Positions 1 through 64,000 of a stretch of 64,000 bases of DNA are shown one piece after another. The translations under genes were made by a program, and so were the position numbers. The DNA is taken from positions 21,300-85,299 of the forward strand of contig NW_021833045.1 of assembly GCF_006345805.1 (NCBI RefSeq), in the 5' to 3' direction. Every line of letters begins with the position of its first letter. Within the stretch, counting starts at the first letter, position 1. The notes below the pieces were generated by a model. That model saw only the letters and a program-made list of their open reading frames with translations, was not told where the DNA came from and did no database searches. This DNA is from Octopus sinensis. Lineage: Eukaryota.

Positions 1-342
1 TATGATCAGTGAAAACTAGATGTCCAATTTAAACTTATATCCGATACGGTAAAGAGTAAATTGCAGAGTTAACACCGAATTAAATTGCCTTTATACATAT
101 ACATATGCATATACATATATAAATTATGTATGCATGTACTTATATATATATATGTGTGTGTGTGTGTGTATACATATATATATATATGTATGTATGTATG
201 TATATGTATATAAATATATATATGTGTGTGTGTGTGTGTGCGTGTGTGTGATTGGTGGGGATGGAGACTCAGATAGGCACTTCAATTCCCTGTCTATCGT
301 TTAAATAAGCACATACTCTCATTCAATTGGTTGTTAATAATA

Positions 343-380
343 TTACCATCTTTATTTTATCATTATTATCATCATCATCA

Positions 381-415
<35 letters not shown>

Positions 416-424
416 GTTCTTATA

Positions 425-457
<33 letters not shown>

Positions 458-540
458 ATTATTATTATTATTATTATTGTCATTATTATCATCATCATCA
501 TCATCATCATTATCGTTATCATCATTAGCATCATCATCGT
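343..540. repeat. (ATT)n/(ATC)n compound microsatellite
   Basis: Direct tandem trinucleotide runs; similar tracts at ~860-1075, 1330-1710 and 2880-2990. Confidence 0.95.
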
Positions 541-905
541 TACTTTTTATGTGTGTAACCCCGCTAAAAGCAAGTGTTGTAATCAATATATACGAATTGA
601 ATTGAAAACGAGTAAAGATATAATTTGATTTTAACGACAAAAATTAATTCATTATTCGAATTAACAAGTTGATGACATTTGTTGAAGAGATTTTAACGAG
701 GTGTCTTCATTTATAACGTTGTCACATGTTTTTTTAATGACGACCATTAATATGGAACATTAGTTTCGGGTGTAATTTTGGGGATAAGTTAATATGTTCG
801 TATTGGTTTTTGTAAAGGGTATTAAGGTTATCGTTAACCTCCTTCTCCTCCTCTCCTTCCTCATCATCATCATCATCATCATTATTATTATCATTATTAT
901 TATTA

Positions 906-961
<56 letters not shown>

Positions 962-973
962 TATTATTATTAA

Positions 974-1029
<56 letters not shown>

Positions 1030-1434
1030 TTATTATCATTATCATTATTATTATTAATATTATTATTAACATTATTACATGATCTTTCCGCTAGAAAAGT
1101 ATTACTATTACTATTACTATTAACATTATCATTGCTATTATTATTGCCACCACAAACACTAGTGTTGTTATCAGTTTTATTTTGTAAGGAATTATAATAT
1201 TAAAAATTCATATCTTTATCATTATGTTACAAATTTATTAATATTTTTATTATTGCTATTATTCTTATCATTATTGCTCTTGTTATCCACATTATCATTA
1301 TCGTTGTACGTATTTTTGCTATTATTATCATTTGTTATCCATTATCATTATTATTATAAATATCATTATCATTATTATTATCATTATCATCATCATCATC
1401 ATAATCATCTTCATCATCATTATTCTTATTATTA

Positions 1435-1499
<65 letters not shown>

Positions 1500-1512
1500 A
1501 ATAATAATAATA

Positions 1513-1574
<62 letters not shown>

Positions 1575-1655
1575 GCTACGAATTTATCCCTATTACTGTT
1601 TTTGTTACAATTATTGTTGCTGTTATTACGGTTATGCATATTATTGTTATTATTA

Positions 1656-1705
<50 letters not shown>

Positions 1706-2239
1706 GTAAGGAATTATAATTTTTGTTTTTATTATTATTTACACTAGAAATATTATTTTTATTGTTATTGCTGCTGCTACTGCTGCTACTGCTGCTGCTG
1801 CTGTTGTATTTGCTTTTCACTAAGTGCTTTTCTCATTTACAAATTCTATAAAAGCAAATATAATTCGTTTGTTTTTTTATTTCGATATACAATTTTTTTC
1901 GTTTTTATTTTAGATCATATTTTATTTTATCATTTAGTAAAGAGTCTTTGAGAAAAAAATATTTCGAGGCGTAATCATGCGTATCTTTTAGAAATATGAT
2001 ACTCCTGTATCGCAGACATAACAAATAGAATCATAGTTTTCAATGAATTTTGCTTTTTATTTATTTATTTATTTATTTTAATTTTCCAAATGATGCCAAA
2101 AAACATTTTAGTTTTTATTTTAAATCTCAGATTCATACAGGAATATATACATATAAACGTGTGTATGTAAGCATGCATGTAATATTCAGAGAGATAGAGA
2201 GAGAGACATACATACATGAAAATATACATACACACATAC

Positions 2240-2270
2240 ATTTATAATACATACATATATGTATATATAT

Positions 2271-2321
<51 letters not shown>

Positions 2322-2371
2322 ATACACATAATATATGTATATATATATAGATGTATAAGATTATACATATA

Positions 2372-2415
<44 letters not shown>

Positions 2416-2528
2416 CATACCTATATATTCTATATATATATATATATATATATACATATATACGTATATGTATATCAATATACATATATATATGTATATT
2501 TGTAAACATATAAGTATATATATATATA

Positions 2529-2603
<75 letters not shown>

Positions 2604-2635
2604 GTGTGTGTGTGTGTATAGACATGTATATAGAT

Positions 2636-2674
<39 letters not shown>

Positions 2675-2687
2675 CATACCTATATAT

Positions 2688-2729
<42 letters not shown>

Positions 2730-2765
2730 ATAGATATACATATACGTATATGTTTATATATATAT
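2240..2765. repeat. (TA)n/(TG)n compound microsatellite
   Basis: Long interrupted TA runs with a TG run. Confidence 0.95.
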
Positions 2766-2879
2766 ACCATTACATCATCATAAAATCAATAAAGTTTAAT
2801 TTGGCGCCGAAACACTGAAATCCTTTGAATGCGAATATGTATTTTATCAAAAAGAGTAAATATAAAATTGTATAACAGG

Positions 2880-2938
<59 letters not shown>

Positions 2939-2942
2939 TATT

Positions 2943-2975
<33 letters not shown>

Positions 2976-3464
2976 ATTATTATTATTATCAGGAAGATCA
3001 ATTGAAACAGTAATCCGATCTGTAACGCTAGGGACACTGATGTAGGTTTTTTGGACAGAAGGTTGGGTAAAGACCGGAGAATATTAGTAAGTTATATCAG
3101 TTCAATATGAATATATCCAGTATACACCTGAGACCATACTGTTTGTCTAAAACGTCCGACATACACACACACATACACACACACACACATACACACACAC
3201 ACACAAACACACACTCAGTCACACGCACAAACATACACACACATACACAAATATATATATATATTCATATGACAGTGAAAAGAGATTTGAAACGCTTTTA
3301 AACAAATAATGTTTTTTAAACAACAATCAAACAAACACACCCACCCACACACACAACTGGTTTTCTAGTCAATGCGAAATTCATCGATGAGGAACGACAA
3401 TTTTGTTGAAAGTAGAACGTAATGTTGTTGATATTGTTGTTGGTGGTGGTGGTGATTTTGCTGT

Positions 3465-3690
3465 TATTTAGCCCCAGGTTTTCTTTGAATAAGTGAGTAC
3501 ATATATAATCAAAAGGAATCCAGCTGTGACCACCCTGTTTACATTTTGCTGATGGCAATAATCTTTATATCAAGGATTACGTTATGCTATCAATTCTTCA
3601 TTTAAAATTAAAATAGTGTGATTTGAGGGTAATTATTTGGCTGTTATTTCTAGAATGTCGAGATACTGCATAAAGGATCTCGCTCCTTTG
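3465..3690 (+). mobile_element. Unclassified dispersed repeat (family C), degenerate
   Basis: Shares gtgatttgag(a/g)g-ttggctg/ttgactg with ~29575-29610. Segments at ~10625 and ~56870-57050 share ttacattatccaatgtg-like sequence and are tentatively grouped with it. Confidence 0.45.
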
Positions 3691-3804
3691 TTACTTATTG
3701 TAGAACGCTAGTTGTTGTTGCTCTTGCTATCGTCGTTGTCGTTTATGTTGTTTAACCCCAGGCCAAGCTTTATCAAGCTAGTCATTGACTAGAAGCCTTT
3801 CTTA

Positions 3805-4212
3805 TTTCTTATTTTTTTTAGTACCCTCAGAGGGCTAAACAGAGAGGAGACAAAGAAGGACAGGCAAAGGAATTCAGTCGATTACATCGACTCCAGTGCA
3901 TAACTGGTACTTAATTTATCGACCCCGAAAGGATGAAAGGCAAAGTCGACCTCGGCAGAATTTGAACTCAGAGCGTAAAGTCAGGCGAAATACCTATTTC
4001 TTTACTACCCACAAGGGGCTAAACACAGAGGGGACAACGGATTAAGTCGATTACATCGACCCCAGTGCGTAACTGGTACTTAATTTAACGACTCCGAAAA
4101 GATGAAAGGCAAAGTCGACCTCGGCGGAATTTGAACTCAGAATGTAGCGGCAGACGAAATACCGCTGAGTATTTCGCCCGGCGTGCTAACGTTTCTATCA
4201 GCTCACCGCCTT
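3805..4212 (-). mobile_element. tRNA-derived SINE family A, head-to-tail dimer
   Basis: Reverse complement shows head ggcggtgagctgatagaaacgttagcacgccgggcgaaat, B-box-like gagttcaaattcc and body gtcgactttgcctttcatcctttcggggtcg; the body occurs twice. Confidence 0.9.
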
Positions 4213-4582
4213 TCTTATCGTCTACAAGCCTTTCTTATCGTCTTTATTCAGATACTCTGCATTTAAGTTATTATTTTCCATTGTAGTACTCTTGGGGTTG
4301 TAAAGATATTTCCTTGTAAAGATATTTCCTCGACTGTTAGCGTGATTCAAAAGTTAAATGTTTTGGATGATTTTTTTGTTTGTCGTTATTATTGTTCATT
4401 GAGATAATGATGTTGCTGTTGTTTAGTCGTTAGTCTGTTCTCACTGACCAGACATAAGATAAAAACACGTGCAAGCCATAATTAATAATCCACCATGCAG
4501 AGCCTCTATCTAAGGAACATGTATCTGACCAACAAAGATGCTAAATAGTTCTTTTCCATAACTAGTATACAGTGGTTTACAT

Positions 4583-4997
4583 TACTGTATTTTGAAATGA
4601 TAGAATGAAATTCAATATAAAAAAAATCTGACGAAGATATATATGTCTAAAATAGTATTGTATTAAAAATATATATAAATATATGAAACATGACAGCTTA
4701 AAAATTTGTTAATTAATGCATCTTACGATCGTTTCACGAAAGTATTGTTATTATAATGGAATCCATTGTTGATACACATTGATTGACAATACTTCCGCTC
4801 GTCAGAGATGGAGAAGATAAAGTTTTTATAATACATCGAATGTTGTTTTAAAATTAGAAAAATATATGAGAAAATCTTTTTGAAAATAGATTAAAATTTA
4901 CTGGTTTAGATTTATGCAGGTCGACTTTGGTAAATTTTAAATTTTAAAGTTTGCATTTATATCCTTCGTAAGTTCATCTCAGTAATCCACAACTGGT
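4583..4997 (+). repeat. Dispersed ~400-bp block, paralogous to 35290-35670 (family F)
   Basis: Near-identical stretches such as gcatcttacgatcgtttc...ggaatccattgttgatacacattgat...cttccgctcgtcagagatggagaagataaag occur in both places. Confidence 0.85.
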
Positions 4998-5158
4998 TTA
5001 CATTATACAAAGCCACGTTTTCTAAAGCATTATAATGTGGTTTAGATCAGATTTGACTTCACTTTCTAGCATATACTCTTACTCTATTTCCTTGGTAAAA
5101 TTTCCACATTCACTTACTGAGTGCAAAAGAGAAAAAAACAAAATTATTTAACATTCAG

Positions 5159-5301
5159 CTAAGAGAATTCTGGGTGAGGATGTGCTTCAGGCCATTTCAC
5201 GAATGAGTAAATTATTAAATGAAAACAATTTTGAAAACATTCTGCGCCGCTATATTCCTACCATTTCTATGTCCAAGTTACCAACACCCAACCAAATTAA
5301 G
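5159..5301 (+). CDS. Candidate internal coding exon of an unidentified host gene (AKRILGEDVLQAISRMSKLLNENNFENILRRYIPTISMSKLPTPNQIK)
   Basis: Bounded by tttaacattcag| and AAG|gtaact; 47 stop-free codons in non-repetitive sequence; helical protein-like composition. No family recognised. Confidence 0.5.
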
Positions 5302-5436
5302 GTAACTCTCGTTTTGTTTTAATTTGTTTGCTTGATTGATTGTATGTACTTGAGTGCCCGCGCAAGCATAAGAAAATAATATTCTAAAATATTGGCGGAA
5401 ATATACTCTTTTCTTATGCTTTTTATTTACTCTTTT

Positions 5437-5643
5437 AATCTTTTACTTGTTTCAGTCATTTGACTGTGGCCATGCTGGAGCACCGCCTTTAGTCGAGCAA
5501 ATCGACACCAGGACTTATTCTTTGTAAGCCAAGTACTTATTCTATCGGTGTCTTTTGCCGAACCACTAGGTTACGGGGACGTAAACACACCAGCATCGGT
5601 TGTCCAGCGATGTTGGGGGACAAATACAGACTGACAAACATAT

Positions 5644-5674
<31 letters not shown>

Positions 5675-5705
5675 CATATATACGACGGGCTTCTTTCAGA
5701 ATCCG
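5437..5705 (-). mobile_element. SINE family B, 3' two-thirds
   Basis: Reverse complement of ...ccaacatcgctggacaaccgatgctggtgtgtttacgtccccgtaacc...ctccagcatggccacagtcaaatgactgaaacaagtaaaag. Confidence 0.9.
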
Positions 5706-5831
5706 TCTACCAAATCTACAATACAACTTCATTCAGACATATTATGATAGTATAAAATAGTATAAAATATTTTCGAATTCTCATTGCATATAGTGAAGTT
5801 GAACCCGTGTCCTAATGTAATCCTTTTTTAG

Positions 5832-5864
5832 GTACCTATAGTGTTTATGAAAGAGAAACAGTAA
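5832..5864 (+). CDS. Candidate terminal exon (VPIVFMKEKQ*) phase-compatible with 5159-5301
   Basis: Acceptor aatcctttttttag|GTACC; a phase-0 join gives 10 codons then TAA. An alternative phase-1 reading GTYSVYERETVMEDASTLEICD* also exists. Confidence 0.3.
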   Translation, partial: VPIVFMKEKQ

Positions 5865-6250
5865 TGGAGGATGCAAGCACGCTGGAGATCTGTGATTAAC
5901 AACAGTTATCGTCTCAACTAGACCCTCCATGTGACCGCACAAATACACAAAATCCTACGGAGGCGGTGGTATTGCATCGCTGCAAACGTGCGTGACATTT
6001 TGACCACAAACACAAGTGCCAGGTATAAAAGGTTTGTTGTTAGCCCATGATTTTAAGACATGGGCGGTTAACAGTGGCCTTTTCTGATGACTTAAGTGCT
6101 GCCTTCTTAGAGAAGCAGCAGAATGCTTCAGTTCAAGTCATGATAATGGAATATATTATTGTTGATTTCATTTTATTTCAAAGTTTACTTCTTCAACTAA
6201 CTGCAAACTTTAAAAACTCTCTTTCCTATTTATTTACATTTATAATTAAT

Positions 6251-6438
6251 GGTTTAAAGTAATTACAATTATTTATAAAATTGTTTATAAAATATTGAAA
6301 TACCCAAGAAATTCTCAAAATTTCCATCCGTTAATTACTGTAGGGTTTAAAGTAATTACAATTGTTTATAAAATTGTTTATAAAATATTGAAATACCCAA
6401 GAAATTCTCAAAATTTCCATCTGTTAATTACTGTAGGG
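6251..6438 (+). repeat. 93-bp tandem duplication (2 copies)
   Basis: ggtttaaagtaattacaatt...ttaattactgtag starts at 6251 and 6344, with about 2 mismatches. Confidence 0.9.
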
Positions 6439-6669
6439 TGATTATTCTGAAATTTACATTTTATTAAAGTGTTTTTATGATTAATTATATTTTATAAAAC
6501 AATCGGTTTAAGCGCAAAAACTGTTTACTGTAAACTTGACAGATAACCATTAACTTCAATGGCGCCTTCCTGCGTTAAAAATATTCACCTCCTCTCATCT
6601 AAGGAACATGCCTTGAGCTGTCACCATGCTTATAAAAACCAGTCACATTTCCTGTTGTGTTTAATATGT

Positions 6670-7862
6670 AGTATTTTACAATTTATCAGGGTGGTGACCT
6701 GGCAGAATTGTTAGCACGCCGGGCGATGTGTTTCACGGCATTTCGTCTGCCGTTATGTTCTGAGTTCAAATTCCACCAAGATCAACTTTGGCTTTCATCC
6801 TTTCGGGGTCGATTAAATAAGTACTAGATAAGAACTGGAGTGAACGTAATCGACTTAATCCCTTGTTTGGCCCCTCTATGTTTAGCCCCCAGTGGGCAAT
6901 AAAGACGTAACTATTTAATATTTTATCAGTTATCAGGGCGGCGCTGGCAGAGTAGTTAGCATGCCGGGCGAAAATGCTTATCGGTATTTCGTCTGCCGTT
7001 ACATTCTGAGTTCAAATTCCGCAGACGTCGACTTTGCCTTTCATCTGTTCGGGGTCGATTAAATAAGTACCATACCCAGTTACTACTGGAGTCGATGTAA
7101 TCGACTTAATCCCCTTGTTTGTCCCCTCTATGTTTAGCCCCCTTGTGGGCAATAAAGACATAAATATTAAATATTTTATAATTTATCAGGGCGGGTCTGG
7201 CAGAGTCGTTAGCACGCCGGGCGAAAATGCTTATCGGTATTTCGTCTGCCGTTACGTTCTGAGTTCAAATTCCGCCGTGGTCGACTTTGCCTTTCATCCT
7301 TTCGGGGTCGATTAAATAACTAGGTATGGTACTTATTTAATCGACCCCAAAAGGATGAAAGGCAAAGTCGACCTCGGCGGAATTTGAACTCAGAACTTAA
7401 CGGCAGACGAAATACCTATTTTTTTATTACCCACAAGTGGCTAAACACAGAGGGAACAAACAAGGACAGACAAACGGATTAAGTCGATTACATCGTTCCC
7501 AGTGCGTAACTGGTACTTAATTTATCGACTCCGAAAGGATGAAAGGCAAAGTCGACCACGGCGGAATTTGAACTCAGAACGTAACGGCAGACGAAATACC
7601 GATAAGCATTTTCGCCCGGCGTGCTAACGACTCTGCCAGCGCCGCCTTGATAAACTATAAAATATTAAATATTTGTGTCTTTATTGCCCACAGGGGGCTA
7701 AACATAGAGGGGACAAACAAAGGGATTAAATCGATTACATCGACCGCAGTAGTAAGTACCATACCTAGTTACTACTGCGGTCGATGTAATCGACTTAATC
7801 CCTTTGTCTATCCTTGTTTGTCCCCTCTATGTTTAGCCATCTGTGGACAATAAAGAAATAAA
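6670..7862. mobile_element. Cluster of SINE-A copies in tandem and inverted orientation
   Basis: Plus-strand units at ~6685, ~6935 and ~7185; minus-strand units at ~7328-7755; plus-strand 3' part at 7765-7862. Confidence 0.9.
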
Positions 7863-8819
7863 TAATTTATTAAAATTTCAAGGTTTCTTGACCAGTTACA
7901 GTATTTAGATAATGACAATTTATCAACATCTAAACGTCTCATTCTACTTCATTAAACTTTCCTTTGTATATCACATCAAGTATATTAGCGTCAGCTTTAC
8001 TATTTAGAATTGATGCTGCATTTATCCATCGGTGTATTCCTCATTAATTCATTCATTTATCTAAATCAGTTACGATTATACTAACATACGGCTATAATTC
8101 AGATGCAGAAATATACCATATGTAAAGACGCATATAAATACTCTTTGCCTTCAGTGTTCCTATGGGGTGCGGTAGGAAATCGGATTAAACCTTCCATAGA
8201 TTTGTCTCTCACACACAAACACACTGTTGTGTGGACGCCCCCAGACGAGAAGTGGACTGGTCCACTACAAATAAATAGTGGACGGACACAGCCAGTAACG
8301 TCGTTCGGCGAAGGTACGCCGTTCCAACCTGCGATACTTCGCACACACACACACGCACACACACACACACAAACAAACAAACTCACAAGCATACACACAA
8401 AGATACGCACAAACTCACAAACACACACACACAAGTACACGCAAACACACACACAAACAAACAAACACACACACACAAACAAACACACACACACACACAA
8501 GTACACACGCAAACACACACACAAACACACAAACACAAACAAATACATACAAACACAAGCACACACACACCTCGCAACTAGTGAAGGTAGGCAGACTCTA
8601 ATGTTTTACCGTCTCTTTGGAGCTGCGGTTAGTTACCCCCATGGGTTTGTTCGATGCCCACAATGCTTTTGTTATTGAAGTGTATTTATACACATAGGTG
8701 CAGAATCGTATTTGATAGAATAAGTACCGAAGAAGCAATGAGGCCGAGGTAATCGATTAACAACCTCTCCTCAAAATTTCCTGCCTTGTGTTTATATTAG
8801 AAACTCTCCCAATGAGCGA

Positions 8820-9200
8820 TCATATTCGTCGCTAAAAAAATCATGTCAAAAAAAATCGCCGAAAACAATCGCAGTAATGAAAACAAAGGAATCCAAACTT
8901 TCAGGATTGCGGGTCTGGATTCAGCCCGGAATGCTTTTTAATTTACTCATGGAGTTAACAATTTTTATAATTTAAAGGCTAACATACAAAAACTTTGTCA
9001 CAAAAAGTTACGTTCGCCGAAAACAATCACAGTAATGAAAACTCGGGAATCCAAAATTTCGGGATTGTGAGTCCGGATTCGGGGTGGGATGTTTTTATTT
9101 TACTCACGGAGTCAAGCCTGATTCCAAAATGGTGCGATATGTTGGGAGTAAAGTTGAAAAACTGTGACACACTAACACACTGACATTCACATTTGTTATA
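8820..9200 (+). mobile_element. Possible Helitron/HINE-like non-autonomous fragment with internal ~155-bp duplication
   Basis: tcgccgaaaacaatc(g/a)cagtaatgaaaac occurs twice. The terminal motif aaagttgaaaaa(c/g)tgtga(c/t)acact...gacattcac recurs at ~9435-9485, and a related motif at ~9930-9980. Confidence 0.4.
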
Positions 9201-9269
9201 TTATATTATATTATATTATTATATTCCTCGTCGTCGTAACCGACAGAGTGCTTCCATTATTATATTATA

Positions 9270-9430
9270 TTAAGGCAGTGAGCTGGCGGAATCGCTAACA
9301 TGCCGGGGTCGACTTTGCCTTTCACCCTTTTGGGGTCGATAAAATTAGTACCAGTTACATACTGGGGTCGAGTGTAATCAACTTAATCCCTTCCCCCAAA
9401 ATTTGAGGTCTTTTGCTTGCAGTAGAAAGG
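9270..9430 (+). mobile_element. SINE-A with alternative tail (A2), internally deleted
   Basis: aaggcagtgagctggcggaatcgctaac head; tail ccccaaaatttgaggtcttttgcttgcagtagaaagg. Confidence 0.75.
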
Positions 9431-9764
9431 ATTTATTAAAGTTGAAAAAGTGTGATACACTGACATTCACGTTTACTATTCTAGATATGTTTAATTTTGA
9501 GGAAACTTTATTTCAATTAAAGTGTATTTTGTGTGTGGTGTGTGTGTGTGTGGTGTGTGTGTGTGTGTGTGTGTGTATTTAAGAAAGCAAAAAATAAAAC
9601 AAAAAAGAGACATGATTAAACAAAGTTGTACATCATCTCCCTCTGTCTCTCACATGCCCACTCTTTCTCTCTCTTTTATCATTACTCCCACTATCACCAT
9701 TAACTTTTAATAAAACATCAACTCTCCCTAAATTTCTTTGTCTCTCTTTCTCACCCTCTCATTT

Positions 9765-9815
<51 letters not shown>

Positions 9816-10689
9816 GTCTCTCTCTGAATTCGCCACCGCCCTCGCCGTCTCCATGCCTACTATTACTCTCATACCATCATGAAGAATAATAGGAGTGTCA
9901 CTGAATAGTGAGAGAGGGCGGTCTAAGTGTGACACACTGACACACAGAAATTAGTTTTTGCATTTATTATATTAGAAGGTCATTACATTTTATTTTCAAC
10001 ACTAATGTCTTTACGCCTTGAGTTCAAATTCCGCAGAGGTCGACGATACATCAAATCCTTTCAGCGGCGATAAAATAAGTACCTGTTAATCGCTGGGATT
10101 GATGTAAACAAGATTTAACCCTTCCCTCAAAAATGCTTGCGCTCTGTGAAAATTTAAAACCGCTTTAAGAGGTGTTGATTTGGCAGAATCGTTAAAGCGT
10201 TGGAAAAAAATGTTCTACGGTATTTGTCCCGAATTTATATTCGTAGTTCAAATCCCATCGAGGTTCAATATGTATTACATCCATTCGGAGTCGATAACAT
10301 AAAATGCCAGTTGAGTACTTTGTGCCAACGGTGGCCCCTTCCTCAAAAAATTACGATTTTTGTGTAAAAGAGACCGGTAAAATATGTAGGAGGCTTTAAA
10401 AAAAGATAAGTAGTGGGCTCGATTCGTTGGACTAAATTTCTACAAGATGGTGCCCCAGGTTGGCCACAGTCTATTGACTGAAACAAGTAGAAAGAAAAAG
10501 AAAAAAATCTGATTTCTGTTTTTATCCCGAGGGTCATCCTCAGTTGAGACGATTTGTGATAAAAGTTATTCCAACGCTGATCATCCTCATTTCTCAACTT
10601 TTCAAGTGAGTTCAAATTTATTTCGGATTACATTATCCAATGTGCCCTCATTTAACGCATTGACCGTGTGGAATGTAAGGGGATTAAGA

Positions 10690-11080
10690 CGGAGAGCGGG
10701 CAGAACCGTTTGCAAGCCGGGCGAAATGCGTAGCAGTATTTCGTCTGCCGTTACGTTGTGAGTTCAAATTCCGCCGAGGTCGACTTTGCCTTTCATCCTT
10801 TCGGGGTCGATAAATTAAGTACCAGTTACGCACTGGGGGCGATGTTATCGACTTAATATCTTTGTCTGTACTTGTTTGTCCCCTCTATGTTTAGTCCCTT
10901 GTGGATAATAAAGAAATAGCTATTTCGTCTGTCTTTACGTTCTGAGTTCAAATTCCGCCGAGGTCGACTTTGCCTTTCATCCTTTCGCGGAGGGGGGGGG
11001 TCGATAACTTAAATACCAGTTGCTTACTGTGGTTTAATCTAATCGACTGGCCCCCTCCGGCCTTATGCGTAGAGTAGAGA
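10690..11080 (+). mobile_element. SINE-A head-to-tail dimer
   Basis: Full unit followed by the junction aaagaaatagctatttcgtctg and a second body. Confidence 0.9.
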
Positions 11081-11534
11081 AAAAAAGGAACGTAAGGGGA
11101 TTTTCGCTGCTCTTTCCAGCACCGGAGGTTTCCAAACAGGACGATCAATATTCCCCGGTGTTTTTAATGGTAGAAATTACAATGGAGAGTCTACTTAACT
11201 CGGCCTATTAAACACCATCTGGTATTTTGGCTTCAACACAAGAGTTTATCGCTTATCTTTCATATGTGTACATCTTTTGGTCACATACCTATACTTAATT
11301 GATCAATAAATCAATAAATCAACTAATAATTTCATTAATTGATTGCTTGGTGAAAATCCTTTCATACATACCCTGTGACCTTATCGATTACGGGTCTCTC
11401 GTGCACTTACGGCGCGCTATTATGCTCTTGCAGTTATGTATTCCTACATATATATATACATTTATATACATATATATATATATACGTATATACATACGTA
11501 TATATACATAGATATACACACACACACACATACA

Positions 11535-11587
<53 letters not shown>

Positions 11588-12159
11588 TGTGTGTGTGTGT
11601 GTGCGCGTGTGTATATGTAAGTATGTCTGCATAAATATACACGCATACATAGCGACACAGACAAACAAAATTTATATTAATGTGGTGTGACTGAATAACC
11701 AACAATACAAACCTACACAAACATATAAGAGTGTGTGTAGGTGCATTTATATACCGATCAATATACAGGTATGTATACACCTGTATATGCATGTATACGC
11801 ACGCTTGCACACACACACACACACAACACAAACACACACCACACACATATATATATCATATATATATTATATATATATATATATATTTATATATGATTTA
11901 CCTGCTATGTATTGAGTACCTTATTATATATTATGGTTAACCCCGAATCACCCGGGATCTACATATGTATATTTATATATATATAGTATATACATATATG
12001 AATATGTTTATATATATATATTATATATATATATAATATATTATACATATATATACACGCGTATATTTCTATACATATATACATATATATATGTACAGCG
12101 AGAGTGAGAAAGAGAGACAGACAGACATATATTTGAGTTTATGTACGTGTATATATATG

Positions 12160-12197
<38 letters not shown>

Positions 12198-12244
12198 ATA
12201 TATATATATATATAGATAGATAGATTGATAGATAGATAGATACA

Positions 12245-12280
<36 letters not shown>

Positions 12281-12529
12281 TGAATATATATAGACATATA
12301 TATAGAGAGTGAGAGAGGGGGAGAGACAGACAGACTGACTGACAAAGAGAGAGAGAGGGACACCTTCAAATAGATTTTTCCACTTAGATGTCTCCCAATC
12401 AAATTCCAGATGGCATTTCAGAAAATGATAGTCAAACCAAAGCTAAGATTAAGGATCGAATTCTGAACCACGTGATTTCAAAATACTGTCCTTAGCCACA
12501 CGACAAGGCTTTTCTTTAGTGTTTGATCC

Positions 12530-12740
12530 CAGTGGTTCTCAAAGTTTTTGCATCCGGGTCATTTCCAAAACAATTTTTTTGTGTGTGTTGTGGTGGGGCG
12601 ATGGCGAAGCGAAAGAAGTAAAACAGAAGTTAATTAAAGAAAAACTTATATTATATTTATAGAACGGAAGACCGTCGGAGGTCGCCGGAAGGATGCTTGG
12701 GGGCTACATGCGGCCCGAGAGCCGCGGTTGGGAACCACTA
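12530..12740. mobile_element. hAT (Charlie-like) MITE relic
   Basis: Left TIR cagtggttctcaa; right end gcggcccgagagccgcggttgggaaccact, typical of hAT-Charlie termini. The 8-bp TSD is not clearly preserved. Confidence 0.7.
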
Positions 12741-13823
12741 ATTTAAATCCACCGACGGTTTCCTATCGGAAACAAAGTTTATTACTATAAAGTAACGTTA
12801 TGGCGAATATGCGGGGGAAAGAGAGAAAAAGAGAGAAGGAGAGTAAGAGAGAGAGAGAAAAAGAGAGAGAGAGAGAGAAAGAGAGAGAGGATAAAGTCAG
12901 TGATGCTATCATCTCTTTAATACTTTTAATTGATCACAGTCAAATACTCATTAACATTGCATACGAGCATTTAATGTCAATTCGCAATAATGCCACTTTT
13001 GCTGGTTATTGAACGTTATGTAATTAAATAGAATATGAAATATTTATTAAAATTTTAAAAGAAGCTGCCACCGCGTCTGTTCCATGCTCGAAGCTTTTAA
13101 TTCACGCTTTCAGAATATTTTATATATCTTATCTGTCTGTCTGTCTGTATATCTGTCCGTTTGTCTATCCTCATCTATCCATTCATCATCATCATCATCA
13201 TTATAGTCTCCATGATTATCATCAGCAGCAGCAGGAGCATCATTATCATCGTCGTCGTCATCATCATCATCATTTTCATCATCATCATCATCATCATCAT
13301 CATAGTCTTGATCATCTCCGTTACTGTTGTTGATGGTGTCCTTATCATCATCATCGTTGACGGTGTCTGCGTCATCGCCAGCGTCGCCATCATCTTTGTC
13401 GTCGACGTCGAGGGCGTCACCGTCGTTGTTTTAGTATGTCTCTTTTCCATGCTTGCATAGGTTAAACGGGATGCGTTAAGGAAACCTGAACAGATTTATC
13501 TACAGCCGGATGCTTTTTCTGCCGCCAATCTTTAATCTTCCGAATATACAAACAAGGTAATATTACTCTTTGATTTGCCAAGTTTTGACGGAAGTTTTGA
13601 AACAAACACGAGTTTGACAGTGACATTCGTTTACAGCTATCACTTAATTTCAAGACAAGGAGACGCAAACACACGCATACACATCTGCACACGCAACACA
13701 CACACACACATATATATATGTGTATTTTTTTCTAGTTTCAGCATGCATATACATATATATATATACATACATACATACGTGCATAAATACATACATACAT
13801 ACATACATACATACATACATACA

Positions 13824-13854
<31 letters not shown>

Positions 13855-14454
13855 GTTAAATAAAATGAGACAACAAAGCCAAAACAGTGTGAAATTTCTA
13901 GTACATTTTATAAAAAGAAATCTAGTCTTACACCTGTTTCAGGGATATAAAAGATATCCGATCATCAGAGACGATATGAGAGAGCTAAATAGAAGAAAAC
14001 AGCAGAATTCAATATGAGACTTTATTTTGGAAAGGGAGAGATATCGAAAGTCTAAAGGGACATAGGAGAATATATATGTCGGATGTTAAACTTGCTCTTC
14101 CATTATCCAAAGAATATACATATGGGTGCGTGTAATATATATTTGTGTGTAATACATATATATGTATATATATTTTCAAAATGTGACCGCGTGTGTACCG
14201 TTTGCGATCTTTTCCTCTGTCTTTCCTTCTCTCGATCTTTCCTTCTCCTATGTTTCCGACGAAGAGCTCCGCTCGAAACGTTAATCCCTCCTTCATTCCT
14301 TCTTTCCTGAACGTCCAATAATACTATATTTGTTCCACGTCCTCGCGTTGTTGTGTTTTTTTGTGCTTTCTTGTTTGGATTAACTATATGTATACATATA
14401 TATATACACACACTCATATACACACACATACACACACACACACGCAGATATATA

Positions 14455-14860
14455 GGCGTAGGTGTGGCTGTGTGGTAAGTAGCTTACTTACCAACCACAT
14501 GGTTCCGGGTTCAGTCCCACTGCGTGGCACCTTGGGCAAGTGTCTTCTGCTATAGCCTCGGGCCGACCAAAGCCTTGCGAGTGGATTTGGTAGACGGAAA
14601 CTGAAAGAAGCCCGTCGTATATATATATATGTGTGTGTGTGTATGTATGTTTGTGTGTCTGTGTTTGTCCCCCCAACATCGCTTGACAACCGATGCTGGT
14701 GTGTTTACGTCTCCGTAACTTAGCGGTTCGGCAAAAGAGACCGATAGAATAAGTACTAGGCTTACAAAGAATAAGTCCTGGGGTCGATTTGCTCGACTAA
14801 AGGCGGTGCTCCAGCATGGCCACAGTCAAATGACTGAAACAAGTAAAAGATAAAAGATAT
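14455..14860 (+). mobile_element. SINE family B (tRNA head + CORE-like domain; possibly octopus OR-type), full length
   Basis: Head gtggctgtgtggtaagtagcttacttaccaaccacatggttccgggttcagtccc; CORE-like ggcaccttgggcaagtgtcttc; internal (TA)/(TG) repeat; tail gactgaaacaagtaaaag. Confidence 0.9.
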
Positions 14861-14861
14861 A

Positions 14862-15190
14862 TATTGGGTCACCCCATAAATAATAAAAGAAGTTTTTTTA
14901 TACTTTTTTTTCAAAATTAAGATAAACAAAGTTCTTTTTTAATTTAAAATATACTCTCATTTTCTACAATGCACTTCCATCTATCTGGTAGATTTACAAG
15001 GCCCCTCTTCCAGAATTCACTATTCCGTGATGAAAAATACTCCTCGAATACTATTCTAACCTCCTCTGCAGAGTTCATATTTTTACCGTCCAAATTAGTT
15101 TGAAGACTGCGGAATAAATGATAATCAGATGGAGCAATATCCGGCGAATGTGGTGGGTGGGCATCGTTTCCTATTCAAATTGCTCTGCCT
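14862..15190 (-). pseudogene. Mariner transposase C-terminal relic with one TIR
   Basis: Minus-strand translation HPPHSPDIAPSDYHLFRSLQTNLDGKNMNSAEEVRIVFEEYFSSRNSEFWKRGLVNLPDRWKCIVENE contains the mariner YSPDLAPSD-type motif; TIR-like tattgggtcacccc at ~14862. Confidence 0.85.
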
Positions 15191-16112
15191 TTGGAATCCA
15201 TGTATATATAATGTAATTCATAATATATATATATATATATAATATATATTATATATATATAAATAGATGAGTGTTTTTTACCTTGTACTAACAAAACACG
15301 GAAAAAATAAATAAATAGTTACCAGGGCAAGCAAAAATCTCACAAGTAAAGGTGTTGTAACTCCTTCTTTATAAAGGTAGAAACTTCGTGTTTACGTTGA
15401 ATATTTTGAATAATATGAATTAAAAAATGGAGTTAACGCAGGTGTAATCAAATATTTTTACTTTCGACACATGTTTCGAAAACTGATACTATTCAAAAGA
15501 ATAAATGGTATAAACAATGCAATCTTCTCCTCAAAAACGCAATAGAGGACAATAAAACGTTTGGACAGATAGACGACACAAAGGCAGACAAGGGAAAAAA
15601 TACAATTAGAAGGTCAAGCAAAAAAAGACGGGTCATTCTTGGCTTTCTTTGATCAGTCAAATACCAGAAGTCACGACCATTTCGGACAGTTACACTTGAG
15701 ATGGTTCGATCTGGTTGTCCCCAAAATAGTCTAAGCTAAGAGCATTAGACTCCTTTGTAAGAAAGCTAGTGAATGTGTACGGCAATAAAGACGAAAAAAA
15801 AAACTGAAGACAAAAACCGGAGAACAATTGCGAATACACCAACAAGAAATAACAACACTCAGGAGGCATTGGTTTGGTCGGCCAGACACACAGAAATCTA
15901 CGCAGTGGAACTGAACCCCAGCTTGATCGCATAGTTATACCTGCACCTATCTATCTATATATCTATCTATCCGCATTTCTCTTTAAAAGAAAGCGAAATA
16001 ACAGTTTAATCTATGGTCTGGAGTAAACATTAATGGAAGAACCATTTTTCCAACACTATTTAGTGAGAGCAAACGCTGTAGAATACAAATGTATATTGAA
16101 AAAGAATAATAT

Positions 16113-16146
<34 letters not shown>

Positions 16147-16424
16147 GGTCCGCTTCGAAAGAGACTTATCAGTGAGCAAGAACTATTGGTATCCATCCTC
16201 CAAAATGTCCATTACAATGTAATTATGACAATTTGGTTTCGGATAAAAATCAATATTCTTCCCTATTAAGAATCAATAAACGAATATGAAAGAATGAATA
16301 TTCAATATATGGCAAAAGAAAAATAGAGAGAATCGATACGACTAAGACACTGGCAAACTATTTTTCTGTAATCGATTGCAACAGAATGGTTGGTGATATG
16401 ATAAATGTCTGCCCCTAAATCGAT

Positions 16425-16755
16425 ACTGATGATGATGATGATGATGATGATGGTGATGATGGTGGTGGTGGTGGTGGTGGTGGTGGTGGTGGTGGTGGTG
16501 GTGGTGGTGGTGGCGTTGGCGGCGGCGGCGATAATGATGATGGCGATGATGATGATGATGGTGGTGATGAGGATGACGACGACGACGACGACGACGACGA
16601 CGATGATGATGATTACGAGAATAATAATAATACCTAAAAATATCAACTTCTTCAGAAATAATAACTATAACAATGATGATGATGATGATGGTGCTTACGA
16701 CGATGATGATGAAAATGATGATGATGACGACGACGATGACGACGACTACGACGAC

Positions 16756-16794
<39 letters not shown>

Positions 16795-16852
16795 AATGAT
16801 GATAAAATTGAAATAATAATATTAGTAATGATAATAGTTCATAATAATAATA
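16425..16852. repeat. (GAT)n(GGT)n(GAC)n(AAT)n compound trinucleotide tract
   Basis: Directly visible. Confidence 0.95.
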
Positions 16853-17063
16853 ATGGTTTCAAATTTTGCCACAAGGCCAGCAATTTTGGGCGAAGGGATG
16901 AGTCGATTATTTCAACCCGATTGTTCTACTGGTACTTATTTTATCAAGCCGAAAGGCTGAAAGGCAAAGTCGACATCGGTGGAATTTGAACTCAGAACGG
17001 AGCGACGGGCGAAATGCCGCTAAGCATTTCGCCCGGCTTGCTAACGATTGTACGAATTTGTCA

Positions 17064-17068
<5 letters not shown>
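16853..17068 (-). mobile_element. SINE-A2 between AAT-rich repeats
   Basis: Reverse-complement SINE-A body with tail aaattttgccacaaggcc. Confidence 0.85.
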
Positions 17069-17116
<48 letters not shown>

Positions 17117-17134
17117 TATAATAATAATAATAAT

Positions 17135-17747
17135 ACGTACGCAATGTACGCCACTAGCCCAGAAGGAATATAAGAAACCCCACAATATAGCCAGGCTTGT
17201 CCTTGGACACTTTGCAACAAGTATGGATTTAACAGTGCAAAAAATTGGTACGACCAGCAACCTGATGGCATCGTCGAAAATAGAAGTACAAAGATCCTAT
17301 GGTATTTTATGATTCAGTGCGACTATGAGATAGAGAAAAGTAAGCCGGACAGAGTCTTGAGAAAGAAAACAAACTATGCTGGATCATAGATATACTATGC
17401 CCAGCTGACAACAAGGTATACGATAAGGAAGAAAGAAAATTCGATAGCTATGACATGTTAGCTTGGGAGTTTAAGCAGTTGTGGTCGATGAAAAAGGTAT
17501 CAGTAGTACCAATAATTGTCGGAGCCCTGGGGACAGTGAGCAAAAATCTCGAGAAGTACGTGGAACATTTAGGGGCTGCAATAAGGTTGGAGCACTTATA
17601 GAAAACAGCACTGCTTGGAACCGCTCGGAAGGTGCTAAAAAATATAAGGTGTTACCTTAGTTCACTGATACTGAACAGCTGACACTGTAGTACATCTCTT
17701 GCGTTAGAAGCTGTGCAAAGGCAATAAATAATACTAATAATAATAAT
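17135..17747 (+). mobile_element. 5'-truncated R4/Dong-like non-LTR retrotransposon (restriction-like endonuclease region + 3'UTR)
   Basis: Frameshifted translation CTPLAQKEYKKPHNIARLV/WTLCNKYGFNSAKNWY...ILWYFMIQCDYEIEKSKPD.../LCWIIDILCPADNK...VVPIIVGALGTVSKNLEKY...KTALLGTARKVL. This matches the end of the CCHC motif plus a PD-(D/E)xK RLE; it ends in (AAT)n. Confidence 0.85.
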
Positions 17748-17875
17748 TTGCTCGACTAAAAGCGATGTTCCAGCATGGCCGCAGTCAAATGACTGAAACA
17801 AGTAAAAGAATAAAATAAAAAAAGAATAGTGATGTTAGTAGTGCTGATAGTGTAATAACAATAACAGTAATTAAC

Positions 17876-17990
17876 AAGAAGAAGAAGAAGAAGAAGAAGA
17901 AGAAGAAGAAGAAGAAGAAGAAGAAGAAGAAGAAGAAGAAGAAGAAGAAGAAGAAGAAGAAGAAGAAGAAGAAGAAGGAGGAGGAGGAGG
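17876..17990. repeat. (GAA)n microsatellite
   Basis: About 33 perfect GAA units followed by GGA. Confidence 0.95.
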
Positions 17991-19997
17991 TCAATAGAAA
18001 TAATAATAATGAGTATAGTGACGATGGTGATGGTGATAATGACAATAACAGTGAAATAATAGTAACGAAAATAAGGTTTTATAATAACAACAACACGAAT
18101 AACAATAGGTGATAAATGTTAATTAGTCGATAACAGTAGAACGGTGAGTATCCTATTAAATATTATTGAATCAAGGCAAATAGCATTTTGGCTATTAATT
18201 ACCAAGTGATCAATAACGATTGAATATTTGTTAATAAATGTCAACCGATCGATAGTGAAATTAGCTCACAATTAAACATCAAATTCACAGTTTAACAAGC
18301 AGACGTTAGTTAGCAGGGATTAGAAGCCTCTGTTTGCAATTAAACTTTTCTTCATATTCTTCATGTTGTTACATTACGTTCAATGTTTTTTGTTGATGTC
18401 TTCTTCAGAAAACTAAACCGAAGTACTTACCAATGAAGCAGCTCAACTGTCATGAAATTGGTTTGAGATTTTGGCACAAACAGAAGGGGACTAGTCGATT
18501 ACATGAATCTTAATTTTTTATCGACCCCCGAAAGGATGAAAGGCAAAGGCGACCTCGACAGAATTTGAGCACAAGACGTAAAGACGGACAAAATGCTAGC
18601 ATTTTGTCCGGCGTACAAACGGTTCGGCCAGCTCGCCTCCCTCAGCTCTTATGAAACTGATCGACCTAAAATCGGGTTGTCAGATGAATTGTTTTTTTGT
18701 TTTTTTTCTTTTGGGCGTGGAGGGTCATTTATTTGAATCTGTTTGATGTTATTTTAATTAACATGAAATGTATTTTTAACATAGTATTTAATGGTTTTTA
18801 CTGGGATTTTTGTAGTTCTATCTTTCTCTCTATAACTCTTGTTTATCTTTTTTACTATCTGAATACATTTTATCGCTTTCCATGCATATAATGATGGAGC
18901 GCCAAGTAGAAACCCACTACAAACACCAGTCAAACTACGATCCAACCAAGGAACATCTATGTGATTGCATGATTTCTAGAAATAGCAATGAAATTCATCA
19001 AAAGATCATACTCTAGAGTAGAGGTCGGCAAAGGGATAAATTTTTTCCTCGGAAGGTGGGGGTCTATGGGAATGTCCAAGGGGATGATAAGCATCTGAAA
19101 AGATTTTGAGCATTATGGAGCTGAATTTATAAATAAGATGTGTCTCAATTTTTATTGTTCTTTGTAAGTTATATTGTTCGTTGTGTATTTTCATTAAATT
19201 TCTTCAAATATTTCTTATTAAAAAGCAGTGATGACACAAAATATCGAAGAAATTCTTGTTTTAAAATCGAGAAATTTTTTTATTAATTATACATTTAATC
19301 TTATTTTAGAAATTTACACGATAGGGGTCTGTAAGTTTTCGATGATTTTACGAGCTGTCAATGTTTTTGATTGTTTCAGACATAAACATGAACATTTGAG
19401 ATAATGCAGTCTGAGAGACGTTTCGACTTGGAAAATAGCAAATGAGAGTCACAGTTTGAAGGTCGTTGTTCATTGGTCTATTTGATCAAGCCTGAGCTGA
19501 TGTTAAACAACTATAAGAACATCATCAGCCAACGAAATAACTTTCATGTCAGGGCTTGCTATCCTCGTAAGAAGCAGGACTCATTTGATAATGTCTGAAG
19601 AATGAGAAAAAAGGGAAAAATCTTCCAGAATGTTCTTGATCACAGATTAGCTCGATCTAGAATGGCTCAGTGTTAAACAATAGCAACAACTAGAAAAAGA
19701 ACATTTATGTAAGGACAATATAAGATAATAAAATCTATATCCCTGTAAAAAAAAAAGGGGGGTTTGTCGCGGTTGAAAATGTTTTTAAGTTGATCATAGG
19801 TTTGATTAAATAAGTACTGAGCTGAGACTGAACAACAATATAGACCTAAGAAAATAATATTATCCCTCCCCACTTTCTCCCTAAATGTTAAAATTAACGT
19901 AGGCTAGAAATTTCTTATATATAAGCATTTCCCAGTAAACCATAATTGCGGAAAAAATTTTTATAGACGCCTGATTAAAAGATTAAAATTCATACAG

Positions 19998-20184
19998 CTG
20001 CTACCCCAATATGACGAACATTATCACTCGTAAACGTCGCCAAGAGTCCACTCCTAGTTTGAACTCTCGGAACCCTGAATTTTGCCCAATTGACCAGGCG
20101 TATATGATAGACTCTGTCGTTTATGAGACAGAAGATGAAGTGTCTGAAAAAAAACTACATCCGTTTATGCGAAGGCAATTTTAG
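19998..20184 (+). CDS. Possible terminal coding exon (CYPNMTNIITRKRRQESTPSLNSRNPEFCPIDQAYMIDSVVYETEDEVSEKKLHPFMRRQF*)
   Basis: Acceptor catacag|; about 61 open codons in unique sequence; no family recognised. Confidence 0.25.
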
Positions 20185-20539
20185 ATGACGTCATGCAAAC
20201 ACCAGTTTTCTTTCCGGCACATCAACAAAAGAAAAGCCACTAAATTGGCTAGCGACGTATGGGGTTTGAGGACCAACTGAATACCACATTCAATCAAGTG
20301 GCAAATCGTGGATATATCCTTACTATATGTAAACAGATCTAATAAATGCAACTGATGCGCAGCTGAAAGATCGCACATTCTCACACACGCGCACCTTCTC
20401 TTGGTATCACCAACACTATTATCTCCCTTTCTTTCAAACTTTTTTCCAATCATTCGCCATGCTAGACCGCTGAAATCTACAAGTTTTTTTTGTATTCTCT
20501 CTCTCTCTCTCTCTCTCTCTCTATTTATTTATTTATTTT

Positions 20540-20670
20540 CACTAATTCCTTTCTGTTGAAGAGCGGAGGCACGAAATGTAAAAGATTTTCACTTACATGA
20601 GCGTCAAACTAATACACTTCTTTGTTGCTCATACACCTGTCTTCGTCTTTGGTTTTCCTATAAATTTCAA
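20540..20670 (+). mobile_element. Probable Penelope-like terminal-repeat fragment
   Basis: ttgaagagcggaggcacgaaatg resembles the hammerhead-bearing ends of PLE pLTRs. This is recognised by recollection, not by alignment. Confidence 0.35.
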
Positions 20671-20700
20671 ATATCTACATACATATACACACACACACAC

Positions 20701-20752
<52 letters not shown>

Positions 20753-21004
20753 CCTTACATGTAATGTTTTTCTAATTTTGTCAAATATTTCCCCGATGAA
20801 ATTCATACCCATAAATATGAATATTTTATATATTCATTATTGGGTATGAATCGAAACAATTCGTAGGATTAATATTTGTATTCCTATTCATATTATATTA
20901 TATTACATTATATTATATTTATTGTAATATAATATTATGCTAATAAATTATATTTAAGATATTTCTATCGTAAATCCACATTTTCTTAACTTTTGTGTGT
21001 GTGA

Positions 21005-21042
<38 letters not shown>

Positions 21043-21699
21043 CTTGTCTCCATGGCACTCTCTTCTCTCACCTATCCTCTATCCACTACACTTTATTTTT
21101 TCTTCTATATTGTCTCCCTCTCTCTCTTCGACTCTCTTTCACACTCTTCCGCCTTCCTTCCCTCTTATTTCCAGCAAAATCATTTTTTTTTATAACGTTT
21201 ATTATCCTGTGTTCAGCTGCATTCGCTTTACTATTCCCGTTCATACATTCTCTCTTCACACTACATGTATGTGTTTGTGTGTGTGGCGCACATGCGCACA
21301 TATATACTTTCGCACTTCTGTCGGCTCTTAACTCTTTATTCTATACTCTTCTCATCTTCACAAAGCTCACGCAAGCCACACTTTCACACATATCCACACA
21401 AAGTGCACAGAGAGACGGGGAGATCAAACCTGCACGCAAACACGTCACTAGCTTAAAAGAAATTTCATTCAACCTCCATACATTCAAACATATTCAAATG
21501 CATGTGTGAATACATAAGGGAATTTCTTTGTGCAAGTGCATACCTGTATACGTATGTGTATGTCTGTATATTTTTATATATGTATCCGAGTGCATGTACA
21601 AATGTTTGCTACACAATCAAGAGATCCTGAGTTCGATACTACCGCATGGCTTTTTGGGAAATTGTGATTTTTTTTTTGTTATTGCTTTTATTTTTACGA

Positions 21700-22140
21700 A
21701 AGCACAGGCATAATTGTGTGGTATAGAAGCTCGCTTTGCGAAGCACATGGTTTCAGATTCAGTCCCACTGCGTAGCACCTTAGGTAATTGTTCTGGGTCG
21801 ACCAATGCCATGTGAGCGAACCTGGTAGACAAAAGGTCTGTGTGGAAGCCCGTCCTATACATGTATGTACATGTGTGTGAGTGTGTGTGCATGTGTGTGT
21901 CTGTGTGTTTGCATATGTGTTTGCATGTGTGTGTGTGTTTGTTTGTCGTCCCACTGCTTCATATCCGATTTTGATTTGTTCAAGTTTCCGTGACGTAGCA
22001 ATTCCATACAAGAGACCCATAAAATAAATACCAGAATTTAAAATGCAACATAAGTCCCTGGGTGGGGTGATTAGTAAAATTAAATCTTGCAAGGTGGTGT
22101 CCCGGCATGACCGCAGTCAAGGACTGAATCAAACGAACGA
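21700..22140 (+). mobile_element. Degenerate SINE-B
   Basis: cacatggtttcagattcagtcccactgcgtagcacct...gtcccggcatgaccgcagtcaaggactgaa. Confidence 0.75.
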
Positions 22141-22481
22141 TAATAGATAAACAGAAAAAAGTACCTCAGACCGACTGAAACCTTGTAAATAAAACAAGGC
22201 AACCGAAAACTGTGCGGAAGCCCGTCAGTTAGACTTCGGCTCTAAATTAAAGGGTTGACTTTATCCTATAATGTGTCATGCTCATTGTTCGGGATTATTA
22301 CGTGAAGATAACACAAGTCTGAGGAATACTCAGTCAGTTACGTTTTAATTCAATGTGTAGATAACTCAGGTGATCGAACCGAAAATATATTTGTATAAAT
22401 GTGTGCGCATGTTTACATGTCTTTATTTCTCTGTGAGTGTGTGTGTGTGTGTGTAGATGGATATATATGTGTGTGTAGATG

Positions 22482-22534
<53 letters not shown>

Positions 22535-22567
22535 TTAAATACATATATACATATACACACACACACA

Positions 22568-22800
22568 CAGAAATACCTCAACTATCGCGTGTGTTACGTT
22601 CCAAATCACCCACCCCTGCGATAGGTGAAGATCCGTGAAGTAGAAATAGTACTGTAGTATGTATTTCTTTAATCTTTTTATAATTTGTATATATTTAATT
22701 TTTTTAAATGCAAAACAACACCACGGAGGAATCGATGTAAGCTTAAATAATAAACCGCGATAGCTGAACCGCGATATGTGAGTGCGTGTGTGTGTGTGTC
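22568..22800. mobile_element. pogo/Tigger-like MITE relic
   Basis: Left cag..tacctcaactatcgcg; right aaccgcgatagctgaaccgcgatatg-gag. These are imperfect inverted termini with subterminal ccgcgata repeats. Confidence 0.5.
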
Positions 22801-23014
22801 TACTGTTGTGTCTGGGGAGAACCATTCTCTTTTGGTACCTTATAATTTAACACACTCACTGGTAAAATTTCCACGTATTTTTTTTTAGTTTTTCTAAAAC
22901 TTTCGTTGTCTTGCAACCTTTTCAATAGTTTTGACTCTGTCTGTTACTCACACTGCGTTCCTTTTTGGTTTTTTTTGTACGCATGTGTGTGGATCAGTGT
23001 GTGTGTGTGTGTGT

Positions 23015-23050
<36 letters not shown>

Positions 23051-23180
23051 GTGTGTGTATGTTTGTGTGTGTGTATGTTTGTGTGTGCCTATACATGCAT
23101 GAATGTATGTATGCATGTATGTGTGCGTACATATGTATCTATTTATGTGTGTACATTTGTATGTATGTATTCTGCACACT
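22801..23180. repeat. Family F dispersed repeat (reverse complement of ~34880-35225; related to 25870-26000)
   Basis: gtctggggag...ccttataatttaacacactcactggtaaaatttccac...gactctgtctgttactcacactgcgttcctttt matches the reverse complement of 35030-35225. Confidence 0.8.
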
Positions 23181-25267
23181 TAAGTTTAAAGATTTAGTTA
23201 ACAGAATATATTTGATATTTCATGTTTTTATTTAAGATATATTGTTGAATTTTGTTCGATTTTTTATTGAGAAGTTACGTATTTTTATATATATTTAAAT
23301 TTTCTTATAAGATAATATACGTACATTTAATTAATTATTTTATTGTTTTTATCTTGGACCTGATAAGTGACTATATTTAAACTGAATTGATTTTACTGCT
23401 ATAAGTTTGAAAATATAGCCACGAAACACGTGTAGTCTATTTACTAATTATATACTATTTATTATTTCGTGCTTTATTTAGTTCTAGGTAAATGTTTTAC
23501 CGTATCTTTAATTTTTTTATATATGGTATGATTTAATTATATCATAGTTGAATTGCTACATGGTGGTTCTTCTCTAATTTATATATATATATATATATAT
23601 CAAGCTGACCTTGGTGGAAATTGCAGAACATGAAGTGGGACAGAATGCCACTAAGTATTATGTCCTTCGTCTTAACGTGTCTGCCAGCTGGCCGTCTTAG
23701 CACTAATAAATATATTCATTCATACAAATATCTTTACACTGAATAAGCGCTAAAATATATCCGCACATACTAATGTATTCTCATATATTAATATATTCAC
23801 GCATTCTAATATATTTAGGATACTAATATATTCATACATGCTAATATATTCACACGTACTAATGATATTCACATATTCTAATATATTCAAACATTCTTAA
23901 ATATTCACACACACACACACACATACACACACACATACACACACACTGATATATTCACATGGAATGAGGAATCTTCATACCCATTACAATACATCTATGA
24001 ACATAATTTTACACATGCTTCCTCCTATGAATTGCTACTTCCGATCCTGATGCATTATGGTACAGTTTAGCCAAGGACTAACAGCCAGTCATTTGCAACA
24101 AACCTCGATGTTTATTCTTGTGCTTCCTATACACGTGTTAAGTATTTTATACGAATGAGATGTTGTAACGATGAATAATAGTCGAGAATCAATGGTTTTA
24201 TTCGGTTAAAACGTTCAGCTTCTGTATACGAAGTGCTTCAATAAAAAAAACATCAACATTCATAGGAGATATAATCTCTCTGAAGACTGAACTCCATAGG
24301 AAATCGTTCAAATTCTGATTCCACCGAAAACAATCTCATTGGTCGACTCGTTTAAATAATCTGTTTAAAGCAATCCGTCTAAGTTCAATAATGGGTGTCC
24401 CATCCATAATTACCATTGTATTATGCTTAGAAATAGGTCGTAACAAATATGTGAGCGGGATCAATCAATTTACTAAACTGGAGTTTACGACATTAACACT
24501 CGAATTTATTTGTGGCTCAACAATGATCTAGAAAACATCGTAAAGACTAAGTCTTTAGAGCAATAATATATATTACGAAAGGCCATCTCCGGTTCAGTTG
24601 CATTGTGGTATATTTTCACTGAAGTCTAACAGTTAACTATTTGCAATAAATATGACTGATCACATTTGTGCTTCGTATTCTGCAGCTGGTTGTTTTAGTC
24701 GGATTAAACAAATACTTTTTGACTACTGTTATTAATCCAATACAATCATATCGCTGTGTATTATACTAAATATAGAGGCACCACTGAAAGTCATGATGCT
24801 ACGGTTCTTGTCTGGAAAAAAAATTTATTCATAAATATGTTGTGTTAAAAGTACAGTAAGTATTGAAACGAGGCAGACATCACCGAGTTTTTTTACAGCC
24901 CGGCAAGCTTTACGCAATTAACGATTATTACTCACTATTTCTTATATATCGAAACATGAATTTCTTCTAAGGAGATGGTAAGCGAGGCACAGCACTGAAC
25001 CAACACTCACCCACCCCTAATGACCAAAAACCGTCTGCCGTTCATTTAAATCACTGCTGCGATGTTCCTCACACTCTGATAACATTGTATTTTTAACAGA
25101 TGTCGATGAACAGGTTTTATCTCGGACGATTCCATAGCATCATGCCTTCAAGCGATGTATATACATATCATATTATACATATATGGCGATTCTAATTTAA
25201 CGCCGTTCGAATTGCGTTTAACGAAATCATATATGTATGTATGTACATAAGTAAACCGATAAAGTGA

Positions 25268-25834
25268 TAGTGGGTATCCGAAAAGTTCGTGCCGATTTAT
25301 AGTAGCTTACATTTCGACTCTTTTTAGAACATGGTTGAGTCCATAAAATAGGATTTGACTACACCTCCATTTAGCACAGTTTAAGCTATCTTTTCGTGGA
25401 AGAATGTTTATGTTCCTATAACCTGTGTTAATTTTGAAACCCTTTAAAATGGAAGACAAGAAAGTTCATTTTCGGCATTTGATGCTTTGGGAACCAGACA
25501 AAAATTGCTGCAGCTCGGCTGAGATGTGTTACCCCACCCTCCATATTCACCAGATATTGCTCCTTTGGATTTCCAATTATTCAGGTCTCTGCAGAATAGT
25601 CTTAATGATAAAAATTTCAATTCCTTGGATGACGTAAAAAGATACCTTGATGAATTCTTTGCCATGAAACCACCTCAGTTCTGGGAAGAGGGTATTTTCA
25701 AGTTAAAGGAAAGATGGAGACGCATTGTGCAACAAAATGGTTCATATTTAGTAGATTAAAAATGTAATGGCAAGTATTTATTGACCGTTTTCTTTCCTTT
25801 ATAAACTGGCACGAACTTTCCGGACAACCCAATA
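25268..25834 (+). mobile_element. Internally deleted mariner element with both TIRs and TA target duplication
   Basis: TIRs ta-gtgggtatccgaaaagttcgtgcc / ggcacgaactttccggacaacccaa-ta. N-terminal MEDKKVHFRHLMLW is fused to C-terminal QKLLQLG*DVLPHPPYSPDIAPLDFQLFRSLQNSL...WRRIVQQNGSYLVD*. Confidence 0.92.
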
Positions 25835-26970
25835 CAAACATCCCGCTGTATTTTTTTTTTTTTTCATAAATATCTTCAGAAAATTTTAGAAAATAAAAAT
25901 AAGAAATAAGTGGAAATTTTACTGGTGAGTGTGTTAAATAATAAGGCACTAAAAGAGAATGACTCTCCCCAGACACAACAGAATCTTCACAAAATTACAT
26001 TTATATACACACAAGTCAACAGGCGTAGACAAGAACTGATAGCAGCTATGCAGACATTTCTGTCGAATCAATATACACTCGTGCATCCATAAACACATAC
26101 ATTTACTCTTCTAACAAACCTAGAAGCATGATTCCGCCTCAGAACTTAAACACACGCATACATGCATATAAAAACCATACGCACACACATGGACACTGAT
26201 GCGCGTCCAAACTTACACACAATTCACACACACAAACACACACACACACGCATACATATATACTCGCGCACTTATCCTAACACCACCACACACATACACA
26301 AGCATACACACTCAAAACTCCACACTCACTCATCCCCAGCTTGCATTCCTTACCCTGCTCCATACACGCACACACACACACATATATATATACGCGCACG
26401 CATACATATATACACACACATGCATATACATACACATACATACACGCATAAACATATGCACACTTGCGTACACACACAAAATGGCTCACTCACACAAAAT
26501 TAATCGCCCTCATCCCATCTTACTCTCAACACGCACATACACACACACATACACACACATATACATAAACACGGAAAGAGGTTATGCACAAATTAAAACA
26601 CTCACTATCAGCACACACACATACTCTAACATATACACACACATAAACAAATATCCACACACATATATATTTATATACACACACATGCGTATACATAATC
26701 ACAGATCCATATACACACATGTATACACGCATACACATAAATATACATACACTTACACACATACATATATACACATATACACATGCATATACACACACAC
26801 ACAAACATACATGCACATACATATACACACACCTATATATACACACATATACACGTGCAAATACATATACACACATACATATTCATACTATACACCGACA
26901 TACACATATATGTACACATACACACATACACATATATACCGAGATATACATATACATACATATACGCACT

Positions 26971-27001
<31 letters not shown>

Positions 27002-27119
27002 GCATAGACACACGCCTACATACACACACACATTCAGTCTGCTGGGATATGACAGATCCATCACTTCGGTTTGTAACGCAATTTCTTCACTTTTCCCAAT
27101 GACCTGGCCGCCATTGCCG

Positions 27120-27260
27120 GATTAATACCTGCCACTAGCAACGGACAATTCCTAATTGGCTAAGAATTCACAGACAACTGAATAATTACATGCAAATTAG
27201 CCGAATTGCTGATTGGCCTAAAACTGACAAGAAACCTTGATCTAATTAAAGACAAATGCC
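27120..27260. promoter_or_regulatory. Candidate enhancer: POU octamer, homeodomain TAATT sites and CCAAT boxes
   Basis: ATGCAAAT at 27190-27197; TAATT at ~27153, ~27183 and ~27243; ATTGG at ~27155 and ~27212; unique sequence. Confidence 0.35.
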
Positions 27261-27554
27261 ACAGATAAATTTGCTTCATAAATTTTTCCTGACATCGTCA
27301 AATCAATCATATTCGTTCGTCTTACTTCCTGTTTGCATCATTTTCGTTTAATTTATTCACCAATAGAATTTTCCGCTTTTCCTTTCTGCAGTTTCTCTTC
27401 AACTACATGTTGTCTTCGTCTTATACCACTACTATTGTTAGAACTGTTAGACTAATCCTGCTGTTGACTGATGCCGTTGTCATACTGCAGTTATTGTGTC
27501 ACTATTTACCATAACCACTGTCTATATAACTGTCGCTACACTACAAATATTCTT

Positions 27555-27765
27555 GGTTTCAAATTTTGGCATCAGGCCAGCAATTTTGTGCGAGGGATAA
27601 GTCGATTACATCGACCCCAATGCTGGTACTTATTTAATCGAAACCGAAAGGATGAAGGAAAATGTCGACCTCGGTGAAATTCGAAATCAGAATGTAAAGA
27701 CGGACGGAATGCGGCTAAGCATTGTTCGCCCGGCGTGCTAACAGTTCTGCCAGTTCACCGTCTTT
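27555..27765 (-). mobile_element. SINE-A2
   Basis: Reverse-complement SINE-A head/body with A2 tail. Confidence 0.8.
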
Positions 27766-27844
27766 ATTACAATTATTATTAAGATTACTAAACAATTATG
27801 ACTATTGCTATGAATTCTAACACTGCACTGATACGTACCAATAT

Positions 27845-28450
27845 TATTTTCTACTCTAGGCACAAGGCACGAAATTTTGGGGGAGGGGGCCAGTCGATTA
27901 CATCGACCTCAATACGCAACTGGTACTTAATTCATCGACCCCGAAAGGATGAAAGGCAAAGTTGACCTCGGCGCAATTTTGAACTCAGGACGTAAAGGCA
28001 AGCGAAATACTGCCAAGCATTTCGTCCGGCGTGCTAACGTTTCTTATTTCTTTATTGCCCACAAGGGGCTAAACATAGAAGGGACAAACAAGGACAGACA
28101 AACGGATTAAGTCGATTACATCGACCCCAGTGTGTAACTGGTACTTAATTTATCGACCCCGAAATAATGAAAGGCAAAGTCGACCACGGCGGAATTTGAA
28201 CTCACAACGTAACGGCAGACGAAATGCCTATTTCTTTACTGCCCACAAGGGGCTACACACAGAGAGGACAAACAAGGACAGACAAACGGATTAAGTCGAT
28301 TACATCGACCCCAGTTCGTAACTGGTGCTTATTTAATCGACCCCGAAAGGATGAAAGGCAAAGTCGACCTCGGCGGAATTTGAACTCACACCGTAACGAC
28401 AGACGAAATACCGCTAAGCATTTCGCTCGGCGTGCTAACGTTTCTGCCAT
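27845..28450 (-). mobile_element. SINE-A cluster (A2 copy plus A1 dimer)
   Basis: Three bodies containing cgaccccgaaaggatgaaaggcaaagt; junction gacgaaatgcctatttctttac at ~28220. Confidence 0.9.
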
Positions 28451-28759
28451 CATGCAGCCTTCATTACTAATAATATTGACGTACTGCAATTAATAATTAC
28501 ATTATTTACTAAGATTATTGCCTATATGAGCGCCTCTGTGGTTGAATCACAATCACAGTTGCTATTACTTATGCCTCTTGACATCTATCACTGTTATGAC
28601 AAAGGTTGTTATTAATACTGACTGCCATTAATCATGCTAATATTACTAATTATATCACTCTATACTGCTGCTGGTATGACCGCTTCTATAACTGAACTAT
28701 TACTATTGTTAATACTATATTTCAGACTGCTGGTATCACGATTGTTGACATAACACTGA

Positions 28760-28873
28760 TTTCTTCTTCTTCTTCTTCTTCTTCTTCTTCTTCTTCTTCT
28801 TCTTCTTCTTCTTCTTCTTCTTCTTCTTCTTCTTCTTCTTCTACTACTACTACTACTACTACTACTACTATAA

Positions 28874-28915
<42 letters not shown>

Positions 28916-28916
28916 A
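28760..28916. repeat. (TTC)n(CTA)n microsatellite
   Basis: Directly visible. Confidence 0.95.
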
Positions 28917-29019
28917 CGGTCGACAACGTTCAGTAAGAAGATAAAGTTGCAGTCATCTATTGTTAATTCAACAGCCATCTACATCTGTGAAACTTCGAAG
29001 AAGACAACAAAGGCTTCTC

Positions 29020-29350
29020 AATTGCTGGACGGTCATAAGAAAAGCTGGTACGAGGAGTTGGCAGGACATGTTGACTAACAGGAGTTTGCAGGACATGTTG
29101 ACTAACAGGCGGATACAGTTTGTTGGCCATATGCTTCGGTTACCGCGGGAGAAACTTGCTACCATCGCGATAGAGTGGACGCCAGAAGGAGGGAAAATAC
29201 CGAGTGGAAGAACAAGCAAGACATGAATCAGTACGTTCCGGGACGACAGGATAGCGCTAGGAGTCAACCCGAGTGGAGTTAAGAGGAAAACGAGCAATCA
29301 GGATGTTTGTAGAAGGCTCCTTGCCCTTTGTGCTGACAGGATTGTAGGAT
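29020..29350 (+). mobile_element. RTE-clade LINE 3' fragment
   Basis: Translation NRRIQFVGHMLRLPREKLATIAIEWTPEGGKIPSGRTSKT matches the RTE C-terminal (WxGHxxR...W.P.G.R..GRP..TW) pattern; contains an internal 24-bp duplication. Confidence 0.75.
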
Positions 29351-30207
29351 CTAAAAACTAAGAGAGACACCCAGATGTCATTACTAGATTCCGTCATATT
29401 TATTGGCGACAACAAAGCGAATTATCATTATATACAGTGAAGTGTTTTGTTAATACAAACACAGGGAAAATGCAGTATAAGTATTTAAAACTTGCGTAAT
29501 TAGGGATATTTCAGTATATAATTCATACAAGGAATTCAGGACCACATTAGCCAACTTACTTCCATTTTAAAACGGCAATGTGATTTGAGAGAGGTTTGAC
29601 TGCTGTTACTAGCTGATGGGTAAAGTCGCATGCCCTAATGGTTAGGGTATCGCAAGCACGAACGATAGCATAAGTGCTTGGCTTTAAAAAATTGTGGGGT
29701 CGTTTCGTTAGACTAGAATTTCTTCAAGGACTTGCCCCAAGAAGGCCGTAAACTGATGACTGAAAAAAGTAAAAGATAAAAGATATATATCTATGAGTAT
29801 ATATATGTGTGTGTGTGTGTGTATACATATATATGTATGTATTTATTTATATATATATATACCCTATTCTTACGTACACACCATTGTAATCTATATCTCT
29901 GACATCGACCGCTAGAAACATACGGAGTTTCACTGCTCCCCATCCCCGCCATCTTCTTTTGTTTCCCCTCAATCAGCCAATTCTTCTTTTTGTATTCCAT
30001 TTAGTAATTTCTTGTTTCATCCTTTTATATACACATTTATTGATCTCTGTAGATGATGCTGTGGTAGCTTTGTCACTTGGGTTTAATTTTCTCGACGGTG
30101 TTACGATGTTAGGAAAAGAGACAACAGCGACAACAACAGCAAAACAAAACAACTAAGTATCAAAATTAAAAGAACAACACCAACACTGTGTATGTATGTA
30201 TGTATGC

Positions 30208-30282
<75 letters not shown>

Positions 30283-30503
30283 CATAATATATATGTATGT
30301 TTAAATATATATATATATATGCGTATATGTATATATATACATATATAGTATATGCATAGACCTATATATACTATACATACTTATGTATATGCGTATATGT
30401 TTATGTGTATACATAATAGATACTAGTAGATGTATATAGAATACTCATCTATATAGGTAATGTATATATTTATGAAGCTATTGTATATATATATATATAT
30501 ATA

Positions 30504-30548
<45 letters not shown>

Positions 30549-30562
30549 TTATGAAGCTATTG

Positions 30563-30593
<31 letters not shown>

Positions 30594-31359
30594 CTTTTAT
30601 ATATGTGTGTGTGTGTTTGTGTGTGAATGTACGTATGCATCTATCTATCCACATATGAGTCTATATATACATATTTATTTGTGTATATTGCGTTTAATGT
30701 ACACGTGTGTATAATACATGCATATACACATGAAATACGTGCTTCGTGAGTGTGTGTATGTGTTTGTGTGTAGCTAGCTGACAAACGAACGAACAACGAC
30801 AAGCATAGCAACCATACACCCCTACAAACACACACACAATAATAAAACAAACACCTAAAGAAAGATAAAGAAACCACGGGAAAAACAACCCCACAACAGA
30901 AAAAAAAAACAGCCACAAAATATCAAAGTACAATAAATATAATATATAAACAAACAAACATCAGGAAATGAAAGGAAATAAATACGAGACTCCGAAGTCA
31001 GAGATGCGATGAGACAGAGTTTTGTTTTATCCTTCTTTATTTTTTTTATATTTATTTATTTTCACCTTTATTTCTTGTTTGTTTTTCTGTCCATTGTCTT
31101 TTCTTTTGAGATGGCTTCTTCTTTCATTCTGTGATAACGAACGATAGTTAACTCACAGCAGTCTCGTTAATAACGCCAACATTGTGTGTTGTGTTTGCTG
31201 AAGATGAAGGAATCTTCTTCGACTGTCATTGATGTTGGTGCTGTTTGTACTTACGGTTGGAACCACCGGTTTTTGGATTTTTTTATAAATTCTTTCTTTG
31301 GAATTTTTTTCCTATTTTTATTTTAGTTTATTTTTACTTCACTTTGTGAAAAAAAAATG

Positions 31360-31682
31360 AAATTATATACATATATATACATATATATATGTAGTGTATG
31401 TATGAATGTATATATACATACACATATATATATATACATTCATATATATATATATATACGGTACTATGTATGTATGTATGTATAGATATATATATTATAT
31501 ATATATATATATATATAATATATATATATGTATATATATATTATATATATTATATATATAATATATATACATAAATATATATTATATATATAATATGTAT
31601 ATATATGTTATATATATATAATATATTATATATATATATATTATTATATATATATATATATAATGTATATATAATATATATA

Positions 31683-31780
<98 letters not shown>
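31360..31780. repeat. Long (TA)n tract
   Basis: Directly visible; similar tracts at ~30200-30600, 36950-37110, 38060-38710 and 39380-39540. Confidence 0.95.
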
Positions 31781-31781
<1 letters not shown>

Positions 31782-32214
31782 TTCCGACAACAAAATCTGA
31801 TATCAAAAACAAACTATGGAACTATAGAAAGAAGCCGAGCAAAAAAATAAATAAGTAAATAAAGAAAAAATTAAAAAGTAAATGTAAAAATCTATAAAAA
31901 TCTATAGAAACGGAATTAAAAGAAACCGAAGACGAAATTAATGGCAGAGTCATTGAAATACCCCGACACGAAGTGAGCTGTTCGACTAAACTGCTGCCAT
32001 CTTTGATGTCTCTTAGCGAACGTTGAAGATGCCATCTTGTTTAACTTCTATCATCAGCAATCGCTGACGCAGGTAGTTGGACGGTTTTTCTTCAGTTTTT
32101 AACTGAAAAGCCAATCAAAAGACATCATTCATTACAGCAATAACAATAACGGCACGCACACATATATATGTGTGTGTATGTGTGTGTGTGTAAATATATA
32201 TATTTGCATGTATA

Positions 32215-32257
<43 letters not shown>

Positions 32258-32304
32258 TGCATGTGTATATATATATATATATACATACATACATACATAC
32301 ATGT

Positions 32305-32510
32305 TTTCGCGTCTGTGTTTGTTCTCACCAGCGCTTGACAACAGGTCTTGATCTGTTTATGCCCCTGCAAACAGTCCGGCAAAAGGAACCGGTGGAATAA
32401 GTATTTGGTTTTAAAAAGTTCTGAGGTCGATTAATGGGACTAAAATCTGTTCAAGGCGGTGCCCCAGCAAGGCCGCAGTCTAATGGCTGAGAAAGCAAAA
32501 GAATAGAGGG
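32305..32510 (+). mobile_element. SINE-B 3' half
   Basis: cgcttgacaacagg...ggcggtgccccagcaaggccgcagtc. Confidence 0.7.
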
Positions 32511-32512
32511 AC

Positions 32513-32557
<45 letters not shown>

Positions 32558-32565
32558 TAGATAGA

Positions 32566-32617
<52 letters not shown>

Positions 32618-32629
32618 TAGATTGATTGA

Positions 32630-32677
<48 letters not shown>

Positions 32678-32780
32678 TAGACAGCAGAGATAAATAGATA
32701 GATAGATAGATAGATAGATGACAGACAGACGACAAACAGACAGACAGACAGACAGATAGATAGATAGATGATAGATAGAT

Positions 32781-32831
<51 letters not shown>

Positions 32832-32862
32832 GATAGATAGATAGATAGATCTATAGATAGAT
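32510..32862. repeat. (GATA)n/(GACA)n tract
   Basis: Directly visible. Confidence 0.95.
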
Positions 32863-32863
32863 G

Positions 32864-33217
32864 ATTCTTTTTATTGGCCACACAGGGCTGCACAGATGGG
32901 GAAAATTACAAGGTAGAGCTTTTCTTTTGGGGGATGAAAAAAAACAAAAAAAACAAGAGAAACAAAAAAAAGAAAAGAAAAAGGAAAAAAGAAGAAAAAG
33001 GAGGAAAAAAGGGAAAGAGAAAAAAAACGATCAATAGGGATCGTGTATCACAGTGTCATGATGTACGGTGTAAAGGGGGGAAGCAGATGAGGTTTATCCG
33101 TGGGAAGAAAAGCCTACGAAAAAGACCACAGTAACCTCGGTCAATATTGTTATATGTTACCACATTTGTTTGCAAGTGGGTAATCCTCTGTTTTCAATTT
33201 CTGGGTTCATAGGACTA
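32864..33217 (-). mobile_element. Tx1/L1-like LINE, 3'UTR-only truncated copy
   Basis: Aligns by eye with 52868-53277 (ttatt(g/a)gccacacagggctgcac; aattacaaggtagagcttttcttttg; gaaaagaccac(a/g)gtaacctcggtcaat; tttctgggttcataggacta). Confidence 0.85.
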
Positions 33218-33234
33218 GATAGACAGACAGACAG

Positions 33235-34585
33235 ATGGCTATGTACCTATCCGTTTGTATGTCTCTCTGTTTACTTTCATATCTATATGCCTACACACAT
33301 GTGCAGATACATATACACATACACACACACACATACATACACACACACATCTATCTACATAACAGCCCACTAACTATTCTACCTGTATATAAATATAAAC
33401 TGTGGGGTGTGATTATCTACTACGTAAATTTCCAATTTAGTACTGGGGATGTTTCATTTATGAGGACGTACTCCTGTATTTGTCTGAGTGTTGGATCCTT
33501 TGGGTGCTTGGATAAAATGCAGATATCAAGTTGACCCAGGTTGCCTCCATGTTGGAGAGCATCCAGTAAGTAGCTAACTCCATCTGCCAAAGTATAGCTT
33601 CGAAATATGTTCTTCACAACATGAAAATAAACATACTTAAAGCAGACTTAGGATAATGAACAACGTGTCCCCACTATGCAAACCCTATGAAACGAAGAAA
33701 CATGTACAGAACTTCATGCACCGCATGCAATTCTCTGGATGTGATCAGAAAGATAAGGTTCGAGTATACAGGGGTGCTAGAAAGAAGTTAGATAACATTA
33801 TATGTAATGATACCAGTGGTACCTACCTTAGATATAGAAGCAAAGGCTGGAATAGAATACAAAGAGCTTGTGACAAAGCAAACACAGTGAACACGTGGTA
33901 TAAAACTGACAAATATCAAGGAGTGATGTTTGTAGAGGCCATAACCCATGGAGAACTAACCCGTAGATTTAGGAAAGCTCTGAAGGAGACCAAAACTCAA
34001 CATTAAGATTGTTGAAAAGCCAGGGAACTCCATCAGATCACAACTATGTAGGACGTACCCCTTTGAGACCATTTCACCAATGATAACTGCATGGTATGTA
34101 GGATTATCCCTGGTATTAACTGTAGAACTAGAAATGTAGTCTACAGCATAACATGCATAGAAGTTTCTTGTAAAGACATGAACATGATGTACATAGGGAA
34201 GATATCTAGGAGCATTGCGGAAAGACTAAATGAACATTTGAAACAATATGACGACTAAAAAACAGTCTTTTATACTCTACTAACATGCCAAGGACCAACA
34301 TTGAGGCAACCTGGGTCAACTTGACATCCGCATTTTATCCAAGCACCCAAAGGACCAAGCACTCAGACAAATAGAGGAGTACGTCCTCATAAATGAAACA
34401 TCCCCAGTACTAAATAGAAAATATACGTAGTAGTTAATCACACACCTATACCCACAGTTTATATTTATATACAGGTAGAATAGTTAGTGGGCTTTTATGT
34501 AGATAGATGTGTGTGTGTGTATGCACATGTATGTAGGCATATGGATATGAAATTAAACAGATAGACATACAGACTGATACATACA
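33235..34585 (+). mobile_element. Penelope-like element, 5'-truncated, with inverted terminal repeats
   Basis: Disrupted ORF ~33641-34430 gives the RT C-terminus/linker (WYKTDKYQGVMFVEA...IKIVEKPGNSIRSQL), a Cys-rich linker and GIY-YIG (CRTRNVVYSITC...MYIGKISRSIAERLNEH...LRQIEEYVLINETSPVLNRK). 33235-33555 is the reverse complement of 34295-34585. Confidence 0.85.
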
Positions 34586-35029
34586 CAGGTTATATGAACA
34601 GAAAAGCACACATACACACACATACACAAATGAAGACTGAAACACATGACAATATACACACACACTCCACTTCACACAAGAACACATATGGAGACCCACG
34701 TCCACACATATGGAGATACATATCCATACACATACATAGTCACAAAAACCCATACACACACTCACACAGACACACTCAGACCTGCATATACAAGGAGACA
34801 GAGGTACACACATATACACATGCAAACATACACACACACATGCAAACAAACACTCACATAAAAACACACAAACACGCAAACATGAATATGCAGAATAAAT
34901 ACATACAAACGTACACACAAACATATATACATATGCAGACACACATACATACATACACACAATTGCATGCATACATATATACATACAAATATGTGTCTGC
35001 GCGCACACACTGAACCACACACATGCGTA

Positions 35030-35830
35030 CAAACAAACAAAAAGGAACGCAGTGTGAGTAACGGACAGAGTCAACAACTATGGAAAAGGTTGCAAGACAC
35101 AACGAAAATTTTAGAAAAATAAATAAGTAAATGAGTGGAAATTTTACCGGTGAGCGTGTTAAGTTATAAGGCACTAAAACAGAACGACCCTCCCCAGACG
35201 CAACAGAATATGCTTCAAAATTATGCTCACATAAAGAATCTTGCAAACCAAGTCCAAAAACGAAATACATATATATATATATATATATATTGTATTTTGA
35301 AATAATAGCATAAAATTCAATATCAAACAAAATTTCTCACGAAGATATATATATCTAACATAGTATTGTATTAAAAATATATGCAACTTGACACCTTAAA
35401 CATTTTATTATTGCATCTTACGATCGTTTCATTATAATGGAATCCATTGTTGATACACATTGATAGACAATACTTCCGCTCGTCAGAGATGGAGAAGATA
35501 AAGTGTTTATAATACATCGAATGTTGTTTTAAAAATAGAAAAATATATGAGAAAGTCTTTTTGAAAATAGATTAAAATTTACTGGATTATGCAGGTCGAC
35601 TTTGGTAATAAAATTTAAAGTTTGTATTTATATCCTTGGTAAGTTCATTTCAGTAATCCATGACTGGTTTTGATTTATGTAGATAGACTTTGGTAGGAAA
35701 ATTTCGAGTTTTTATATATATATATCCTTGTTAAATTCATCTTGTTGATAACTTTAAATGTTATTACTAAAGTCGACCTGCATAAGTCTAAACTAGTTAA
35801 TTTTAATCTATTTTCAAAAATACTTTCAGT
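35030..35830. repeat. Family F composite repeat with internal ~60-bp inverted repeat
   Basis: Matches 22801-22975 (reverse complement), 25870-26000 and 4583-4997; inverted repeat 35552-35610 / 35763-35830. Confidence 0.75.
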
Positions 35831-36987
35831 ATAAGATTTGTTTCAGTTACGCATAACCCGTAGACTTTTGTAGTATATTTGTATGGCTTACATTTTTCAA
35901 AGATGTTCCTCTTAAAGTTAAATGAATGCAGTATGTAGTGATTATGGTATTGAGCCGAAACGTATTGAGTGATCTTTCAATTTTACAATTTTGCCTTTCC
36001 TAAGACTAATGAACACCATCTTTCTTTAACTAAAATGGTTGGACTTTAACTCTCTTCGGTTCCAGCGGCCTTAGACGGGTCATGTTGTTTTGTCCCGTAG
36101 GGTGTCCAAAACTCATCCTCCTCACCAAGGAAGCTTAGTAGGGTTTCCGATTTAGTCTCTGACAATTTGGAAATGCTGCAGGTAGTATTGGGTTACCTGT
36201 TACCGTAGAGTAGACCAAGAGTTACAGGTAACATGATGAACAACCTTAATGGAAATAAGATTGGGAGGACACCTGCCTAATAATTATTACTCGTAAATAT
36301 ACAGCACGAAAAGTACCTCCTTTTTCTTTACAATCCCCTAAAATTTGTAATGCAAGAATTATACCTGCAGCCATTCACAAGAGAGGCACAAAACAATTAT
36401 ATATATATAAGCCTTATAGAATGCATATGGCTTTCCTCGTTGAAGATTGCATAACGTTACATGAAAACCATTGAAATAGGCGTAAAACCCTTATTTTTAG
36501 TCGCGCTCCCGCGTACATGTGTGTGTGTGTGTGTGTACGTATGTGTGTGTGTATTGTCTGTGTACCTGTGTATTTCAATGTATACTTTGTGTGTGTAATC
36601 TTATATTTTAATCCATTATATATATATGTAATTGCTCACCCTAATACGGTAATACACTCTATATTAAGTATTAATCTCGGTGATTCTACGACAAAACTAT
36701 GTATGAATACATAAACACATAGTATATCTGCATGCTTAATACACATACACACGCGCACACATAAAAAACATACACACGCATATATACACATAAACATTCA
36801 TTCATGCATACATATATACATACATATATATGTATATATTATACAATATATTATATTATATACACTTTAAGCTTTCCTATACATAAGTAGACTAAAATAT
36901 AAGCATGTGTTTATACATATATATATGCATGTATGTATATGTATATATGCGTGCATGTATGTATATATATATGTGCGTGTGTGTGTG

Positions 36988-37033
<46 letters not shown>

Positions 37034-37037
37034 ACAC

Positions 37038-37108
<71 letters not shown>

Positions 37109-38058
37109 TTATATACATATACATATACACACACATGTGTGTGTGTGTATGTGTAAAAGTAGATATTCTTATATTTACACCAACGTTTACATCCGTCTAT
37201 GTGTAGATATATAAACACATAAACACAAGGTGAGCCATCTTCTATTTCCACAATAGCCATTTTACGCTTTCCACCAACTCCCAGAATTTCGGAGGAGGTC
37301 CAGGGACTATTAATGTAATTTTTTTATCCCCTTGTTTTTCTCGTCATTCTGGATGTATTGTTTGTGACAAGATTTCTCTTTCCATTTATAAACGTTTTAT
37401 GTTGTTTTCTCATATTTCTGCTTGTTTTTTCGTCGGTTTTTCTTGCGGTTTTCTTTTGGTTCCTAAATCCTTTTGATATTTTTCTCTTTCTCGCTTTCAC
37501 TTTCTGGATTCGTGGCCTACCGCAAGTTTAGGTCACCTTGTCCTAACCATTCTTTCTAGTTTTTCTTGTCTTATTTCTCCATTCCATCGTCTACCTACTG
37601 CCTCTACCAACATCTGTTCTTTATCGTAATATGGCGGAATGAGTATTAATACGGAGAGCTAACGAGAAATTGGAGATTAACGATAAAAATAGGAGATTGC
37701 ATATTGAAAAGACACAGCTTAAGGTGTTGCTTTCCTAATGTTTATTGTAGTGCTTGTTCCAATACTTATTCTCGTTGATGTTGTTGTTGTTCTTCTTCTT
37801 CTTGTTGGTGGTGGCGATGGGGATGGGGAGAAAGGGGTAATATGTTAGCTCTGCCGAAGGTCTTATCGTTCAAACCATTTGATCATCTCTTTTTATAAAG
37901 TGGGTGCGTGTGTGTGTGTATGTGCATTCTGTCAGTGTCATTGTGCAAGGTGAGTGTAGGTGTGTGTTTATGTGTGTGTGTGTGCATGTGTGTGTGTGTG
38001 CATATGTGTATTGTATGTATATATATACACACACACACACACACAGACATATATGTCT

Positions 38059-38142
<84 letters not shown>

Positions 38143-38675
38143 TATATATATAATTTTGTTCAACATAATTATATATATGTATCTATACACCTATATGTAT
38201 GTATGTGTGTATGTATAAGCACGTATACATAATTACACTATTATGGGTGTTTGCATTTTCATGCTAGTTAATATAAAAACGATATAGACTGTGTGTATGT
38301 GTGTGCGCATGCGCAAGTGTATGTTTTCGTGTACATATATAAGTATATACATGCATAAATATATACATATTTTTATAACTATGTGCGTATGTATAATTGT
38401 GTCTGTGTATGTGTGTTTGTATGTGTGTATGTGTCTTTATATTCTCCTTACACGAAGAAGCTGGAAAAGAACACACGCACACACGCAAAAACACACAAAG
38501 ATATATATATGTATGAATGTATGTATATGTGTATATATATGTAAGTATATGTATATGTGTGTGTATATATATTTATGCGTATATATATATATACATATAT
38601 AATATATATATATATATATACATACACATATATATATGTACATATATATATATATAATATATACATATATATATA

Positions 38676-38711
<36 letters not shown>

Positions 38712-39384
38712 AAATTTATATATACATACATGCATGTGCCGTGTGTATGCATTTGGGTGTGGGTGGGTACGAGCAGATTTTATGAGTGTTTGTTTTCCAA
38801 TGTGTTGCATAACGCAATGTATTGCGATAGCTACCTTCTACAGCATAGAAACAAATGTATCAGCGCCATCTTTCAAGGAATTCCAAAAGAAACTCAAACA
38901 TTAAAAGATTAATTATCAAAGCCGCATTAAATAGCAAAATATCATACAAAGATGAAAACACGGATAACACATCATGGGACTTAAGTCCACACTATTGATT
39001 CCTCAAAGGAACCCCGGATAAGTGGTCAACGTTTCAAATGCAACGTTATGGACATATCTTTTTATACATCATTATTGTCATAACTAATCTGGTAATTAAC
39101 AGTCCATCCGAAAGATAAGATAACACAAGAAAGATATAGAAACTTCGAGGAATGTATAAATGTTGCATGCCCAAACAGAAAGGGTTAATAAGGGAATAAT
39201 TTTTAAAGAATCCCCAACCCAAGCGCTAAAACTAGCCCTATGCTAGTCTCGATAATCACGTCTATATATATGCCTATAAAAATGTGTGCGTGCGTGTGCG
39301 TGCGTGCATGTGTGTGTCTGTGTCTGTGTGATATGAATATGCATTTATACATATGTATACACACAAATATTCATACATACAAAC

Positions 39385-39429
<45 letters not shown>

Positions 39430-39474
39430 ATACATATATATATACATATTTATATATGTGTGTGTATATATGTC

Positions 39475-39544
<70 letters not shown>

Positions 39545-39957
39545 AATAAATGGTACAACAAGGCACCTATATTTACTGGAAAATAGCAATCGTAATAATA
39601 CGACGCTATTGTATAGCTTTACTGCGTATATACTAGCAAAGACGCGTATGTGCAACAAACATGAAAAAAATTTGTCTTACCTCTAGGAAGAACATCCGAA
39701 AAATGTAAAACCTAGAATCGGATAATGCAGGACCGGTTTCAGACTCTTCAAATACGTTTGACAACGTAGATTTGATTTGTCTTCATCAGTTGCATATTCC
39801 TGGACAATATTTCAAATGTTGCCACATCTATGCCAGTGCACTCGTCTGAACGCCAAAACGTTAACAGAACGATAACAGTGAAGACGTTTCAATGAAAATA
39901 ATATATATACACATATATACATACATGCATGCATGCACACATACATACATACATACA

Positions 39958-39989
<32 letters not shown>

Positions 39990-39995
39990 CATATA

Positions 39996-40390
39996 TGGCG
40001 CAGGAGTGGCTGTGTGGTAAGTAGCTTGCTAACCAACCACATGGTTCCGGGTTCAGTCCCACCGCGTGGCACCTTGGGCAAGTGTCTGCTGCTATAGCCC
40101 CGGGCCGACCAATGCCTTGTGAGTGGATTTGGTAGACGGAAATTAAAAGAAGCCCGTCGTATATATGTATATATATATGTGTGTGTGCGTGTATGTTTGT
40201 GTGTCTAGCATTGCTTGACAACCGATGCTGGTGTGTTTACGTCCCCGTTACTTAGCGGTTCGGCAAAAGAGACCGATAGAATAAGTACTGGGCTTACAAA
40301 AGAATAAGTCCCGGGGTCGAGTTGCTCGATTAAAGGCGGTGCTCCAGCATGGCCGCAGTCAAATGACTGAAACAAGTAAAAGAGTAAAGA
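39996..40390 (+). mobile_element. SINE-B, full length
   Basis: ggcgcaggagtggctgtgtggtaagtagcttgc...gactgaaacaagtaaaagagtaaagag. Confidence 0.92.
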
Positions 40391-40884
40391 GTATATATAC
40401 AGATAAGTGGTGGGAATCATCTCGTGACCGACTGAGACCAATTCTCTGACTCAGTAAATCTCTGAAACTGTTCCAAGGGTTCAAGAATTTTGTGTACGTG
40501 AATTTGTTTTGAATGGATAAAGTATTACACAGCACTGAAATCCAGTGCAATCAGTTTCATACGAGCAGCGGCACAACAGATGTTGAAGCAACATGAAATC
40601 AACTGCACTCCAAGTTTGTTTTGTTTCTACGAGTTTATCTTCTTTCAGAAGGAAGTTCTAACGAGAACAGGGGGTCCTTCAGTTCCAATGGTTCACGTGT
40701 AGTTAAATCAAAGTAGGGATCCTGACAGGTGCTATTACTCCGGTTAGAGTAGACGTAGGAACACTAGTGACTAAGAGACACTTCCACACTTCTCAAAACC
40801 CTGGAACTGCCATGCCAGGGCCCCACTATCGCATTCAGTTGAATGTCATACATACATTTCTTCATACATACATTCATAGATGCA

Positions 40885-40918
40885 TGCATATGTTGTTGTT
40901 ATTATTATTATTTTATTA

Positions 40919-40959
<41 letters not shown>

Positions 40960-40962
40960 TTG

Positions 40963-41021
<59 letters not shown>

Positions 41022-41192
41022 GTTATTATTATTATTATTGTTATTATTATTATTATTATTATTGTTATTATTATTGTTGTTGTTATTATTATTATTATTA
41101 TTGTTATTATTATTATTATTATTATTGTTATTATTATTATTATTGTTATTATTATTATTATTATTATCATCATCATCATTATTATTATTATT
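40885..41192. repeat. (TTA)n tract
   Basis: About 300 bp of TTA/TTG. Confidence 0.95.
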
Positions 41193-41366
41193 ATTTATTG
41201 CCTTTGCACAGCTTCTAACGTTGGAGCTGTGCTACGGTCTCAGCTGTTCACTACTAGTGAACTAAGGTAACACCTCTTATTTTTCGAGCACCTTCTGGAG
41301 TATTCGAGCGGTTCCAAGAAGTGCTGTTTTCTGCAAGTGTTCCACCCTTATTGCAGCCCCTATTTT
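41193..41366 (-). mobile_element. R4/Dong-like LINE 3' end (same family as 17135-17747)
   Basis: Reverse complement encodes IGAAIRVEHLQKTALLGTARILQKVLEK* followed by the 3'UTR ggtgttaccttagttcact...gttagaagctgtgcaaaggcaataaat, shared with 17640-17730. Confidence 0.88.
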
Positions 41367-41415
41367 TATTATTATTATTATTATTATGATTTATTACTTT
41401 ATTATTATTATTATT

Positions 41416-41600
41416 GACGCCGTACAGTATCCAATATTGTGAGGTTGTTGACTGAAGATATCTACCGGGGTTTTGCACTGTTTGTCAAGTCACAACGAGG
41501 ACCTCAGACAGACAGTACTTTACCCAATATGCGTACAATTCCACGTATTGCCAGTTTTTTCCAATACATCTAAGTTGTAGAATATCTCTAAGGTTTTCAG
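41416..41600 (-). mobile_element. Second RLE-type LINE 3' end (different family)
   Basis: Frameshifted reverse complement reads approximately ...LEKT/AIRGIVRILGKVLSV*, the same KTA.LGT.RILRKVL C-terminal motif; distinct 3'UTR ending in (AAT)n. Confidence 0.6.
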
Positions 41601-41604
41601 ATTT

Positions 41605-42010
41605 CAAGGCGGCGAGCTAGCAGAAACGTTAGCACGCCGAGGGAAATGCTTAGCTGTATTTCGTCTATCGTTACGTTCCGAGTTCAAATTCCGCCGAAGG
41701 CGACTTTGCCTCTCATCCTTTCAGGGTCGATAAATTAAGTACCAGTTACGCACTGGGGTCGATGTAATCGACTTAATCCATTTGTCTGTCCTTGTTTGTC
41801 CCCTCTATGTTTAACCCCTTGTGGTCAATAAAGAAATAGGCTTTTCGTCTGCTGTTACGTTCTGAGTTCAAAATCCGCCGAAGTCGACTTTGCCTCTCAT
41901 CCTTTCTGGGTCGATAAATTAAGTACTAATAAAACATTGGGGTTGATTCAATCGACTAGTCTCTTCCCCCAAAATTTCAGGTCTTGTGCCTATAGTAGAA
42001 ACGATTATTA
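41605..42010 (+). mobile_element. SINE-A dimer (A1 unit + A2-tailed unit)
   Basis: aaggcggcgagctagcagaaacgttagcacg head; junction aaagaaataggcttttcgtctg at ~41830. Confidence 0.9.
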
Positions 42011-42025
42011 CTATTATTATTATTA

Positions 42026-42062
<37 letters not shown>

Positions 42063-42615
42063 CATCATCATCATTACTGAGAGAGCAGTGCATGTCCTCC
42101 AGGTCAACTTTCCCTTCCGTCTTTTAGGGGTCGATAAAATAAGCACCAATATTGAAATGGGGTGGATTTAATCGGTTAGCCCTCTCCGTCCCCTAAAATT
42201 TCAAGCCTTATGCCTACAGTCGACAGGGTTATTGTTGTTGCTGGTATCACATTTTTAAAAAATTTTATATTTTCGATATTATTCATATTCAATTATTTAC
42301 ATTTTTTCCAAATAATTTTTTTTTCCCCCAATTTTTAGATCTATTCATTCTTCATATTGTATTTATTCATATAAATCTTGACACAAATAAAATATATTTA
42401 TAATTTTATACGTATTTTTATTTACTTTTTTTATTCTTCACATCTGTCATAGCTTCTACGGACCAGCACGCCTGTCATGCCACTATTCGACTAAATGTCG
42501 CATCTCACATTAATCGATTCTTCAAACTTTCGCCTAATTTCCAAAAGGTCGAAACCGTTTTTTATGCTCGTGACCTGCATCTATTTTCACTAACCCGATT
42601 AAAGAACCCTCCCGC

Positions 42616-42662
<47 letters not shown>

Positions 42663-42979
42663 TCAATTGTAATTATGATTAGTAACGCCATGCATCAATT
42701 AACAAGCAATTAATAAACGATAAACTATGCAAGAACACAGCCACATTCAAGAAACACATCTACAAACCTAACGAAAGTTATCAAACCTCCTCCAACCTAC
42801 TCTGTTTCGCCATCATCATTTAGAACAACACAAGGCAAGAAATCCCTACATGCAGTTCAACACCCACCCTATTATACAAACCCAAATCAATTAATACATT
42901 CCGAGTGTTCAAAGGGTCTGTTTTACGGATGGCACAGCCAGTTTTAAATATCATAATATTATCCTAACACAGAGAGATG

Positions 42980-43390
42980 GACGCTGGACGAAAGGCTTAG
43001 CGGTATTTCGCCCGTTGCTATGTTCTGAGATCAAATTCCGCCGAAGTCGAGTTTGCCTTTCATCCTTTCGGGGTCGATAAAATAAGTACCAGTTGTGCAC
43101 TAGGGTCGATGTAATCGACTCTTCCCCTCTCCCAAAATTGATGTCCTTGTGGCAAAATTTGAAACCATTATATCATACTAAGACAGAGAGCTGGCAGAAT
43201 GGTTTGTACGCTGGACGAAATGCTAAGCGGTATTTCGTCCGTCTTTACGTTCTGAGTTCAAATTCTGCTGAGGTCGACTTTGCCTTTCATATTTTTAATG
43301 TCGATAAAATAAATATAAATTGAACACTTGAATCGATGTAATCACTTAACTCCCTCCCCACAAAATTCTGGGCCTTGTACACATAGTAGA
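42980..43390 (+). mobile_element. Two adjacent SINE-A2 copies
   Basis: Two bodies gagttcaaattc...gtcgactttgcctttcat with A2 tails. Confidence 0.8.
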
Positions 43391-43766
43391 AATGATAATA
43401 TTTATTTTCATGGGTGAATCTTGCTTGCCTGAGGATTCCTATGAATTAGCCGACGAATAATCATTATTGATTCTTTAACTAATTAAAAGTTGTAACTTTT
43501 ACACGACTCTCTGAACATTTTGCTCATCTGGTTATAATATGAAGCTCTGTTGAGGTGACTGGATTTTTGATTATGCTTATTTTTACTACGTCTACATTTA
43601 TATATATATATATATATATATTGCAATTAAGGACAACTACTTAATAAGGAAAACTTAACAAGAAATTGTCAGGTAGATAGCGTAAAAACCTCATAAGAGA
43701 AAAAATTTCGAAAATAATTATTTCTTATTGAACATATTAATTTATATGATGCCTTTCATATAAATT

Positions 43767-43807
<41 letters not shown>

Positions 43808-44319
43808 ACAGAAAAGAGGAATTTCGGTTGTCCCCACGTGGTGGATTGTAATGTATATAAGAAAATAAAAAAGGAAGATACGCACACTTACATGGTTATA
43901 ATATACTTTTTAATGTATCGACCGGTTTCGCAATCGCTAATCATGATATAATGTTTAATTTATATGAATATATATTTTTTCTTAAGAAGAAAATTGGTCC
44001 ATATTGTTTGTAATGAAATTCACTCGTGAATTTCATTACAAACAATATGAGTCCAAACCAACCAATCATTGAACAATGATGGGAATACCATAAGAGGGGC
44101 ATGTCCCTCCCGTATCATTGCAGGGACCTGTCCCTCTCGTATCAGTTCACAGCGTCTGCCTTTCCAGTCACTGCGGCTGAAGAGGAGATAACTACTCTGA
44201 AATGCATGCATTCCACAGCCTGGTTAGGGGGCGCTGTGACTTGACTTGGTGTATTTACTCCTGTTTATCTACAGCGAGAAATTTTCTACGTGATAAAATA
44301 CAATGAAAGGTATGTATAT

Positions 44320-44430
44320 AAGGAGTGGCTGTGTGGTAAGTAGGTTGCTTACAAACCACATGGTTCCGGGTTCAGTCCCACTATTATAGCCACGGGCTGA
44401 CCAAAGTCATGTGAGTGGATTTGGTAGATA
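44320..44430 (+). mobile_element. SINE-B 5' fragment
   Basis: aggagtggctgtgtggtaagtaggttgc...gtgagtggatttggtagat. Confidence 0.8.
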
Positions 44431-44653
44431 GAAACATATCAAAGGGAAATGGAATTTAATTAAATTTAAAATATTCAATCAAAATTTACATTTCCAGTGG
44501 TCTAACGTGCAAAAACATTAGTCAAGAAGACTATATATTAATTATACGATATAGTGCATATTTATACACATAAGGAATCCACTTAGCGTGAGATTCAACA
44601 CATTAGCGAGAACAGCTAGGTTCTATAAACCACAAAAATAACGGATAAAATTT

Positions 44654-44779
44654 GACAGGGATAAATTTGGATCTAGTACCCCTTGCGAGTTCTCCCGACT
44701 TGCTAAAAGAAGATCAGAAACCAATTTGGTCCGGGGTACTAGATGGTAAATGTTTTTCATTTCCAAATTTATCCCTGTC
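44654..44779. repeat. Inverted repeat / small MITE-like hairpin
   Basis: gacagggataaatttgga pairs perfectly with tccaaatttatccctgtc (18 bp); inner tctagtacccc pairs with ggggtactaga. Confidence 0.8.
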
Positions 44780-46664
44780 GCAATCAAATTTACTAAAACG
44801 AAAGATTATATATGATGGACTCTCCCATCGAAGACGACGAATGAGCATTCAGCTTTTGCTAAACGACCTGCACAGGTGCAACGGTTGTCACACGTCAGGT
44901 GTCGCAGTGATCGCAGAGCAACTTGCGATGAAGTGTTTTGCTCAAGACTAGAACACACCACCCGGTCTAGAAACTGAAATCACGACCTCGTGGTTGTGAG
45001 TGTAACACATTGTGGTTTTGTAAGAAAATGCCTCTGTACCAATTTGAATGTCTGTGTACAGAACATTTAAAACGGGTATATTGGGTGTATTCAAGTACTG
45101 AAGTATTCAATGCGCAGAAATCACTTAAGCCGATAGGTTCCGTGTGATGATTAAATTACGATATTTAAAGATGCACGTCTGGATTAAATGAAGACAGTGC
45201 AACGGGCGCGTAAGGTGCTTAAACCAAACAAAGTTCAGAAAGAAAACCGTATTTTATTATAATGTTGTTAGTTAATTCCCAAACCAAATATGCTGTGAGA
45301 GAGGATGCAGGCTTTCTGAGAAGCTCTCCTCTACCTGACACCCATCACAACTACCATCATTATCGTCATCGCCGTCATCGTTACCACTATTTCTACGTTT
45401 ACCTGTACAATCGCACAGAGCAGTTTCTCCCCGACCTCCCACCTAACGGCATGTAACAGCAACAACAATAACAACAACAACAACAACAACAATAACTACA
45501 ACAGCAACAACAACGGCAACAAAATCCTCACCTTTTCATTTCAGAAAACCTTTTCTTCTACACACTCAAGGGAAAGAGTTCATATGTTATTAGCAACAAG
45601 CACTTCACGAAAAATATCAGAATGATGTACACGTACTGAATAACCGCGAGATTAGACATAGAATCGGTAAATTTCTAGCAGCAGATGAAAGAATATAGCT
45701 TTTGAAAAGCTTTGCTCTGTCACTTTCTGTCCCTTTGTCTCTTTCTCTCTCTCTCTCTCACCTTCTCTCTTTCGGTCGCCTTCTCTCTCTCTGATTCATA
45801 CCGACGCCAACGACAAATAGATTACTTCACATAATATTCTATTCTAAGTCACAGCTTTAGTGTCGACATTTTCTCAAATCTGTTGTTACATTATGGCTAT
45901 TATAACTAACATTTTCTGTCAGGGTCTTCCGCATTCAATGTTAATCTTCGAAGTTTGTTGAAATCTTACGTTTCGATTAGAAAGTTGTTTAGTTCGATTT
46001 CTATAAACGATGAGCTTCAAGAGAAAGCGTGCATATAAATAGGTACGTCGTTATTTCTTTAATATCAGCACAAGTTTCCGAATAGAAGAATTGAAATGAT
46101 ATTAGACTGCATAAGCAACAATTTGAGAGAGCATGAGAGAGAAAGAGAGAGGCGGGAAAGTGAGAGAGAGAGAGAGATAACGTGACAGGTTCACTGAAGG
46201 GAGATGAACTGCGTATCTCCTGATTCCCACGTTACTGCATTGAAGTAAAATGAGGAGATTGTTCAATATTTATATTAAACATTAAATGTAGTAATTTTCA
46301 GCAGAAAACAAGAGAAATGCGACCACTGACGCTTGTCATCTCTAAAGCTGTCGCCTGGGAAACATTAGATACAAAGAAACTAAAGCAAATAGACCGATGT
46401 ACTCAAACGATTAACTGTAGAGATCCAGTACACAACTGGTATTTATCTTCCTGGCCGTTGAAGAACGGTAAAGTCTATTGTCAAAATCTTTAAACGCTTT
46501 ACCGGTTTCTTTTCTGTTGAGCTTCCTGTCTCAAGTCTTATAATAGTTTTTTTTTACTCGTAATAGTTTTTTTTTACTCGTACTGCTGCTCTCCTGGACT
46601 CATTACCATCGCTTTGCTTTCAAATTCAGAATTGAGTTGTCAATATAGGCGCAGGAGGGTAACC

Positions 46665-47180
46665 AAAGGAGTGGCTGTGTGGTAAGTAGCTTGCTTACCA
46701 GCCACATGGTTTCGGGTTCATTCCCACTGTGTGGCACCTTGGGCAAGTGTCTTCTACTATAGCCTCGGGCCGACCAAAGCATTGGGAGTGGATTTGGTAG
46801 ACGGAAACTGAAAGAAGTCCGTCGTATATATGTATATATATATATGTATGTGTGTGTGTGTGTTTTTATGTCTGTGTTTCCCCCCCCCCAACATCGCTTG
46901 ACAACCGATGCTGGTGTGTTTACGTCCCCGCAACTTAGCGGTTCGCCAAAAGAGACCGACAGAATAAGTACTAGGCTTCCAAAGAATAATTCCAGGGGTC
47001 GATTTGCTCGACTAAAGGCGGTACTCCAGCATGGCCGCAATCAAATGACTCTTGCAAAAGAAACACCCAAAGCAACTTAGAAAAGAAATATTCATTTCTT
47101 TATTGCCCACAGGATGGGGCTAAACACAGAGGGGACAAACAAGGACAGACAATGGGATTACAAGTAAAAGTAAAAGAAAA
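46665..47180 (+). mobile_element. SINE-B, full length, with 110-bp insertion in its tail
   Basis: Standard head and body; tail gact[47051-47160]caagtaaaag. Confidence 0.9.
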
Positions 47181-47644
47181 AGTTTAGTGAGTCCTCTCCT
47201 TTCTGCTAGATCGAAGTTACTGGTTCATCGTCGAAATTTGTCTTCGTTGTGTCTTTTCTACGAGTATTTTCACGGTCATTGTTCTAACCTAGTACCATCT
47301 ATCAAGACCTTTAAACCCGTCATCAACTTCTCTTCTTTCCAGTATATCATTTCTCAATTAGGCTTCCTGTTGCTTACAAGTTCTTTTATTTTGATAGCTT
47401 CTCTCCTCGGACTACTGCTCTGTGAAACTCAGTACCACCATCTTGTTTTCTTCTGGACTATGATATTCAGTTCTTTAACTTTACTATCGATCGATATATT
47501 TTGAATTTTTTGCCCATCCCCTTCCTTCTTTTCTTTATTTGTAGTCCCTTACTCTACAGTGACTCCAAGCCAGAATCGAATAAAAAAACAAAACAGTGCT
47601 TGGACTCTTGCAAAAGAAACACCCAAAGCAACTTAGAAAAGAAA

Positions 47645-48100
47645 TATTCATTTCTTTATTGCCCACAGGATGGGGCTAAACACAGAGGGGACAAACAAGG
47701 ACAGACAATGGGATTAAGTCGATTAAATCGACCCCAGTGCGTAACTGGTACTTATTTACTCGACCCCGAAAGGATAAAAGACAAAGTCGACCTCGGCGGA
47801 ATTTGAACTCAGAACGCAACGGCAGACGAAATACCGCTAAGTGTTTTGCCCGGCGTGCTAACGATTCTGCCAACTCGACGCTCTGTAAAGAAATATTGGT
47901 ATCAAATTTTGGCACAAGGCCAGCAATTTCAAGGGAAGGGTTAAGTCGATTTCATCGACCCCAGTACTCAACTAGTACTAATTTTATCGAATCAGAAGAA
48001 TGAAAGACGAAATCGACCGTGATGGACTTTAAACTCAAAGTGTAAAGACGGACAAAATTCCGCGAAGCATTTAGGCTGGCATGTGAAAGATACTGCTAGC
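47645..48100 (-). mobile_element. SINE-A1 and SINE-A2 copies
   Basis: Reverse-complement bodies at ~47645-47880 and ~47895-48100. Confidence 0.85.
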
Positions 48101-48325
48101 TGAGTACTCTACAAACACATGTACCTTTAACGTAGTTCTCGGGTAGATTCAACATGATCCAGAATGGAACAAAACTGGCCCCCTTTGAATTACAGGTACA
48201 ACTCAATTTTGCCACTTGAGTGTAATGGAACAATGTGAAATAAAGTACCTTGCTCAAGGACAGAACGCGCTGCCAGGATCGAACTAACGACCTCACGATT
48301 GTGAGCCGAATACCCTAATTACTAC
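48100..48325 (-). mobile_element. CORE-like tRNA SINE (family E)
   Basis: Reverse complement contains gttcgatcctggcagcgcgttctgtccttgagcaaggtactttatttcac (B box + CORE-like). Confidence 0.65.
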
Positions 48326-48327
48326 GC

Positions 48328-48570
48328 TAAGGCTCGAAATTTTGTGGTGGGGGACCAGTCGATTATATCGACCCAGTACACAACTGGTAGTTAATTTATC
48401 GACCCCGAAAGGATTAAAAGCAAAGTTGACCTCGGCAGAATTTGAACTCAGAACGTAAAGACAGACAAAATACCTATCTATTTATTACCCACAAGGGGAT
48501 AAACATAGAGTGAAGACAGACAAAATACCACTATGCATTTCACCCGGCGTGCTAACGTTTCTGCCATCTT
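48328..48570 (-). mobile_element. SINE-A fragments with dimer junction
   Basis: gacaaaatacctatctatttattacccacaaggg junction at ~48470. Confidence 0.8.
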
Positions 48571-48639
48571 TCCGCCTTCTTCATATTATATTATTAGATT
48601 ATATCATTGGCTATGATAATCACAAGTTTATATATATAT

Positions 48640-48930
48640 ATATTAGGTTACCGACCAGATTATCGGTGTTATACATCGCTGGTCACAATGCGTTTTGCAT
48701 AGTTATAACTTTCGAATGATGCTACCCTACTGGCTAGGCGAACAGACCAATATTACCCCTGATCGTAGAACTATTCCGTCACAGGGTTACCCATTTGCTG
48801 CTGAGTGGACAGGAGAAACGTGAAATGAAGTAATTTCTTCAAGAACACAACGCTCCTCCCGAACCCGGAATCGAACCCACGATCTGGCGATCATGAGCGT
48901 AATACGCTACTCACTAGGCCACGCGCCTTC
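48640..48930 (-). mobile_element. CORE-like tRNA SINE (family D)
   Basis: Reverse complement gtgggttcgattccgggttcggg...gcgttgtgttcttgaagaaattacttcatttcacgtttctcctgtccactcagc; related fragment at ~44900-45010. Confidence 0.65.
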
Positions 48931-50404
48931 ACTAAACAATTCACCAGTGTAAATGATAGAGTCAAATCATTGTACTTTCCTTGCCATGAGTATCCACTGA
49001 CGGGTGACCTAGCTACACCTCTATAATAGAGCAACGGGAAATAATTGATGGACTGGTGTTGTAAGGGCATTCAGCCATTTTTTTTTTACGGATATTAGTG
49101 AAAGACCGCAAGAAAACAAAAAAACCAGGAACACAGCAGGATTCGATCCTACGTCACAAATTCTCTTCCACGGGAGCCTACCACCTCATTTAGCGATGAT
49201 ACTCGATTAAACCTTACGGATATAAGACGATAATTGAGACATCAGGCTAGAAATGACTTATCTTCATATCTTGTGTGATAATAGACAGTGATCCCCCCTA
49301 ATTATATACATATAAATCTCGCGCAAATTAGCCGGAAACTATGAATATCTATATATTTAATCAAGTGAAAAGATAGAGGAATCTGCCGGGAAAAAAATAT
49401 AAAATAGAGAAAGAAATGGTTTTCTGCAATGCAAAAGCATTCCGTATTTTTTTTTTTTTTAAGAAATATTAACAAAATTTAAAAACATAATCAAACGGAA
49501 ATGAAAATAACATTGACTTTCTCCCATTTATATTTTTGTTTTTCAGTAAATTTTAATTTTTGTGCCGTATTCTCCTCGCACTAGCGAGCACAGTACGATG
49601 TGCCTTGGGTACGTGTAACGTTATGATTTGGGGTCGTTTCTATTTTCCATAATATTGACGCTGTTCTCCGCGATAAGTGCTGTCATCTTTGTACAGTACA
49701 TGTTTCTAAGTCCTGAGGCCTCAATTATCTATTTCTCATAAACTGGTTTGTGTTTCTGTTATTTTTTTTACTTATTTCACGAAGACGCAATTATTAAAGA
49801 TATTCTTTCTGTTTCTCTATTTTCAGGATATAAAATATAAAATTTTTTTCATTTTCCACATAGATATATTTTCGTTTTGGGTGACAAAATGCTTACCAGC
49901 ATTTCGGCCGTCTTTGCGTTCTGGGTTCAAATCCCACAGAGGTTGGCTTTACCTTTCATTCTTTCGAGATCGATAAAATAAGTACCAGTTGAACACTGGG
50001 GCCTATATATATTCAAGTGGTTCTCTCCCCTAAAATTGCTAGCCCTGTACCAAAATTCGTGGAGGGTGGATAATCAGAATCGTTATTGTGTCGGACAAAA
50101 TGCCTGATAGTATTTCTTCCGGCACTTGATGTTCTGAGTTCAAATCCCGCCGAGATCAGCTTTGTCGTGCATTTTTTCGTGGTCGCTAAAAAAAAGTACC
50201 AATCAAACTGGGGGAGGCGCTCGAGCTAATCGACCAGGCCCATCCCTCAAAATTTCAGTACATGAGCCTCTGCGTCTCCATTAGAAACAATTATGAATTT
50301 TAGCATTATCGGTGTCATCATCATTATAATCATCATCATCCTCCTCCTCATCATCATCATCATCATCACCACCACCATAATCATTATCATCATTATCCTC
50401 TTTA

Positions 50405-50620
50405 TCAAGGCGGTGAGATGGCAGAAAAGTTAGCCCGCCGGGTTAAATGTTTTGCAGTATTTTGCCTGTCTTTACGTTCTGAGTTCAAATTCCGCCGAGG
50501 TCGACTTTGCCTTTCATCTTTTCGGGGTCGATAAATTAAGTACCAGTTGTGTACTGGGGTCGCTCTAATCAACTGGCACCCTCTCCCAAAATTTTGGGCC
50601 TTGTGCCTAGAGTAGAAAAA
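50405..50620 (+). mobile_element. SINE-A2 (additional degenerate copies at 49890-50290)
   Basis: aaggcggtgagatggcagaa...ccaaaattttgggccttgtgcctagagtagaaa. Confidence 0.85.
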
Positions 50621-51398
50621 AACCCATTATACTTTTTAGCTTTATCACCATCATCATCATCATCTTTATCATCTGTGTGATAGAAAATGGAGAAGAACAA
50701 TCGGGGAAATACCGGGTACATATACTTTATGAGAGTTTGCTCTTTTATCATTGCTCATGTACAAGGTATCAAAAGATATTATCACAAGATTGCGGAAAGA
50801 CACTGTTTCCCTATTTTATCAACTCTTGCATCTATAAAATACGTACCAGTGATATTTTAGGGTCATTCTCAACAGAGTGTCCCTCTTCTACATTAACCCT
50901 GTTATTATTAATTTTCTAGTCCTCGCTACATTTCCCGCAATCAGTATCATAAATGTATAATTATTTCATGATCAGAAAGAATAACTAAAACTTAATCCTC
51001 GACTCAATAATTGCTAGGTTCTTTCATGTTTCTATGAGTTTTTTTTTTTTGTGTCGTGGTTGTTGTTTTTCTATTTGTTTGAGGAGGAGTTTTTTGGTGG
51101 GGGGGGGAGGATGTGTCGCACTGTTATTTGTCTTTACATTTTATGTTCATTATATTCACATGTAGACATACACGTATGTATATATATATATGTGTGTGTG
51201 TGCGTTCGTGCGCGTGTATCTATATATATATATTTAATTTACTGGGAAAACTGCGGGATATACACAAAGATCTAGAGTACACAAAGGTTTAAAGTACTTG
51301 TCAATCTATTTGAAAGTGATTTCGCGCAAAACCGCTAGGCCCCACAGTATCTTCTGGTGTAGCCTCAGCTAATAAAACATATCAAATATATGTGTGAC

Positions 51399-51479
<81 letters not shown>

Positions 51480-52331
51480 CATATATACATACATAGATTT
51501 GTATGTGTATATATGTGGGTAGGGGGTACAGATATATATGTTTTACTAAGTATATACGAAAATACTTGAATGTTGCGTGTAATACATATATATATATATA
51601 TATATATATGCATCCATCCATACGTACACACATACAGATATATATACACACCAACTAACACATACATATACACATAAATACACGCATACACACTCACATA
51701 CACACATATACATATATACATAGAGACAGAGAGAGAGTTACAGAGAATAAGAAAGACAAAGAGAGAGAGAGAGAGAGGAATGGTGAACTATGATAAGAGG
51801 ATAATTAAAGAGAAGTAAAACAGAGGTGTAAGTAGGAAGAGATGATTGAGTCTGAAGGTGTTAGCCATTCTTATTGATGTTTTTGGACAACTATCGATCT
51901 CTAATAGATGCACTTATACCCAGGAGTCATAATCGGTTTTTTTCGCTTCTCTTTGTAAACACTTACCAATTCCCCAGTTCAAATCCATTCCGAGTTCCAT
52001 CAAAAGACTATAAGACTATAGTATGAGGAAAAAGGTGGGGGTGATGTGTGTAGGGGAAGGGGGTGTTTGAAGGCCGAGAGAATACACAACGCGCGTGCAA
52101 GTACGTACTTATGGTGTAGAGTGAAATATATAAACAGATGTAGGGAAAATATGGATGTGTAGATATGTGTGTACGCATGCGCGTCCAACGTTTATACATT
52201 CATGTTTCTAAATATATATATAGATAGATAGATTGGTTGGTAGATAGATAGATAGCGAGAGAGAGAGACAAAACGAGAAGAAGAAAGACAGAGATAGAGA
52301 GAAATAGTGAGATGGGGAGAGAATGATAGAT

Positions 52332-52364
<33 letters not shown>

Positions 52365-52719
52365 TACACACATACATACATACATACATACATACATACA
52401 TACATACTACATACATACATACATACATACATACATAGCGAGTGAGAGAGAAAACGAGGAGAAAGACAAAGAGAGAAAAATAGTGAGATGGGGAGAGAAA
52501 GGTAGATAAATAGAGAGAGAGAGAAAGATAGACAGACAGACAGGCAGAGAGATTGAGAGCCAGACAGACAGACAGAGACAGAGAGAGATGGGCAAACAGA
52601 TAGATAAATAGAGACAGGCAAACAGACAGACAGATAGAGAGAAAAACAGAGAAACAAACAGATAGACAGGCAGACAGACGCACAGACAGACAGAAAGACG
52701 GACAGACAGACTGAGAGGC

Positions 52720-52784
<65 letters not shown>

Positions 52785-52801
52785 TATAGATAGATAGATG
52801 A

Positions 52802-52855
<54 letters not shown>

Positions 52856-52867
52856 GGATAGATAGAT

Positions 52868-54153
52868 ATGTTTCTTTATTAGCCACACAGGGCTGCACAC
52901 AGATAGAACAAATTACAAGGTAGAGCTTTTCTTTTGAAGTTTTGAAAAAAAAAAAAAAAAAAAAAAAAAAGAAGGGGGAGTTTCGATCAAAAGGGATCGT
53001 AAAAGGAGAGAAAGAGGACAAAAAAAAGGGGGGTTAAAAAAAAAAAAAAAAAAAAAAGGGGAGAGGAAAAAAAATTGATCAATAGGGATCGTTATCACAG
53101 AATGTCAATATGAAGTGTAAAGGGGAGGACAGGTGAGGTTACCCGTGGAAAGAAAAGCCTACGGAAAAGACCACGGTAACCTCGGTCAATGAAGTCACAT
53201 TTTATATTCTTTCTTTTTTTTTTTTTTTTTTGCAAATAAGCAACTCTCTGTTTTCGATTTCTGGGTTCATAGGACTATGCTCAAGGTGGCTTCGTCATTC
53301 ATACGTGCCATTCTTGCTACATTCACCCATCTTTTTTTAAAACATTCGCTAGACAAAACTTGCCTCTCTACTCTCACTTTCCTTTTCAAGTGGTACTTGA
53401 AGAAGTTGATGAGAGATTGACCAGAGAGGAAAGTGTTTGTCCTCCAATCCTTTCAGACGCGTCCACCAGATACATTTTTTCGCCATAGCCACAAGGATGA
53501 TGAAAATAGCTCTTCCTTCCCGTTTGAAGGAAGAGGCGTGACAATATTGACGATAGACTCAGCTGATAAACCGACTCGTCCACACGTGACAGCAGTTGTT
53601 CGACATAAGCCCACAGGTCGGAAATTGTTGGACACTGAACGAGTGCGTGCAGAACGGTTTCGTCGCTCTGACCGCATCTCGGGCAGGTCGGCCCCGTGTT
53701 TCTCGAGCCGTGTCTGTAGAGCTTATCCCGAACGGGTAGCGCTTCTCGGTAGCACTGCCAGGCCAGGGATCTCTGGAAGTTGTCCATGGGCCCTGGCCCG
53801 AAAGTCGTCCCGAACAGGCGGGTCAGGTACTCCTCGTCGACGTCCAGGTTCGCCCCGAGCTCGTCGTCGTCCTCTCCCCTCCACTAAACCCCTATAGAAG
53901 CTTTGGTTGTGTTGAAGTCACTTAAGGTCGACCCAGGACGCAGAGTGCTTGAGAGCAACGCGACACTCGCGGTGCCATTCGCCCTTCCTCGGCCTCTTTT
54001 TGATCCACGACTGCAGTTCGGTCATGGAGACGAGCTGCGGGAAAGCGTGCCTCACAAACGGCGACCACACCTGTTCACCGTCGTCTACATAGAGCCAGAG
54101 ATGTCGCAGTCTCAGCGCGTGTCTGCGCATCATCAACCACGGCATGCCCAGAT
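52868..54153 (-). mobile_element. Tx1/L1-like LINE, 5'-truncated (~1.3 kb), flanked by (GATA)n
   Basis: Frameshifted ORF2 C-terminus (stop at 53267-53269) with LAWQCYREALPVRDKLYRHG...PTCPRCGQSDETVLHALVQC (CCHC knuckle of L1/Tx1 ORF2). A 3'UTR with AATAAA runs directly into (ATCT)n. Confidence 0.88.
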
Positions 54154-54155
54154 GA

Positions 54156-54222
<67 letters not shown>

Positions 54223-54605
54223 CATGACAGACGTACGAATATACGAGAAACACCGCTACAGCACATACATACAGACACGTACACACACACACGCACAGAA
54301 CACATATAAACATACACGCCAAGTTTACAATGACACGTACATACATGGCAGATACACACACAAACACACAAACACACACACACACACACAAACACACAAC
54401 GTATTTGATCATACAAGACAAATACACATACAAACATACGCAAGCCTCACAAAGGTAACAGATGCACACACACATACACTAACACACACACACACACCAC
54501 TAATACACACATACATATATGCATATAGTATGATTTCACACATCATTTCATATATCTTTTAGTTTTTTATTGGACCACGGCCTTCGACGGTTTAGGAAAA
54601 TAAAT

Positions 54606-54761
54606 CAAGCACAGTCCTTAGCTTTGTAAGGTCTGGTTATTATGCTATCGTTCTCTTTTGCCAAGCTGCTAAGTTCCGGAGGCGTAAACAAACCAACTGC
54701 GGTCCACAAACAGTGTAGGGACAAACACAGAACACACAACGCACGCACACATACACATACA

Positions 54762-54810
<49 letters not shown>

Positions 54811-54985
54811 GTGTGTGTATGTTCTTCTGTGTGTGTATACGACGGGTTTCCACGAAGTTTCCACTTAGAAAATCCAACCACAAGGCATTGGTCGGCCCGT
54901 CACTATAGTAGAAGACTTTTTTTCCAAGGTGCTGGGTAATGGAACTGATCCTGCAATCACATAATTGCAAACTGTTCTTTTTAAC
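54606..54985 (-). mobile_element. Degenerate SINE-B
   Basis: Reverse complement of head (gattgcaggatcagttcc...ccttggaaaaaagtcttctactatag) through tail (gactgtgcttg). Confidence 0.75.
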
Positions 54986-55375
54986 CACACATCCATATAC
55001 TAACTTCGGCCGTTCGTCGTCCGATACAAGATCTTTAAGGTGGGGTTTGGGAGTCAAAGAGGCGATGGGGCATGTTGGACAGAAAGAGCAGAAGGACGCC
55101 TTCGTACGTCTTTTGACAGAGTCATGCGTTGCTGAATTGGATACAGAGAATCTACTGGCAGAAAAAAAAAATTATATAACGAGGGTTGGCCTGACCGTGA
55201 TTTTGCCAAACACCATTTATAGTCGATGATATCGATCCATCATATGGTTGGTTCCCGCTATCTACTGCATTTGTGATGTGGAATTTTTCCAGAAGTTGCT
55301 TTTATGAATTATTTCGGAGTTCTCAAATAATATGCATTGAAGTTAGTCGCAACAACTTGATACATCGACTGGAGC

Positions 55376-55752
55376 AAAGAAGTGGCTGTGTGGTAAGTAG
55401 CTTGCTAATCAACTACATGGTTCCGGGTTCAATCCCACTGCGTGGCACCTTGGGCAAGTGTCTTCTACTATGCCTTAGGTCGACCAAATTCCATTGTGAG
55501 TGGATTTGGTAGAAAGAAGCCCGTCGTGTCTATATATATATGAGTGTGTGGGGGGTATATTTGTCACCCCAACATCGCTTGACAACCGACGGTGGTGTGC
55601 TTACGTCCCTGTAACTAGGCAGTTCGGCAAAGGAGACCGATAGAATAAGTACTAGGCTTACAAAGAATAAGTCCCGGGGTCGATTTGTTTGACTAAAAAG
55701 CCGGTGCTCCAGCACGGCCGCAGTCAAATGACTGAAACAAATAAAAGAAAGA
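55376..55752 (+). mobile_element. SINE-B, full length
   Basis: agaagtggctgtgtggtaagtagcttgc...gactgaaacaaataaaag. Confidence 0.9.
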
Positions 55753-57194
55753 ATGAGAGACTATAATCCTTTTCCTTTTTATTGTCAGAAAAATATTGAA
55801 GTTTACAACTGATTTACATAATCTGACATCTTTAAATATCTCTGAAATGCAGATTTGACTTCTACTAGACTCGAGAGATATAAGACCCAACACACGAATA
55901 CCCACAAACAGGACAGCCGTATGACCTAGGCAGTAAATACTGTTTCTGTGAATATAAAGTTTATCGTCTGCAACTGTGAAGGAGTTAAAGAGCTACGTTG
56001 ATAATTTGGTCAATAATTGGATCCAATTCACTTAGCGACAATGGAACGACTTGATGTCGTCTGCGCATCGTAGAATTCCATGAAATTTTCAGGCAGTAAG
56101 AGTTTTGAGTAAGTCAAAGAAAACAAAGGAGTAAGGCGAAATGGAGGTTTGAGATAATTTAGTTGTATATGTATACATGTATAAACATATATATGCATAT
56201 ATGTACATATATATATGTGTGTATATATGTACATATATATATATATATATATATAGATACATGTATCTATATATATATTTCTCTATACATATGCATATAT
56301 ACATACATATATAGACATGTGTGTATATATATATATACGCCTATATACACACATACGTATGTATATGTATATATATGTATATATATGTATGTGCGTATAT
56401 ATATGTATGTGCGTATATATATGCAGTGTATGTATGTGCGTATATATATATGCAGTGTATGTATGTATGTATGTATGTATGTATGTATGTATGTATGTAT
56501 GTATGTATGTATGTATGTATGTATGTGAAACTCGATAGAACGAGGATGGTTGTCGTACCACGCTGCTTTGTACCAAATCACAGTCGCTGACCTCTGAAGT
56601 GACCAAGGCTATTAGAACCAGCAAACACGCAATCTATGAATCCGTTGTTAATTAGAAATAACACACATTCGGTAGACGTGGCCAATTATTGCGCGATTGC
56701 CTTTCTTAATAAATTCAGCAAAAAAGTCGGTGCAGAGCCCATACTTCTTCCAAACACTATGTCTTAAATGGTCGATATTATATTAATATTCCTCTTGAAA
56801 ATGTGTAGTTCAATGTTTTTTTTGTGAGTGAAACAGATGTAGAGGGATTGAGGTACAACTTGTATTATTGCTGTTGTTGCTAACTCTAGGTCTGATGTCG
56901 CTGACCTGACTTATGTTCTATGTTCTAAAAGGCGCTTAAGCCATGACCAGTCCAACTTCTCACAAACGTTACTTATCTAGGACTACATTATCCAATGTGT
57001 CCTTCTCTCGTTAACACGGCAGTGTATCATTTGAGAGAGAGGCTTAAATGACTGCTTTGTGGGAACCCGCTTTATCTTGTTTGATTCACGCAGGCGAATA
57101 TGATAATTCGATTTACATTGAACATCTAGCTATCTATTTATTGAGCGATCGATCGGTCAAATAGTTGAGCTAACTATCAACCAATCGATCGATC

Positions 57195-57390
57195 GTTCTG
57201 TTTGTGTTTGTCCCCACACCGCTTCAGAACCGGCGTTTGTTTGTTTAAGTCCTCGTAACTTAGCGGTTTGGCAAAAGAGAACGATAGAATAAATATCAGA
57301 TTTTAAAAATGTAATTACTGCGATCGATTTGTTCGACTAAACCTTTGAAAGCCGTGCCCCAGCATGGCCGCAGTTCAACGACTGAAACAT
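57195..57390 (+). mobile_element. SINE-B 3' half
   Basis: cgtaacttagcggtttggcaaaagag...ccccagcatggccgcagttcaacgactgaaac. Confidence 0.75.
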
Positions 57391-58067
57391 CTATCTACCT
57401 GTCTATCGCTATTTATCTGTCCAACTATTTCTCCCTTAAGTGCATGTGTGCGCGTGTCTGCGTGTGAGTGTGCTTGTAACATTGTGCGCGTGTGTGCGTG
57501 TGTGCGTGTGTGTTTCTCTGGTTTTAGTTTTCGGATCTAAAGGGTGCGGCATAAAATCCTCCTATGTTTCGCACACCGATTAGTGGGACGCAAGACTTGT
57601 TAGGCAGCTGTTATTACAATCTCCACGTAGCTAATATGTTCCCGTTTCTTTTCAGTGACCATCATGGTTTGGATTGGAGCATATACTGTGCGTTTGCAAG
57701 GGAAACTCTTGCCAACCTCTAAATGTGGGAGGTTTTGGACACACTCTGTATAGTTTTGCGATATAAAGTGAAAAATCAAAAGAAATTTTGATTAATTCTT
57801 TGAAAATAAGGAAACAGCAAAATCTATACCACCCTCCAATAACAACAGACCAGCTTTCCATAGAGCTAGATGGTCAAGTGCCATAATACACTTAAGTACT
57901 CTCCATTCAATCGTTTCTCTTCGTTTCGTCACTCATACTGATCAATCACCAGCACCTCCGACAATCATTCTCTACACAAAACCTATACTCCTTCTTTTCT
58001 TCCTTAAACTTCATTTGACTTGAAATACCTCCTCCCAGCTCATCTTAAGTATTTATTGGGGAAGGAA

Positions 58068-58166
<99 letters not shown>

Positions 58167-58299
58167 GCTGCGTCCATCAGTTTGGAATTATTCAAGAGAA
58201 GTAGTAGCAAAGTAGATCCCATGAGTCTAGGATCGGAGGTTCTGCAAAGCCAACATGCAAATGCAGAACCTTTTTCTCGAAGGAAGCAATAATTATTTC

Positions 58300-58520
58300 A
58301 AATTTTGGAACAAGGTGAGCAATTTCAAGGAGACGAGGGTTAATCTATTACATCGACGCTCCACCCCAGAATTCAACAAGTTTTATTTTATCGACCCTGA
58401 AACGGATGAAAGGCAAAGTTGACCTCGGTGACACTTGAATCAGAATGTAAAGTGTCTGAACAAATTTTGTCCGACGCGCGAAAGGATGAAAGGCAAAGTC
58501 AACCTCGGCAGGTCTAATAA
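58300..58520 (-). mobile_element. Degenerate SINE-A2
   Basis: ggatgaaaggcaaagt(t/c)(g/a)acctcgg occurs twice. Confidence 0.7.
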
Positions 58521-59689
58521 TGACGAGCCAACAGGTCTAATAATCCTTTCTACTTTAGGATCAACGCTTGGAATTTGGAATAAGCTAGCATCCATCACAC
58601 ACACACGTACACACATACACACACCCCAATCATGACCGTCCTCAGATAATCTACTTTTCGTAAAATACAACCGCGCCATCTTGCCCATTCTCCTTCCCCT
58701 TCAGCAATTCTCCCCCTCTCTCTGCTCGTGTTTTCTCTTTAGCCCACCCCTCTCATAATACCTCCTTCTCCCACTGCTCTCATACTCTCTCATTAAACCC
58801 CCCTCCTCTCTTTTAAATTCTTTCATCACTTTTTGTCGTTTGTCGTCTTAAATTCCATTCGCTTCCATCTCTTCCTCTTTCTTCCAAATTCACGTCTATA
58901 TATCTCAGTGGTCGTCTCACTCCCCATTTCTCTCTCTCTCTTTCTCTCTCTTTCTCTGTCTCTCTCTGTCTCTCTCTGTATCCCTCTGTCTCTCTCTCTC
59001 TCTCTCTCATTTTCAATCTCATATACATACATACATACATATACATACACATATATTTACATACATACATGTATTCATGTATTCATGCGTGTATGGATAT
59101 ATATACTTATACATATATATATACGTATATACATATACATATATATATATATAGACACACACTTATACATACATATATATGCATATATATATACATATAC
59201 ATATATATATATATACGTACATACATATACATATATATATTGACAGACATATATACATACATATATATACATATACATGCATATATATATATGTGTGTAT
59301 ATATATAAATTTGAAATAATAATGGTGAAAAATTGAATATTAATTTGATTAATATCAATTCAAAACCAGTCGCCTAGCATATAAAATCTGAATATTCAGA
59401 AAAATTATATTACATACATATAAGGGGGATGACCATTGTCCACGTAGTGGTCATCCCTCTTATATGTATGCATATATATATATAAATATATATGTGTGTG
59501 TGTGTAAGCATATATTTCTTTCTTTACTTATTTATTTATTAGCAATGCCACATTACCGAAAACTGATTCTTGGAATTCCTCACTATAAGAGTCAGTAAAA
59601 GACCCCTCCAGGTAGTCTTTTAGCTACAGTTAGGCTTCACCTTTGAAACACCAGATTCTGCAGAAGACATGGCGAGAGGGAGATGTCAA

Positions 59690-60593
59690 TTGTCTCTCTC
59701 AACCACTCGCACTCCCCCTCCTCGCTCTCTCTCTTTCTCTTTCCTCTCTCTCACTCTCCTTCTCCCTCTCTCTGCTTATATATATTTACATTTTTTCTGT
59801 TACTGCCACCACTCTGGCTCCCTCCCCATCTCTCCCTTTGCCACTTCCTCTCTCTCCCTCTTTATCACTCTACCTACTTCCACCTTTCTTTCTCTTTGTC
59901 CCCTCGTTTTTCTCCCTTTCTTTCTCCCCAGTTTCTGTATTCCTCTCCCTCTCCTCCTTTCTACTTCCCTTTCAAATTTAACCATGGTCTTTCCTCATCT
60001 CAAGTATATTCCTCTTCTTCCTCAATTTCTTTTTTTACACCATCTCTTATTCTCACCTCCCACCGTCCCTCATTTCTTGTTTCGACTTTTCTCTCACTCA
60101 GATATTTTCTGTCTATTTCTCTATCTTTCTTTGTCTTACTTTCTCTCCCACTCCCTCTATTTCTCTCTCTTACTCTCTCTCACTTGCTCTCTCTCTCTCT
60201 CTCTCTCTCATCTAATTATCACTCTGTCTCTCCCTCCCTCTTTTTCTCTCTCATAAACACAATCACTCTTTCATCTTCATGCATTTCTTTCTCCCTCTCT
60301 CTTTCTCATTCCCATACTCTATTACTTCCTTTTTCTACCTCATTTGTTGCTCTCTTTCTCTCTCCTCTCTTTTTCTCTCATAAACACAATGACTCCTTCA
60401 TCTTCACACATTTTTCTTCCACCCTCTCTCTCTCTCTCATTTCCATACGCTATTACTTCTTTTCTCTCCCTCTTTCTTTCTCTTCCGTTCCCTCTTTCCC
60501 TTTTGTCCTTCATATTTGTAAGCCACTCCTTCCCCACCCTCATTCTTCTCTTTTCAACTCTGTACAGATGCTTCGTTTTCTGCATCACTTTCA

Positions 60594-60642
<49 letters not shown>

Positions 60643-60709
60643 TCTCTTCTTTGTCTCTCTCTCTCTCTCTCTTCCTCTCCAGCTCACTCATATACAAACC
60701 TTCTCTCGT

Positions 60710-60752
<43 letters not shown>

Positions 60753-60900
60753 ATTCATGTATCTATCTAGCTAGCTAGCTAGCTATCTGTCTGTCTCTCT
60801 GTCTCTCTACCTATCTATCCATCTATCAATCTACCTACCTAATTATTCGTCTGTCTATCTTTCTACCTATCTATCAATCCCCCCCTCTATCTTCCTCCAT
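59690..60900 (+). repeat. ~1.2-kb polypyrimidine (CT-rich) low-complexity tract
   Basis: Strong C/T strand bias with (CT)n runs. Confidence 0.9.
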
Positions 60901-61379
60901 TCTATCAAACAGTGTCAATTGTTCTTTTCTCATCTCACACTTATATCTCTCTTTCTCTCTTTCTCTACACTTGTTCTTTCTCACTTTCTACTCTCTCTCT
61001 CTCTCTCTCTCACACACACGCTCACACACTCACACACACTCCCTACTACTCTCCCTTTCCACGCTGTGTGTGTGTGTGCGACTGTGTGTGTATCTTCCCG
61101 TTCTTCATTCATTCTCTTTCTCACTTTCTACTCTCTCTCACTCTCTCACACAAACACACACACACTATCTCACACACACACACACACACGTATACACTCA
61201 CACACACATTCTATTCTCACACACAGTCACTACTACACTCCCTTTCCACGCTCTCTCTTTCTCTCTCTCTCTCTATGTGTGTGTGTATGTGTGTATGTGC
61301 GTGTATGTGGCTCTGTGTATGTCTGTGTGTGTGTGTGTGTGTGTATCTTCCCGTCCCTCATTCATTCTCTTTCTCACTT

Positions 61380-61440
<61 letters not shown>

Positions 61441-62249
61441 TCACACTCACACACACATTCTATTCTCACACACCATCATTACTATACACCTTTTCCACAC
61501 TCTCTCTCCCTTCCTTTTCCTCTCCCCCTCACCCCCTCTCTCTCTCTGTATCTCTTCCCGTTCCTCATTCATTCGCTTTCTCACCTTCTCTATTTCTCCC
61601 TCCCTACTCTAAACTACATCGTATTTCGCCTTATATATCTCTTTGACTCATAATTAAACACTCTTTGAATCTTAATTAGTTTTCAGTCATAATTAATAAC
61701 GACATTTCTCAAGAAACCATAGTTATGCTTTTATGCATGAGCCTATTTCTGATTTTATTATTGACAGCCTCCGAAAGGCAGAAATGTTTGAGAATGGCTT
61801 AACAGCGTCACCTGGTGGTATTCGTGTGTGTCACTATGCCATCCCTGTTTTATTTCCGCAGCAAGATCGATTTTATCTTCCTCGTCTGATAAAATAAAGT
61901 AGGGCTATGGGACGATGTGGCACAGGCGTTTCGGCGCTACTTATTTGACGCCGCTAATTCGACGCTGACTTCAGCCGGTTTAATGTTTCTTTCGGTATTG
62001 TTTTATGGTTATTGCTAGTTTGACAAGTCGATAGTATGTCTAGCATGTCTCCAATTTTGTATGCTTAGTATGTCTCTAATTAATTTTGTACATTTGTATG
62101 GTTATTACTAGTCTGACAAGCCGATAGACGGCACTCGAACTCCCAATCAACTTGATCTTCACAAGATATATATATATATATATATATATATATCGTTCTA
62201 GCCTTAGTATAGAGTCACATAAGTAAAATAATAACATCATCTTAAGGGT

Positions 62250-62420
62250 TTAGTCGAATAAATTGACCCCTGTGCTAATTTTGTAAAGTGTGGTACTTAT
62301 TATGTCACTTCCTTTGAACGAACCGCTAAGTTACACTGACGTAAATAAACCACCACGAGTTGTCAAGCGGTGCGGTGAACAAATACAAACACTAACACAC
62401 ATAAACACAGATACATACAG
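62250..62420 (-). mobile_element. SINE-B 3' fragment
   Basis: gaaccgctaagttac...gtaaataaaccacc...gttgtcaagcg (reverse complement of the SINE-B body). Confidence 0.7.
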
Positions 62421-62589
62421 ACACACAAATGCACACATACACCAAATACACACATGCACACACATACATATATACGATGTATATATATATATGCAGTGTA
62501 TATATATAATCACAGTATATATATATATATATACACACACGTGGACACACACACACATACATACATACATACATACATACATACATACA

Positions 62590-62623
<34 letters not shown>

Positions 62624-62648
62624 CATAAATACATGCATGCATACATAC

Positions 62649-62989
62649 TCATTCGAAGACTACAGATCCAATCCATCACTGGAACTGTAAAAATCTGTAA
62701 AACTTTCCAGAGGTTTATCATTTAAATATAATGAACATGTCTAGATATGCAACCATATGCATGAGAATACGTACATAAAGCAAGGCATACAAATTTGTAC
62801 ATATACATACATACATATATACATACATACATACATACATACATACATACATACATACATACATACATACATACATACAAAAATACCTTGTTGTTGATGT
62901 TGAAATTCCAATAAAGGAGCCTTGGATCTAGGTTAGAAACCGGTTCTTTCTCTATTAGCAAGAAATCTTGAAATAAAATTGAACAATGA
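62649..62989 (+). mobile_element. RLE-type LINE 3' end (C-terminus + 3'UTR), copy 1, in (CATA)n
   Basis: RRLQIQSITGTVKICKTFQRFII* is homologous to the C-terminus of the next copy; the 3'UTR ends gttagaaaccgg...gaacaatga|catacata. Confidence 0.7.
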
Positions 62990-62996
62990 CATACAT

Positions 62997-63582
62997 ATGC
63001 GACAACGTCGACGTAAAAAAATGTACACAAATGCCATTCGGAAAAAAGACTATCCTGCCATAAATGCAGAGCATCGCCCTGTAATTGAATACATACACAG
63101 ACGTCAACACAAGAAATGCTTGTGGAACATTCCCATGAAAATACATGTCAAGTGTAAGCATAACAGGCCGGATATTGCTGTTTGGGACTCAGACAAGAAA
63201 AGAGTATGTGCCGTAATAGGGGTCTTGATGTAAGTATCTTTGAAAATCAAAAAGAAAGAGGATTACTATGGACAACTGCTTCGAAACTTCCAGCTTCTAT
63301 ATCCAGAATGTATATTCGCATTTATATTAATAATAATTGGTACACAATTGTTTTATGTGACAATCTAGATAAGCTAGAGTTTTCAGAAAAAGAAATCAAC
63401 CAACTTGCGACATTACAAATATAATTTGTAAGTGGAACAGGAAAACTGTGCAAGACTTTTCCTAAGTTTAAAATGTAAAATCATTTTTGTTATCCTCACA
63501 CCAGCGATGGACCATTGTATCTTTGTTAGAAACCAGCTCCTTGCTCAGAGGAAGAATTCAAATAATTAAAAGCAGAAGAGAA
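62997..63582 (+). mobile_element. RLE-type LINE 3' fragment, copy 2 (clade uncertain: NeSL/HERO/CRE-like)
   Basis: Frameshifted ...LWNIPMKIHVKCKHNRPDIAVWDSDKK.../KEDYYGQLLRNFQLLYPECIFAFILIIIGT.../LQI*FVSGTGKLCKTF..KM* (PD-(D/E)xK-type); the 3'UTR gttagaaaccagc...gagaa runs into CATA/CA repeats. Confidence 0.75.
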
Positions 63583-63624
63583 CATACACACACACATACA
63601 CACATACATACATACAGACATACA

Positions 63625-63658
<34 letters not shown>

Positions 63659-64000
63659 CATACATACATACATACATACATGCGCATATATCTGTTTACA
63701 AGACAGTGCGTACGTTTCTTAGTGTTTCATTGAGATTATAAGAACGCTAAGGAACGAAACTACTTATGTAAATGAGGGCCCAAATCCGAACTCTGTTGGT
63801 CGGTTTAATTCCCAATAATTGTATGCATAATCACATTTTAATTATAGGAATATTACTGGAAATTAAATGTAGATTGATTAGTTTTCGAATTTCATTTATC
63901 TATTTAGAAGATAAGATTTAATATAACTCTTATTGTATGTACGAGTGATTAAACCTTAAATTATCAATATTTATGTTAATAATAGTGCATCAGATGTGCG

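What the first reader, a model, noticed from the sequence alone, without database searches (positions are those of the whole stretch)
17069..63700. Three unrelated LINE families each embedded in their own microsatellite: possible partitioning of microsatellite targets
Seen: the Tx1/L1-like copies (32864-33217, 52868-54153) sit in (GATA/GACA)n; the R4/Dong-like RLE copies (17135-17747, 41193-41366, 41416-41600) sit in (TAA)n; the other RLE family (62649-62989, 62997-63582) sits in (CATA)n. The same repeat is present at the 5' truncation junction as well as the 3' end, except at 41600, which abuts a SINE. Known: Dong targets (TAA)n, and Tx1-clade Kibi/Koshi target (TC)n/(TTC)n. Inference: in this microsatellite-rich genome several sequence-specific retrotransposons divide up different simple repeats as harmless landing sites, and may in turn seed or extend them. 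I do not recall (GATA)n- or (CATA)n-specific families being described.
Basis: partly seen in the sequence, partly recalled or inferred. Interest (0 to 1): 0.75.

Follow-up and report, generated by a model that had tools for sequence, protein, structure and literature searches.

The report
Microsatellite-targeting LINE retrotransposons in octopus
Dead copies of three jumping-gene (LINE) lineages in an octopus-type genome each sit inside the simple repeat that matches their own tail, the known signature of microsatellite-targeting retrotransposons; two of the repeat preferences may be new for their lineages, but the phenomenon is well established.

Summary
The window is octopod DNA, rich in simple repeats and SINEs. 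The core observation holds. Six 5'-truncated LINE fragments carry the same microsatellite at their 3' tail and at their 5' truncation junction.

- **Family A:** two copies of an L1/Tx1-group element (zf-RVT C-terminus) in (GATA/GACA)n.
- **Family B:** two copies of a Dong/R4-like element with a restriction-like endonuclease (RLE) in (TAA)n.
- **Family C:** two to three head-to-tail copies of a second, distantly related RLE element in one (CATA)n array.

Five independent 5' flanks give a combined p of 1e-6 against window background. SINE flanks in the same window show no such pattern.

Related copies fetched from other octopod assemblies repeat the pattern for B ((TAA)n within 60 bp upstream at 8 of 9 junctions) and for C (2 of 2 informative copies). 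No further copy of A could be obtained.

- 41416-41600 is not demonstrably a LINE.
- B and C are homologous, not unrelated.
- (ACAY)n, which includes (CATA)n, is already a described LINE target (Waldo).
- Several microsatellite specialists sharing one genome is already known in mosquito and fish.

Verdict: target-specific insertion, a known kind. Possibly new are a (GATA)n specificity in the L1/Tx1 group and a (CATA)n specificity in an RLE lineage.

The parts
32513..32863 (.). (GATA/GACA)n array on the 3'-tail side of copy A1
32864..33217 (-). A1: 354-bp 3'-UTR-only copy of the L1/Tx1-group family. Its sense-strand 3' end is ...CCCTGTGTGGCCAATAAAAAGAATC followed by (ATCT)n.
33218..33238 (.). 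gatagacagacagacagat remnant at the 5' truncation junction of A1
   Evidence: own-motif fraction 0.51, P 0.0125
52220..52867 (.). Composite (GACA/GAGA/GATA)n array, pure (GATA)n next to the element, on the 3'-tail side of A2
52868..54153 (-). A2: 1286-bp 5'-truncated copy holding the RT thumb, the zf-RVT C-terminal domain (frameshifted) and a ~410-nt 3' UTR with a hairpin at about 53130-53185
   Evidence: (PF13966, E 2.8e-8)
54154..54222 (.). (ATAG)17 directly at the 5' truncation junction of A2. No second element copy lies beyond it.
   Evidence: fraction 0.95, P 0.0028
17068..17135 (.). (AAT)22 directly at the 5' truncation junction of B1
   Evidence: fraction 1.00, P 0.0079
17136..17747 (+). 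B1: Dong/R4-like copy truncated in the CCHC region, with a degraded RLE domain (KILWYFMIQCDYEIEKSKPD...IIDI..P.D...GALG), a 3' UTR and an (AAT)7 tail (17724-17747)
40899..41195 (.). (TTA)n array of about 300 bp on the 3'-tail side of B2
41196..41366 (-). B2: 171-bp 3'-terminal copy of the same family as B1 (84% identity)
41367..41415 (.). (TTA)n at the 5' truncation junction of B2
   Evidence: fraction 0.79, P 0.03
41416..41600 (.). Unclassified 185 bp between (TTA)n and a SINE. Claimed as a third Dong-like copy, but no similarity or ORF supports that.
62555..62648 (.). (CATA)n, perfect to 62619 then imperfect, upstream of the first family-C fragment
   Evidence: fraction 0.57, P 0.009
62649..62802 (+). 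C1a: last ~25 codons of the family-C ORF (…LQIQSITGTVKICKTFQRFII*) plus about 75 bp of unmatched sequence
   Evidence: tblastn of P0024 residues 149-175, 63% identity
62803..62879 (.). Internal (CATA)19 between C1a and C1b
62880..62996 (+). C1b: 110-bp 3'-terminal fragment of family C (67% identical to the last 90 bp of C2) plus a 7-8 bp catacat(a) tail
62997..63582 (+). C2: 586-bp copy of the second RLE family (…KKCLWNIPMKIHVKCKHNRPDIAVWD…), frameshifted, with a ~110-nt 3' UTR. It is 73% identical to an Octopus vulgaris copy.
63583..63681 (.). (CACA/CATA)n 3' tail of C2

Best explanation
The window is octopod genomic DNA. It holds inactive, 5'-truncated copies of three non-LTR retrotransposon lineages:
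- **A**: an APE-type L1/Tx1-group lineage whose RNA ends in (UAUC)n.
- **B**: a Dong/R4-like lineage with a restriction-like endonuclease (RLE), whose RNA ends in (UAA)n.
- **C**: a second, distantly related RLE lineage whose RNA ends in (CAUA)n.

Each integrated by target-primed reverse transcription into an existing array of the microsatellite that matches its own tail. The array is therefore split and appears at both the 3' end and the 5' truncation junction.

**Shown:** element identities, truncation points, the same repeat on both sides, recurrence of the pattern in other octopod genomes for B and C, and constant orientation of the element relative to the repeat strand.

**Inferred:** the element's endonuclease and DNA-binding parts nick inside the repeat, and/or the repeat-tailed RNA anneals to the nicked repeat to prime cDNA synthesis. 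Which of these two sets the specificity is not resolved here. Landing in simple repeats avoids genes, and successive insertions into the same array build head-to-tail nests.
For: **Identity**
- A2 carries zf-RVT. Its relatives are from Argonauta and Octopus. The near-complete Argonauta relative has an ORF1 with a CCHC knuckle and an ORF2 with Exo_endo_phos + RVT_1 + zf-RVT. Its best solved-structure match is human L1 ORF2p, E 5e-22.
- The near-full B-like copy L004:3824-7603 has RVT_1, a CCHC motif and an RLE. Its best solved-structure matches are R2 proteins, E 4e-11, with the K-PD...D...K region aligned.
- The C RLE domain is colinear with B. Its relatives are O. vulgaris and O. bimaculoides proteins.

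**Both-sided repeats in the window**
- Read directly.
- Own-motif flank P values are 0.003-0.03 per junction, and cross-motif fractions are low.
- Combined p = 1.1e-6.
- The SINE control shows no such pattern.

**Outside the window, family B**
- L004 has six same-orientation copies with different truncation points (query positions 907, 985, 929, 645, 1 and 715). Five are preceded by (AAT)n ending 0-13 bp before the detected start of homology, or ~300 bp before it for the near-full copy, which has a 5' UTR. The sixth has (AAT)n ~35-50 bp upstream. Each is followed by (AAT)n.
- L008 has (AAT)28, then a copy truncated in RT, then (ATA)7.
- L007 has a copy at 14313-15062 between (TAA)n arrays.

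**Outside the window, family C**
- L009 has a copy between (ATAC)n 1992-2283 and (CATA)56 3465-3690.
- L010 (O. vulgaris) has a copy directly preceded by (CATA)21.

**Literature**
- Dong targets (TAA)n, including in a snail. Waldo targets (ACAY)n, Kibi (TC)n and Koshi (TTC)n (PMC3812793).
- Crocodilian Tx1 families prefer (TTCC)n/(TTTC)n (PMC4494074).
- Dong-R4, L1-Tx1 and Hero families are catalogued in O. vulgaris (PMC13282606).
Against: - Family A rests on two copies only. No further (GATA)n-associated copy could be obtained.
- A's nearest relatives in O. sinensis, in Argonauta and in the Logan contig L012 have no tail or an (ATT)n tail, and have non-repeat 5' flanks.
- Exceptions exist for B. 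L007:10113-10356 has a (TAA)n tail but a non-repeat 5' flank. The two L001 copies are joined to other element sequence without (TAA)n.
- One C-like fragment (L011) has no repeat on either side, but it is truncated at both ends.
- All window C fragments share one locus.
- No empty (pre-insertion) site was seen for any copy.
- No endonuclease assay exists, so the recognition step is inferred.
- Clade placement (Tx1 versus L1; R4/Dong versus HERO or NeSL) was not tested by phylogeny.
Confidence: 0.72

Rival explanations
1. Tails only. The microsatellites are made by the elements themselves through a repeat-ended template and reverse-transcriptase slippage ('microsatellite seeding', as described for RTE and CR1 LINEs). 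On this view the repeat at a 5' junction is just the tail of an earlier neighbouring copy or a later expansion, with no recognition of pre-existing repeats.
For: - C2's 5' flank is literally the 7-8 bp tail of the preceding fragment.
- In L004 every 5' repeat is also the tail of the upstream copy.
- RTE LINEs in octopus and Lepidoptera carry microsatellite tails (PMC9115989; PMC2887409, listed).
- The tail motif changed to (AT)n in the O. vulgaris C copy, which shows the tails are labile.
Against: - A2, A1, B1, L008 and L010 have the repeat at the 5' junction with no upstream copy of the family beyond it.
- Even in nests, repeated insertion exactly at a previous copy's tail is itself target preference.
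- Many arrays of the same motifs in the window carry no element, so the repeats exist independently of the elements.
Confidence: 0.13
2. Chance or passive accumulation. In a genome where about 11% of the sequence is perfect simple repeat, decayed LINE fragments merely survive or pile up in repeat-rich, low-recombination regions. This was proposed for Drosophila Waldo-A/B near CA repeats. No insertion preference is involved.
For: - The window is very repeat-rich: 11% in perfect runs, and 14% of positions lie within 10 bp of some SSR.
- The passive explanation is on record for Waldo-A/B (PMC3812793).
Against: - Each family's flank matches its own motif, not just any motif.
- Per-junction P is 0.003-0.03 and the combined p is 1.1e-6.
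- SINE flanks in the same window do not show the pattern.
- The pattern recurs in four other assemblies.
- The repeat starts at the exact truncation point.
Confidence: 0.04
3. A is not a specialist. The L1/Tx1-group family is an ordinary dispersed LINE that happens to carry a (TATC)n tail, and the two window copies lie in (GATA)n by coincidence or by occasional tail-to-target annealing.
For: - Only two copies exist.
- Close relatives are not microsatellite-associated.
- They share their 3' end with a dispersed SINE.
- No (GATA)n-specific LINE turned up in the literature searches.
Against: - The only two (GATA)n arrays longer than 100 bp in the window both hold a copy. The copies have different truncation points and are 71% identical, so they are independent events.
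- Flank P is 0.0125 and 0.0028.
- The Tx1 clade is known for microsatellite specialists.
Confidence: 0.25

Closest known systems
Dong (R4 clade): Bombyx mori Dong, DongAg, DongBg of the snail Biomphalaria
   Same: Family B and its octopod relatives have a single RT ORF followed by a CCHC motif and a restriction-like endonuclease. They carry a (TAA)n tail and have (TAA)n on both sides of truncated copies, forming head-to-tail nests (PMC3812793). 'Dong-R4' families are already annotated in octopus genomes (PMC13282606, PMC9115989, PMC10294476).
   Different: No difference in kind was seen. RT-phylogeny membership was not tested. A minority of copies lack the 5' repeat.
Tx1-clade microsatellite specialists: Kibi (TC)n, Koshi (TTC)n, and crocodilian Tx1 families in (TTCC)n/(TTTC)n
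   Same: Family A belongs to the APE + RT + zinc-binding C-terminus L1/Tx1 group. It has a repeat tail, and the same repeat sits at its 5' truncation junctions.
   Different: The repeat is (GATA/GACA)n rather than a polypurine/polypyrimidine motif. The host is a cephalopod. Only two copies were seen. Tx1-versus-L1 placement was not tested.
Waldo (R1 clade): WaldoAg1/2 and WaldoFs1 in (ACAY)n
   Same: It shares the target motif class with family C: (ACAT)n is (CATA)n.
   Different: Waldo encodes an APE endonuclease and lives in insects. Family C encodes a restriction-like endonuclease colinear with the Dong-like one, so the shared target is convergent.
Other RLE microsatellite specialists: some HERO families (leech, Repbase Reports) and Togen (TG)n in fish
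   Same: These are RLE-type LINEs targeting simple repeats (PMC4640811). 'Hero' families are annotated in octopus.
   Different: Their reported motifs differ. Whether family C belongs to HERO, R4/Dong or NeSL is unresolved.
LINEs with microsatellite 3' tails but dispersed insertion: RTE and CR1 ('microsatellite seeding')
   Same: They also end in a simple-repeat 3' tail.
   Different: Their 5' junctions are ordinary sequence. Here the 5' junctions carry the family's own repeat.

Membership tests
Dong / R4-clade (TAA)n-specific LINE (family B) | RT followed by a CCHC motif and a C-terminal restriction-like endonuclease, with no APE | tested here: met
   L004:4120-7474 and L008:8759-10378 have RVT_1, C-x2-C...H...C, and K/RPD...D...K aligned to the R2 RLE. 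The window B1 fragment keeps the RLE in degraded form.
Dong / R4-clade (TAA)n-specific LINE (family B) | (TAA)n tail, and (TAA)n also flanking the 5' end of truncated copies | tested here: met
   Window: 2 of 2 copies. L004: 6 of 6 copies (one with the repeat ~35-50 bp upstream of the protein match). L008: 1 of 1. L007: 1 of 2. L001: 0 of 2, in an atypical rearranged arrangement.
Dong / R4-clade (TAA)n-specific LINE (family B) | RT groups with Dong/R4 reference sequences in a phylogeny | not testable with these tools
   No Repbase or R4/Dong reference sequences were reachable. The only indirect support is published RepeatMasker-type 'Dong-R4' annotation in octopus.
Tx1-clade target-specific LINE (family A) | APE endonuclease + RT + C-terminal zinc-binding domain | tested here: met
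   A2 has zf-RVT. APE and RVT_1 were seen only in the 58%-identical Argonauta relative L003, because the window copies are 5'-truncated.
Tx1-clade target-specific LINE (family A) | RT groups with Tx1 rather than L1 proper | not tested
   No reference sequences were available. The best solved structure is human L1 ORF2p, which only places it in the L1 group. Octopus and mollusc surveys list only L1-Tx1/Tx1 for this group.
Tx1-clade target-specific LINE (family A) | A given repeat in more than 20% of flanks on both sides (criterion of PMC4494074) | tested here: inconclusive
   2 of 2 copies meet it, with P 0.0125 and 0.0028, but n = 2. No further copies were retrievable.
Waldo (R1 clade) (ACAY)n-specific LINE (considered for family C) | APE-type endonuclease, R1-clade RT | tested here: not met
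   Family C ends in a restriction-like endonuclease domain colinear with the Dong-like one.
Waldo (R1 clade) (ACAY)n-specific LINE (considered for family C) | Insertion into (ACAY)n | tested here: met
   (CATA)n lies at 5' junctions of window C1, L009 and L010, and at 3' tails of C2 and L009.
RLE-type microsatellite-specific LINE, clade undetermined (family C) | RLE domain with PD...(D/E)...K core downstream of the RT thumb and CCHC | tested here: met
   P0029 has the thumb (DRLYLKRK.G.R.L), the CCHC motif and NKPD. P0024 has an intact 178-aa C-terminus. They align with B-like sequences. The RT core of family C was not seen.
Tail-only LINEs (microsatellite seeding) | Repeat only at the 3' end, with 5' junctions like background | tested here: not met

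The most novel reading that the evidence does not exclude
Octopod genomes carry a guild of at least three microsatellite-specialist LINE lineages. It would include the first (GATA/GACA)n specialist in the L1/Tx1 group. It would also include an RLE lineage that converged on the (ACAY)n-type target used by the APE-type Waldo. Their repeated insertion and tail synthesis would measurably shape the unusual microsatellite landscape of cephalopod genomes.
Probability: 0.35. Interest if true: 0.5.

Novelty: new member of a known kind. Interest (0 to 1): 0.35.

Why it matters
Microsatellite-targeting LINEs are a textbook example of transposons finding safe landing sites, and their endonuclease and DNA-binding modules are of current interest as programmable integration tools.

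Several points would be useful additions to the catalogue:
- a cephalopod set with three different repeat targets;
- an APE-type element recognising (GATA)n;
- an RLE-type element recognising (CATA)n, which would be convergent with Waldo.

This set would give a compact comparative system for asking whether protein-DNA recognition or tail-RNA annealing sets the target.

It also matters for octopus genomics in practice. These families will be split, mis-joined or masked as simple repeats by standard annotation, and they confound microsatellite markers.

It does not change the concept, which dates from 1993-2004.

Tried and rejected
- **Word-indexed homologue search with the family-C fragment:** no hit. 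The exact 78-aa translation worked. Its top hit, P0020, is a 5126-aa repeat protein and was rejected as a false positive after reading it.
- **Two metagenome DNA scans for family-A 3' UTR motifs:** both returned 0 hits.
- **Short contigs carrying A-like proteins (L005, L006, L012):** they stop before the 3' end or belong to another subfamily.
- **(GATA)n arrays elsewhere:** none of 16 bp or more in 179 kb of other octopod loci.
- **Strict adjacency test:** requiring a perfect run of 12 bp or more within 10 bp missed the imperfect CATA flanks. It was replaced by a k-mer density test.
- **Control from other LINE families in the window:** tblastn with eleven LINE ORF translations (RT, APE and other domains) taken from the fetched loci, plus the near-full B protein, found only B1 and A2. 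SINE flanks were used as the control instead.
- **Idea that 41416-41600 is a Dong-like 3' UTR:** no similarity to any of ten Dong-like 3' ends. Left as 'cannot tell'.
- **Idea that the (ATT)n tracts at 352-1705 hide Dong fragments:** none seen.
- **Pfam on the B-like N-terminal region, which looked Myb-like by eye:** no significant domain, so no claim is made.

Full report
**What the window is.** GC content is about 36%. Perfect simple repeats cover 11% of the window (AAT 1.55%, ACAT 1.1%, AGAT 0.78%, ACAG 0.36%). It holds dozens of copies of a tRNA-like SINE. Protein fragments from the finding hit only cephalopod sequences: Argonauta hians, Octopus sinensis, O. vulgaris and O. bimaculoides. 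It is therefore octopod nuclear DNA. The exact species was not determined.

**Checking the observation.** Direct reading, self-BLAST and an array map confirm six LINE fragments embedded in family-specific microsatellites.
- A1 (32864-33217, - strand) and A2 (52868-54153, - strand) are 71% identical over the 3' UTR.
- Both A copies end, in sense, in ...CCCTGTGTGGC(C/T)AATAAA..., followed by (ATCT)n. On the + strand this is a long (GATA/GACA)n array to their left.
- Their different 5' truncation points are followed by gatagacagacagacagat (A1) and (ATAG)17 (A2).
- B1 (17136-17747, +) lies between (AAT)22 and its own (AAT)7 tail.
- B2 (41196-41366, -) is 84% identical to the B1 3' end and lies between about 300 bp and 49 bp of (TTA)n.
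- C2 (62997-63582, +) ends in (CACA/CATA)n.
- Upstream of C2, in the same array, lie C1a (an ORF-end fragment), an internal (CATA)19, and C1b, a 110-bp 3'-terminal fragment 67% identical to the end of C2.

**Corrections to the observation.**
- 41416-41600 shows no similarity to B1/B2 or to ten other Dong-like 3' ends, and has no ORF.
- 62649-62989 is composite.
- The C fragments form one locus, and C2's 5' flank is only the short tail of C1b.

**Is it more than chance?** I scored the 40 bp outside each 5' junction for the fraction of k-mers belonging to the family's motif. I then compared each score with all window positions.

| Junction | P against window background |
|---|---|
| A1 | 0.0125 |
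| A2 | 0.0028 |
| B1 | 0.0079 |
| B2 | 0.0296 |
| C1 | 0.0090 |
| C2 | 0.15 |
| 41600 junction | 0.89 |

- Cross-motif scores are low, so each family matches its own repeat rather than any repeat.
- Fisher combination of the five independent junctions gives p = 1.1e-6.
- As a control, 28 SINE fragments in the same window have 4 of 56 flanks at 0.5 or above for any motif, and none has such a repeat on both sides. For the LINE 5' flanks the figure is 5 of 6 (p = 1e-4).
- The only two (GATA)n arrays longer than 100 bp in the window both hold an A copy. Many (AAT)n and (CATA)n arrays hold nothing.

**What the elements are: family A.**
- A2 carries a zf-RVT domain (PF13966, E 2.8e-8).
- A 58%-identical, nearly complete relative in Argonauta (L003) has an ORF1 with a CCHC knuckle. 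Its ORF2 has Exo_endo_phos, RVT_1 and zf-RVT.
- The best solved-structure match of that ORF2 is human L1 ORF2p, E 5e-22.
- This places A in the L1/Tx1 group. Published octopus and mollusc surveys list only L1-Tx1/Tx1 for that group. Tx1 versus L1 was not tested here.
- A's relatives in O. sinensis and Argonauta end in CCCTTGTGGCTAATAAAGAAAT with no tail or an (ATT)n tail. They share that end with the octopod SINE. The (TATC)n tail is therefore specific to the window's lineage.

**What the elements are: family B.**
- Relatives include a near-full copy (L004:3824-7603) with RVT_1, a CCHC motif and a C-terminal domain.
- That domain aligns to the restriction-like endonuclease of R2 proteins, which are the best solved-structure hits overall at E 4e-11.

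**What the elements are: family C.**
- The word-indexed search found nothing.
- An exhaustive search with the exact 78-aa translation found O. vulgaris and O. bimaculoides proteins and an intact 178-aa C-terminus, P0024.
- Alignment shows C and B RLE domains are colinear: W...H.(K/R)PD...(D/E)...P.D...EK..Y..L...GALG...LQ...GT.K.
- tblastn E-values between them reach 6e-17.
- B and C are therefore distant relatives, not unrelated families.

**Does the both-sided pattern generalise? Family B: yes.**
- In L004, from another octopod assembly, six copies lie in the same orientation with six different truncation points. (AAT)n arrays separate them; the repeat ends 0-13 bp before the detected homology start for four, ~300 bp before it for the near-full copy, and ~35-50 bp before it for the sixth.
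- L008 has (AAT)28, then a copy truncated inside RT, then (ATA)7.
- L007 has one further copy between (TAA)n arrays, and one exception with a (TAA)n tail but an ordinary 5' flank.
- L001 holds two rearranged copies without (TAA)n.

**Family C: yes, on a small sample.**
- L009 has a copy bounded by (ATAC)n and (CATA)56.
- L010 (O. vulgaris) has a copy directly preceded by (CATA)21, with its tail now mostly (AT)n.
- L011 is an internal fragment without repeats and is uninformative.

**Family A: not testable.**
- Short contigs stopped before the 3' end or were another subfamily.
- Two DNA scans found nothing.
- The 179 kb of other loci contain no (GATA)n array.

**Mechanism.** The best explanation is target-site-specific retrotransposition. 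The element nicks inside an array of its cognate repeat and primes reverse transcription there. A repeat-ended RNA would ease this by pairing with the nicked strand. The result is an insertion that splits the array. Frequent 5' truncation puts the repeat directly against internal element sequence. Repeated hits on the same array, or on earlier tails, build head-to-tail nests such as L004 and window positions 62555-63681.
- Shown: anatomy, statistics and recurrence.
- Inferred: the recognition step. Endonuclease specificity is the accepted determinant for Tx1- and R1-clade specialists (PMC4494074, PMC8869645).
- Weakened rival: the 'tails only' reading. Copies such as A1, A2, B1, L008 and L010 have a repeat on the 5' side with no upstream element copy beyond it.
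- Excluded rival: chance or passive accumulation, by the statistics and the SINE control.
- Still open: a separate reservation for A, that it is not a specialist and two copies are a coincidence. I rate this at about 0.25.

**Comparison with what is known.** Microsatellite-targeting LINEs were described from 1993 onwards.

| Family | Target | Source |
|---|---|---|
| Dong (including a snail family) | (TAA)n | PMC3812793, |
| Waldo | (ACAY)n | PMC3812793, |
| Mino | (AC)n | PMC3812793, |
| Kibi | (TC)n | PMC3812793, |
| Koshi | (TTC)n | PMC3812793, |
| Crocodilian Tx1 families | (TTCC)n/(TTTC)n | PMC4494074, |
| Togen | (TG)n | PMC4640811, |
| Some HERO families | microsatellites | PMC4640811, |

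- Anopheles gambiae alone hosts Waldo, Mino and Dong, so several specialists with different repeats in one genome is not new.
- Octopus repeat surveys already list Dong-R4, L1-Tx1 and Hero families (PMC13282606, PMC9115989, PMC10294476). The O. vulgaris annotation never uses the word 'target', and the passages retrieved from the other two do not discuss insertion targets.
- Family B is therefore an ordinary Dong-type element.
- Family C shares its target class with Waldo but has the other type of endonuclease, so it is a convergent case in an RLE lineage of unresolved clade.
- I found no (GATA)n-specific LINE in four literature searches. Repbase Reports are not searchable here.

**Verdict.** This is a new set of members of a known kind. 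There are two possibly new target-lineage combinations, and one of them (A) rests on two copies. Interest is moderate to low, at 0.35.

Noticed in passing
window 41790-41842; L002 11030-11070; L003 186, 4831, 5182, 5339, 11172, 11841, 15212; L010 6656: The octopod SINE and the L1/Tx1-group LINE relatives share the same 3' end (CCCT TGTGG(C/T)(C/T)AATA(A/G)A(A/G)...). This suggests a SINE-LINE partnership. Family A's 3' end is a variant of it (CCCTGTGTGGC...). Some of these copies carry (ATT)n tails, the opposite strand of Dong's (TAA)n.
   Followed up: partly
window 53130-53185 (- strand); window 33075-33130 (- strand); L006 975-1025: A conserved 13-14 bp stem with a ~22-nt loop lies in the family-A 3' UTR (GAGGTTACCGTGG...CCACGGGTAACCTC). 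Folding z-scores are -1.9 and -2.8 in A2 and L006, and the stem is decayed in A1. It is a plausible RT recognition element. No covariation was available.
   Followed up: partly
window 41197-41280 (- strand): The 3' UTR of B2 folds into two hairpins with z = -3.4. Dong-like copies in L004 also have a hairpin just after the stop codon, despite unrelated sequence.
   Followed up: partly
window 6672-7319: A tandem array of 2.6 SINE units with a 253-bp period. SINE copies also lie head-to-tail at 3813-4212, 28045-28461 and 41601-41957.
   Followed up: no
L004 8490-9945: One Dong-like copy is interrupted by a ~1.45-kb insertion bounded by inverted termini (gcgtcgccctaaatggtc / gaccatttagggcgacgc), probably a non-autonomous DNA transposon. 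A 239-bp tandem duplication follows at 10352-10830.
   Followed up: no
L001 6480-7140 and 9830-10500: Two inverted Dong-like copies lack most of RT. Their 3' end runs straight into the 5' region of another copy (N-terminal ...TKWSKEMNKLVMKCF...) without any (TAA)n.
   Followed up: no
L007 398-1663, 2196-3677 with 5318-6508, 15500-16738: A further RLE LINE family, R2-like (CPFC..HTES.AHL..C...HRKPDI...), lies next to (TTA)n and (ATAC)n arrays. Its targets were not analysed.
   Followed up: no
L010 10630-10720: The O. vulgaris family-C copy has an (AT)n tract where the (CATA)n tail is expected, with only short acatacat remnants. This hints at motif turnover in tails.
   Followed up: no
window 58000-61300: A strongly C-over-G skewed stretch (GC skew -0.4 to -0.6) is made of (TC)n arrays and a 127-bp CT-rich tandem repeat. 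tblastn with the available LINE proteins detected no LINE fragment there.
   Followed up: partly
L011 9600-9900: The O. bimaculoides 'gene' LOC106878562 (P0029) is a family-C LINE fragment lying next to C2H2 zinc-finger-like coding sequence, so it is likely an annotation artefact.
   Followed up: no
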